Assembly (NCBI GenBank): GCA_964016885.1
Contig: OZ024740.1
Location: 250,480,001-250,544,000, forward strand
Origin: Eledone cirrhosa
Lineage: Eukaryota
Length of the DNA stretch: 64,000 bases
Direction: 5' to 3'
Made by a program: the position numbers and the translations under genes. Below, in pieces: positions 1 to 64,000 of the stretch. Each line of letters starts with the position of its first letter. Positions within the stretch are counted from its first letter, which is position 1. The notes under the pieces were generated by a model. That model had not been told where the DNA came from. It saw only the letters and a list, made by a program, of their open reading frames with translations, and made no database searches.

Positions 1-231
1 AAAACATCCTGTGAGTGTATTGTTAATCGAGTGGTCAATAGTTCAAAAGGGGATAGGGGATTGTAAGTTAGAGGTAAATTCTGAAGAAGTAGTAGTGGAA
101 TTGTATGAGAAATTCTATTATTGGAATGTGGCTTCAGGCAGTGTGTGTACATATATACACATACTTATGTCCCAAGGCTCTGATACCATCAACACTATAA
201 ACACAGAGCTGGCATATCTAAGAACTGACTA

Positions 232-287
232 ACTGCCTGATGAGGTCATAGCCATTCAATGGCTATCATCGAAATATATATAGTAGT
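232..287 (+). ncRNA. Minimal type-I hammerhead ribozyme (PLE pLTR type)
   Basis: Stem I actgc/gtagt, CTGATGA core 237-243, stem II ggt-c-atagcc/ggctat-c-atc, GAAA 271-274, palindromic stem III tatata, UA cleavage site, followed by aataaa. Confidence 0.8.
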
Positions 288-706
288 AAATAAAGGATTA
301 TGAGTTCATGCAATTGACTTATGTTTCGTCACTATACACATACATATATAGATATATAGAGAGAGTGTGAGGGTGTATATATAACAATACACATATGTGT
401 GTGTGTGTATGTTCACAGTTTGTCTGTCACAGTCCCTTTAGCAATATACACATGTGTGGGGTTGTTGTGTGTGTTTGTGTGTCTTTTTCAACCTGTCACA
501 GATACTTTTGTGGAGGGAAATTAAAAAAAGATATTTTCTTCAAAATTCAGAAAATTGTCAAAAATTAAAAACTAAAATTCAAAGGATTCTCAGAATCCAA
601 AAATTTAAACATTAGAAAAAGTTTTTTTAAACAAATTCTTTAAAAAATACCAGAGTATCAGTAGCAATAGCTTCTGCAATGGGTAATTTTTTACTCTTAT
701 TTTGTG

Positions 707-763
<57 letters not shown>

Positions 764-1051
764 CAAATAACGAAACGAAATTAAATCTCGTTTCGTTTGT
801 AACTCACTTTTGTATGACTGACGCTTAAACAATTAAGTTAAAAATGTACATCCACATATGTATACTGAAATACTAGTATGCATATGAATACACACACGTA
901 TACATATGTAGATGTACCGAGTTTTTCACTGGTCACTTTACTGTGAGTGTCCAGCTATTCTGTATGTAAACCCACAGACAAACCGGTTTTTAGAGTCATA
1001 CTGGTTTTTGAGGAAACACCTTTCCTCTATTCTCTAGAAAGCCAGACAAGG

Positions 1052-1096
1052 AATATTGAACTAGTTTCGTTGTTGTTACAACTCATCAGCAATATT
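1052..1096 (-). ncRNA. Minimal type-I hammerhead ribozyme
   Basis: Minus strand reads aatattg CTGATGA gttgt-aaca-acaac GAAA ctag TT caatatt: perfect stems I and II, palindromic stem III, GUU site. Confidence 0.88.
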
Positions 1097-1359
1097 TACC
1101 TATCTTCCGGCCTTTCTAGAGAATCGTAAAAGCACATATCGTTATATGCTTTTTCTATGTGTGTATATATATATATACACACACACGCATATAAAATAGT
1201 ACACATATGTGCGTGGGTGGGAAGGGGGTTGTGATGTGTGCGTGTGTGTTTTTTTTTCAGTCTGTTTGTCACAGATCCCTTTGTGGTGTGTGTGTGGGGG
1301 GGGGGGAATCTAATGAGGGTGATTATATATTTAGTTTTGGTTTAAATTTGTTAAATAGT

Positions 1360-1508
1360 TTTTCCTTATTTATTCTTTGTTGTTGAGTGAAAGAATGTAA
1401 GTGGGGAGATTTTAAAGTTGGGTAGAGTCATTCCTGCACAATCTGCAACAATGTGGCTACTTAAGTGGATTTCCCTTGTGTTTACGTCTCGGATTTGTTT
1501 GCGATGGA
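1360..1508 (-). mobile_element. Small Penelope-like GIY-YIG C-terminal fragment upstream of the 1052 hammerhead
   Basis: Minus-strand translation IHRKQIRDVNTREIHLSSHI..C resembles the region after YIG in PLE endonucleases; same strand as the downstream hammerhead. Confidence 0.4.
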
Positions 1509-1509
1509 T

Positions 1510-1980
1510 ATATATATATATAAATTTGCAGTTCTTGTCTGTTTGTTTGTTTGTTCACGAACTCCTCCTATGGTTTCGGAGATAGACCTCCATAAACATA
1601 TTTGAAACTACATTGCCCAGGGTACTTGGATAAGTATATTTTAATCAAAGGGTTCCCCGGGGGCACAATCCCTCGATGAAAATCTTTTCCCTTCGATTTT
1701 TATGAAACTTAAACCATAGATAAATGACAAGATATGGTGCCCATTCACAAAATTTCAATAATATTAAGATACCCTAATGGATACTCCCTATAGTGAAAAT
1801 TTTGGAAGCCCATTACTTGAGTATTGGAACCTCTATTATGTCGGGGTTTTCTTAGTAATATTGAAATGCCGAGTTTTTTTCCATAAATTATATCACTGAT
1901 TTAAAATCAATCATCATTTTCTTACAAAAAAAAAAAAAAAATGTGTGAAACGCAGGAAAGCGCCAGTAATTCGGTTAGTA
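1510..1980 (+). mobile_element. Non-autonomous Helitron-like repeat, copy 1
   Basis: Starts in (TA)n, has a (TTTG)n tract near the 5' end, shares blocks with 5435-5956 (ttttaatcaaagggttccccgggg, aatttcaataatattaagac/t), ends in a GC-rich stretch then TTAGT before (TA)n. Confidence 0.5.
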
Positions 1981-2045
1981 TATATATATATATAAACAAG
2001 AGGTGTAAGTCAACAGGTTAAAAATAACTTCGTTTATTCATATTC

Positions 2046-2106
2046 GCTGCTATATTAATATTTCGGTGATAACCATTATGCAACAGCTATGACCTCATCA
2101 GTCAGC
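2046..2106 (-). ncRNA. Type-I hammerhead ribozyme, same family as 232-287
   Basis: Minus strand: gctga CTGATGA ggt-c-atagc...gttat-c-acc GAAA tattaata TA gcagc; one mismatch in stem I next to the core. Confidence 0.7.
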
Positions 2107-2137
2107 TAGATCTTGAACAGAAAAAAAAACGAAAAAC

Positions 2138-2310
2138 ATAATTGTTTCTACTTTAGGCACAAGGCCAGCAATTACCCAGTACATTACTGGTACTTTATTT
2201 TATCGACTCCGTAAGGATGAAAGGCAAAGTTAACCTCGGCGGGATTTGAACTCAGACTGTAAAGGGACGTAACTATGCTAGAAAGCATGGCGCCCAACCC
2301 TCTACCGTTA
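2138..2310 (-). mobile_element. tRNA-derived SINE, family 1 (Meta/MESC-like core)
   Basis: Shared core gcctttcatccttacgg(g/a)gtcgataaaataaagtaccagt and B-box gagttcaaatccc; near-identical copies at about 15.5, 30.1, 58.8 and 59.5 kb. Confidence 0.8.
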
Positions 2311-2528
2311 TTTCGCTCCTTTGATATGCCCTGTCACGAAGTATGTTGAGTGCTCTACACTGCATATTGAAGTTTCGATAACCAACCAGCACATACTCAA
2401 ATTTATATATATATATATGTGTGTATATGTGAGCCTAGGGTTCAATCGGGGGTAACCACAGTAAGGGAATTATCAATGCATCAGGGATGATTACTTTCAA
2501 ATGAAACAGTTCTACTCCTGTAGAAGCC

Positions 2529-2660
<132 letters not shown>

Positions 2661-2761
2661 TCAGGTTATCAATAATGTAGTGATAATATATCGTTACGTT
2701 AGAGATGAACAGCGTACGTGCAGGTTTGCTCAACGAGTATAAATTATATTCCGGAGAAATG

Positions 2762-3125
2762 TAGAAAGGATGAATATAAAATGAAAGTGCTTTTGTTAAA
2801 AAAGGAATTTATTAGGTATTGACATATGTTTCTGTAACAGACCGAATACCTATGTATCGCTGCTTGCGTAATCATATAATGTTAGCAAGTATTCGATAGC
2901 AAATGTATAAACAGTTGTCACTTCTTCAGAGATTTTGGATAAACTCAGTTTATCCAAAATCTCTGAAGAAGTGACAACTGTTTATACATTTGCTATCGAA
3001 TACTTGCTAACATTATATGATTACGCAAGCAGCGATACATAGGTATTCGGTCTGTTACAGAAACATATGTCAATACCTAATAAATTCCTTTTTTAACAAA
3101 AGCACTTTCATTTTATATTCATCCT

Positions 3126-3130
<5 letters not shown>
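2762..3130. repeat. Fold-back palindrome with 184-bp arms and a 1-nt spacer at 2946; contains a degenerate hammerhead-like motif
   Basis: 2762-2945 is the reverse complement of 2947-3130; the right arm has CTGAAGA...gtgaca/tgttac...GAAAC atat GTC. Confidence 0.93.
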
Positions 3131-3163
<33 letters not shown>

Positions 3164-3245
3164 ATAATAATAAAATTGAAGACTAAAATCCAAAGAGGGG
3201 TCGATAAGGAAAATATATATCAAATATATAAGAACCGTAGAGCAA

Positions 3246-3512
3246 ATATTTATTAAAATAACAGATTAAAGTTTAAGCAAAGAATCGCTGCTTTCACCCT
3301 TAACGGGATCTTCTGAAACTAACAAAGTCAATCTGTAAACGCAGAACTGGATATTTCAAAAAACGTTGCAACCGGAGGAAGACAGGAGGAAGACAACGTT
3401 TTTTGAAATATCCAGTTCTGCGTTTACAGATTGACTTTGTTAGTTTCAGAAGATCCCGTTAAGGGTGAAAGCAGCGATTCTTTGCTTAAACTTTAATCTG
3501 TTATTTTAATAA

Positions 3513-3516
<4 letters not shown>
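3246..3516. repeat. Inverted repeat with 123-bp arms and a 25-nt spacer
   Basis: 3246-3368 is the reverse complement of 3394-3516; the spacer has a duplicated ggaggaagaca; the right arm has a decayed hammerhead-like cagaaga-tccc-gttaa-gggt-gaaa. Confidence 0.93.
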
Positions 3517-3550
<34 letters not shown>

Positions 3551-3720
3551 AAAAGGTAAACAGAAATAACAAAACAAACGGCATAGTATATGGCAGGAAT
3601 ATATTAGTTTAACGCATGAAATAGCAGGAAGATGCTAGTTCTTCATCAGAAGAAAGAATAGGAAATTAAAGAAGAAATAGAAAGATTGGGCGGAATCGGA
3701 AAAATATTTTTTGTGAAAAA

Positions 3721-3820
3721 TAACTGTTTCTACTTTAGGCAGAAGGCCAGCAATTGCCCAGTGCATTACTGGTACTTTATTTTATCGACCCCGTAAGGAT
3801 GAAAGGCAAAGTCAACCTCG
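3721..3820 (-). mobile_element. SINE family 1, partial copy
   Basis: Core and 3' part match 15497-15690; tRNA head missing. Confidence 0.75.
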
Positions 3821-3951
3821 TGAAAAATAACATGTCCATTCATGTTACCATCTCTTCGAAACTTGGTTTAAAAGGTGGCGATCGAACGCGTCTATCTGAA
3901 AAGAAAAGGAAAACGTTTTGTATATAGAACTATACATGTGCGCATGAGTAT

Positions 3952-4004
<53 letters not shown>

Positions 4005-4284
4005 ACTTCTGTACGAAGCTAAAAGGATGTGCGTGTGTATATGTAAGTAAAAGAGTGTGTGTGTGTGTGTGTGGTTGCTTGTAAGTACGAAGCTGTGAAA
4101 GTAAATGTAGAGGTGTGTGTGCGTATTTTGTTGGTCTGTATCAGCTGTATGAGTATATATTTCTGACCATAACAGAGCCATAGGAACCTAGATGTGAATG
4201 TACAAGCGTGTGTATGATAACGGACGGAGTAAAAATGACGGGGGCAAAGGGTAGAGAAATAAGCAGGAACGTATGTGTGTAAGA

Positions 4285-6655
<2,371 letters not shown>

Positions 6656-6659
6656 GTTC

Positions 6660-9183
6660 TAAGTGTAATTTCCTGGTTTGTTATATCCCATTATTATTAA
6701 AAAAAAAACACTATTATTTAATCAGAAGTTTGGGTTTGTGGTCAGGAGTTTGATGTTTCAAAATTTTCATATTTTTCAAGAAAAAACACATTTTTTTTAA
6801 AATTTATCAGTTCATATAATTAAATCAACAGAGTATATATTTATTTTATTACACAAGCTTATCAAAAGCATACAAGTAAAAACAAATAACACTAATAAAG
6901 CAACTTATGCACGTCAGAAATGACTAGATTTCCTGGATTTGCGGTTGTAGTCCAGGTCGCATTCCCGCACTAGCCCCAGATATATAGTCCCCCCCATCAT
7001 TTTTTCATTGTAGTGGCCCTGGTACCTCCGCTCTATCTCTTTCACAACTTGGTGGAATCGTTCGCCTTATTCTTCTGTGCAGGCGCCCATATTGTCCTTG
7101 AATTTTTCCAGGTGAGCGTCCAGCATATGGAGTTTAAGCGACATCCTGCATCCCATGGCTGGTAGTTTTCAGCTCTGTACTTGCCCAGGAAGCCCTTAAC
7201 AACTGCCTTGAAACAGTTCCATGCTGTTCTCTCAATCCTATTGAGCTTATTGGAGAACTCGGTAGACTCAAATACCTTCTTTATCTGAGATCCAACAAAA
7301 ATTCCACCTTTGATTTTGGCCTCAGATAACTTGGGGAAGAAATCAAGAAGGTACTTAAAAGCGGCTGATTCTTGGTTGAGAGCCTTCTCAAACTGCTTCA
7401 TCAACCCCAACTTAATGTGCAGTGGTGGTATGAACACAATCCTGGGATCAACCAGTGGCTCCCACATGACGTTCTGGGTCCCAACTACAAATTCAGTTCG
7501 CTGCTCTCAGCTCTTTCTTTTGTAGTGCTCAGAGGTGGCTCTGCTGTCCCAAAGGCAGAGGAAGCATTGGAATTTGATAAAGCCTCCTTGGAGTCTAAGC
7601 AGGAAAGCCACCATCTTGAAGTCTCTAATGATTTCCCAATTGTACTGGTTGTATTGCAGAGCTTCCAAGAGGACTTTCACACTGTAGTAATCTTCCTTCA
7701 GGCAGACTGAATGAGCTAGGCGCAGTGTCAGGAACTTGTTTCCATTGTGGAGGAGGACAGCCTTCAAACTTGTGGTGGAGCTACTCCTTGGGCACAAACG
7801 GCACCCCAATAACGTCAAACAATCCAGGCACGTCATGGCAGAAGCAGAGGCCATCCCTAAGAGTGTAAAAGCCTGAGAAAGGTTCGTATCGACTTCTCTG
7901 ACTTGTCACCTGCACTTCCTCCTTGACCAAGTTCCACTGCTTCATCCTGGAGACGAATAGCTCTGCATTGGACTTGGTCAGACCCATATCCCTGACCAAG
8001 TCATTGACTTCTTTTTGGTTTGGGAAGTGAGGAACTTTTTCTGGTACCTCAGGCAGGTAATCCAAGTCCTCAGCATCCATCTCCTCCTCTTCATCCGAAT
8101 TCTTGTCTTGGACTTCATCTGGAGCAGGTGGCACTGGCACGGGATATTTGGAGCAGTGAAGAATTGGAGCAATTGATGATGGAAGATCTGGATAATCTAC
8201 ATCAGCAGCATTCTTTCCTTTCCGCCGCTTGCTAACATCCACCATGCAAAAAAAGCAGTTTGTGACGTGGTCTGTTGGCTCTAAGCAGACCCGTGGGTTG
8301 GAAAATTTCAGGGACGTTTTCTCACCTCACAGCCACCCTTCCACAGTTTTCTTACAGTGCTCACAACAGTAGTGAGGGGCCCAGGGCTTGTCCTGGGCCC
8401 CAACTGGCATCTCGAAGTACTTCTGGTAGGCTTCACAAACCTTCACCGACGTTTCCAAGGAGAATTTTTTGCCTCTCTTCTTTATATACTCACCGCATAT
8501 AAAACAGAAAGAGTCAGGGTGGTGCCAGCAGTCTCTTGAAGCCATTCTAAAAATATAGAAATACATGCAGTCAGAAAATATAGATCTTATAGATCTGAAA
8601 GTATAAATAAAAACATGTTAAATGAACATACATATATAAAATAAGTAGGGTAATTCAGGCTAAAGTCATCAAATTCTGAAAACAAAAATTAATATTTTGA
8701 ACCAAATTGCAGTGCAGTTCAATGAAAGAAATTTTTAATTACAAATAAATTTGATATGCAATACAAAATAAATATTGGAAAGGGAAATACATATTTAAAT
8801 AATATAAAAGAACACTAAACATACTAATGAAAATTCGTGCTTAAAACACAACTTACCCTTTATTCAGGGTGCGAAAATCCAGTATCAATAAATCTCTTTA
8901 ATCCACTTTTTAACAATTTTATACTTTATTGCACTTTTATAATTTTCTTTAGGTATTACTCTTTATTTTATAATTTTAATTTAACCTGAAACATATATAA
9001 AAAAATCATTTAACATAAGCAAATTAAACTTACATAGGACGTAAAATCCAGCATACAAATAATTCTAGTGAATAGCTTAGAATTTTTACAAATCCAAACT
9101 TTTAACTGTTTAATAGCACTTTTTTTTTATTTATTTGGGACCTAAGCAACACATAAAAGTGATTACAAGCCAGGAACACGGTG
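6660..9183 (-). mobile_element. Chapaev3-like (CMC superfamily) DNA transposon, decayed
   Basis: Imperfect terminal inverted repeats (ttcctgg.ttgt.at, poly-A, aagtttgg.tttgt at 6670-6740 versus 9090-9178); right end CACGGTG followed by TTA; encloses the transposase pseudogene. Confidence 0.7.
6940..8545 (-). pseudogene. Chapaev3-type DDE transposase pseudogene
   Basis: N-terminal zinc finger CWHHPDSFCFICG...QDKPWAPHYCCEHC, YPDLPSS, SLKAVLLHNGN, CFLCLWDSRA, PPLHIKLGLMKQF, FPKLSEAKIKGGIFVG spread over several frames; pyrimidine-rich TTTTTAG acceptor just before the ATG. Confidence 0.8.
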
Positions 9184-9193
9184 TTATTAGGGT

Positions 9194-9256
<63 letters not shown>

Positions 9257-9279
9257 GTGGTTACACAACAGTTAGTTCA

Positions 9280-9329
9280 CCATACCGAGAACAATTGTTT
9301 CACCTTAGCGGATCCTCAGCTCGTAATGG
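9280..9329 (-). ncRNA. Hammerhead ribozyme in the inverted pLTR copy
   Basis: cgag CTGAGGA tccgctaaggt GAAA caattg TT ctcg. Confidence 0.72.
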
Positions 9330-9831
9330 ACATGGTTATACGCAACAGGAAGGACAACCGTACGAACGCGCATGCGCAGAAACCGTCACTTCACACAGGC
9401 AATACTAAAAAGCGTGAGAGAGGTGTAAGGGAGATAAGTGCGAAAGTCCGAAAAGTTTCTAGTTGATAAGAAAATTAGGATGTTGTGATTCAATCCGGAG
9501 CTTTGTAGTTATGTAAGAGGTGTTTCGAGACGTGTAGACAACGTGAAGAATTCATTTCTTGTGTTTAGGCAATCACTATTGCATAATCTCTTTAGAATAT
9601 TTATTCGTTCATCAATACATAGTCCACACGTCTCGAAACACCTCTTACATAACTACAAAGCTTCGGATTGAATCACAACATCCTAATTTTCTTATCAACT
9701 AGAAACTTTTCGGACTTTCGCAGTTATCTCCCTTACACCTCTCACACGCTTTTTAGTATTGCCTGTGTGAAGTGACGGTTTCTGCGCATGCGCGTTCGTA
9801 CGGTTGTCCTTCCTGTTCCGTATAACCATGT

Positions 9832-9881
9832 CCATTACGAGCTGAGGATCCGGTAAGGTGAAACAATTGTTCTCGGTATGG
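9832..9881 (+). ncRNA. Hammerhead ribozyme in the 5' pLTR
   Basis: ccattacgag CTGAGGA tccggtaaggt GAAA caattg TT ctcggtatgg. Confidence 0.72.
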
Positions 9882-10087
9882 TGAACTAACTGTTGTGTAA
9901 CCACTTCTACCTAACTCGTCCCATGGACTGAGAGCTCTACCACTACGGATATTACCTTCCAATGTTCTACCACTATATATATGTATATATAAATGAAGTA
10001 ATTCCGTCGGAAAGGTACAGGAAAACAGAGTGCTCTATCTAGGTTACAGAGCTTATTAGTTATGTAATAAACAACATAAGATAATTA

Positions 10088-10147
10088 TTTCATTTACCAG
10101 TGGTTTCTTGAAAGCAAACAAATCTGCTTTCAGTCGTCAGAATGAAA
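10088..10147 (-). ncRNA. Hammerhead ribozyme antisense to the PLE ORF
   Basis: tttcatt CTGACGA c-tgaaagca...tgctttca-a GAAA ccactgg TA aatgaaa: 7-bp stem I and 8-bp stem II. Confidence 0.78.
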
Positions 10148-10333
10148 AAATCCTGGTCTTTTTATTGAAAGTGGATTTGAAAACAAAAATATAAGAAATA
10201 TGAAAGTGAGGCTGAAGGACGAAGAAAAAAATATTATAAATAATAAGTATATAAACACACATACACACACACAATTATAATATATATATATATAAATATG
10301 CATATACACACACATAACTACACATACACATAC

Positions 10334-10370
<37 letters not shown>

Positions 10371-10769
10371 CATATATACAAATATATACACACACATATA
10401 TATAAAATATAAATATAAATAAATAAACATATACCCACTCGACCACACGCATATATTTAAAAAAACTGTCACATCAAGAGGCATAGACAAATACATATAC
10501 ATGAAGTCATCATAATAAAAGCAAAAAAATAATTAAAGTCAAATATAAAAAATAAAACTTTGACAACGATACGAGAGAGGAAAAAAAACAAATAAAAATA
10601 AATAAACACCACACATACACACAAATACATACACATACATAAGACTATACAGACAGAAAATAAAGACCTATACTCACCGCATACACACAACTAAAACTGT
10701 AAAAAACAAGCATGGAAACAAAGGTATAAAATTAACATAAGCACACACACAAGAGAAAAAAAATCAGTG

Positions 10770-12714
10770 CTGATACAAATGATTGTTTTGACATTAAATC
10801 CCGCAAATACCCACCTAGAATTAAAGACATGGCCAACTTCAAATTAGACCTACATAACTAGTGAAATCAAATATCGTAAGTACAACAATAACTTTCAATC
10901 TAAACTTTCTAACGATATTTCTAACTTTAAACATTCTACAAACACTTTTGTTCTTTCCGATAAAACTAAAAATCTCTTTGAAGTAAATAGTATTTTGTAT
11001 AACCAACTTTTAACAGATAGTATCACTACCAAATACCAATTAGCTAACAATAACACCTACAATACCATTAATAAAGAAGCTAAAGACCTAGCTAGTATTT
11101 TTAAAATAGACAACCGGATCGAAAGTCTAGCTAGACGTAAAGATAATATATTACCCTTAAAGACCATAAATCTGACTTCGCTAATCGACCTAGCTGTAAA
11201 CTAATTAACCCTGCTAAATCTGAAGTTACCTTGCAAGTAAAAAAATCTTAAGAAAAATAATACTCCAAATTAGAACTAAGACTGACTTATCACAATGGTT
11301 AAATACTTCCTCGGTTATTTCCTGGTTTAATAATATACAAGGTAAAAATAAGTGTAGATTTACCCAATTTGATATTGTTGATTTTTACCCCTCTATTACT
11401 GTTTCCTTATTAACAAAAGCCTTAGATTTTGCAAGACCTTTCATTAATATTTCTAAATTAGAAGAAGACGTTATCTTTCATGTTAGGAAAACTCTACTCT
11501 TTGCTAATGAAAGTATTTGGGTTAAAAAGTCAAGCCCTGAAAACTCTTTTGATGTTGCGATGGGTTCTTATGACAGTGCTGATGTGTGCGACTTAGTAGG
11601 ATCATTCCTTCTCCACACCCTTAAAGAGAAATTTCCTTCCCATAATATCGGTTTATACCGAGACGACGGATTGGCAGTTTCTCATACCACCAACGGCGAT
11701 AACCGTAAATATTTAATCAATGCTTTTGCTAACCTAAACCTTAAAATTACTATAGATACGAACCTTACTAATGCTAACATATTAATCTTGATCTAATTAC
11801 TGCCTCTTTTAAACCTTATCATAAACCTAACGAGAATCTAAGATATATACACAAAGAGACTTGTCATCCCCTTATAGATTTTAAAAATCTTATTCCTAAC
11901 ATTGGCCGTAGGATTTCTACCTTATCTTCGTCTATAGACATTTTTAACAAAGGCCCTCAATAATAGCGGCTTTACTGAACATATTAAATATTTATCTACC
12001 CCCCACCCTAAAACTAAACACAATATTAGGAAAAGAAAAATTATTTGGTTCACACGCCCCTTCTCTCTAACTGTCAAAACTAATGTAGGAAGGAAATTCC
12101 TCGACGTCCTAGACAAACATGTTTCCCCTAATCATAGATATTATAAGATATTTAATAGAAATGTAATCAAAATCAGATACTCTAGCTGTCCATCAATGAA
12201 GACTAAAATTACCAACTCTAATCGTACAAGATTAAATCCAGGAAGCAGTTGCAGGAAGCCCGAAGAATGCCCAATACAGGGCAAATGTAATACTAAATCC
12301 ATTGTGTATGAGGCCAAATTGATACCGTTGATTAACAACCAGCCAGCCAGGAGTGAACGATATGTGGGCATGAGTCAGGACAGGTTCAAAACCAGGTATT
12401 ATGCACATGTCGCTTCTTTTAAACACCCTGAAAAAAGAACAGCAACGGCTCTCGCAAATAAAGTGTGGGAATTCAAAGACAATAACATTCCGTACACTAT
12501 CGATTGGTCTATTTTAGACCATTCAAGAGAATATCAAAGGGGCACAAAGAATTGTTCTTTGTGCACCACGGAAAAATTTAGAATTCTCCAAAATTTGAAA
12601 GCCACTTCCACTTGCCTTAACTCCAAGACCGAGATCTTCAGATGTTGTCCTCACCTGAAATCGCATCTACTTTGTAACTGGATTGACATTCCTACGATGA
12701 CTCAACCACCTTGA
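10770..12714 (+). pseudogene. PLE reverse transcriptase plus GIY-YIG endonuclease, frameshifted
   Basis: FDIVDFYPSI, MGSYDSADVCDLVG, GLYRDDGL, RKRKIIWF; C-terminal CRKPEECPIQGKC..SIVY..RYVGMS..FKTRYYAH..CSLCTTEK..LNSKTE..CPH. Confidence 0.9.
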
Positions 12715-12898
12715 ACGCCTTACATCCACTACGATTATTTTTAATATCTGAACTCACATTCTTTACCCATATAATCTTTTTCTCCCTCATCTTATATTTT
12801 TTTTCCTATGATATTTATATTTCTGCATTACCCTTTACACACGCACCTCTTACATATATATATGTATACAGGAAGAACAACTGTTCCTATAACCATGC

Positions 12899-12948
12899 CC
12901 ATTACGAGCTGAGGATCCGCTAAGGTGAAACAATTGTTCTCGGTATGG
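12899..12948 (+). ncRNA. Hammerhead ribozyme in the 3' pLTR
   Basis: Same motif as 9832-9881, located 3' of the GIY-YIG stop codon. Confidence 0.72.
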
Positions 12949-13269
12949 TGAACTAACTGTTGTGTAACCACTTCTACCTAACTCGTCCCATGGACTGAGT
13001 GCTCTACCACTACGGATATTACCTTCCAGTGTATATATATATATATATACACAAACATATATATATATACATACATATACAAACATATATACATAAACAC
13101 ATATACAATATATATATTGTGCGTGTATATGTGTTTATGTATATATGTTTGTATATGTATATATATATATATGTTTGTGTATATATATGTGTGTGTATGT
13201 ATATGTATGTATAGATATGTGTAGATGGTACTTTATGTATGTGTGTGTGTATATCACCTTGTGTATATC

Positions 13270-13505
13270 ACACACATACACAATCGGCGCCGCTGGTCAC
13301 AGCAAGTCGTGCTGTTTTAGCTATAAGATAACGCCATCCCACTGGGTGGGCGGGCAGGTATTCATTTCTACAGCTGGATAAACTGGAGCAACATGAAATA
13401 AAGTGTCTTGCTCAAGGAAACAACACATCACCCGGTCCGAGAATTGAACTCACAACCTTTCGATTGCAAGCTCAATGCTCTAACCACTAAGCCATGCGCC
13501 TTCAC
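13270..13505 (-). mobile_element. tRNA-derived SINE, family 2
   Basis: A-box tggcttagtgg and B-box gagttcaattctc, then ccttgagcaagacactt core; related copy at 26485-26712. Confidence 0.75.
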
Positions 13506-13509
13506 GTGT

Positions 13510-14562
<1,053 letters not shown>

Positions 14563-14567
<5 letters not shown>

Positions 14568-14690
14568 AACGAGTAGGACCCCGTCGGCTGGGCTCAAGCC
14601 GTTTCGACGGCTAATTCTGGACTACTAATTAGTCCAGAATTAGCCGTCAAACGGCTTGAGCTCAGCCGTCGGGGTCCTACTCGTTCCTAT
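14563..14690. repeat. Near-perfect hairpin with about 60-bp arms containing the 3' half of a hammerhead
   Basis: ataggaacgagtaggacccc...ggggtcctactcgttcctat; contains (G)AAA-cggct/agccg-TC but no CTGANGA. Confidence 0.9.
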
Positions 14691-14766
14691 TACCCACTCT
14701 ACTACCCTAAGTATTGAGTACTTTGGTGCGTTATGGTCCATCTGGTTCCTTACCACATTTCCTTCG

Positions 14767-14937
<171 letters not shown>

Positions 14938-15086
14938 GCGGTAACTTACTTCCTCATTTTTGAATCAGTTTGAGCATTTCTTTAGAACTGCTGGACTAGC
15001 AACCTGACAGATACCTCAGGCACTGATGATGATTATCGCTAAATACTGATGTTGATTAGATTATCAATATTAGTATTATTGAGGCA

Positions 15087-15213
15087 CCCACTGATGAATT
15101 ATAGGAGCCCACTTGAATATATATCTATTGATGCTATACAAGCTCCTACATAAATTGGTATAATTTCACCCAAATTGTAGGAATCCTATAATGAAACGAG
15201 ACGTCCGCCTGGG
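15087..15213 (+). ncRNA. Hammerhead-like motif with long stem II and a mutated cleavage triplet (GCC)
   Basis: ccca CTGATGA attatagga...tcctataat GAAAC gagacgtcc GCC tggg; homologous to 28109-28233. Confidence 0.6.
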
Positions 15214-15380
15214 AAGAGATATATTCGATATGTCTCATATGAAATAATACAGCCAATTTTCTACGCAATACTTTTAGTTAGCACTCCGAACGCTTAATTA
15301 AGAATATAATTACTTATTTCCTAATGTTTGTTGAGTGAGTTGGAATTTGGCCGGAGTATCGCTAAAAACCTTTCTCCGAT

Positions 15381-15464
<84 letters not shown>

Positions 15465-15496
15465 ATAAGTAAAAGCGAAGTAGTTTCAAGTCCTTT

Positions 15497-15690
15497 AATA
15501 ATAATTGTTCCTACTTTAGGCACAAGGCCAGCAATTACCCAGTGTATTACTGGTACTTTATTTTATCGACCCCGTAAGGATGAAAGGCAAAGTCAACCTC
15601 GGCGGGATTTGAACTCAGATCGTAAAGGGGCGTAACTATGCTGGAAAGCATGTTGTCTGACCCTCTACCGATACTGCCAATCCACCGCCC
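15497..15690 (-). mobile_element. SINE family 1, full length, with (ATT)n tail
   Basis: A-box tggcagtatcgg, B-box gttcaaatcc, conserved core and attattatta tail; aagtcctttaataataat is duplicated on both flanks (target-site duplication). Confidence 0.85.
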
Positions 15691-16052
15691 TCAAGTCCTT
15701 TAATAATAATGCTGTGATATATATTTCAATGACGACATTGGCCACACTGTTTTGTGTGCGAGTGTCGTGACATCATCAGACAGCTTGTTACATAATAAGG
15801 TTATGTTTCCGAGGCAATCCAAGTTGAATCGACATGGGAACGGACGAAGTGTGTGCTTTTGGGTTCTTCATCCATTCCCCTGTGAATACCAATTCACCCC
15901 AATTTGCATATCGAGTGAGTTAATCGGCCGGGGTACCGAAAACGATAAGCGGAAAAAATGAAACGAAATTTCATTTCTCACTCTTAGTACGGCTGTTACT
16001 TAAATATAAGTATGTATACGTACATACATATATGTATACAGACGTACAGTAG

Positions 16053-16090
<38 letters not shown>

Positions 16091-16399
16091 CATGCACACA
16101 TATATATATGTACGTCTGGATTCACCAAACATTTATTATAATGCCCGGTTTGTTTGTAAACAAACAGCCCGAATTACGTATCAAACACTCACACATATAT
16201 ATGTATCCACATTCACATACCGACACATGTAAAAATACATACACATGCACACCCGCACACCAATACACCCACATATATACATACATAGACACATAAAAAT
16301 GAAAAATATGCAATAGAAAAAGATAAGTACACACATACAAAAATAACGCCTATATAGAAGTAGAAATATACACACACCAACACACGCACGCACACATAT

Positions 16400-17630
16400 A
16401 AATATATATACAAATATTGCAACAAGTTTCTAAAAAAGCTGAATTCAACGTTAAATCTGTTTAAAAAGAACAAGAAAATCCAAGTGTATGCTGATAAAAC
16501 AGAGCATATCTATAACTTAGATTATGAACAATACAAACAATACAATCAATATATCAATTTATTAAATTGAGTAGTTATAATGTGACACATAAATTAAGAA
16601 GGAAAAATGCATCTGGTATAATCCTCCATTCGGTATTCAGGTCGCTTCTAATATACTTAAGTTATTTTTGATATAGTGAAATATGTATGGTTGGGAATTT
16701 TCCTCCCAACCATACATATTTTAAGATACTAAATAGAAATAATGTGAAACTGTCCTTTTCTACAACCCCTAATTTGGCGGATTACATAGCAATGAATAAT
16801 AAAAAGAAACTTAATTCCTTTAAGGTAGATTTATAACTAATACTGGACCCCTAGAAATAATATAGGCATTAATACCCCTAATAATACTAATAGCAACAAC
16901 ATCATGGTTGATACTAATACAATTACTGAATGTATTTCCACTCTTAATATCGCAAATACAACACTCACAGTCTTAATTTTAGTGAAACTGATATTTGGAA
17001 TAATGGTAGTATTGTTAACAATAATGTAAACACCCAAATCAATAGTAGGGTGTCTGGAATTGATATTGACAATAAGGAATGGGGGTAAAACAAAGTATAC
17101 CAGTGACTTTTTTGTTGGTGGATATCATAAGGATATAATCAATAATAATAGTCGACCTTTTTGGATTAATTGTAATTGTAGAATTCCTAATAATTCTCAT
17201 GTAGGGGTAAATGTCTTAAAACTAATGTTATTGATAGATGATAGTTACTTTAATTACATAGGCAATTACACGTGGGGGTAAATGTCTTAAAACTAATATT
17301 ATTGATAGATGGTAGTTACTTTAATTACATAGGTGCTACTGCCAATAAATTCAAAACTGGATCCTATGCTCATATACATTCATTCAAAAATAAGAACGTA
17401 AAAAATACAACTTCTCTGTCAAAATTAATCTGGCCCCTTAAAGAAGATAAGGTTAAATATAATATTAAAGGGTCTCTAATTAATACAGCAAGGCCATATG
17501 CGGGAAATAGATCCAAATGTAATCTTTGTTTAACGGGGGCGTTTGAAACATTTAACCTCCAAATTGAACTTAATAAATGCTTCTTGTCAACATAAAACAC
17601 ATTACTCCTTTTATTATAAAATTAAAGAAC
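16400..17630 (+). mobile_element. Degenerate PLE fragment (RT C-terminus plus GIY-YIG)
   Basis: WYNPPF, CNCRIPNN, YIGATANKFKT..HIHSFKN..TTSLS..CNLCLT; internal 73-bp tandem duplication (17195-17340) and a small hairpin at 16679-16721. Confidence 0.8.
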
Positions 17631-17661
17631 CTGACTAGAGTTGTACTTAATTTAGGGTTGC

Positions 17662-17719
<58 letters not shown>

Positions 17720-17722
<3 letters not shown>

Positions 17723-19150
17723 GCTGGCCCATCGGGAATAGTTTTCGAGATGATGAAAGCATCTGGGTCGGTGAGTCACACCTTAACCACTCGTATTGTA
17801 AATCAAGTAATATTAGATGGCGTCATACCAGCAGCATCATTGTCAACTGCTACAAGGGTAAAGGAAATAGAGGAAACTATAGAGGTATAAAGCTGTTGGA
17901 TCCGGTCATGAAAGTAACAGAAATAGTCATAGTACAGTTGATTAGGGACAGGGTAAATCTAGATGAGTTTGGATTTGTGCCACTTCCTTGTAAAGCAGTT
18001 GCAGGAAAAGTACCTAGCTAAAAGTAAGCCGGTCTACCTGGCGTTTCACAATCTGGAAAAAGCTTTCTATAGAGTGCCCTGTGCCATAATCTGGTGGACT
18101 CTTACAAAACTATGAGTAAATGAGTGGCTTGTGAAGGCTGTACAAGCCATGTATAGGGGAGCAGTCAGCAAACTTTGGATTACAATGACTATAGTGAGGA
18201 ATTTAGTGTACAGGTTGGTGTCCACCAGGGCTCTGTTCTTAGCCATCTCATGTTTATCATCGTTCTACAGGCTATAACACAGGAGTTTAAGACTGGCAGC
18301 CCATGGGAGCTTCTGTACGTGGATGATCTTAGCGGAATGTATGATGGAACTAGAGAATAAATTCCAAACACGAAGCAGGGTCTAAAATCAAAGGGCCTCA
18401 AAGTCAACCTGACAAAGACTAAGGTCCTAGTAAATAGAAAAAAAAAAACAGAACCTTGATCACTTCAAGCAAATAGCCTTGCTCAGTATGTAGGAAAAGT
18501 GTAGGTAGAAATTCTATCCTCTGCCCCAAATGCAAACTATGTATACACAAGAGATGTAATGGAAACTTAGGAAGTTTAGCTAAAAAAATGTAGGCTTTAT
18601 ATGTAGCAGTTGCACCGGGACAGTAAACAGCAAACGACCACAGGAAACAAACACTATCAAATTCTGGGAGGGCTCAGTAGAATTAGTAGACAGCTTCTTC
18701 TACCCGAGTGACCAAATTAGCAGCAGAGTTGGGTGTTCTGAAAGTATAGTAGCCAGAGTAAAAACGGGACGGAAGTTGTTCAGGGAGCTACTACCACTGC
18801 TAGCTTCAATGACAGACTGTATGACGCATGCAAACGAACAGCGATGTTGCATGGTGCTGTTTTCAGAAGACTTGCGTAGATTGGAAAGAAATGAAGCTTG
18901 CATGCTTAGATGGATGTGTAATAGTAATATATGAGAATGGCAAAGCATAAATTAACAGAGAGAGAGAGAGGAACTAGGCATAAGAGAAATCAAATGCTGT
19001 GTGCAAGAGAAAGGGATTACGTTGGTATGGACTTGTGATGCGCATGAAGGATGACAGCTGCATAAAAAGGGACGACTTGGGATGAGGTGATAAAATCCGA
19101 CCTTGCCCAATTTCCCCTCTCAAAAGTAATGACACAGGACCAAGATCCTT
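17720..19150 (+). mobile_element. RTE-clade LINE, 5'-truncated and degenerate
   Basis: YKGKG..NYRGIKL, GVHQGSVLS, WELLYVDDL, Cys-rich CSVCRKSVGRNSILCPKC, WYGLVMRM. Confidence 0.85.
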
Positions 19151-19371
19151 GGCGTAACGGAGTAATACAGAAGTCCCGACTTCCCGCGGGTACAGGCCGA
19201 AGCTGAAGCATATATACAATATGCACCACCACGCCCCATATATATGAAGGAGTCTCTTGAAAAGCTCGGACACTCATGGATAATGCAACGATTAGACATT
19301 TCCACAAAGTACGAGCGAAGCTATCGATAGTCGGGACTGGGAGAATTTTTGGTAATGTTTATCTATATTTT

Positions 19372-19620
19372 TCTTTTCAAACTTACATTTTAGACTTAGC
19401 TCCGTTTAATTGATTATTTGTCCAGTTAATTTTTACGGATTAAGAGGAAAGACTAGGTAAATTTTATCTGACTGTTCCCCATAGAGGAATATCGATAACA
19501 TTTATCCGTTATTTCTTCAAAATTACATTTTAAAATTAGCTCCGTTTAAATGATTTATCTGGTTGATAAGGACTAAGGAGAAAAAGATTCGATAAATTTT
19601 GTCTGACTATTCTTCAAACT
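19372..19620. repeat. Imperfect tandem duplication, about 140-bp unit, 2 copies
   Basis: ttacatttta..ttagctccgtttaa and taaatttt.tctgact.ttc each occur twice. Confidence 0.7.
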
Positions 19621-19622
19621 TA

Positions 19623-19674
<52 letters not shown>

Positions 19675-19676
<2 letters not shown>

Positions 19677-20140
19677 AAATTAAGATAAATTAAATGAATT
19701 TAATCCAAATCGAAATTGTGGGTGTCATGCCATAACGGCCTGCGCCATATCGCCCGGAAATAAGCTCAAAGATAGGTCCGATCATTTTATAATAACTAGA
19801 AATTGATTAACATATATAAACATGAATAATCACAGGAGATAATTTTTACAAGCGTGTAACCACGCATAGCTAGTTGGGTAACAAATAAATAGATACCTTT
19901 TAATATGATTAATCTTCCCTGTATATATTCCATTAAAGAAATATATTTCACCAATTTTGGATATAGATATATAAATACGGCTCCTTAATTGTAGAGCTAA
20001 TTCTGTTGAAAGGAATTGACTGCTGTTTCTAGTTGTCGAATACCTATTCACGCCACTGAGACGAGACTGCTGTCATATGTGGTAACACGTGGTAGCGGCC
20101 AGTTGAAGATTTGAACTCGCTGCGTAAGCATGGATGGCTG
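19675..20140. repeat. Dispersed repeat, colinear copy of the 13713-14516 family
   Basis: Shares ataataactagaaattgattaacat, gtgtcatgcca and gactgctgtttctagttgtcga blocks; abuts (TA)n. Confidence 0.8.
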
Positions 20141-20500
20141 GACATTATTATTCTTCCATTATCATTCTTCCATTATCATTTACCAAAAGCATACTGTCTC
20201 ATTAATACTTAGTATATCTCTCTATACGTAATTTTTGCAAATATGTTTATATTGTATAATAACATAATCATATTAATAGTTAGGTATATCTCTGCATTTA
20301 GTTTTTTTTGCATTTATACTTAAAATGTATAATAATTTAATCATAATTATTGTTTCGGCATAACGCTATATATAGTTTGTGCAAATATATATATATTGTA
20401 CAATAACATAATCATTATTTAGAGTTCATTCTTCACTTGAAGGTAGAACTAATATAGTGATTTAATATAATATAATAAATATTAATTTATTACGATAAAT

Positions 20501-20716
<216 letters not shown>

Positions 20717-21394
20717 ACTGCGTTAATTATTATACTTTAGACAATGTATCTACTTGACAATAGATTCCTTGATATTTGTAACAGTAAGTACTTCATAAAT
20801 TATACATACCGAAAATGTTGACACTGTTATAAGTAATTTTGTCAAAGATTACATTTAAGTGAATATTGAACAGTGTATATTTTTCTTTCGCGGGCCTTTA
20901 AATTTGTTTTCATAAAACTTAGAATTTTAGAAATGTAACACATTTAAACATATTTATAAAATTAATATAAATAACCATCAACTTTTAAAACCTAAAATTT
21001 TGATTCTTCACCCTAAAATAACATAAATTAAATATTTTGAAATTTAACCGCTAAGTTTATATGTGAAAAATTGTTTGCATAAATTACTCCCTTTTATCTC
21101 TCCCTCTCTTTAATTATCTATCGGTTGCTTTCTCAAGCCAAAAACTGTTATAAAATTATAACTCCAGAGACGTCTTCCTCTATAATCCTAATTTGTAGTA
21201 TCCCAGATTTTAAAAACTCTATAACTGTTACATTAAAGCAATGTTTTTCTTACTCATACCTTCTCTATTGATTCTATTACGTTTTCGCATGTTCTCATTA
21301 TTAGGGTATAAATGTTGAGTTTTCTCATAAGTTAATCACTACCTTGATTAAATCTTAACCATTTAACATCTCAGGGTATGTCATGTATCATTTT

Positions 21395-21447
21395 ATTTTA
21401 TCTGATGAGGACGTACTGTTGTACCTCTGAAATATGTATAATAAAAT
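21395..21447 (+). ncRNA. Minimal type-I hammerhead ribozyme
   Basis: attttat CTGATGA gga-c-gtac tgtt gtac-c-tct GAAA tatgta TA ataaaat. Confidence 0.85.
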
Positions 21448-21628
21448 TTAATTGATCACAAGCAGATCTATTTTATTAATATTTGTATTTTAATATTAAT
21501 AACCCTGGAAAATATTTGTCTGTAGATTGCTTCCAATCTACTGTAAAGCTCATTCTTTGATATATTCATTGATTCTTGTTTAACTCTTTAATATATATAA
21601 TATATTATATATTATATAATATTTATAT

Positions 21629-21674
<46 letters not shown>

Positions 21675-21675
<1 letters not shown>

Positions 21676-22900
21676 TTAGTTAAGCAAAACAAGACCACAA
21701 ATTTCGCAAGGAAGACATTATTAGAAGATTGTTAACATATTTTAGTTTGACCCTAGGAAGGCCCCTACCAACTCCACTAGAACCCCTAGAAGGAATAGAC
21801 CTAGAAATATCACCTGGCTTAACCCCCCAATCTCATATAATCTAGCCACTAATATCCCCAAACGCTTCTTCTCTATCCTATCTAAACATTTTCCCCCAAA
21901 CCATAGATATTACAAATTCTTTAATAAAAATAACATTAAAATCTCATTCTCCACAACACCTAACCTAGCTAGCCATCTCGCATTCAGTAACCAACATAAG
22001 CTAAGACAGTATAACTCCCACACCGCGGTACCACCACCCCTATCAAATACACCATGCCACTACACCAATAATTACTCTAGTAGCACACCTCCCCCATCTA
22101 ATCCTTCTAGCACTGACCTACCGCTTAGGTTAAACTACCCTACTCTCACTAACCGCAGAAGCAACTGCAACTGCCGTTACCCCAATGCATGCCTATTAAA
22201 TGGACACTGCCTGACACCCAGCATAGTCTATAGGTGCACAGTTAAAACTGCTTCGAATACCAGCTCTTATATCGGGTCTACCTCTAACCCTTTTAAGGTA
22301 CGCTATAACGCGCACTCGTTTTCCTTCCGAGACCCTAGCAACAGATGTTCGACATCGCTAGCTAGGCTCATTAAAAACCTTAAATTAAACAGCGTTCAAC
22401 ACTCACTAAAATGGGATATCGTGGCTAGGGCCCAACCGTTCAATGGACGAAGAAAATCTTGTGATCTCTGTATTACATAACTCTATCACGACCTCTACCG
22501 ATTAACGATAGAACGGAGGTAACTATTAGCTGTCAACATCGAAGGGCTAATTCCTTCGCCAATAGAATATTTGACCCAACTTAGTCATCTAGCCCCATTT
22601 TTACTTGTAGCTAATAAGTTAAATAGCTATGAACAACTTAGATAATTATAAGTTACCTCCCCTACATTAAACCTCTCTCAATTAAAAAATTTAAAAATTA
22701 GCACTTAACTATAAATACCCACAATTTCTAATCTCTCGAAGAGTTACTTCCCCTGAAACCACTCTCTAATTAGTAAGGTAAATATGTCCTTTGGCAGCCA
22801 TCTTGTTACCCATAGTCAGATCTCACACAATGCAGCCTCGACAGATGAATACTGCTTGATTATGGCTGACAACTGATGCAACCAAGACACCATAGTGAAA
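21675..22900 (+). mobile_element. Degenerate PLE 3' fragment (GIY-YIG plus 3' region)
   Basis: KHFPPNHRYYKFFNKNNIKISFST, CNCRYPNACLLNGHCLTPSIVYRCTV..SYIGSTSNPFKVRYNAH..CDLC. Confidence 0.85.
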
Positions 22901-22955
22901 AACCAATATATTAATATATATATATATGTATGTATGTATATGTATATATTATATA

Positions 22956-24780
<1,825 letters not shown>

Positions 24781-24894
24781 GCGCACAGACTTAAACATAC
24801 ACACAGTAGACATCTCTTAATCCAATATGCACCCCACACCTCCAACACCAACCCACCCACTTCTGCCCACACCACCCTTACTTATATTGATATC

Positions 24895-25130
24895 ACAAAA
24901 CATCCAGCCCACGCTGTAAAGTGGTCATATAGATGTCACGACAAAAAGCACCCAGCACACTGTGAATGTGGTTGGCGTTAGAAAGGGTATCCAGTCGTAG
25001 GAAACCAGCCAGAAACAGTCCTATATGAGTGAAACACAGTCACCAGACCCAATTTGTCCCTAATGGGACAAACACGTCTAACCCATGCTAGTGTGGAAAA
25101 TGGATGTTAAACGATAATGACGATGATGAT
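24895..25130 (+). mobile_element. SINE-like 3' segment with (GAT)n tail
   Basis: gtggttggcgttagaaagggtatccag...ccatgctagtgtggaaaatggatgttaaac followed by gatgatgat. Confidence 0.5.
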
Positions 25131-25211
25131 ATATATTTATACACACACATACACACACACATACACATACACGCACACACATATATATATATAGTGTGTG
25201 TATATTATATA

Positions 25212-26484
25212 CGAGGGGTTTTCAAAAAATTCGTGGAAAAAGGAAAGTTGGAAAAAACGGTTTCAGTTATGATGATTATTTTTCAACATATGTTCCATCT
25301 AGGGCAATACACCTCTGCAAGCGTTGAAGTCCATCTGTGTAAAACTGGGGTCCATGCAATTTAAACCATGTCAAAGCAGCTTTTTTTACATCTTCAATTG
25401 ATGAAAAATTGATACCTTTCAATGATTTTTTCAAGTTTGGAAACAAAAAGAAGTTGGATGGAGCTAAATTGGGACTGTAAGGTGAATGTCAGATGATTTA
25501 CCATCGAAATTCGCCTAACAAAGCTCGTGTCTACTGAGCACCGTGAGCGGGTGCATTGTTGTGGTGGAAGAGGACGCGCCGATGCAGCTTCACCGGGCGT
25601 TTTCCGTGATTTTCTTGACCAGTTTTCTCAAAACGTCTTCAAAATATCCAGCTTTAAGTGTTCTCTTGTTATCGAGGTAGTCAACCAGAAAAATCCCCTC
25701 TGCATCCCAGAAGACAGTGGCTTTGACCTTCACTCTTGAACATTCACATTTTGCCTTGACTAGCCCACTTCCACCCTTGGGCAGCCACTGCTTTGATTGA
25801 GTTTTGTCCTCGGGATTTCACTGGGAGAGCCACGTTTCATCCCTGGTAACAATTCTCTGCAAAAATGCTTCAGGGTCTTCATCCCACTTGTTCAAAATTT
25901 CCATTGAAAGATCTGCCCTTGTTTGCTGCTGATCTGGGCGCAACAACTTTGGGATCCATTGAACGGAAAGCTTGTTCAGCTCTAAACTCCCCACCAGAGT
26001 GTGTGTGCAGAACCCACGGAGATGTTGAGTGTGTCGGCTACTGATTCAGTGGTTATTCGCCTATCCTTTTCAATTAGGCCACGAACAGTATCGATGTTTT
26101 CCACACAGATTGACGTATATGGCCTGCCGCTATGGGGATCATCTTCAACCTCATCTCTTCCTCTTATAAAACGAATTAACCATTTATAGGTTGTTGACAT
26201 CTTTGGGGCATTGTCCCCATAAACTTACTCCAGAGCGTCAATGATTTGGTTGCTCTTCCATCTTAGCTTCACCATGAAATTGATGTTAGTCCTGGCCTCA
26301 ATTTTGATGGAACCATGTTGCTTGAGTGGATGTTGACTTCCGAATAGCGGCGCCGCATTGCGACATGCATTTAAGGGTTCATGTTAGAACATGTTATGAC
26401 ACGTTAGTACGAGAACGCACAGGTGCAGTGAGATAAAAAATCTCTGCATATGATTTTTAGTTATGTAGTTTTAGCACGAACTTT
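25212..26484 (-). mobile_element. Mariner-family DNA transposon with decayed transposase
   Basis: TA-CGAGGGG..aattcgtg terminus and partial cacgaacttt at the other end; YKWLIRFIRGRDEVEDDPHSGRP, DRRIT, WIPKLL, IVTRDETW motifs. Confidence 0.85.
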
Positions 26485-26712
26485 CATGTGGCATTAAGTG
26501 ACAAAGAATATGACTACACCCTGAACAGGACACCGTTCAACAAAAGTTTAATCCCTGCCTCCACAGTTGCTGGTACTCATTTTTTCTAGTTTGAACTAGA
26601 GCAATGTGAAATGAAATACTTAGCTCAAACACAATGCTCCACCCATGTGAAAATTGAACCTAAGACCACAAGATCATGAGCCTAATACCCTAACCAATAG
26701 GCCATGTGCCTT
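26485..26712 (-). mobile_element. SINE family 2, diverged copy
   Basis: ggcacatggcctattggttagg head and ggttcaatt B-box; similar to 13270-13505. Confidence 0.6.
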
Positions 26713-27375
26713 TATTAAATGTGTATATAAGAGCACATTATCCAACATGTCCTTTTTTTTAAACATGAGAATGTGGCTTTAGGGAGGTTTAACTCCTATT
26801 TCTAGCAGGTCAAGACCACCCACCTCCTCACTCTCCTTAGCATTGCATTCTGAGTTCAAAGCCTATTTGAGTGATCCCTCAGTTTAATACCACCATCTGA
26901 TACACTTAGTGTAGTCCACTTTCCAGCGAACATTCAGGCCAAGTTTTCCTTTCTCCTGCCTCTTACCACTTTTGGAGGCCCTGAAAAAATAGAGGGTCAT
27001 TGTCCTTTCCTCCTTGAATAGATTTTAAAAAAAATAGAACAAGTTGTAATTAATCAAGAACTAAGTGGTTTGTATAGAAAACCATTTGTTCTATGAGGAG
27101 ACATAAACCAGAATTATTCAGCTGGAAAACTATCATGCAACCACTTTATTGACTTATCCCAGTCAGCTGCTGGAACACTCAACAGAGGAAGAGAGTTGGA
27201 TTAATTAGTCAGTGGTAAAATATGAATTACTTCAGTGAAAATTGATAACAGACTTAATTGCAAATAATGTTCTAGCAGTTGGGATATCTGTTACAGTGAA
27301 GATGTGTTTATTTTTCTACATCTCTCCCAGTAGAATTTTTTCTTTTTTGCTATGCCAACATAAAGAAAAACATAG

Positions 27376-27459
<84 letters not shown>

Positions 27460-27498
27460 GATATTAACAAATGGAAACTATATTTATAAAACCATATT

Positions 27499-27563
27499 TA
27501 TTTTATTATACATATTTCAAGGATACCATGTTAAATTATTGTATGCCTTCATCAGACAAAATA
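27499..27563 (-). ncRNA. Hammerhead ribozyme, left arm
   Basis: Mirror of 27676-27740 with one stem II substitution. Confidence 0.8.
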
Positions 27564-27675
27564 CAATATATACCAGTTTTATAAATAAACATTGACGTAC
27601 CCTTTCAAAATACAACCGTTACTTTTGGAAGACATCAGGATAGTCAATGTTTATTTATAAAACTGGTATATATTG

Positions 27676-27740
27676 TATTTTGTCTGATGAAGGCATACCA
27701 TAATTTAACATGGTATCCTTGAAATATGTATAATAAAATA
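27676..27740 (+). ncRNA. Minimal type-I hammerhead ribozyme, right arm
   Basis: tattttgt CTGATGA agg-c-atacca...tggtat-c-ctt GAAA tatgta TA ataaaata. Confidence 0.85.
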
Positions 27741-27867
27741 AATATGGTTTTATAAATATAGTTTCCATTTGTTAATATCGTATATTTACTCCAAATACTT
27801 GTCGAGTGCTTTATATCAGTTATAAAAATATTTGCTTGTTGTATCCCAACAATTTAAATAGAACTTT

Positions 27868-27923
<56 letters not shown>

Positions 27924-27926
<3 letters not shown>

Positions 27927-28974
27927 TACAATAACAGAGATAGCTTTAAGCTAAACTCCGACTGGTAACCATCTCACTCAACAAACATTAGGTTATATGT
28001 TAGTATAAACCCAATTTAAGTGTTTGGGGTGCTAACTATATGTATTTTGTGGAAAGCCAGTTGTATTATTTTATATGAGATATAATTAAAGTTAAAATAT
28101 ATCTCTCTTTCCAAACAATTGTTTCATTATAAGTTTTCTACAAGTTTGGAGAATGTTTCCAGTTTATGTAGAAGCCTAACATATTTTCATGTAAGAAAAT
28201 ATTTAGGTGGGCACTTATAAATCGTCAGTGGAAGCCCATTAAACTTTGATATAAGAAAAAATTCCTTACCACAGTTAATTTTCGTGTCCGCTAAGTTGTT
28301 CCTTCACGCATCGAATGACCGCCAAATTTGAAATTCCAGCAGTCTTTTGACTGAGGAAGTATCATAGCGTCACGAAGCGGAAAAGGGAGACAACCACGAT
28401 TCACGAGAAAAGTAAAATAATATACACGTGGGTTAATTAGTTTTTTCAAAAACATTATCAATCCTGCGTGTTAAGAACTCAATTAATTTTAAAAAAATAA
28501 ATGTATGCGTGTATTAATTACCCACGCATATAGATATTTTCTTAGGCTAAAAACAGAGAAATGATACCTAAAAACAATCACATCTCATAACTGTAATAAA
28601 TACGGAAAGTTACGCTTTAAAAGGCATTTGGGAATGTAAATCTCTGGCCAAATTAAGAGTAAAATATTTAATACACGCGAGTTAATTAGTTATTTCAAAA
28701 CCAATATTAATTTCGTGTGTTAAGAACTCAATTAATTTAAAAAAATAAATGTATGCATGTAATTATTTACACACGCATATAGCTATTTTCTTAGGCTAAA
28801 AACAGAGAAATGATTCCCCAAAAAACAAACAATATCTCATAACAGTAATAAATACGGAAAGTCATGTTTATAAGGTACCTGGAAATAAAAATCTGTGGCC
28901 AAATCAAGAATAAAATATTTAATACAATAACAGAGATAGCTTTAAGCTAAACTCCGACAGGTAACCATCTCACT

Positions 28975-28977
<3 letters not shown>
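27924..28977 (-). mobile_element. Non-coding hammerhead-bearing element with 58-bp terminal direct repeats
   Basis: 27924-27981 matches 28920-28977 with 1 mismatch; internal tandem of about 250 bp, 2 copies (28411-28925); flanked by (TA)n. Confidence 0.7.
28109..28233 (-). ncRNA. Hammerhead ribozyme with long stem II
   Basis: ttcca CTGACGA t-ttataag...cttataa-t GAAA caattg TT tggaa. Confidence 0.72.
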
Positions 28978-29019
<42 letters not shown>

Positions 29020-29329
29020 ACCCTAGGCAGGAATATCGCCTGAGCCGGGACAGGTTGACCCGGATTCCATTGACTTTCACCGATCAGACAATATACCTCA
29101 ACCACAGTGACATACTCCAGTATGGCCGGTCCACGCACCTCCATGCATGTGTATCTTTTCAATAGAGAGTCCATACTCTCCACGTATTCCATTTTGTAAC
29201 ACCTATTGTATTTTCCGTATACAGACCCCCCCCCCCCCCACACACACACTTTTTATGCGAGAAGAGGTAGAGGAATTAAGTTTTAGGTTGGTATTTTTGG
29301 GTGTAGTATGAGTGGCATTTAGGTGTGGG

Positions 29330-29940
29330 TTTTTCATTTGGTGTTTGTTGGTAATATTGGGTTGTGTGTTTGAAGTATTATTGGTGCAAGGTATATAGAC
29401 TAATTTGTTTTTGTGGCCGCTTCTAGCTAAAGCTTCGTTATAAAAGGGCGCATTTTTATCGAATACATCCTGGTTAGATGAAAGGTTAGAGATTCTGAGT
29501 GAGATATTATATGCTAGGTTTTTAAGGATAGATCTAGGGTGATTGGATTGTGAGTGTATGTAATGTAAGTTTTGGTTAGGTTTATGGTAAGATTGGTAGA
29601 TACCCGTAGATAAGTCTAAAGTTATATCTAGGAAATTGACTATTTTACTGGTGTTTTCAAATGTAATAGTGAGATTGTCTTTGAGGATAGTTCTAATATG
29701 TTTTTTATTTTTTCAATTTCTGATAGGCTAAGATTAGTGGAAAGAAGACAGTCATCACGATATAAACCACCTTTAAGGTGGGGAAAAGAAGAATTTATGT
29801 TAAATAGAAGAAAGAGGCCCACAAGATCGGTAATTTGGGCAGAATCACTAGAGCCCATAGTAATGTCGAAGAGATTACTATATGTATTTCTGGTCCAGGA
29901 TTCCTTCTGAAATTCCACTAGTGTTTGTCTAGTGTGCGTA
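29330..29940 (-). mobile_element. PLE reverse transcriptase fragment
   Basis: FDITMGSSDSAQITDLVG..GGLYRDDCL, NFLDITL, YHKPN..YIHSQSNHP. Confidence 0.85.
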
Positions 29941-30008
29941 CGATCGTAAAATGCTGAATTTTTTAATATAAGGAACTTGTTCTTTGTTTTTATTCATTGT
30001 TTTTTTAA

Positions 30009-30049
<41 letters not shown>

Positions 30050-30059
30050 GTAGTATTAA

Positions 30060-30192
30060 TAATAACAATAATAATAATTGTTTCTACGTTAGGCACAAGG
30101 CCAGCAATTACCCAGTGTATTACTGGTACTTTATTTTATCGACCCCGTAAGGATGAAAGGCAAAGTTAACCTCGGCGGGATTTGAACTCAGA
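30060..30192 (-). mobile_element. SINE family 1, 5'-truncated, at the end of the LINE array
   Basis: Core plus (ATT)n tail; the head is replaced by the tail of LINE copy A. Confidence 0.8.
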
Positions 30193-30194
30193 AT

Positions 30195-33100
30195 GGCAAC
30201 AATAATGATTTCATTTATTAGCCACAAGGACGGCGTGTAGGGGACAATACAAAGACAGGGACAGTGGGGGTTTACAATAAGGTCGAGTAAAAGTGCACAA
30301 TGGCAACAATAATTTAACAATGAAGATATAAAAATATAAAATAAACTATGCATAAATATAACAAAATAAATTCCCCTATAGGGGGTGGACGACCCAGGGG
30401 TGACTCAGGTACCCCACCAATCCTGAACCACCCTGCGCTTCTAGGGCACCCAGGGAGAGCACCCCTCTCCGCAAGTTAGCTAGCCTATAAGCGCATGATC
30501 AGAGTAGGCCCATTCACACGGGCCATTCTCACCACATTCATCCACCTTTTAGCAAATGTACTGGGGGGGGGGGAGCACTTCTCTCTCCACCCTCACCTTC
30601 TTTTCCAGGTGAAACTTGAAGAAGTTGATGAGGGGCTGGCCGAAGAGAAAAGTGTCTGTCTTCAGTCCTTTTAATCTGGTCACTATATAACCTCTTTCGC
30701 AACGGCCACCAGACAGAGGAAAATTGCCTGCTCTTCCTGACCTAAGGAAGGCGGCGGGTCAATCTTCACAATGGACTCGGCTGATAGCCGGATTCGTTCC
30801 ACACGCGACAGTAGCTGTTCGACATAACTCCACAAGTCAGTAATGCACGGACATTGGACAAGTGCATGCAGAACGGTTTCGTCGCTCTGTGCGCATCTTG
30901 GGCAGGTCCGTCTGATAGCACTTCCGTGCCTGTAGAGTTTATCCCGAACCGGCAGTTCCCCCCGGTAGCACTGACAAGCGAGGGATTTCTGGAAATTGTC
31001 CATCGTCGCCGGCTCGAAAGTCCTCCGGTACAGACTGGTCAGTTGGACTTCGTCGAGGCCCAAGAAGTTGATGAGGGATTGGCCGAAAAGAAAAGTGTTT
31101 GTATTCAATCCTTTCAATCTGGTCCACCATATAATCTCTTTCGTAACTGCCACCAGACAGGAGAAAATTGCCTGCCCTTCCTGGCCAAATGAAAGCGGCG
31201 GGTCGATCTTCACTACGGATCCGCTCTACACGCGACAATAGCTGTTCGACATAACTCCACAAGTCTGACAGCACTTCCGTACTTGTAGGGTTTATCCCGA
31301 ACCGGCAGTGCCCCCCGGTAGCATTGCCAAGCGAGGAATTTCTGTAAATTGTCCATCGTCCCCGGCTCGAAAGTCCTCCGGTTATGACTGGTCAGTTCGA
31401 CTTCGTCGAGGCCCAAAGCTTCTCCGAACGCGTCATCGCACTTGCCCACCACTAATCCTCTATAGAACTCGAGAGTGGAAGTTCCACTAATCGCATTGCC
31501 CGCTTGGTAGAGGGAAGTGAGTTCCTGGCAACATTCCAGGTGCCAGTCACCCAGTCTCGTCTATTCTTTACCCAGGACTGCAGCTCAGTCAAAGAAACGA
31601 GCTGCTGAAAGGCCCGTCTGATAAACGGCGACCATACCTGTTCACCGTTTAGGCAGAATATCTGGAGATGTCGCAGCCTCAGCGCATGTCTGCGCATCAT
31701 TAGCCACGGCATGCTCACCCCTCCGCGTAGAGAGAGCTGGCAGCAGTAGTAGATGACGGACGCGATGTACGCATTCGCCACCTCCGCGCGACCTTTCAGT
31801 GATAGTTTCCTCCCAGCCCATTTTAGGGTGAGACTGGCTACTCTGCTCGTTACCTCGTCCCAATTCTTTTCCACCTGGAGGTCTGGTCCGAACCAAACCC
31901 CGAGCAACTTTACCGGTCCGTCCGTCCAGCGCCCCACGACTCTGTTGGACAGCATAAGCTTGCCTCTCCAGGTTCCGAGCTGCAAGCCCACCGACTTTTC
32001 CGAGTTAAGCTTGGATCCTGTCAACCTTTCATATTCCTTCAATAAGGTGCCGACCACCTCGATTTCTGAGGTGTCCCACACCATCACGGTGATGTTATCC
32101 GCATAAGCCGACACCGCCTTTCCACGTCCCGGTTCGAGTGGTATGCCCTGCAACAGCTTCAGCTTCCGCAGGCTCGAGAGTCAATACGTACAGAAGGGAA
32201 GAGAGAGGGCACCCTTGACGGACCGATCGGGAGAGCCGAAATGGTTCCGAGAGGTGGCCATTAACCTTGACCACCGAGCGTGTGCCGCTGTGCATTGCAG
32301 CGATCCAGCTTCTGAAGACAGGGCCGAAGCCAGCTGCTTTGAGGACAAACTCCAGATACCAATGGTCGACCCTATCGAATGATTTCGATTGATCTAAATT
32401 GATCAGTGCCCCAACGAAGCCAGGTTTACACCCTACCTTCTCTATGATGTATCGCATGAGGTGGAGATTGTCGAGTATGGACCTGGCTGGGATTGCACAA
32501 GTTTGCGCCTCCCCAACCAAATCCTCGACGACAAGCACCAATCTCTTTGCTAACACCTTGGCCAAAATCTTAAACTCTGTGTTGAGCAGAGTTATGGGCC
32601 TGAAGTTGTCTAATGTATCCCTCTTGTTCTCATCTTTCCTTATCACCTGCTCACAGAACTGTGAATACTCCCATTCTGCTGCCAGTTGCAGTAGAGTGCT
32701 TCGAGGAGATCGGAGAACAAGTCTGGCACATTTACGTAAAGCTCATAGGGCAGGCCATCCAAACCGGGTGACTTGCGCCTCGTGCAACCGACAAGGGCGT
32801 CCTGAATTTCGGCTGAAGTAATCGGCCTTTCGCAGCGCTCAGCGTCGACCGTCGAGATTCGCGGCAAGCCGTCAAGGTAGGGACTGAAATCCGCTACTCT
32901 CTCTGACTGGCCACTCCCCCTGAACAACCGAGCAAAGTGCTGGCAAAAGGCCTCACACATCCGCTTGGAATCGCTTATCTCGTCTACGCCTCGGTCCGCC
33001 AAATGCCGAAATGTGGATTTATTACCACGCCGTGCCTCCGTCACGCGGGCCCATCGAACAGCTTTAGTTCCCTCGTTTCTCAGCGCACGCGCCTTAGCTC

Positions 33101-34221
33101 TGACAATGCAACCTTTGTGTTTCGCATTGAAGAAATAGTCTAATGCCATTCTCGCCGCTAGCACCTCTGTTGCAATGCCACTACAAATAGCCTCGTCTAA
33201 CTTATCTACCAGCTCCCCCTCCCTTCTATTTTTCTCTAACGCTAGTTCTTTGCTGAACTCTATCGATGTTACTCTAATCTCTCTTTTGTGAGCCCCACCA
33301 TCTGTTGTTGATGATCCCCCCTGACAAATTTTGCTTAACTAAATTGTTGACTCGGTCCCTGTAAGCCTTACGTGCCGGAAATGACATGTTCAGCTTCCAG
33401 TAACCCGGTCCCAACCTACGCGTTTTATCTAGGTCGACTCAACAGATCACAAATTTGTGATCTGAATAGGTGACCGTTTTAAAAATTGGGCAGCCTACAC
33501 CATTTCTATCTATTTTCCTAATAAAGATCCTGTCTACATACGATCTAGATGACTCTATGCGGCTGGTCTACGCCCAAACTGGCGCATTGGGGAAATCTTT
33601 CGATACCTGTCAGACAGTTGGAACTGGCTGCTTAGGTGTTTGAGACTTTTGTACCCTCCGCTCCTATCAGCTACTCCCACACAATCCCAGCGTGCGTCTA
33701 AGATGCCATTCCAGTCCCCCGCTAAAAGTAGAAGACGAGACGTACCCAGAAAGCTTTCCAGGCGCCTAAAGTCCAGTCGTCCGGCCCCAGTAGGGGCGTA
33801 GACGGCCAGCAGTCTAAAGGCACCACCTTCGCTACTGCTCACATCCAGGACCACCAACTTACTGTCCGGGTCCCGGAAGATCGACCTTACCTCGAGATCC
33901 AAACCTTTCCTAAACAGCACTGCCACCCCACCTCCCATTCCCGGGCTGCTAACAGATGCGAAGATCTGATAGTCGTCGAAATTGGGGGCTAGTGCGCGCA
34001 TGTCGGAAATCCTGGTCTCGCTGACGGTAATCACATCCATTTCCAGAGACCCGAGGTTATTTAGCAGGCGACCCTGCTTCCAGCGTGACCCCAGGCCGCG
34101 ATATTTAAACTTCCTACTCTTAATATGGCCATGTTGGCAAGCTAAAATAGAGAGGGAAGGTTTACTTACTCCCAAGGCTGTTGTGCAGGTAGGGTGGTTC
34201 GACCTACATGGTTGGGAACCC

Positions 34222-34222
<1 letters not shown>
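30195..34222 (-). mobile_element. L1/Tx1-clade LINE copy A (ORF1 lost; ORF2 pseudogene with a duplicated 3' segment)
   Basis: APE motifs VSETRI, GGGVAVL, VYAP, AGDWN; RT motifs KSPGLDG, NFRPITLLN, RQGCPLS, AYAD; C-terminal CPRC..ETVLHALVQC; AATAAA then ATT tail. Confidence 0.92.

Positions 34223-34259
<37 letters not shown>
34223..34259. repeat. (AAT)n junction between LINE copies A and B
   Basis: Seen directly. Confidence 0.95.
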
Positions 34260-34260
<1 letters not shown>

Positions 34261-37200
34261 CTTTCTTTATTAACCACAAGGGTTTACATAAAGTAGACAT
34301 TAAGGACAGTACAGGACAATACAGGACGGTACAAATGGGCATTTCTGCGTGTCAAAAAAACAGAGGATGTACTAAAAAAATAACAATGAAAAATTCCCCA
34401 ATAGGGGGGAGACTTCCGAGGGACATTTGTGGAGAAAGGCCATTAAAAGGCCACAGTGAACCTGACCACCAAGGCAAGTGCCCTCTCCCAGTTTTCCACC
34501 TTTAATTTACAGACAGATACTCAGAGTAGGCCTATTCACACGGGCCATACTTGCTTCTCTCACCCATCTTTCAACAAAATGCTGGGAAGAGAGCACTTCC
34601 CTCTCTACCCTGATTTTCCTTTTCAAATGAAATTTGAAAAAGTCAATCAGAGCATCACCGAAGAGGTGAGTGCTCGTCTTCAGCCCTTTCAAACGTGTCC
34701 ACCATACTATCTCTTTCGCCATGGCCACCAGACAGATAAAAACTGCCTGCCCTTCCCGACTAAAGGAAGGGGGCGGGGCAATCCTCACGATGGACTCAGC
34801 TGATAGCTGGATCCGTCCTACACGTGACAGCAGGTGTTCGAAATAAACCCACAAGTCAGCAATGCTCGGACACTGTACAAGTGCGTTCAGGACGGTTTCG
34901 TCGCCCTGCACGCATCTCGGACATGCCCGGCTGACGGCACCTCCATGCCTGTAGAGTTTATCCCGAACTGGCAAAGCTCCACGGTAGCACAGCCAGGCCA
35001 GGGATTTCTGGAAGTTGTCCATAGGCCCCGGCCCGAAAGTCCTTCCGAAGAGATTGGCTAGTTGATTTTCGTTGACGCCTAGAGTTTCTCCAAGTACTTC
35101 GTCGCTCTTCCCCTCCACTAATCCTCTATAGAACGACAAGGTGGAGTTTCCACCGATCACATTGCCCGATTGGTCGAGGGCTGTGAGCGCCTGAAGACAT
35201 TCCAGTCTCCAAGCGCTCCCTCTCGGTCTTCGCTTGACCCAGGACTGCAGCTCCGTCAAGGAGACGAGCTGGGGAAATACGTGTCTAGCAAACGGCGACC
35301 ACACCTGATCACCGTCGAGGAAGAGGTGGAGATGTCGTAGCCTGAGCGCGTGTCTGCTCATCATCAGCCACGCCATGCCCAGCCCTCCACGTAGCGGGTG
35401 TTGACAGCAGATGGACCGCCTGACATATCGGAGCGCGTCCCTTCCACAAGAAGCGAAAGAGCAAACGCTCCAGCGCAGTCAGGCTGGGCTTAGGACAAGG
35501 TATGACGGTCAGGCGGTAGTAGATGATGGACGCGATGTACGCGTTAGCCACCTCCGCTCGACCTTTCAGGGATAGCTTCCTCTCGGCCCATTTCTGGGTG
35601 AGATAAACCACCCTGCTCGTCACCTCGTCCCAGTTTTTGTCCGTCTGGAGGTCTGGACCGAACCAGACCCCTAGCAATTTAACCGGTCCGTCCGTCCAGC
35701 GCCCGACGACGCTGTTGGACGGCATGGACCTGCCTCTTCAGGTGCCGAGTGCAGGCCCACTGACTTTTCCTGGTTGATCATTGCTCTTGTCACCGCTTCG
35801 TCTTCTCTTAGTGTAGTGCCGATCGCCTCGATGTGTTTGGCGTTCGACACCACTACGGTGACATCGTCGGCATATGCTGACACGGATCTTCCGCATCCTA
35901 GTTCGCGCGGGACCCCCCTCAACGTCTCCAATTTGTGCAGTAATGGCTCGAGAGTCAATACGTACAATAGGGACGAGAGGGGACATCCTTGGCGGACCGA
36001 GCGCATGATGTTGAACGGTTCCGAAAGGTGACCGTTCACGTAAAGTTAATAGGGCAGACCATCCAAACCAGGCGATTTACCCCTTGTGCAACCAGTCATT
36101 GCCTCCCGGAGTTCAGCGGTTGTTATCGGCTTTTCGCAAAGCTCCGCCTCAGTGGCCGAGAGCCGCGGCAGTCCGTCGAGGTAGACACTAAAGTCCATCC
36201 CTCAATCCGGCCCGCCACTGCCCCCGAACAGTTGAGCGAAGTGTCGCTGAAAAGCTTCACACATTTGCCCGGGATCGAGTAGCATGCGCTCGTCGTGGTC
36301 CACCAAAGACCGGATCGTGGCTTTGTTGCCACGACGCGCCTCAGCCACTCGGGCCCATTGAACGGCTTTCGTCCCCTCGTGTCTGAGAGCACGCACCCTA
36401 GATCTGACAACGCAGCCTTCGTGCTTTGCATTGAAGAATTGGTCAAGGGCCAATTTCGCCGCAAGCACGTCGCTAATCCGGTCTCTGTAGGCCTTGCGCG
36501 CTGGTAAGGACGCGTTTAGCTTCCAGTAGCCGGGTCCTCGTCTATGAAGCCTATCTAAGTCAAGCACACAGATCACGAATTTGTGGTCCGTGTAGCTGAC
36601 TATCTTGAATTGTGGACAGCCTATGCTAGACCTATCTATTTCCCTACAAAATACTCTATCTAGATATGATCTGGATGACCCTATGCGATTTGTGCAAGTC
36701 CACATTGGTACATTCGGGAAATCCATTTGGTACCTGTCAGACAGTTCAAAACGCCTGAGAAGGTTGGTGAGACTCTTGCACCCTCCTTCCCTCTCCACTA
36801 ATCCCACACAATCCCAGCGTGCATCTAAGATCCCGTTCCAGTCGCCCACTAACACTAAAGAGCGGGACGTTCCAAGAAAGGTCTCCAGACGCCGGAAGAA
36901 ATCAGGCCGCACTGCTCCTGTCGGGGCATAGACGGTCACTAACCTGAAAGCTTGCCCGTCTCCGCTGGTCACGTCCAGCACCACCAACTTACCCTCTGGG
37001 TCTATAAGATGGCCCGTATGGCAAGATCCAAACCTCTCCGGAAAAGCACAGTAACTCCTCCCCCCGATCCAGGACGGCTGTGAGATGCGTACACATCGTA
37101 GCCGCCGAAGATCGTTGCGAATGCCCGTGGTTCGGAGATTCTGGTCTCGCTGATGGCCACTACATCTATGTTTAGTGACCTGAGGTCGTTGAACAGGTGG

Positions 37201-39506
37201 CCCTGCTTCCATGACGACCCCAACCCACGCGCATTTATGCTGCCTATTCTGAGTGAGGTCATGTTGAAAAGGAGTGGAAAAGATGGGAAAGACCACTTAC
37301 CTTACTTCTCGTAGAGGAAGGACGGTTTTTCCATCCTTTTCACTGCTTGTGGCCTCCTCAGGAAGGATGTCCTTATAAATCCTCCTGGAGAGTGCTTGTC
37401 GGAAGTCTCCGATGTCTTTAGGGAATTTTTGTTTTAGTGTCACGTACGTTTTCTGTGTGATGCGAGTGATTTGTATGTGTGGAGGTGGTGTGAATTTTTG
37501 GGTTGTTGTATAGTCTTTTTCTGTGATGCTGGTGTTGTGTTGGATGTAGTGTAATAATTGCTTGTTGTTAAAATTTAATGCTGTGTAGTGTGTATCGTTT
37601 TGGTTGTTTTGTTTTGATTGCGTTTGTTGTGGGTTTGTTTCTGTTTCGCATTTTGGTGACTTTTGTGGTGTAGGTGATGGTGGTGTTGGGGTTAATGATG
37701 GTGATGGTGTTGGTGTTTGGGTTGATGGGGTTGGTGATGCTGGTGTGGATGGTGGCATATCTGTCCTAACTTTTTTGTTTGTTAATTTATTTGTTTCCCT
37801 CTGTATTTTGTTTTTGGAGGGGGAAGGAAGAGAATTTTTTCTTTCTTGGTTTCTTTTTTTTTCCTGATACCGTTTCCCACTCCTCGTCGTCACAATCTGT
37901 CTCCAGTTGTGATAGGCCGGGGAGTGGAAAATCCTCCACAGGCGTTAGTTTTGGTTGTGGCGTGGTGGATGGTGTAGGCGCTGGTGCTAGTTCTGAAGCG
38001 TTGGTTGGTGGTGGTGTTGGTTTTACTGGTGGTGGTGGTGTTGGTTTTGCTACTGTTGCTGGGGTTGTTGCTGTTATAGTTGCTTCTGTTGTTGCTGCTA
38101 CAGTTGTTGCTGCCATCTCTGCTACTGGTGGTGTTGATGGTTGTGTCACTGGGGTGGGTAGGAGAGGTGGCCTCAACCTTTTAGCCTGAGGGCAGAAAGC
38201 CCTTAGGTGGGTTCCTTCACCACAAACGACACACCTAGGCCTTCTGCCCTCGACAATTACGGTGAGGTGGCTGCCGTCAGTGAGGTCTATTACCTCTGGG
38301 ATCTCCTCAATGCTTTTTTGGTCCGCTTGGACCAGAAGCTCCATCCCAGATCCGGACCAGTTCTCCTGCTTTTCTTTTGCTATTGCTATTATCTTTGTGC
38401 TGGCTTCCATGCCGGCGAGGACGGCCGCTATTAGCCAGGGAATTTCGATGGCCGGTGGAACGTGGGTCACCCTGATCTTTACGAGTCTCTGGCCACAACA
38501 GCTTGGGACGAGTGTGAAGTCGTCACTTCTTAATGGGGCCATGGAGTGTTCTCTAACCTCCTCTGCTGTTTCAAAGAACACATCCACGGTTCCATACTTC
38601 TGCCCACGTCTGATGTGGGTTTTTCTTGCCCACACATGTCCCAAAGCTTTTTGTATTTGGGACTCGGATGCCCGTTCCACTCGGCGCGATTTTACATTTA
38701 TTGTTCGATACGACACGGTGCATAGGCGCCGATGCTCCATTTTATTAGGTGGGGGAGGGGGGGGGGAGGAGACTGACCCTGTACCCATCTTTCTTTACCA
38801 TTTGTTTGGCATTTTCTAATTCCTCCTGAGTTACCGTAAATGGTTCGCACTGTTTTGCTACTCTGGCAAAACTCAGGGTGGTTTTTTAATGTCATTGTTG
38901 TTGTTGTTGCTATCGTTATTTTTGTTATTATTAATTTTAGTTTCAGTTGTGGTGGTGGTGACGTCAGTGAAGTTCGGTTTGGGAGAGTTCATTTTGGTTG
39001 AAAATATTTCGACATCACGAGTTGATTTTTTTTTTTGTTTCTGTTGTCGCGGTGGTGGTGGGGGTGGTGGTTGTCGCGGTGGTGGTGGTGGTGGTGGTGG
39101 TGGTGGAGGCTTTAACACCTGCAGTCATTGGTAATGGCGGGAAATGAATGTCTGCCTGAGACAAATTTAAAATATTGCTAGTGCTTAAATTGTGTGTGTT
39201 GGCAGACGTAGTACCATTTACAATGGTGGTGTCGGTGTGAGGTGTTAATTTGTGAGGAAGGCTTTCAGCTGCTTGGTGCAGTGGTGAATTAGCCATTTCC
39301 TTCCAAAGAAATTTTTTGATAATCATAAAAGTTTAAATTTTGGGCACAAGGCCCCAATCTTTTTGGGTGTCCTTTTCGGAAAAACAATGTATGTGGGCTT
39401 ATATATAGTTAACAATAAAAATTTTCCATAAATGGCAATTTTTAACAAACGGAAATAACAAACCTTTGCGGAGCTCACGATGATACGATTTACTACGTAG
39501 GTCGCC
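34260..39506 (-). mobile_element. L1/Tx1-clade LINE copy B (5' region, ORF1, ORF2 with internal deletions)
   Basis: ORF1 with RRM-like region and CVVCGEGTHLRAFC knuckle; ORF2 starts MTSLRIGSINARGL at 37262 with APE, RT and CCHC motifs. Confidence 0.93.
37297..38788 (-). pseudogene. LINE ORF1 (RRM-like, CCHC knuckle, Pro/Thr linker, conserved C-terminal block), one frameshift at about 37860
   Basis: ORF track 37787-38788 plus 37297-37893; homologous to ORF1 of copies C, D and E. Confidence 0.85.
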
Positions 39507-39557
<51 letters not shown>

Positions 39558-39563
39558 AATAAT
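39507..39563. repeat. (AAT)n junction between LINE copies B and C
   Basis: Seen directly. Confidence 0.95.
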
Positions 39564-42500
39564 GTTTTCTTTATTAACCACAAGGGTTTACATAAAGTAG
39601 ACATTAAGGACAGTACAGGACGGTACAAATGGGCATTTCTGCGTGTAAAAAAACAGAGGATGTAATAAAGTAACAAAGAAAAATTCCGCAATAGGGGGAG
39701 ACTTCCGAGGGACATTTGTGGAGAAAGCCCAGTAAAAGGCCACAGTGACCCTGACCACCAAGGCAAGTGCCCTCTCCCAGTTTTCCACCTTTAATTTACA
39801 GATATATACTCAGAGTAGGCCCATTCACACGGGCCATTCTTGCTTCTCTCACCCATCTTTCAACAAAATGCTGGGAAGAGAGCACTTCCCTCTCTACTCT
39901 GCTTTTCCTTTTCAAATGAAATTTGAAAAAGTCAATCAGGGCATCACCGAAGAGGTAAGTGCTCGTCTTCAGCCCTTTCAAACGTGTCCACCATACTATC
40001 TCTTTCGCCATGGCCAACAGACAGATCACATTGCCCGATTGGTCGAGGGCTGTGAGCGCCTGAAGACATTCCAGTCTCCAAGCGCTCCCTCTCGGTCTTC
40101 GCTTGAACCAGGACTGCAGCTCCGTCAAGGAGACGAGCTGGGGAAATACGTGTCTAGCAAACGGCGACCACACCTGATCACCGTCGAGGAAGAGGTAGAG
40201 ATGTCGTAGCCTGAGCGCGTGTCTGCTCATCATCAGCCACGCCATGCCCAGCCCTCCACGTAACGGGTGTTGACAACAGATGGACCGCCTGACCATCGGA
40301 GCGCGTCCCTTCCACAAAAAGCGAAAGAGCAAACGCTCCAGCGCAGTCAGGCGAGGCTTAGGACAAGGTACGAGGGTCAGGCGGTAGCAGATGACAAACG
40401 CGATGTACGCGTTAGCCACCGCCGCTCGACCTTTCAGGGATAGTTTCCTCTCGGCCAATTTCTGGGTGAGAGAAGCCAACCTGCTCGTCACCTCGTCCCA
40501 GTTTATGTCCGTCTGGAGGTCCGGACCGAACCAGACCCCTAGCAATTTAACCGGTCCGTCTGTCCAGCGTCCGACGACGCTGTTGGACGGCATGGACCTG
40601 CCTCTCCAGGTGCCGAGCTGCAGACCCACTGACTTTTCCTGGTTGATCATTGCTCCTGTCACCGCTTCGTATTCTCTTAGTGTAGTGCCGATCGCCTCGG
40701 TGTGTTTGGCGTTCGACACCACTACGGTGGCATCGTCCGCATATGCTGACACGGATCTTCCGCATCCTAGTTCGCGCGGGACCCCCCTCAACGTCTCCAG
40801 TTTGTGCAGTAATGACTCGAGAGTCAATACGTACAATAGGGACGAGAGGGGACATCCTTGGCGGACCGAGCGCATGATGTTGAACGGTACCGACAGGTGA
40901 CTGTTCACTCTCACCACAGAGCAGATGTCGCTGTGCATGGCAGCGATCCAGCCTCTGAAGACGGGCCCAAAGCCAGCCGCCCCCAGGACTGCCGCTAGGT
41001 AACGATGGTCGACCCTATCGAAAGCTTTCGACTGATCTAAATTGATCAAGGACCCACCCGTGCCAGGTTCCCTAGCTACCCTCTCTACGATGTATCGCAT
41101 GAGGTGGAGGTTGTCGTGGATGGATCTGTCGGGAATGGCGCATGTCTGCGCCTCTCCCACCAGAACACCAACGACAAGCGCCAACCTCTTTGCTAGCACC
41201 TTGGCCAAAATCTTGAATTCTGTGTTTAGCAGAGTTATGGGCCGGAAATTATCTATGTTATCCCCCTTGTTCGGATCCTTTCTCAGCAGTGCCACCGCTC
41301 CTCGGCTCACAGAACTGGGAATTCTCCCGTTCTGTTGTCAGTTGCAGTAGACGTCCGCCAAGAGGCCTCCGAACAAGTCTGGCATCTGTACGTAAAGTTC
41401 ATAGGGCAGACCATCCAAACCAGGCGATTTACCCCTTGTGCAGCCAGTCATTGCCTCCCTTACTTCAGCGGCTGCTATCGGCTTTTCGGAACACTCCGCC
41501 TCAGTAGCCGAGAGCCGCGGCAGTCCGTCGAGGTGGACACTAAAGTCCATCCCTCGACCCGGCCCGCGCTGCCCCGGAACAGCTGAGCGAAGTGTCGCTG
41601 AAAAGCTTCGCACATTTGCCCGGGATCGCGTAGCATGCGCCCGTCGTGGTCCACCAAAGACCGGATCGTGGCTTTGTTGCCACGACGCGCCTCCGCCACT
41701 CGGGCCCATTGAACGGCTTTCGTCCCCTCGTGTCTGAGAGCATGCACCCTAGCTCTGACAACGCAGCTTTCGTGCTTTCTATTGAAGAATTGGTCAAGGG
41801 CCAATTTCGCCGCAAGCACGTCGGTCTCTGTAGGCCTTTGCTAAGCGCCTCGTCTAATTTTCTAACTAATTCTCCCTCTGCTCTATTTTTCTCTAATGCT
41901 AAAGCCTTACTAAACCTAATGGATTCTATTCTAATCGCTCTTTTCAGAGCAAACCACCACTTGTAGTTGACGATGGCCCCCGTCAACGCCCGCTTAACTA
42001 GTTCGCTAATCCGGTCTCTGTAGCCCTTGCACGCTGGTATGGACGCGTTTAGCTTCCAGTAGCCGGCTCCTCGTTTATGAAGCCTATCTAAGTCAAGCAC
42101 ACACATCACGAATTTGTGGTGCGTGTAGTTGACTATCTTGAATTGTGGACAGCCTATGCTAGACCTATCTATTTCCCTACAAAATACTCTATCTAGATAT
42201 GATCTGGATGACCCTATGCGGTTTGTCCAAGTCCACATTGGCACGTTCAGGAAATCCAATCGCTACCTGTCAGACAGTTCAAAACGCCTGAGCTGGTTGG
42301 TGAGGCTCTTGCACCCTCCACCCCTATCCGCTAATCCCACACAGTCCCAGCGTGCATCTAAGATCCCGTTCCAGTCGCCCACTAACACCAAAGAGCGGGA
42401 CATTCCAAGAAAGGTCTCCAGACGCCGGAAGAAATCAGGCCGCCCTGCTCCTGTCGGAGCATAGATGGCCACTAGCCTGAAAGCTTGCCCGTCTCCGCTG

Positions 42501-45109
42501 GTCACGTCCAGCACCACCAACTTACCCTCTGGATCCAGGAAGATGGCCCGTATGGCGAGATCCAAACCTCTCCGAAAAAGCACAGCAACTCCTCCCCCCG
42601 ATCCAGGACGGCTGGGAGATGCGTACACATCGTAGCCGCCGAAGATCGGTGCGAATGCCCGTGCTTCGGAGATTCTGGTCTCGCTGATGGCCACTACATC
42701 TATGTTTAGTGACCTGAGGTCGTTGAGCAGGTGACCCTGCTTCCATGACGACCCCAAGCCACGCGCATTTATGCTACCTATTCTGAGTGAGGTCATGTTT
42801 AAAATAGAGTGGAAAAGATGGGAAAGACCACTTACCGTACTTTTCGTAGAGGAGGGATGGTTTTTCCAACCCTTTTCACTTGATCGTCTGGTGAAGGGAC
42901 TGTTGAATCGTCCCTTCGGCTGGTCGTCGGCTCTTCTATGAGTATGTCCGAATATACTCTTCGGTTTAGTGTCCCTCCTAGGTATCTGAAATCACCAACT
43001 GCGTTGGGGAATTTCGTTTTAATGTTTGTGTATTGTTTCTGTGCTATTTTTAGCAGTCTTATGTTAGTTGGCGTTTTGATTGGTGCTGGTATTATGTAGT
43101 CGTGTTGTGAAATGTCTGTGTATTCAATTATGTAAGTCATTAGTTTCTTGATGTGTGTATTTATTGCCGTGCATTTGTTTTTCTGAGGGTGGGGTGTGGT
43201 TCTGCTATTTTCTTGTCGTTGTTGCTGGGTGTGTGTGTTTTGTTGTTGTGTTTGCGATGTTGGTGCTTGTGGTGGTGGTGTTGAAAGTGTTGTTGGCGGT
43301 GGGGTTGTCGCCGGTGGTGATGGTGGTGCTAGTGTGGGTGGTGATGGTGTTGGTGGTGTTGCTGCTGTGAGTCTCTTTGCAGTAGCCTTTACCCTTTTTT
43401 CATTTCTTTCCTCCCTTTTCAAAGGCGACGATGCGCTGCTTCTGCGTTTGTGCCTTCTTACAACCTTTTGCCATCCCTCTACAACCTCACACTCCATGTC
43501 TGATTCTGTGAGCTCGGGGAGGGGTACCAGCTCCACTTTTCATTCGTTGTTGTTGGTGATGTTTGCACTGGAGTCTCTGTTGCAGCTGCATTTGGTATTG
43601 CTGTTGTTGTTGTTAATACTTCCACTGCTGCTGCTGTTTTTGATTTCCGTGGCGTGGGTATGGGTGCCACGGACCTATTGTTCCTGGTTGCCGCTTGTCC
43701 TATTGCTGGTAGCCGTGGAGCCGGTTTCGGAAGGAGGGGGGTTTTCTCCTTTCTCAGGGTCTTCTCGTTGTAGAAGGCCCTGAGGTGAGTCTTCGATCCA
43801 CAGCGAAAGCATTTCGGGCGTTTGCCCTCAACACTTATGGGCAGTTGAGTGCCGTTATCGAAGTCTATCACATCCGGGATAGCTTCGATGCACTCCTGGT
43901 TGGTTTGGATTAACATCTCAATGGAGGTGCCGACCCAATCTTCTCTTACTTTTTTCTGTACTTGCAGTACAGTTGTTTTGTCCTCGATTCCGACGAGGAC
44001 AGACGCGGCCAGCCAAGAAGGGGCCATCCCGGGGGGGGGGGTTAGTTTGACCCTCACAATTTTTTGCCCGCAGTAGGAGGGCACCAACACCATTTCCTCG
44101 CTCCTTAGGGTCACTAAGGATTGAGCCTTTGCCTCCTAGAGTGTGGCAAAAAGTACGTCTACGGTGGCATATTTCTTGCCTCGGGTGATGTGCGTTTTCC
44201 GCTGCCACACAGACCCCAAGGCGTTTTGTATTTGAGCCTCTGTGGCTTGTTCAACCCTACAGGATTTTGTACTTACTGTACGGTACGTGACCGTACAGTG
44301 CTGTTGGGTTTCGAAAAATGTTTCCGCTGCCTTGCAGATTGCTCGGTGTCCTGTTTTTGTCACCATCTTCTTCGCTTCCTCTAATTCCTCATTTGTTATG
44401 AGGATGGTTTCCAGGTTCTTTGCGATACCTGCAAATGTGTTGGTTTTTCTTTGTTGCTGTTGTTGTTGTTGTTGTCGTCAGAGCTGCTGTTACTTTTGTT
44501 GTTGCTGCAGGTACTACGACTACTGCCGCCGCCGCTGTTGCTGTGGTTGTTGTTGTTGTTGCTGCTGCTAATGCTGTTGTTGTTTATGCTGCTGCTGATG
44601 CTGTTGCGGCTGCTACTGTTGTTTTCATTGTCACTATTTCTGTTGTTATTACGGCTGCTACTGCTATTCAGACGAATGAAATGGGTTTTCGTATTTCCCG
44701 CACACCTGTTTCGTCGTTGTCGTCGTCGTCGTGGAGAAATCTTGCACGCTTTGCACGAGACTTTTCTTTTCTGTCGTCGCTTGCGAAAGAGAAGGGAGGG
44801 AGAGAGACAATCTTCTCTCTGCTGTAGTGACGATTGAGGAAGAAGAAGACGGAATGAGTGGGAGTGACCTATGAAAATTCTTTGTCGTAGCCATGTTGTT
44901 TTTTTGTTTAAAATAAATATTAGGCACAAAACCCCAATAAGCAGTTATTTAACCCCGAAGGGCCAAATAACGGGCAGAAAGACCCCTCTCACGAGGAGGA
45001 GGGTGTTTTTGTCTACAAGTTGGTTGAAGTTTTAAACAATTTACAATTGTTATAGCGGTCAAAATTTACAATACCTTACAGAGCCGAGCCTCCGTCAACC
45101 ATAGCATTC
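39564..45109 (-). mobile_element. L1/Tx1-clade LINE copy C (chimeric: D-like ORF1, B-like ORF2 and 3' UTR)
   Basis: ORF2 starts at 42796; 504-aa RT stretch 39796-41310; ORF1 knuckle CFRCGSKTHLRAF; 3' UTR nearly identical to copy B. Confidence 0.93.
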
Positions 45110-45139
45110 AATAATAATAATAATAATAATAATAATAAT
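45110..45139. repeat. (AAT)n junction between LINE copies C and D
   Basis: Seen directly. Confidence 0.95.
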
Positions 45140-48100
45140 TTCTTTATTGGCCACAAGGGCTGACATCAAGAAAAACATGACGGAACAGGACGGTACGATG
45201 TGTGTTTTGTGCGTGTAAATATTTTTATTATTTATATAAGAAAAGAAAAAAGACATAAAACATATATATATATAAACAATAAAATGAAAATTGAAACAAT
45301 GAAAAATTCCCCAATAGGGGGGGAAACCTCCGAGGGTTTCCCGTGGCGTAAACCACACAAAAGACAACGGCCACCCTGACTACCAGGGCAAGCGCCCTCT
45401 CTCAATTTTTCCATCTCTCAAACTACAGACGTATATTCAGAGTGGTCCCGTTCACTCGGACCATTCTCGCTACATTCACCCACCTTTCAACAAACTTGCT
45501 AGAAGGCAGCACTTGCCTCTCCACCCTGATTTTCCTCTTCAAGTAAAACTTGAAAAAGTTAATCAGGGATTCGCCGAAGAGGAAAGTGTTTGTCTTTAAT
45601 CCTTTTAACCTTGTCCACCACACAATCTCTTTCGCCATGGCCACCAGGCAGATGAAAACCGCCTGCCCTTCCTCCTGAAGGGAAGACGGCGAGACCATCT
45701 GCACAATGGACTCAGTCGACAACCGGATCACTCCCACACGTGACAGCAACTGTTCGACATAGCTCCACAAGTCAGCAATGCTCGGGCACTGAACGAGTGC
45801 GTGCACAACGGTTTCGTCGCTATGCGCGCATCTCGGACAGGCTCGGCTGACGGCACTTCCGTGCCTGTAGAGCTTATCTCGAACCGGCAGCGCTCCCCGG
45901 TAGCACTGCCAGGCCAGGGATTTTGGGAAGTTATCCATAGGCCCCGGGAGAGAGCAAGCAGCTGATCTTCTTCGATGCCCAGGATCTCTCCGAGAACGTC
46001 GTCGCTCTTCCCCATCCACTAGTCCTCTATAGAACGCCGAGGTGGATGTTCCACCGAAACTGGTGCCCAACTGGGAGAGGGCAGTGAGCGCCTGGAGACA
46101 TTCCAGTTTCCAAGCGCTATCCCTCGGACTTTTTCTGACCCAGGACTGCAGCTCCGTCAAGGAGACGAGCTGTGGGAAAATGTGCCTGGCGAACGGCGAC
46201 CACACCCGTTCACCATCAAGGAAGCACCAGAGATGTTGCAGCCTCAGCGCATGTTTGCGCATCATCAGCCATGGCATGCCCACTCCTCCACGCAACGGGT
46301 GTTGACAGCAGATGGATCTTCTGACCATGGGAGCGCGTCCCTTCCACAAAAAGCGGAAGAAGAGGCGCTCCATTTTGGTGAGAGTTGGGCTGGAGCAAGG
46401 GACGACGGTGAGGCGGTAGCAGATGACGGATGCGATGTACGCATTCGCCACCTCCACCCGGCCTTTCAGGGACAGCTTCCTCTCAGCCCATTTCTGGGTG
46501 AGGGAGGCCACCCTGCTCGTCACCTCGTTCCAGTTTTTCTCCATCTGGAGGTCCGGTCCGAACCAGACCCCGAGCAATGTAACCGGTCCGTCCGTCTAAC
46601 GCCCCACGACGCTGTCGGACGGCATGGACTTGCCTCTACAGGTGCCTAGCTGCAAGCCCACCGACTTTTCCTAGTTTATCTTTGCTCCTGTCACCATTTC
46701 GTATTCCTTGAGAGCGATGCCGAGCATCTGGACGTGTCTGGTGCTCGACACCACCACGGTGACGTCGTCCGCGTAAGCCGACTCGGATTTACCGCATCCT
46801 AGTTCGCGTGGGACGCCCCTCATCGCCCCCAGTTTGTGCAGTAACGGCTCGAGTGCCAATACGTACAAGAGGGACGAGAGGGGACAACCCTGGCGGACTG
46901 AGCGCATGATGCTGAACGGCTGCGACAGGTGACCGTTCACCCTCACAACTGAGCAGATGTCGCTGTACATTGCTGCGATCCAACGCCTGAAAACGGGCCC
47001 GAAACCGGCTGCCTCGAGGACCGCCGCCAGGTACCGTTGGTCGACCCTATCGAATGCTTTGGATTGATCCAAGTTGATCAGGGCCCCACCCTTGCCAGGT
47101 TCCTTAACCACCCTCTCTATGATGTATCGCATGAGGTGGAGGTTGTCGTGTATGGATCTGTCCGGGATGGCGCATGTCTGCGCCTCTCCCACCAGACTCT
47201 TGACGATAAGCGCAAACCTCGTTGCTAACACCATGGTCAAAATCTTGAACTCTGCGTTTAGCAGAGTTATGGGCTTGAAATTATCAATAACATCCCCCTT
47301 GTTCGGGTCTTTTCCCAGCAGCGCCACTGCTCCCCGGCTCACAAAACTGGGAATGCTCGCGCCTCTGCCACCCGAGCCCATTGGACGGCTTTTGTCCCCT
47401 CGTGTTTCAGAGCACGCGCTCTAGCTCTGACAACGCAGCCTTCGTGTTTTGCGTTGAAGAATTGGTCGAGTGCCAATCTCGCCGCAAGCACGTCGGTTGC
47501 GATGCCTATCCTAAACGCCTCTTCTAGCTTTCTGACTAGCTCTCCCTCTACTCTATTTTCCTCTATCAGTACTCCTTTGCTAAACCTAATTGACTCTACT
47601 TTAATTGTCCTTTTCAGGGCGAACCATCACCTGTTGTTGACGACCGCTCCCGTCAACGCCCGCTTAACTAATACACTAATCCGGTCTCTGTAGGCCTTGC
47701 GCGCCGGGAAAGACGCGTTCAGCTTCCAGTAACCAGGCCCTTGTCTATGAAGTCTGTCTATGTCGATCTCACAGATCACAAATTTGTGGTCTGTGTAGTC
47801 GACTATTTTAAATTGTGGACAACTTATACTAGCCTTATCTAGTTCCCTGCAGAATACCCTATCTAGATACGATCTGGATGACCCGATGCGGTTTGTCCAT
47901 GTCCACATTGGCACATTCGGGTGATCCAGTCGATACCTGTCAGACAGTTCAAAACGTCTGAGCAGGTTGGTGAGGCTCTTGCACCCTCCTCCCCTATCCA
48001 CTAGCCCCACACGATCCCAGCGTGCATCCAAGATACCGTTCCAGTCGCCCACTAACACTAAAGAGCGGGACGTTCCAAGAAAGGTCTCTAGACGTCTGAA

Positions 48101-50757
48101 GAAATCTGGCCGTCCTGCCCCTGTTGGGGCGTAGACGGCTACTAGCCTGAAAGCATTGCCTTCGCTGCCGGTCACGTCCAGCACCACCGACTTACCTTCT
48201 GGGTCCAGGAAGATGGCCCGTATCGCGAGATCCAAGCCTCTCCGAAAAAGGACGGCAACCCCTCCCCCACGATCCTGGACAGCTGGGCGATGCGTATACA
48301 TCGTAGCCGCCGAAGATCGGTGCGAAGGCCCGTGCTCGGAGGATCTGGTTTCACTGATTGCCACCACATCTATGTTTAGTGACCTGAGGTCATTGAGCAG
48401 GTGACCCTGCTTCCAAGATGACCCCAGGCCACGTGCATTTATACTGCCTATTCTGAGTACAGCCATGTTGGATGAGAAACGAGGCAAATGAGAAAGGGTC
48501 ACTTACCTTGTTCGTGTGGTGAAGGGACAGTAGAACCGTCCCTTTCGCTGGTCATGGGTGTTTCCAAGAGGATGTCAGTGTATATCCTCTTGTTAACCGT
48601 CCCTCTGAAGTCTCCAACCGCGTTGGGGAATTTTTGTTTTAAAAGTGTGTACTGTTCTATTGATATTTCAATGATGCTTATGTTTGTCGGGAGAGTTCTT
48701 GGTGTTGGTGGGGTGTAGTAGTTTTTTTCCGTGATGTCTGTGCGCTGCTTTATATATTTTATGAGTTCTTTTTTTGCTATGTTTATGGCTGTGTACTTTT
48801 TGGGGGGAGGGGTGATTTTGTTGCCGTTTTCTTCTTGTTGCTGTTTGAAGTGTGTGTCTTGTGTTTGCGTTGTTGGTGTTTGTGGTGGTGTTGCTGCAAG
48901 TTTCCTTGCTGCCTTTACCCCTCTTTGTATGCCTTCGCTTTTGTTTTTTGTTTTTTTGTGGCACACTGTTTGCCACGTCACGCCCGCCTCAAATTACATG
49001 TCGGATTCTGTAGCGTCTGGGAGGGGTATGTGCTCCACGGCTGTTGGTGGTGGTAGTGGAGCCCTCTTCGGCAATGTTGTTGCTGGTGTAGCTATTTCAA
49101 ATGAAGCTATTGGTGTTGCCGCTACTGATGATGCTGCTTTAGTTATCCGTGGCCTTGGTACGGGTGCTACGGACGTTGCCCTCCTACTCACAGTGGAAGG
49201 GGCTTCTTCGTTTGTTGTCTGTCCTGCTCTTGGTAGCAGCCGACCAGGTATTGGAAGGAGAGGGGCCCTCTTCGGTGTCTTCTGCGGGCAAAAGGCCCTG
49301 AGGTGACCTTTCGACCCACAGAGATAACATTTTGGCCGTCTTCCTTCTACACTTATAGGGAGTTGGAGTCCTTCCTCAAAGTCTATGATATCGGGGATAG
49401 CCTCGATACATTCCTGGTCAGTTTGTATAAGCATTTGCATGCCTATACCTGACCAGTTCTCTCTCCCTATTTTTTCTTCTTGCAGCATGGTCGCCCTGTT
49501 CTCAATTCCAGCAAGGACAGACGTGGCCAGCCAAGGTTTGGGCACGTCGGGTGGGACCTGGGTCACTTTGACCCTCACAATTTTCTGCCCGCAGTAGGAG
49601 GGCACCAAGACTAACACCTCACTCTTTAGGGTTTCCAAAGAGTGAGACTTTGTTTCCTGGGGGGTGGCGAAAAGTACGTCTACTGTGGCGTACTTTCTGC
49701 CTCGGGTGATGTAGGTTTTGCGTGCCCAGACGCACCCCAAAGCCTTTTGGATTTGAGCCTCCGTGGCTCTCTCCACTCGATGTGAGATTTTGCTTACGGT
49801 GCGGTAATTCACCGTTCGTAGCTGCTGGTCCTTGAAAAAATCGGGTGGAGGTTTCAGGGAAACTCTATTTGCGCTTCTTGTCACCATGGCCCTTGAGACT
49901 GCCACCTCCTCCTCTGTGACTAACACTGTCTCGATATTTCGGGCGACACCTGCAAAAGAAGAGGTCCCTTTTTCAGCAGCACCACTATTGCTGCCGCTAC
50001 TGGTCTTACTGGTGGTGCTGAGGTCGCTATTACAAGTATCGGTGTCATTGTTGTTCTTTTCGCTGGTACAGTTGTTGGTGTTGTTTTCGTTGATACTGTT
50101 GCTGCTGTTACTGTTATTGTGGCTGTTGTTATTATTGTTGTTTTTGTTGATACTGTTCCTACTATTATTGTTGTTGTGGCTGTTGTTATTGTCATTGTTA
50201 TTGTCGTTCTCGACCTTACCGCTGTTATTTTTGTTATTGTCGTTCTCGACCTTACCGCTGTTATTTTTGTTATTGTCGTTCTCGACCTTACCGCTGTTAT
50301 TTTTGTTATTGTCGTTCTCGACCTTACCGCTGTTATTTTTGGTGTTGTTGTTGGTGATGTTGTTGGTGTTATTGTTGGTGTTGTTTGTGTTAGAAATATT
50401 TGTTAATTTTAAATCTGTAACAATCTTTTTTTCCTTTGTAATATTTTCGTTTATATTTACCTCCGCTGGAACGCTGTCTTGCTGATAAAGTCTCCCTCTC
50501 TCTGTGTTGTCTGACAGCGCTCTCTCTCTTTTTTGTGTTATCCATGTTGAAATTTTTCAAAAAATATTTTTACACAAATACGAATACGACATCCCGTAAA
50601 GGGGTGCCGTATTATTTACTAGTGAACCCCTGTATTAGGTGGGTCACTTCTAAACTTTTATCAAATTTAAAACTTGAATAAAAGGTTTAGAACGGTTGAA
50701 AAAGAGGTAAAACGTTGAAAAAGACTGGAGGCGATAAGAAGCGTGGCTTCACCGACC
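45140..50757 (-). mobile_element. L1/Tx1-clade LINE copy D
   Basis: ORF1 with CYLCGSKGHLRAFC knuckle; ORF2 starts MAVLRIGSINARGL at 48466 with APE, RT (AYADD) and CPRC..H..C motifs; frameshifts and deletions. Confidence 0.93.
50195..50340. repeat. 33-bp minisatellite, about 4 copies, in the 5' part of copy D
   Basis: ttgttattgtcgttctcgaccttaccgctgttattt repeated. Confidence 0.92.
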
Positions 50758-50789
<32 letters not shown>

Positions 50790-50802
50790 TAATAATAATA
50801 AT
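50758..50802. repeat. (AAT)n junction between LINE copy D and the R4-like element
   Basis: Seen directly. Confidence 0.95.
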
Positions 50803-53800
50803 GATCCTTTTTACCTCCCACTTTAAGTCCTGGTATCGGTTAATTTTCTCCACTCTCCTTTTCTTGCACTCTCGTGTCGAATGGACAGGCCACATCCACA
50901 ATCAGGCACGATATTTTTTCTTTGTCCAAAACCACCAGGTCTGGTCTATTGTGTTCCAGTTTCTTGTCCGTCTGTATCCTAAAATCCCACAGCACCTTCA
51001 CCTGATCGTTTTCTATCACCGACTCTGGCTTATGCTCATACCACTTCTCAGAATGTGGTAAATTGTTTACTTTGCATAGGTGCCAGTGGATCACCTTGCC
51101 CATCACATCATGTCTCCAGCCCTTATAGTGAGTCTGGGCTAAGTGTTTACACTCGGATACAATGTGAGCCACAGTCACCTCTCTCTCTCCACAGATCCTG
51201 CACAGTGGGCTAGCCTCATCCTTGCAAATATGGTGTTTCAACCACTTCGTTTTGAGGGCCTGCTCGTGCGCATCCATTAACATTCCTTCTGTAGCCTTTT
51301 TAAGGTCTCCTCTTTTCAACCAGTTCCATGTCTGTGGATCTCTGAATTCAGTTTTCTCAAAGAAGGTACTATGAAGGGATTTTTCCGGAAGGCTGCTCTT
51401 TTTCATTGTTGTTATTTCCTCCTTGGACATCCCCTGGTCTATTGTCCTCTCCTTCAGTACAGTTCTGAGCATTGGCTCCTTACTATCAGTCACGTATTTG
51501 TGTAGGTTGTTTTTCTCCATCTGAACACAGTCCTCTATGCTGATAAGACCTCTTCCACCTTCAGATCTCCTTAAGTAGAGTCTATCGACATCACTCCTGT
51601 TGTGGAACATATTGTAGATAGTCAATAATTTCCTAGACTTCCTATCCATTTCTTTTTGTTCAGCAACATTCCATCTCAGAATTCCCGCACTGTACCTAAT
51701 AATAGACACAGCTCGGGAATTTACTGCACTTACGGCATTTACTGCACTTACTGCACTTACGGCATTTACTGAATTTACGGCATTCCTACTGTTCAGATGT
51801 GACTTTAATACGCTCCTTACTCTCCGCATGTATTCAGTTCTTATCAATTCCTTCATTTTTTTGTTATTGATGTCATCAGCCTCCAGAACACCCAAATACT
51901 TGTATCCCTCCTCAGTGTCAATCTCCTTTATCATCTCACCTGTTGGTACCTGGATTCCGTTACTTCTGCTCAATTTACCCTCTTCATCACAAGGACTCCA
52001 CCCTTACTAATACCAAATTGCATATATATATCATTGCTGAAAATACGTACAGTGTCAACAAGCACATCCAACTCCTTCTCACTCTTCCCGAAGAGCTTAA
52101 GATCGTCCATGAAGAGGAGGTGATTGATGGTAAGCTCTCCCTTTCCCAACTTGTATCCTGCTCTCACTTTTCGCAGTATAATGGCCAGGGGCATCAGGGC
52201 AAGGACAAACAACAGAGGGGACAGACTATCTCCCTGGAAGATACCTCTCTTGATCTTCACGCCTCCCAAGGATTCTCCAGCTGATGTTAACTCTGTTTCC
52301 CAGGACTTCATACGTTTGCCCAACAACTGTCTGATGTTATCTGCCACCCTGAAGATCTCTAGGCTTTTGGTGATCCAAGAATGAGGCACCATGTCAAATG
52401 CCTTTTTGTAGTCTATCCATCCCATGGCAAGCCCAGTGTGTCTCCTCTTGCAATTCCTCATTACCATCTTATCAATAAGTAACTGGTCCTTTGTACCACG
52501 GGACTTCTTTCGGCATCCTTTCTGTTCGTCCGGTAACAGGTTGTTTGTGTGGAGGTGATGGTAGATTTCTTCAGACATAATGCTTGTCAACAGTTTCCAC
52601 ATTACGGACAGACATGTGATAGGTCTATAGTTGGTAACATCATTACCCTTGATTCGGTCTTTCATTATCAGAACTGTGGTACCTTTTGTCAACCACTCTG
52701 GCACCTCACCTGACATCAAGCAGTCATTGAACATGGTTGTCCGTTTCGGGTGGAGGGATGTTATATTTTTAATCCAATACCCCTGTACACCATCTGGGCC
52801 TGGTGATTTCCAGTTGGTTAGTTTTTTGTCCTGCCCCTTAAGAGTTTCAACTGTGATACTCAAATCAGTTTGTTGGTGTGCCTGTTCACTAATCTCCTTC
52901 TGTACTGTCTCAATCCACACTGCCTGGTGATTATGTTTAACATCCTGCTCCCATATTCCTCTCCAGAATGTTTTAGTTTGTTCCGCCTCAGGGATCAAGG
53001 CGTTGCCTCTTTCTTTCCCTTCAAGCTGTCCAAACAACATCTTCTGGTTGTTGTCAAACATGCGGTTCTGTCTATACTGACTGACTCTGCTCTCGTATCG
53101 CCTAATCTTTGCACTCTTTGCTACAATGCGTTGCTTCAATTCCTCTATGATAATATTTAGCTTTTTCCTCCTAGTTTTGTACTTTATTTCCAGTCTATTT
53201 TTAGTGTCTATGTTTTTTAGTGTCCCATTCAGTAGGGACTCAAGCTTTCCAATGTCATTTCTCATTTCCCTGATTTGACCACTCAGTCGTTTCTTCCACC
53301 AAGGCTCTGATCTTTCTTGTTTGTTGTTTCCTCTCGCTTTTATACCAAGTAATTTCCTCACCGTATTTGCTGTTGCTTTGGGGATATTGTTGCACTGGTG
53401 AAGGCTCCTCGCCTCAAGGTATGGGATGACTTTGTTTACCTTAGCAGTTGTTTCTTTTAACTTTTTCCTGTCTACAAATCTTAGGTTCATAGGTTTCCCA
53501 CTATCATTGTTCAATTCATCTACCACTAAGTTTAGGATATCAACCAAATCTTGTCCCAGCTCGTCAGCATTCATCTCCTCAATGGCCGTATCTCTCTTCC
53601 AGGTATTATTTATTTCAGCATTCAGATCATTGTCTGCTTCGCATGGTTCCTCCGTTCTCTCAACCTCTTCACCTTCATTTCCCACTGGCTCGTTTGCCTG
53701 GCATACTCCACTCTCCATTTCCAAGCTAATCTCTCTGCTCATTTCCTCCAGTTCCAGCTCGCTTATCCACCCCTTAGTTCTTATTACTCGAGCCTGCCCG

Positions 53801-54053
53801 GCCAATTTTTGTTCATCTAATTTAAATAGACCAATCTCGTTCAAGATGTTATGCATCCGTTTCCTATAGCCTTTCTCCTTGGGGTTACTCTTCAGGTAAC
53901 ATTGCATAATAGTTTATTCAATTCTTTCGTCCAGTTGGTTCTGGTCCCTTTCCTTCTTCTTCTTCCTCCGACATCAGCAGTATATGGTTGACAGCCAGGT
54001 CCCTGCTGCTGAGCCAGGGAGCACCTGATGGGTGAGAGTCTGTCACATGACAT
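50803..54053 (-). pseudogene. R4/Dong-clade non-LTR retrotransposon ORF (RT, CCHC, restriction-like endonuclease), few frameshifts, 3' end displaced
   Basis: NWKSPGPDGVQGYWIK, NYRPITCL, IDYKKAFD, GIFQGDSLSP, HLLFMDDLK, CRICGEREVTVAHIVSEC, RHD, LWDFRIQTD..NRPDLVV..IVDVACPFD. Confidence 0.92.
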
Positions 54054-55556
54054 TCTAGTCTCCACTTCACCGTTATTCGAATTGTTTAGGTTTATCGAGG
54101 ATTGGTGAATGTATGGTTACATAATCACCGGTGATTTCATCACCTCCGGTGATTTCGTCACTCCCGGTGATTTGTGTGTGGCACTACCACGCTGTAGACG
54201 AACATAAATAAACAAACAAACAAACAGGCAAAAAAAAAAAAAAAAGAATAAGCATAGGTTTCATTGTAATGTAATGTTTGAATGTCTGACTTAGATTTTC
54301 CCCTCCCTTCTCTGTCCGTCTGTCTGTTTTTCTCTTCATTTTTCTTTTCTTTACGTCTTTCGTTGTTGCTGTGCTGCTTTGATTTTGACCGGGTCATCAA
54401 ATCAGTCTATTTATATATTTTGATGCCTTTCTCTTTTAGTGGGGACACTACGATGTAGCAGGAGGTAGTGGGAGAGAATAGCGGCGGTAGTGATAATGAG
54501 GCAGTGGTGGTGGTGGTGGTGGTGGTGGTGCTGTGCTAGTAGTACTTAGCAGGAGGTAGTGGGAGAGAATAGCGGCGGTAGCGATAATGAGTCAGTGGTG
54601 GTGGTGATGTGATCGTAGTACTGTAGTGATGGTGTTGAAGTTGTAGTAGAAATAGAAGTTGAGGTAACTTGACCAGAGTTTTTAGCGTGGTAGTGGTGGT
54701 GGTGTTGGTGGTGAAATTATCTTCTCCGTCCACTTAGCCATTTAGCTATTTAGCTATTTAGTCATTTAGTCATTTTGCCATTTTCCTCCTTTTCGACTCT
54801 AACATTCCTGATTCAAAATTAAATATTAATATTGTTTATTAATATTGTCTAGTGATACCGCCACCTTTCCCTTTCGTAAGTTAACAGAAGGTAATGGGGG
54901 AATAGCGGTGGTAGCAATGAAGGAGTGGTGGCGGCGGTGATGGGATAGTGGTAGCAATGATGGATGGAGTGGTGGCGGCGTGACTATAGTGATGGCGTTT
55001 TCGTTACTGAGTTTTGTTGAATAGACTGTAGTTGTTTGACCGTTTGATCGGCGTATCTATGCGGTTAGTCGCGTATGTTTAATATATGTGTTGACATATT
55101 TACTTAATATTGGATTAACATTTTGTGAAAACTTGAGACAATAATAATAGTAATTATTATTATTATGCTGGGGTTGGTGGTGGTGAAATTGCCGTTATCT
55201 GGCTGTTGTATTTAGTGTACAGAGAGGTGATGGGATAGGTGGTGTATCTAGTTTGTGGTGTTGGTGAAATTGCTGCTATTTGGCTGTTCTATATAGTGTA
55301 GACAGAGGGGGTTTTCTTCCATTTATAACCATTTTCTTTTTTGAATATAAAATGTATATTACAAAATTTAATATTTGAGTGATATAACAGAATATTATGG
55401 ATCCGAATTTTTCTGATAGTTGAGTCTGGTGCTTTATGCATCATTTGTATTAAGAATTCTTATTTCACAATTGATTTAAATATGTTAAAAATCAAAAAAC
55501 GTACGGCAGCGATTTCACGACCTTCTATCCACCATATGCGTCTTCTTCCCTAAGTC

Positions 55557-55789
55557 AAAGTGGTCCCGATTGTCATAGGCGCACTAGGTACTATCTCAAA
55601 AACTTTCCAGGGATGGTTAAAGAAAATTGGCCCCGCCACGCTTTTTGGAACGCTTCAAAAGGCATGCTTGCTGGGAACAGCAAGAACCCTCCGATACGTC
55701 CTGAATATCTGAGGCTGCAGGTAGTGGCTTGATATTCATTTCAACAAACTTTCCAGTTAACTAACATCAATGACTGAGACTCAAAGAAC
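55557..55789 (+). mobile_element. 3' end of the R4/Dong-like element, followed by (AAT)n
   Basis: KVVPIVIGALG...LQKACLLGTARTLRYVLNI stop plus 3' UTR; continues the ORF broken at 50803. Confidence 0.9.
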
Positions 55790-55822
<33 letters not shown>

Positions 55823-56697
55823 TTGTACTGAAGGAGAGGACAATAGACCAGGGGATGTCCAAGGAGGAAATAACAACAAGGAGAAACGAGCAACCTTCAT
55901 GAAAAATCCCTTCATAGTACCTTCTTTGAGAAAACTGAATTCAGAGATCCAAAAGGCTACAGAAGGAATGCTAATGGATGCGCAAGAGCAGGCCCTCAAA
56001 ATGAAGTGGCTGAAACACCATATTTACAAGGAGGAGGCTAGCAGGATCTGTGGAGAGAGAGGGGAGACTGTGGCTCACATTGTATCCGAGTGTAAACACA
56101 TAGCCCAGACTCACTATAAAGGCTGGAGACATGATGTGATGGGCAGGGTGATCCACTGGCACCTATGCAAAGTAAACAATTTACCACATTCTGAGAAGTG
56201 GTATGAGCATAAGCCAGAGTCGGTGATAGAAAACGATCAGGTGAAGGTGCTGTGGGATTTTAGGATACAGACGGACAAGAAACTGGAACACAATAGACCA
56301 GACCTGGTGGTTTTGGACAAAGAAAAAATATCGTGCCTGATTGTGGATGTGGCCTTTACATTCGACACGAGAGTGCAAGAGAAGGAGAAGGAGAAAATTA
56401 ACCGATACCAGGAATTAAAGTGGGAGGTAAAAAGGATTTGGAACTGCCATGAAGTAAAAGTGGTCCCGATTGTCATAGGCGCACAAGGTACTATCTCAAA
56501 GAGTTTCCAGGGATGGTTAAAGAAAATTGGCCCCGCCCCGCTTTCTGGAACACTTCAAAAGGCATGCTTGCTGGGAACAGCAAGAACCCTCCGATACGTC
56601 CTGAATATCTGAGGCTGCAGGTAGTGGCATGATATTCATTTCAACAAACTTTCCAGTTAACCAACATCAATGACTGAGACTCAAAGAACAATAATAA
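55823..56697 (+). mobile_element. Second, 5'-truncated R4/Dong-like copy between AAT tracts
   Basis: RLE domain nearly identical to 50803-51460 and 55557-55789, with internal deletions. Confidence 0.92.
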
Positions 56698-57554
56698 TAT
56701 TTATACTTATATATATATAATCTATATACAATCATAAATAAAAATGGGTAATATTTTGTATTACCCAATTACCAGTAAGAAAATTAGCTCAATGGAAAAT
56801 ATCAGATTATTACAGAGCAGAATATACAACATTTAAATCAATCAAATTTTTGTTTCTTCCAAACAACTGTCTGGAATCATCGGAGCATTAACAATGTTTA
56901 AACAAGTAGTCTTTAGAACATTCATTAAGATACATTATTATTGCACTGGGTAATTGCTGGCCCCGTGCTAAAAGTAGAAACAATTATTATTAATAGTGTC
57001 AGTGACATTATATTGAAAAGCAAGAAGAACAAAATGAAAGGTGTTTTAACGAGAGTATTACTTAAAGTCAATATATCAAGCATATTACACAAAGAATGTT
57101 AATACTAGCATGCACTAAGGTAAAACAGATGCATAATGATAGCATGCATATATATGTTATGCAAATTTTATATGGCGAATTAGTTGCGAGAAAAGATGTT
57201 TATGCTGGAGATAATGTAAAGAGTCTATGTAGGAAATGTTAATATTTATAATTGTGGCGTGTGTAAACAATAAGCATAGATTTGTAAAGTTCAAATAAAT
57301 ATATAAAACAAATATTAATCCAATAGTTTCTGTTGCCATGTCAAAATCTCTGTTTGAATAATATCGTTTTTGACATTCCTCAATGTAGTACATTGATTAA
57401 GATCACAGATAAATTTCGAAACAACCGCTTGTACGAAACCTTAAGATAGCGATGGTGTTGAAATGTTGATAATAACGGTTGGATTTTGTAAAAGTAAATA
57501 AATTACTACAAAGGGAGTTAATAAAATAAGGGAGGTAATTAAGAAAATAACAAA

Positions 57555-57602
<48 letters not shown>

Positions 57603-57839
57603 GTAGGAATTCATACTTTATTATTATTAATCTTCCCTAAGGTAGAGATAAAACTTGGCCGTTTGGACTGCTGCTATTTCTAGTGGCAGGACATTGACCT
57701 GTTCACCCTGCCTTTTGTCTTTGCACACAGCACCAGACAGAATTATTTCTTCTATCATCCACTCTCATCTGGGAATGGTTTTGTATGGCGTCAGTTTGTG
57801 ATTTTAACTCGGGAATTTTATATTCTCCGAGTGGGAAGA

Positions 57840-57921
57840 GCCTTCTGAAGATGGTTCCCTTCTCAATGGAAGTCCGCTTGGATTATCCGTTTATTCTGGA
57901 ACTTGAAACCGCGGTAAAGGC
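57840..57921 (+). ncRNA. Type-I hammerhead ribozyme
   Basis: gcctt CTGAAGA tg-gttcc...ggaac-tt GAAA ccgcgg TA aaggc. Confidence 0.78.
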
Positions 57922-57989
57922 ACATATAGTAAGTACAGCGAATTTTTTAAAATTTATTTTAAAACTTTTTCTCTATTTGCTAGGCCTTG

Positions 57990-58047
<58 letters not shown>

Positions 58048-58049
58048 AG

Positions 58050-59430
58050 CAAAAATATATGGAGGAGAAGGTAATACATTTAAAAACAAGATTTACTTCT
58101 TCATCTTAAACTACGATTACAATACAACAGGTCGACATATATGTGTATACATATATTACAATATTACAATATTCATGCACTTAAGACTCTTCAGAGAAGA
58201 AACACTTTTGTCTTTAAGGATGTTGCTGGGGAAAAGTCCAATCCGTATGACAGTAAAGCAAAATTACACATTAATGGTATAATTATTCTTTCAGAGGGAT
58301 GCTAAGAGGCACATATAGAAATCGCAACTCAAACTTTGATCCGTTATTCGTTTAAAAAGAAAATCATTTTATTTACCCAAAATGGCGGTTATAAATGGAC
58401 ATAATTAACTAAGGGAAGTAACTCTAGTGTATTTCAAAATTAAATTATAACCTGCCAAAGTTATGTGATATCGATAGAATAGATGTGGAGTAGTGTATTG
58501 GGACCAAGCCATACAGTCTTCAATTAAGTCATCAATTATAAGCTGCAGTGGTCTAGTGTCATATTAACATGGTGAAGAAGGAAAAAAGGAGAAAGATTTT
58601 TATTAAAAGATCTTCACTAGTCTATAGAAAATAGCTGATAGGGGGTATATTTTAGGGTTGAGGGAGGAAATTAAGTCTGAACATTTTAGATGGCTATATG
58701 GGATCATAGACTCTGTTAGAGAAAGAGTAGGGAAGTCTGTGTGAGCAATTGATTACTGTTTCGGCTCTACTGTTAATAAGTGTAGGTACGGAGCGTATAA
58801 TATAATTGTTTCTACTTTAGGCACAAGGCCAACAATTACCAGTGCATTACTGGTACTTTATTTTATCGACCCCGTAAGGATGAAAGGCAAAGTCAACCTC
58901 GGCGGGATTTGAACTCAGATGGTAAAGGGACGTAACTATGCTGGAAAGCATGGCGTCCGACCCTCTACCGATACTGCCAATCCACCAATATGCCTTCGTC
59001 AGACACACATTACATTTCATCTTGAAGTTATAAGAAGCTGCCCTCTTTATTATACTCCATTGAGTTGTGTAACTATAATTGGATTCTATTAATTGAATAA
59101 TATAGTTTGCGAGAGAGATTGAGTTCTTGAGTTTTCTATTCTTAAAAGAATGAAGGTGGAATCTAAATCCAGTTTTGAATTTAGTAGAGGTAGCTCCTAA
59201 GTAAGATTTAATACTACTATCCGTAGTGACTGTGCACTTATAGATCACAATACTAACTAGGCAATGACCCAGTAGTAGACAGTTGTTAGGGGCCCTACAA
59301 TTACAGTTCCTGTGGTTACTAGGTACTATTGTATTTTGGTGATCATATAAGCTATGGTTATTCTCACCCAAGCTGGTGCTAGTAAGCATGTTAAACATGC
59401 CCACTAGCACCAGCTTGGGTGAGAATATAA
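58050..59430 (-). mobile_element. PLE 3' fragment (GIY-YIG, 3' region, and a hammerhead remnant at 58096-58199), interrupted by a SINE
   Basis: CNCRAPNNCLLLGHC..IYKCTV..YLGATSTKFK..HLHSFKN..CNVC; cttct CTGAAGA gtcttaa/ttaagat GA agaag with stem III deleted; hairpin with 25-bp arms at 59359-59427. Confidence 0.8.
58801..58987 (-). mobile_element. SINE family 1
   Basis: Near-identical to 15497-15690. Confidence 0.85.
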
Positions 59431-59471
59431 CCGTTGCCATAATGACCACCATCATAACCGTCGCTATAAAT

Positions 59472-59630
59472 ATTGGTAGAGCGTCAGACTCCATGCTTTG
59501 CAGCATAGAGTTATGGCCCTTTACGTTCTGAGTTCAAAACCCGCCGAGGTTTACTTTGCCTTTCATCCTTACGGGGTCGATAAAATAAAGCACCAACAAT
59601 GCTGGCCTTGTGCCATACGTAAAAATAATT
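59472..59630 (+). mobile_element. SINE family 1 with degenerate (ATT)n tail
   Basis: Reverse-orientation copy of the same core. Confidence 0.8.
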
Positions 59631-59699
59631 ATTATTATCATTATTACCGTCATAATAATTATTATTTATATTATCATTGTTACAATAACCATTATTGTC

Positions 59700-62600
59700 A
59701 TTATTCCTCATGGTAGTGATCGTAGCATCAGTCAGGCAGAGGCCGTTTCATCTTCTTTTTCATCAAGTGGCAGTCGAGAAGTGGCTGCTGCTGATGCATT
59801 TGGCAAGAACAACGGCAATAACGGAGGTAGCAGCAGCAGCGGCAGCAGTAACAAAAACACCAGTGGCAGCAGTAGCTACAGCGGCAGCAACACCAACAAA
59901 ATCAGCAACAGCACCAAGAACAACACCAACTGCCACAACGATAGCACCAACTGCCACAACGACAACACCAACAACAACAGCAACACCATTACCAACAACA
60001 ACAGCAACACCATTACCAACAACAACAACGACAACAAAGAAAAAATTATTTCGCTGCCGCAGCAGCCATGAACAGGCCATGCTTCGACTTGGACTTGGCA
60101 GACAAGGAGACAAAGTTGACCTAGGCATGGAAGCTCATCAAACAGGAGCAAACCTGTGCCAACTTAACTGTCTCGGCAGAGGCCTTGGAGGCGGTGGGGG
60201 GGGGGGGGAGAACTCTGGTCTTCAGATGCATCTCAGCTAAGAGGAAAAAAGCCAATAACACTCCCCTAGCAGACGTCGAGGCTGCGCTGAGGTGCATCAG
60301 AGGAGATACGGAGTACATAGCGAGGGGTCGACAATACGGCACCAACTCGGTGCTGTTTAAGTCAGAGGCCCTGGCTTTGAAGCACTCGATGACTCCTTGC
60401 AAAACCAGCAAGGTTACTATGTACCCCTCCCACATGAGAAAAAGAACGATTAGAGTCCGCATTCCCAGGATTCCACCAGGACTAGATATGTGGTGGCTCT
60501 TGAGATGCGTGATTGTGGAGGGGACAGATGCCGTCCCAATAGAGGCAACTAGAACAGGTAGAGACGACAGGTCCGGGGTTGATCTGGAGATACTTCTCCA
60601 GATCAAACCTAAAGAACTAAAGACAATCCGGGAGCAGATCCGCCTCCAAAACGGGACGGTTCTACAAGTGATGGCTAAGGGCGGCACTGTTTCAGTTGCG
60701 GCGAAAAAACACACTTGCGAGCCTTCTGCCCTCAGCAATTGAAAAATGCAAGGGGTCAACTGAAACATCGCAAAACTACTGAACCTCATAACACGAAATA
60801 AGGAAATAGAGAAAGAGGGGGGGGGGGGCGTTTAGCACCTGCACCTTCAAAATGCACAAAAACTTTTGCTGGTGCGGATGACATTAGACAATTATAAAAC
60901 AATTAGGGAGAGCTTTCCCAATGACGTGGGAATACCCAGCGTAAAAGCCTGAAGTAGGCTTTTAAAGGGGTTCCCAATGAAAACCCCACCAACTATGGAG
61001 GTCGAACCACCCGACCTTCACAACAGCCCGGGAGGTAAGTAAACCTTTCCTCTCTCTTAGGAAGTTTAAATGTTTGAGGCCTGGGATCATCCTGGAAGCA
61101 GGGTCACCTGCTCAACGACCTCAGGTCTCTGGAAATGGATGTAATTGCCGTCAGCGAGACGAGGATTTCCGACACGCGCACACTATCCCCCATTTTCGAC
61201 GACTATCAGATATTCGCATCTGTTAGTCGGCCGTGAATGAGAGTGTGTGTGTGTGTGGGGGGGGGGGGCAGTGCTGTTTAGGAAAGGCCTGGATCTCGAG
61301 GAAAGGTCGATCTTTCGGCACCTGGACGGAAGGTAGTGCCTTTAGACTAGTGGCTTTAGACCGGGTCAAGGACGGCCGGACTTTTTTAGACGCCTGGAAG
61401 CCTTTCTCGGTACATCTCGCCCTTTACTGTTAGCGGGGGACTAGAATGGCATCTTAGACGCACGCTGGGACTGTGTGGGAGTATCCGATAGGAGCGGGGG
61501 TGCAAAAGCCTCAAGTACCTGATCAGCCAGTTCCAACTGTCTGACAGGTACCAACTAGATTTCCCTAATGCACCAGTGTGGACCTGGACCAACCGCATAG
61601 GGTCATCTAGATCATATATGGACAGGATATTCATTAGGAAAATAAACAGAAATAGTGTAAGCTGTGCACGTTTAAAACGGTCACTTATTCAGATCACAAG
61701 TTTGTGATCTGTATGGTCAACCTAGATAAGACGCGCAGGTTAGGACCTGGTTACTGGAAGCAGAACATATCAAGCTGTTCGATGGGCCCGCGTGACAGAG
61801 AGGCAGCGTGGTAATAAGACCACAATTCGGTATTTCATGGACCGAAACGGACACGAGCTGAGCGATTCCAGGCGGATGTGTGAGGCCTTTCGCCAGCAAT
61901 TTTTTCGGTTGTTCGGGGTAAGTGATGGGTCAGAGACGGTGACGGACTTCGGTCCCTACCTCGATGGCTTGCCGCAACTCTCGACGACTGACGCTGAGCG
62001 CTGCGAGGGGCCGATAACTTCAGCCGAAATTCACGATGCCCTTGCCGGCAGCACGAGGTTTGGGTGGTCTGCCCTACGAGCTTATGTAAATATGCCAGAC
62101 TTGTTCTCCAATCTCCTCGAAGCGATCTACTGAAACTGGCAGCAGAACGGGAGTATTCCCAGTTCTGTGAGCCGGGCGTAGTGACGCTGATAAGGAAAGA
62201 CGAGAACAAGAGGGACATATTAGATAATTTCAGGCCAACACAGATTAATAATTTCAAATTAGATAATTTCTCTGCTCAACACATTAAGATTTTGGTCAAG
62301 CTGTTAGCGAAGAGGTTGGTGCTTGTCGTCAGGGATTTGGTTGGGGAGGCGCAAACGCGCGCAATGCTAACCAGGTCCATACACGACAACCTCCACAAGG
62401 ACGCGGAATGGTTGTGTCGGCTTATGCGGACGATATCACCGTGATGGTGTGGGACACCTCGGAAATCGAGGTCGTCGGCAACTTGGAGGAATATGAAAGG
62501 TTGACGGGAGCAAAACCTAACCTGGAAAAGTCAGTGGGCTTGCAACTCGGCACCTGGAGAGGCAAGTCCATTCTGTCCAACAGCATCGTTGGGCGTTGGA

Positions 62601-63995
62601 CGGAGTTGGGTTGAGGCCAGACCTCTAGGTGGATATGAATTGGGAGGAGGTGACGGGCAGGGTAGCCAGTCTCACCCAGAAATGGGCTGCCAGGAAGCTA
62701 TCACTGAGCGGAGGTGGTGAACGCGTACATCGCGCCCGTCATCTACTACCGCCTAACCGTCATGCCTTACCCCCGTCCGCACCTCACCAACTTGGAACGA
62801 ATCCTCTTCAAATTCTTGTGGAGGGGACAGGATCCGTTTGTGAAGCGGTCCATTTGCTTCCAGCACCCTCTACGCAGAAGGCTGGGCGTGCCGTGACTAA
62901 TGATGTAGAGACGTGCGCTGAGGCTGCGGCATCTCCAGATATTCTGTCTAAACGGTGAACAGGTGTGGTCACCGTTTGGCAGACGGGCCTTTCCACAGCT
63001 CGTCTCTTTGACTGAGCTGCAGTCCTGGGTCAAGAAGAGACCGAGACTGGGTGACTGGCGTCTGGAATATTGCCAGGCACTCACTGCCCTCTCTACAAGG
63101 TGGGCAATGCCGTCAGTGGTACTCCCACTCTTGAGTTCTATAGAGGATTAGTGGTGGGAAAGTGCGACGACGCACTCGGAGAGGCTCTAGGCTTCGACGA
63201 ATTCGAATGACCAGTCTGTTCCGGATGACTTGAGCCGGGGGCGATGGATAACTTCCAGAAAACCCTCGCTTGGCAGTGCTACCGAGGGCACTGCTGGTTC
63301 GAGATAAACTCTACAGATACGGAAGTGCTGTCAGGCGGACCTGCCCGAGATGCGCGCAGAGCGATGAAACCGTTCTTCACGCACTCGTCCAATGTCCGTG
63401 CATTACTGACTTGTGGAGTTATGTTGAACAGCTGCTGTCGCGTGTAGAACTGATTCGGCTATCGGCCGAGTCCATAGTGAAGATCGACCCAGGAAGAGCA
63501 GGCAATTTTCCTCTGTCTGGTGGCAGTAGCGAAAGAGGTTGTATGGTGGACGAGGTTGAAAGGACTGAAGTCAGACATTTTTCTCTTCGGCCAACCCTCA
63601 TCAACTTTTTCAAATCTCACTTGGAAAGGAAGGTGGGGATGGAGAGAGAAGTGCTTCCCCCAAGTAAATTTGCTGAAAGGTGGGTGAATGTGGTGAGAAT
63701 GGCCCATGTGAGTGGGCCTACTCTGACCATGCGCCTGTAGGTTGGTGAATTTGAGGAGGAGAGGGGTTCCCTTCCCGGGTGCTCTCGAAGCGTCGGGTGG
63801 TTCAGAATAGGTGGGGTACCTGAGTCGTCCCTGGGTGGTTATCCCCCCCTATTGGGGAATTTTTCATTGTTGTATTTTTCTTGTTATTTTGTTATTGTTA
63901 TTTATATTTTTACACGTTTTATATGTAAACATCCACTGTCTACTGTATCGTCCCCTATATGTGGGCTCTTGTGGCCAATAAATGAAGCCATTATA
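59700..63995 (+). mobile_element. L1/Tx1-clade LINE copy E (same subfamily as A), heavily deleted
   Basis: ORF1 RGRQYG..IRVRIPRIPP, APE and RT remnants, CPRCAQSDETVLHALVQC, 3' UTR similar to copy A ending AATAAA..CATTAT. Confidence 0.9.
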
Positions 63996-64000
63996 TTTTT

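Follow-up and report, generated by a model that had tools for sequence, protein, structure and literature searches.

The window analysed here is a 64,000-nt stretch of the Eledone cirrhosa genome (assembly GCA_964016885.1, contig OZ024740.1, positions 250,480,001 to 250,544,000), part of which is filled by five degraded copies of one group of non-LTR retrotransposons, named A to E. Copies A to D lie in tandem on the minus strand at about 30.2-50.8 kb and are bounded by (ATT)n tracts; copy E lies on the plus strand. Copy A (30207..34221) is 5'-truncated about 52 nt above the motif described below and has a degraded ORF2. Across an (ATT)n tract (34222..34259) follows copy B (34260..39506), which is near full length, frameshifted and marked by two internal ORF2 deletions. 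A further tract (39507..39563) forms the boundary to copy C (39563..45109), also near full length, with its reverse transcriptase (RT) domain at 39796-41337. Another (45110..45139) separates C from copy D (45140..50757), in which a CCHC knuckle in ORF1, an endonuclease (PF03372) and a zf-RVT domain (PF13966) are recognisable, and a last tract (50758..50802) lies 5' of D. Copy E (59700..63990) is heavily degraded and its 5' boundary is approximate. By sequence identity the five copies form three lineages, namely A/E (85.5%), B/C (95%) and D, which is about 82% identical to B/C and 73% to A/E.

Pfam searches with ORF2 pieces of D and C returned PF03372, PF00078 and PF13966, and the N-terminal region of ORF2 weakly matches the human L1 endonuclease. 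Translations of B, C and D place the CCHC knuckle upstream of ORF2 in a separate ORF1, for which the Pfam search gave no match. Judged by the order of endonuclease, RT and zinc motif together with the separate CCHC ORF1, the elements are L1/Tx1-type LINEs. Their best named relatives are Argonauta and Octopus proteins, and the window copies are probably octopus Tx1-like LINEs lying between (ATT)n tracts, where "Tx1-like" implies no placement relative to the named Tx1 clade, of which our RT tree contains no reference. The family is abundant in run X1, with a summed contig depth of about 550,000 at the ORF1-ORF2 junction, a figure that is not a copy number; its donors may therefore also shape host transcripts.

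The hexamer at the ORF1 end

Direct inspection confirmed GTAAGT at the end of ORF1 in all five copies: at 34164..34169 (A), 37295..37300 (B), 42830..42835 (C) and 48501..48506 (D) on the minus strand and at 61035..61040 (E) on the plus strand. The pyrimidine tract that the original prediction had noted after each hexamer is likewise present in all five. The motif is read in phase 1 as G/S-K-stop in A, D and E. Copy A ends in S-K-TAA by homology with E (stop 34162-34164, ORF2 AUG 34130-34132), D in G-K-TGA (48499-48501, ORF2 AUG 48464-48466) and E in G-K-TAA (61040-61042). In B and C the hexamer is in phase 2 and contains the ORF1 TAA, as had been claimed, probably after a one-base shift; the ORF2 AUGs follow at 37260-37262 and 42794-42796. 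Copy E has lost its ORF2 AUG and first AG through a 32-nt deletion just 3' of the motif. In copy A a pyrimidine tract and a TAG lie 9 nt upstream of the ORF2 AUG.

The hexamer had been described as conserved in five elements within otherwise diverged sequence. Its presence in five copies holds; these represent three lineages, and the contrast with the surroundings is modest within the window. In an alignment of B, D and E, 33% of the upstream columns are invariant, and another invariant run of eight columns lies beside a gap. Across the window GTAAGT is not enriched (33 found, 34.9 expected). About 308 nt into ORF2, within the endonuclease coding region, lies a second GTAAGT (36987..36992, minus strand, read G-K-L in B; also at 33857, 42520 and 48190) that A to D keep as G/S-K-L/S codons, so coding constraint alone can hold such a hexamer. 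At the ORF1 end, A to D match 7-8 of 11 positions of the 5' splice-site consensus complementary to U1. Taken from the window alone, the conservation is suggestive, short of decisive. Read by eye, the window copies carry no donor at the ORF2 end, and a 3'UTR acceptor is found in B and C only, none being common to all window lineages.

The original prediction took the spacer as a mini-intron whose removal fuses ORF1 to ORF2. Its arithmetic for B and C is right: excision of 52 and 53 nt up to the first AG, in ORF2 codon 5 (ends at 37249 and 42783, minus strand), leaves the frame open. For D, phase 1 and agreement of frame with the TAG at 48448-48450 were correctly stated; this TAG is the second AG and not the next one. 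The first AG of D (54 nt, end at 48453), which corresponds to the B/C site, breaks the frame, and in A and D alike use of the homologous first AG (51 and 54 nt, respectively) would add one codon to ORF1 and then a stop. Fusion in A and D requires a later AG and would cost all residues that align with the human L1 endonuclease as far as its I10, a stretch belonging to the first core strand. Furthermore, the pyrimidine tract adjoins the donor and not the AG. The 15 nt before the first AG contain 8-9 pyrimidines, and a pyrimidine tract with a branch point next to the AG, the latter sought by eye, was not found.

Traces of a spliced product were looked for in several ways. Contigs of four runs, which may be RNA or DNA and none of which is registered as RNA, were compared with positions 34340-39035, a comparison whose depth is unsuited to rank ORF1 against ORF2. 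None of the 24 loose ends listed of 3,830 fell at the donor. No spliced joint at the donor occurred among the 15 joints listed of 1,494, a weak result as most joints lie beyond those listed and the runs may be of either kind. One contig of run X5, itself RNA or DNA, crosses the ORF1-ORF2 spacer unspliced, and the spacer is kept in A, B, C and D. Among 159 proteins retrieved, none joined an ORF1 tail to an endonuclease start. Queried with the ORF1 tail, protein searches gave no matches, neither longer ones nor any of near length. P0134, which combines an ORF1 piece with an endonuclease piece, was rejected as a fusion, its junction not being at the donor. The internal deletions of the window copies were considered as spliced retrocopies (SpIREs) and rejected, since no exact GT-AG was found among those listed; the 32-nt deletion of E, which starts at the second GTAAGT, fails to end in AG.

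Donor motifs in distant relatives

With the ORF1 of D as query, 322 relatives were found, 150 of which were listed, and the C-termini of 12 were aligned. At the homologous place P0014 ends in G-K and P0020 (Argonauta hians) in G-K-S; P0011 and P0050, both Octopus gene models, and the other eight have no matching G-K end. An alignment of seven more distant ORF1s, used as query, led to 43 loci in two bacterial assemblies, G001 and G002, whose contigs contain LINE arrays and microsatellites and appear to be mis-binned animal DNA. From these we examined contigs C3-C19 of G001 almost whole, part of contig C16 of G002 and 20 kb of contig C61 of G002, and distinguished two families, M and N. Searching 201 and 127 genomes around G001 and G002, respectively, revealed no further carriers, nor did relatives turn up in the metagenome and viral contigs scanned. 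Telomere repeats of three types were absent from the M contigs. Repeats shared by the window and the M contigs were microsatellites only and were rejected as a signal.

The RT of family M is 51% identical to that of C over 318 aa. Its copies are tandem and near-identical, with seven haplotypes represented by at least two copies, and the 5'-truncated units suggest that the arrays arise by retrotransposition. The junction in M consists of the ORF1 stop, one G, GTAAGT, 7 nt and the ORF2 AUG, and the donor reads AAG|GTAAGT. Of 67 copies, 65 have an intact hexamer, which in one of them is shifted by a base; two old copies in G002 differ. It keeps the phase-1 G-K register although it is not translated in the ORF1 frame, and its TAA forms an in-frame stop four codons before the ORF2 AUG. 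With the ORF1 stop lying ahead of the donor, M has no way to form a fusion, and every splice that starts here would remove the ORF2 AUG. Neither a pyrimidine tract nor an AG lies ahead of that AUG.

In the 6,840-nt unit of M only two sense GTRAGT occur, one at each ORF end; the chance of both falling within 20 nt of the stops is estimated at about 1e-4. The site at the ORF2 end is present in 64 of 65 copies (35 GTAAGT, 29 GTGAGT), is non-coding in seven of eight haplotypes and is followed by variable sequence. About 243 nt beyond it, 63 of 64 copies have a 3'UTR acceptor, consisting of a pyrimidine tract and AG. A GTAAG is found in the first 200 nt of the 5'UTR in 43 of 43 full-length array units, across three unlike 5'UTRs, in one type of which it lies inside an inverted repeat. 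Among the measurable copies of M, none has lost either segment (0 of 60 and 0 of 62). A search of 1.3 kb across the 3'UTR and 5'UTR of M against Rfam gave no matches.

The RT of family N is 58% identical to M and 49% to C. N has no ORF1-end motif and an overlapping TAATG stop-start in its place, and so the motif is missing from one of the two outside families. Independently, N carries CAG|GTAAGT 40 nt beyond the stop codon of ORF2, and a strong acceptor follows after another 144 nt. In the RT tree the window copies group with Argonauta (support 100/99) and are joined with M and N (99/99); the grouping of M with N is weak (84/81). Given this tree and the lack of the motif in N, the motif is either ancestral and lost in N, or was gained twice.

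RNA folding at the junction differs between the families. Compared with shuffled sequences, the z-scores are -2.5 (B), -1.9 (C) and -3.3 (D), and about 0 in M. The donor is predicted to be mostly paired in B, D and E (0.71-0.88). A conserved RNA structure was rejected, for the folds differ between lineages.

Possible roles of the donor

The distant relatives support the original reading of the hexamer as a splice donor; fusion of the two ORFs finds no support, and the accompanying suggestion of an ORF1-only message or of control over ORF2 becomes the best model. The motif is real, the fusion mechanism is probably wrong, and ORF1-only splicing is a testable new idea. Judged from its sequence pattern, the ORF1-end motif is probably under selection. 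We infer splicing in these elements from DNA, in which the motif, its position and register, the predicted frames and the retention of the segments are observed.

In the model that we favour, at a probability of roughly 45%, the conserved 5' splice-site match at the end of ORF1 would bind U1 snRNP. A fraction of the transcripts would then be spliced to an ORF1-only mRNA devoid of the ORF2 start codon, giving extra ORF1p and no ORF2p, whereas the unspliced RNA would serve both as mRNA for ORF2p and as template for copying. The "intron" would never be lost because the unspliced RNA is the proposed copy template. As for the acceptor, whose identity is uncertain, lineages A/E and D may use the first AG (51-54 nt), which would end ORF1 one codon later. 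In M the candidates are the conserved 3'UTR site 3.7 kb away or an AG within the endonuclease region. Local hairpins could keep the bulk of the RNA from being spliced, and bound U1 might in addition prevent premature 3'-end formation, as it does in EVD, a copia element. Several observations stand against this model. N has no ORF1-end motif, and P0011 and P0050 have no matching G-K. The first AG of B and C keeps the frame open instead of terminating ORF1. A 3'UTR acceptor common to the window lineages is missing, all window copies are degraded, and the joints listed for the four runs include no spliced one at the donor. Moreover, the donor of human L1 is rarely used and is conserved for RUNX3 binding.

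A wider scheme resembling that of retroviruses is possible, if somewhat less probable. The 5'UTR donors and those at the two ORF stops, combined with the 3'UTR acceptor, would then form one programme of a clade of Tx1-like LINEs, in which spliced ORF1-only and UTR-spliced mRNAs are barred from retrotransposition and the unspliced RNA is genome and ORF2 template, so that sense introns persist.

Alternatively, U1 snRNP may bind the motif with splicing rare or never occurring, and protect the long transcript, which has no introns, against being cleaved and polyadenylated too early, or tune its export. Each element conserves three donor matches, and an acceptor is not conserved across the window lineages. 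This agrees with such a role, as do the base pairing predicted for the donors of B, D and E and the lack of a spliced DNA copy among the window deletions listed and the measurable M copies. A splicing-independent role of U1 is supported for EVD (PMC5580714). We nevertheless regard this alternative as unlikely, since a good acceptor lies 3' of the 3' donor in both M and N, an arrangement that speaks for genuine splicing of that intron at least.

More doubtful is another role of the motif in cis. In translation, for instance, it could signal termination and reinitiation; it could also form an RNA hairpin or be a DNA-binding site. Combined with the pyrimidine tract, it could instead provide the branch region for an acceptor through which a donor further upstream feeds ORF2. 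The junctions of B, C and D do fold better than shuffles, the TAA of the M hexamer stands in frame shortly before the ORF2 AUG, copy A has its tract and TAG before the AUG, and the L1 donor overlaps a RUNX3 site (PMC5860796). Against this, the hairpins differ between lineages, the M junction shows no such folding and has no tract or AG before the AUG, and behind the motif at the ORF2 end no ORF is left for reinitiation.

We consider it improbable, and slightly more so, that the hexamer is without function at the nucleotide level and persists by descent through its G-K and stop codons, its presence in M being inherited or due to chance. The small number of lineages, the share of invariant upstream columns, the other eight-column run, the endonuclease GTAAGT held by codons alone and the absence of the motif from N all fit this view. 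It sits badly with a motif placed outside ORF1 in M, at about 50% RT identity, and with the donor motifs that appear again in that family where ORF2 ends and within three unlike 5'UTRs.

The ORF1-ORF2 fusion protein predicted from excision of a 52-59 nt mini-intron is the least probable reading: the first AG in frame in B and C, where the first endonuclease strand stays nearly intact, and an in-frame TAG at the homologous place in A and D speak for it, but phase and acceptor vary by lineage, the first AG of A and D terminates ORF1, the tract before the AG is weak, the M donor lies 3' of the ORF1 stop, and neither such a joint (among the 15 listed) nor a joined protein (among the 159) was seen. 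L1 proteins show cis preference for their own mRNA (PMC5860796); if ORF2p came from spliced RNA, intron-less copies would therefore be predicted, yet A to D keep the spacer and the X5 contig is unspliced.

Comparison with known systems

LINEs are considered intronless since the RNA from which they are copied is their own mRNA. In L1, splice sites are already known; so are the gag-only splicing of copia elements and the retention of introns in Penelope-like elements. Among the open-access titles and abstract openings listed by our searches, none reports donors at LINE ORF ends or retained 3'UTR introns in Tx1-like elements. The excess of ORF1p over ORF2p has been attributed to inefficient reinitiation (PMC4091050).

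The closest parallel to an ORF1-only message is EVD, a copia element of Arabidopsis, in which splicing depends on a conserved U1 site and places a GAG stop shortly after the junction; this site drives the gag-only mRNA and blocks premature termination (PMC5580714). Common to both, under the model favoured here, are a conserved U1 site close to where the structural-protein region ends, a stop just past the junction and a full-length unspliced RNA that is kept (PMC5580714). BARE1 is reported as a further Ty1/Copia case of a subgenomic gag mRNA. EVD differs in being an LTR element with a single gag-pol ORF and particles, whereas the elements described here are bicistronic and non-LTR, have an ORF1 stop of their own and are only predicted to be spliced. 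With two ORFs and no LTR or gag-pol polyprotein they are not of copia type, and the likeness concerns the likely mode of working.

Human L1 also has a conserved sense-strand donor; most L1 RNA is unspliced, and cis preference operates (PMC5860796). That donor lies in the 5'UTR, is rarely used and is kept for RUNX3 binding, its splicing is harmful, and spliced genomic copies (SpIREs) exist (PMC5860796). In the present elements the donor sits at the ORF1 stop, and spliced copies were absent from the window deletions listed and from the measurable M copies. By analogy, L1 is a warning that a conserved donor can be a by-product. Genomic copies of Penelope-like elements keep spliceable introns, including one in the 5'UTR (bioRxiv 10.1101/2021.04.23.441226). 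These elements possess a GIY-YIG endonuclease and a different mechanism; ours have an apurinic-type endonuclease (PF03372) in place of GIY-YIG, and two ORFs.

Kibi and Koshi, microsatellite-targeting Tx1 elements, share the L1/Tx1-type domain order and the position of copies at a simple repeat (PMC4494074). In the window this repeat is (ATT)n, and the passages of that study that mention splicing describe no donor in Kibi and Koshi (PMC4494074). The overlapping TAATG of N resembles the UAAUG of SART1, which serves translational coupling (PMC2699510); unlike SART1, the window copies and M carry a spacer with the donor motif. If the preferred reading is true, these elements would offer a direct test of how a LINE separates template RNA from mRNA, and a LINE that has kept a donor at the end of each ORF, together with an intact donor-acceptor pair in its 3'UTR, would represent a second solution, convergent with copia and retroviruses.

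Intron-like segments in families M and N

Two distant Tx1-like LINE relatives, families M and N, carry intron-like donor-acceptor pairs in their 3'UTRs, one of 243 nt in family M (L032:9944-10186, in the bacterial assembly G001) and one of 144 nt in family N (L044:9573-9716). Both segments are still present in every measurable DNA copy. Possibly, these pairs are a stronger finding than the GTAAGT motif at the ORF1 end. The 5'UTRs of family M are of three unlike types, and each type has a GTAAG among its first 200 nt (e.g. L032:3895-3975); in one type it lies inside a 14-nt inverted repeat.

Contigs, genomic setting and 3' ends

Apparently animal contigs are found in two bacterial metagenome-assembled genomes, G001 (C3-C19, CAXXMW01) and G002 (C16, CAXXGD01). 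In the G001 contigs, LINEs that are mostly intact follow one another head to tail in long arrays, with about 70 endonuclease matches. Within the window, four related copies are stacked head-to-tail at (ATT)n tracts (34222-34259, 39507-39563, 45110-45139 and 50758-50802), which suggests microsatellite targeting or tail-primed nesting. Directly upstream of copy D lies an unrelated RT-bearing element (50840-53913, minus strand; PF00078), which we read as RTE-like and whose RT shares about 27% identity with the Tx1-like RT. The 3' ends of the window copies and of families M and N have in common a short terminal motif ahead of AATAAA, a candidate RT-recognition signal, in elements whose RTs are only about 50% alike.

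Octopus protein models

The tectonic-3-like model P0002 of Octopus sinensis contains a 62-residue piece of the LINE endonuclease, the end of which coincides exactly with the second GTAAGT, about 308 nt inside ORF2; this is a possible exonisation, known from the gene model alone. The ORF1 model P0011 (XP_036364761.1) ends in a short C-terminal stretch similar to the endonuclease start, lacking a spacer-length insert. It does not match the predicted junctions, and the similarity may be due to chance.

ORF1-ORF2 junctions

Copy A has a branch-like motif, a pyrimidine tract and TAG 9 nt upstream of the ORF2 AUG (34142-34169, minus strand), reading as a putative acceptor by its sequence; this set is not present in B, C and D. 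The ORF1 tail of copy C contains 42 extra nt (42876-42917) that appear to have arisen by duplication; the upstream unit is similar to the tail of D but has no GTAAG. Family N links its ORFs via an overlapping TAATG (L044:12620-12632), as does SART1.

Follow-up and report, generated by a model that had tools for sequence, protein, structure and literature searches.

A chimeric LINE subfamily in Eledone cirrhosa with its breakpoint at a 5′ splice site motif, possibly made by splicing between elements

An array of related LINEs

The window analysed here, a 64,000-nt stretch of the Eledone cirrhosa genome, carries on its minus strand four LINEs, D, C, B and A, which are all related and are arranged head to tail (Table 1). 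Every LINE copy ends in AATAAA and a (TTA)n-like tail, and at this one locus a (TTA)n run immediately precedes all four copies of the array, while copy E, on the plus strand, is preceded by an ATT-rich run.

Table 1. Features of the LINE array, of the join in copy C and of the neighbouring splice-like signals
Feature	Position	Strand	Comment
LINE copy D	45110..50760	-	stand-in for the ORF1 parent
LINE copy C, chimeric subfamily	39505..45110	-	starts right behind the (TTA)n tail of D
LINE copy B	34220..39505	-	stand-in for the ORF2 parent
LINE copy A	30040..34220	-	5′-truncated 52 nt before its GTAAGT (34169), directly behind the tail of B
LINE copy E	59620..64000	+	A-related outgroup; 5′ end approximate
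C ORF1 region	42832..44944	-	RRM-like part and CCHC knuckle; related to the ORF1 of D
C ORF2, APE endonuclease and reverse transcriptase	39796..42796	-	Pfam PF03372, PF00078
C AATAAA and (TTA)n tail	39507..39575	-	
Segment X1, 41 nt, D-like ORF1 end, ending CAAG	42879..42919	-	34/41 identical to D 48547-48507
Chimeric join	42878..42879	-	last D-like base 42879, first B-like base 42878
Segment X2, 43 nt, B-like ORF1 end	42836..42878	-	37/43 identical to B 37342-37301
C remaining GTAAGT (ACG/GTAAGT)	42830..42835	-	contains the ORF1 stop TAA
Inter-ORF spacer of C	42797..42829	-	B-type, 76% pyrimidine
D donor AAG/GTAAGT, ORF1 end	48501..48509	-	joint best of 315 GT sites in D
B donor AAG/GTAAGT, ORF1 end	37295..37303	-	best of 267 GT sites in B
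B putative acceptor CAG/T	37342..37345	-	weak context

The copies have the layout of L1/Tx1-type elements, that is, an ORF2 with an APE endonuclease, a reverse transcriptase (RT) and a C-terminal zinc finger, and a separate ORF1. The zinc finger (zf-RVT, PF13966) was detected in the ORF2 of D, and the nearest solved structures to ORF2 were those of L1 ORF2p, which ranked above R2. In the ORF1 of D, the zf-CCHC match was weak (E 0.0041, below Pfam's cut-off), and RRM/CCHC look-alikes were found for P0002, a homologue of the ORF1 protein. From the domain order and the target preference, these LINEs are probably Tx1 elements. The ORF1 of C lies in three frame pieces (44944-44396, 44135-43479 and 43539-42832, minus strand), and its ORF2 is interrupted by stops, frameshifts and a 420-nt loss.

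Homologues of ORF1 came from Octopus sinensis, O. bimaculoides, O. vulgaris and Argonauta hians, at 29-37% identity (named records among ten looked up). Word-indexed protein searches found no homologue of the C tail among 29 candidates and none of the D ORF1 core among 1032, and a profile of the ORF1 tail found five of 8000 sequences, four of which were already in the query. The endonuclease had no match among 331 metagenome loci; the RT matched 11 of 198, all of them distant (24-38%), and the three that were inspected were uninformative. There were no matches among 62 viral loci or 59 prokaryote genome loci.

Several smaller rearrangements were seen within the copies. The 3′ part of ORF2 in copy A contains an internal duplication (30619-31416, minus strand; 30619-30838 against 31062-31265, and 30910-31063 against 31263-31416), and the Asn-rich N-terminal region of the D ORF1 holds a 36-nt tandem repeat (4.4 copies, 97%, 50195-50352, minus strand). 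At 41840-41824 (minus strand), C has, in place of what D and A have, a short repeat of sequence that lies about 180 nt further upstream, and a 182-nt loss in B covers the same stretch.

Copy C is a chimera and belongs to a subfamily

Comparison of the copies indicates that C is a real chimera, whose ORF1 groups with D and whose ORF2 groups with B. In 150-nt windows, C is 57-71% identical to B upstream of the join and 91-99% identical downstream (one 13-base window left out), and in the ORF1 core C shares 72.0% identity with D as against 59.4% with B. Informative sites in four-copy comparisons with E as outgroup point in opposite directions on the two sides: the ORF1 core has 39 sites uniting C and D, 17 uniting B and C and 14 uniting B and D, and the corresponding numbers for BC, CD and BD are 20, 2 and 2 in the endonuclease and 39, 6 and 2 in the RT region. 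The ORF1 tail (9, 7 and 4 sites) is not decisive. These opposite groupings support the view, put forward in a preliminary description of the locus, that C combines a D-type ORF1 with a B-type ORF2. The term D-like needs qualification: the ORF1 of C is closer to D than to B, but at 72.0% core identity its parent, here called P, was a relative (sister family) of D, itself unseen. In ORF2, both B and C are 82-88% identical to D.

The preliminary description had also given the letters and positions around the join, and these hold, including the donor G of D at 48506 and the first base of B after its CAG at 37342. The 22 bases before the join agree with D at 20 positions, as claimed, and the right part of C does align with B just after the CAG. 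The last 41-42 nt of ORF1, here called segment X, are homologous and colinear in B and D, and C carries this segment (41-43 nt) twice, the D-like version first and the B-like version second. The first version matches B at 23/42 positions, the second matches D at 24/43, and the two are alike at 22/43. The join is thus 41-42 nt out of register, which rejects a homologous crossover. It aligns exactly with the AAG/GTAAGT of D and the CAG/TG of B, so that the breakpoint lies at the donor and not away from it, as had been proposed. At the join, the stand-in parents D and B have only AG in common. Template switching at a CAAG microhomology, raised earlier as a competing explanation, fails as such, since a switch there would retain the CAG of B, which is absent from C.

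C also has the extra base that had been described after the junction. It lies in a run of G (42872-42870; three G as against two in B), about 8 nt inside the second segment, and it returns the reading to the frame of B, restoring a stop 39 nt before the ORF2 ATG (38 nt in B). ORF1 closes without this base as well, as a D+B join lacking it meets a stop 4 nt earlier. We also observed that C and D are 83% identical in segment X (42919-42879 against 48547-48507), as against 66% in the part of the ORF1 tail that precedes it and 72% in the core; the segment may be constrained or of mixed origin.

The joined form occurs in other organisms. Part of C (42300-44350) was present in 20 of 24 listed runs, under 17 organism labels and with none of the runs recorded as RNA, which says nothing about expression, and four of the runs (X1, X4, X5 and X6) were aligned on C 42350-43600. 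A contig of run X5 (record 23) spans the join over 42770-43158 (389 letters, 19 differences), and a contig of run X6 (record 25) spans it over 42350-43459 (1110 letters, 32 differences), both with no gaps and with the extra base included. In runs X1 and X4, the summed depth, which is not a copy number, reached 153,827 and 206,034, respectively, in the bin of the junction and ranged from about 41,000 to 820,000 over the C-type ORF1, with listed single pieces at 5-26. None of the pieces listed for these two runs bridges the join, and neither a joint or loose end at 42878/42879 nor a P-type or B-type branch was present among the rows listed for the four runs (15 of 170 joints, 20 of 1356 loose ends and 27 of 23162 pieces). 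At position 42869, nearly all of the depth in all four runs has A (minus strand), like B, which makes the T of the window private. One contig of run X4 skips from 42763 to 42889, with both stops exactly where D differs from C; it looks like a D-type copy, although its intervening letters are not given. The presence of the join in contigs from other organisms means that C represents a subfamily and not a local deletion, and a deletion confined to this locus is rejected. Hence, the earlier claim of a new subfamily is borne out by the bridging contigs of X5 and X6 and by the very high summed depth in X1 and X4, and we conclude from these sequences that C is a multi-copy subfamily.

Putative splice signals at the ORF1 end and candidate origins of the join

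The motif GTAAGT closes ORF1 in all five copies, at 48506 in D, 42835 in C, 37300 in B and 34169 in A (minus strand) and at 61035 in E (plus strand), where it reads GAG/GTAAGT, and so parent P likely had it too. Under a donor scoring matrix, this site scores highest of all donors in B and E and ties for the top score in D. Copies A, D and E read it as Gly/Ser-Lys-stop, copies B and C as Arg-stop, which indicates that the letters have outlasted a frame change. Among four distant homologue tails, those of P0009 and P0011 end in GK or GKS, in that of P0002 GK stands seven residues before the end, and that of P0043 has none. The spacer that follows the motif is pyrimidine-rich (71-81%). In A, B, C and D, splicing to an AG 52-59 nt downstream would put ORF1 and ORF2 together in one frame; this AG comes first only in B and C, and as there are several AGs to choose from, the observation carries little weight. 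GTAAGT occurs a second time within the endonuclease region of D, C, B and A (48195, 42525, 36992 and 33862, minus strand; a perfect AAG/GTAAGT in D), and hence the motif can persist through its codons (Gly/Ser-Lys) alone. In total, GTAAGT was seen 11 times in these non-independent copies, where base composition predicts 6.4. The motif at the ORF1 end and the pyrimidine-rich spacer possibly reflect regulated splicing or U1 binding.

The putative acceptor of B is less convincing: its pyrimidine fraction is 0.5, and AG occurs three times in the preceding 30 nt. It is outscored by 53 of the 153 YAG sites of B, and another YAG nearby (37384) scores slightly above it.

We lean towards the reading that the C subfamily was made by RNA splicing between LINEs; the likelihoods that we attach to this reading and to its rivals are judgements, not computed values. 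The transcript would start in P, the sister family of D, and the strong 5′ splice site ending the ORF1 of P would be joined to a cryptic CAG in a B-type parent, Q, 42 nt before the end of the ORF1 of Q. The (TTA)n arrays put elements head to tail, so that the RNA would most simply have arisen by read-through, although trans-splicing would lead to an identical product. Once spliced, the RNA would carry the 5′ region and ORF1 of P, a short tail from Q, and the spacer, ORF2 and 3′ UTR of Q. It would then have been retrotransposed, gained the one base that brings the ORF1 tail back into the frame of Q, and been amplified, the splicing event itself having occurred once. From the present copies, we infer that P had its donor where D has it and Q its CAG where B has it, and likewise the read-through, the splicing and the order in which the join and the extra base arose.

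The main support for splicing comes from an enumeration of breakpoints, in which D and B serve as stand-ins for the parents. The null, built after the feature was seen, consisted of all out-of-register D-B joins with at least 2 shared bases. Between the conserved motif of D and the ORF2 ATG, 19 of 784 such joins fall on the donor and 2 on the donor together with a YAG; the narrowest interval gives 17 and 2 of 394. In these narrow intervals, 2.4-4.3% of joins are on the donor and 0.26-0.5% on the donor and a YAG. A wide interval, the C-terminal third of ORF1, gives 56 and 13 of 22723. The donor overlaps the ORF1 stop, and if selection keeps ORF1 whole, joins would crowd there and these null values would be too low; if the viable interval were some 20 nt, chance would place a join on the donor in roughly 15% of cases, as estimated rather than computed.

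Of the splice-made origin that had been proposed earlier, the chimera, the subfamily and the position of the breakpoint at the donor are supported, and the acceptor in B has its CAG in a weak context. The weak acceptor, the AG shared at the join and the unseen ORF1 parent (72% between C and D) speak against splicing. A truncated Q behind the (TTA)n tail of P would, hypothetically, offer a way round the weak acceptor, as it would place a U-rich, AG-free stretch before the first AG. Such an arrangement is seen in copy A, where a TAG at 34206-34204 is the first AG behind the (TTA)n tail of B and is preceded by a U-rich, AG-free stretch. As a separate observation, this TAG/G (cut at 34204/34203, at the end of the stretch 34220-34204, minus strand) could serve today as the acceptor in a read-through splice from B to A.

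A donor that ends in AG, once spliced to an acceptor, mimics a 2-nt AG microhomology, so that the models cannot be separated by sequence alone. The join could instead be due to a template jump during reverse transcription, in which ORF2p on a B-type RNA stalls near the ORF1 end and moves to P RNA via the AG. We regard this as possible but not likely. The match to the donor would then be due to chance or to selection for a whole ORF1; in a variant, the jump would be onto the free end of the 5′ exon of P after the first splicing step, which needs no acceptor. The AG common to the parents and the weak acceptor are in keeping with such a jump, and the truncation of copy A 52 nt before its donor implies that reverse transcription does end close to this point. 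Two reports name template switching among the routes to chimeras of L1 and Tx1 elements (bioRxiv 10.1101/2025.02.02.635956, PMC4494074). However, few of the enumerated joins fall on the donor, and fewer still on the donor and a YAG, and the parents are 82-88% alike in ORF2, where a switch in register would be easier.

An improbable alternative is a DNA deletion at a microhomology within a tandem array of P and Q, removing the ORF2 of P and most of the ORF1 of Q and leaving a hybrid master that was amplified. Arrays of this kind exist, and deletions without splice-like ends are common in these LINE copies. GT..AG ends are absent from all 35 gap rows between copies, so other deletions are rejected as splice products; many of these rows are redundant, short or misaligned, and they come down to seven distinct losses (105-483 nt, 1-3 shared letters). 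This implies that non-splice joins are the usual rearrangement here. However, the making of C would need a loss of several kb with both ends within windows of about 100 nt, in addition to the same donor coincidence, and it would not have occurred at this locus, since contigs of other organisms hold the join.

It is very improbable that the doubled tail is ancestral or was duplicated within the C lineage, D having lost one segment and B having swapped its ORF1. If a C-like element lost the second segment, AAG would stand at either end of the loss; the 72% identity of C and D in ORF1 fits vertical descent beside an ORF2 at 82-88%, and the homologue P0002 has a tail as long as that of C, with 59 residues from the FP motif to the stop in both. 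However, this distance is 37-43 residues in six of the eight ORF1 tails (B, D, E, P0009, P0011 and P0043), so that a single segment is most likely ancestral, and the C-type tail being the original one and lost from D, a possibility raised in the preliminary description, is unlikely. The two segments of C are also far less alike than the first segment and D. Moreover, the tail of B is colinear with that of D, and its likeness to C begins exactly at the second segment, which one event making C explains and which a swap in B would explain only with a second coincidence. As for P0002 (Octopus sinensis), its tail is 19 residues longer than that of its relative P0043, which is possibly an independent tail addition or an effect of the gene model.

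Least probable of all is a nested insertion of a 5′-truncated B-type copy into P at its ORF1 end, with a transcript from the P promoter ending at the inserted tail: short 5′ microhomology is usual for L1 insertions, and insertion of this kind is a published proposal for ORF1 shuffling (PMC4120745), but D, C, B and A all follow (TTA)n, E follows an ATT-rich run, nothing TTA-like precedes the join, and the donor coincidence remains.

Returning to splicing between elements, a broader version can be offered tentatively. The lineage may keep a functional 5′ splice site where ORF1 ends. With elements stacked head to tail in (TTA)n, this site would make the promoter and ORF1 an exchangeable exon, and recurring splicing between neighbours might then yield new autonomous LINE subfamilies. 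With similar reserve, we suggest that the element could have its own use for the site, in an ORF1-only message, in a 52-59-nt intron fusing ORF1 to ORF2, or in protection against early polyadenylation. C would be one product of such splicing, and the long tail of P0002 might conceivably be another.

Relation to known chimeric retroelements

The closest parallels are SVA_F1, which carries exon 1 of MAST2, and pt_SVA_D6, which carries exon 1 of STK40, both described as splice-made subfamilies (PMC6139936). For pt_SVA_D6, splicing was inferred there from a join at the 3′ end of the exon, and the acceptor could not be reconstructed (PMC6139936). In these subfamilies, as proposed for C, a foreign 5′ part was spliced to an internal acceptor and then amplified. 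C shares with SVA_F1 a 5′ part that ends at a donor of its source, for which D is a stand-in, and a joined form amplified to many copies, as suggested by a depth that gives no copy number. SVA is non-autonomous and its 5′ part is a host exon, unlike the case of C, where both parents are LINEs, the coding ORF1 was exchanged and both ORFs were kept.

A second parallel is an L1PA2 element that gained the RAP1GDS1 promoter by cis splicing and was retrotransposed twice; the authors speculate that chimeras cause the replacement of L1 5′ UTRs (bioRxiv 10.1101/2025.02.02.635956). This case and the other chimeras of mRNA and LINE-1 described there resemble the proposed history of C in that a promoter was gained by cis or trans splicing and the product retrotransposed. 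Unlike C, the RAP1GDS1/L1PA2 chimera has a host-gene donor and two copies only, and its ORF1 was not replaced. The SpIREs of human L1 are spliced within one element, retrotransposed and mostly dead ends (PMC5860796). C differs from these in joining two families and in having amplified; it is also longer here, with its two sides coming from different families.

In the Jockey superfamily, ORF1 shuffling has been attributed to recombination or nested 5′-truncated insertion (PMC4120745), and the histories of ORF1 and ORF2 differ there as they do in C. The letters 'splic' do not occur in the text of that paper. Kibi and Koshi are microsatellite-targeting Tx1 elements (PMC4494074) and, like C, have two ORFs, an APE endonuclease, an RT and simple-repeat insertion; the target here is (TTA)n, and the placement of C in Tx1 is tentative. 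L1-Tx1 is among the active LINEs of Octopus vulgaris in the accessible text of PMC13282606, and 'splic' does not occur in the available text of two octopus repeat papers (PMC13282606, PMC9115989). Read-through between tandem non-LTR elements is reported for the telomeric TART/HeT-A (PMC1636488).

The preliminary description knew of no earlier account, for LINEs, of this route to ORF1 and promoter swapping. Absence of precedent does not hold for promoter swapping, which has precedents in SVA_F1, pt_SVA_D6 and RAP1GDS1/L1PA2, but it does hold, within the literature searched, for the swap of ORF1 between LINE families. A LINE-to-LINE swap of ORF1 by splicing was not found in that literature, whose coverage of subscription papers, Repbase notes and supplements is incomplete. 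LINE families repeatedly replace their promoters and ORF1, by a mechanism about which there is still speculation. If C was splice-made, it is a case of the spliceosome swapping a coding module from one autonomous LINE family into another, with a product that became abundant, unlike SpIREs, which die out. With an exact breakpoint, an abundant family and arrays at hand, this route is testable.

Two further kinds of repeat occur in the window. A second LINE type, with an RT and a C-terminal PDLVV motif, lies directly before D in the same (TTA)n cluster (50840-53913, minus strand), and an inverted second piece of it, 90% alike, is found at 55761-56612 (plus strand); we take this motif to be that of a restriction-like endonuclease and the element to be probably Dong/R4-like. 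A short interspersed repeat, presumably octopus SINE-like, is present in multiple copies (2122-2313, 3716-3820, 15419-15686, 30047-30195, 56939-56992, 58797-58986 and 59468-59646), two of which adjoin the ends of A and E.
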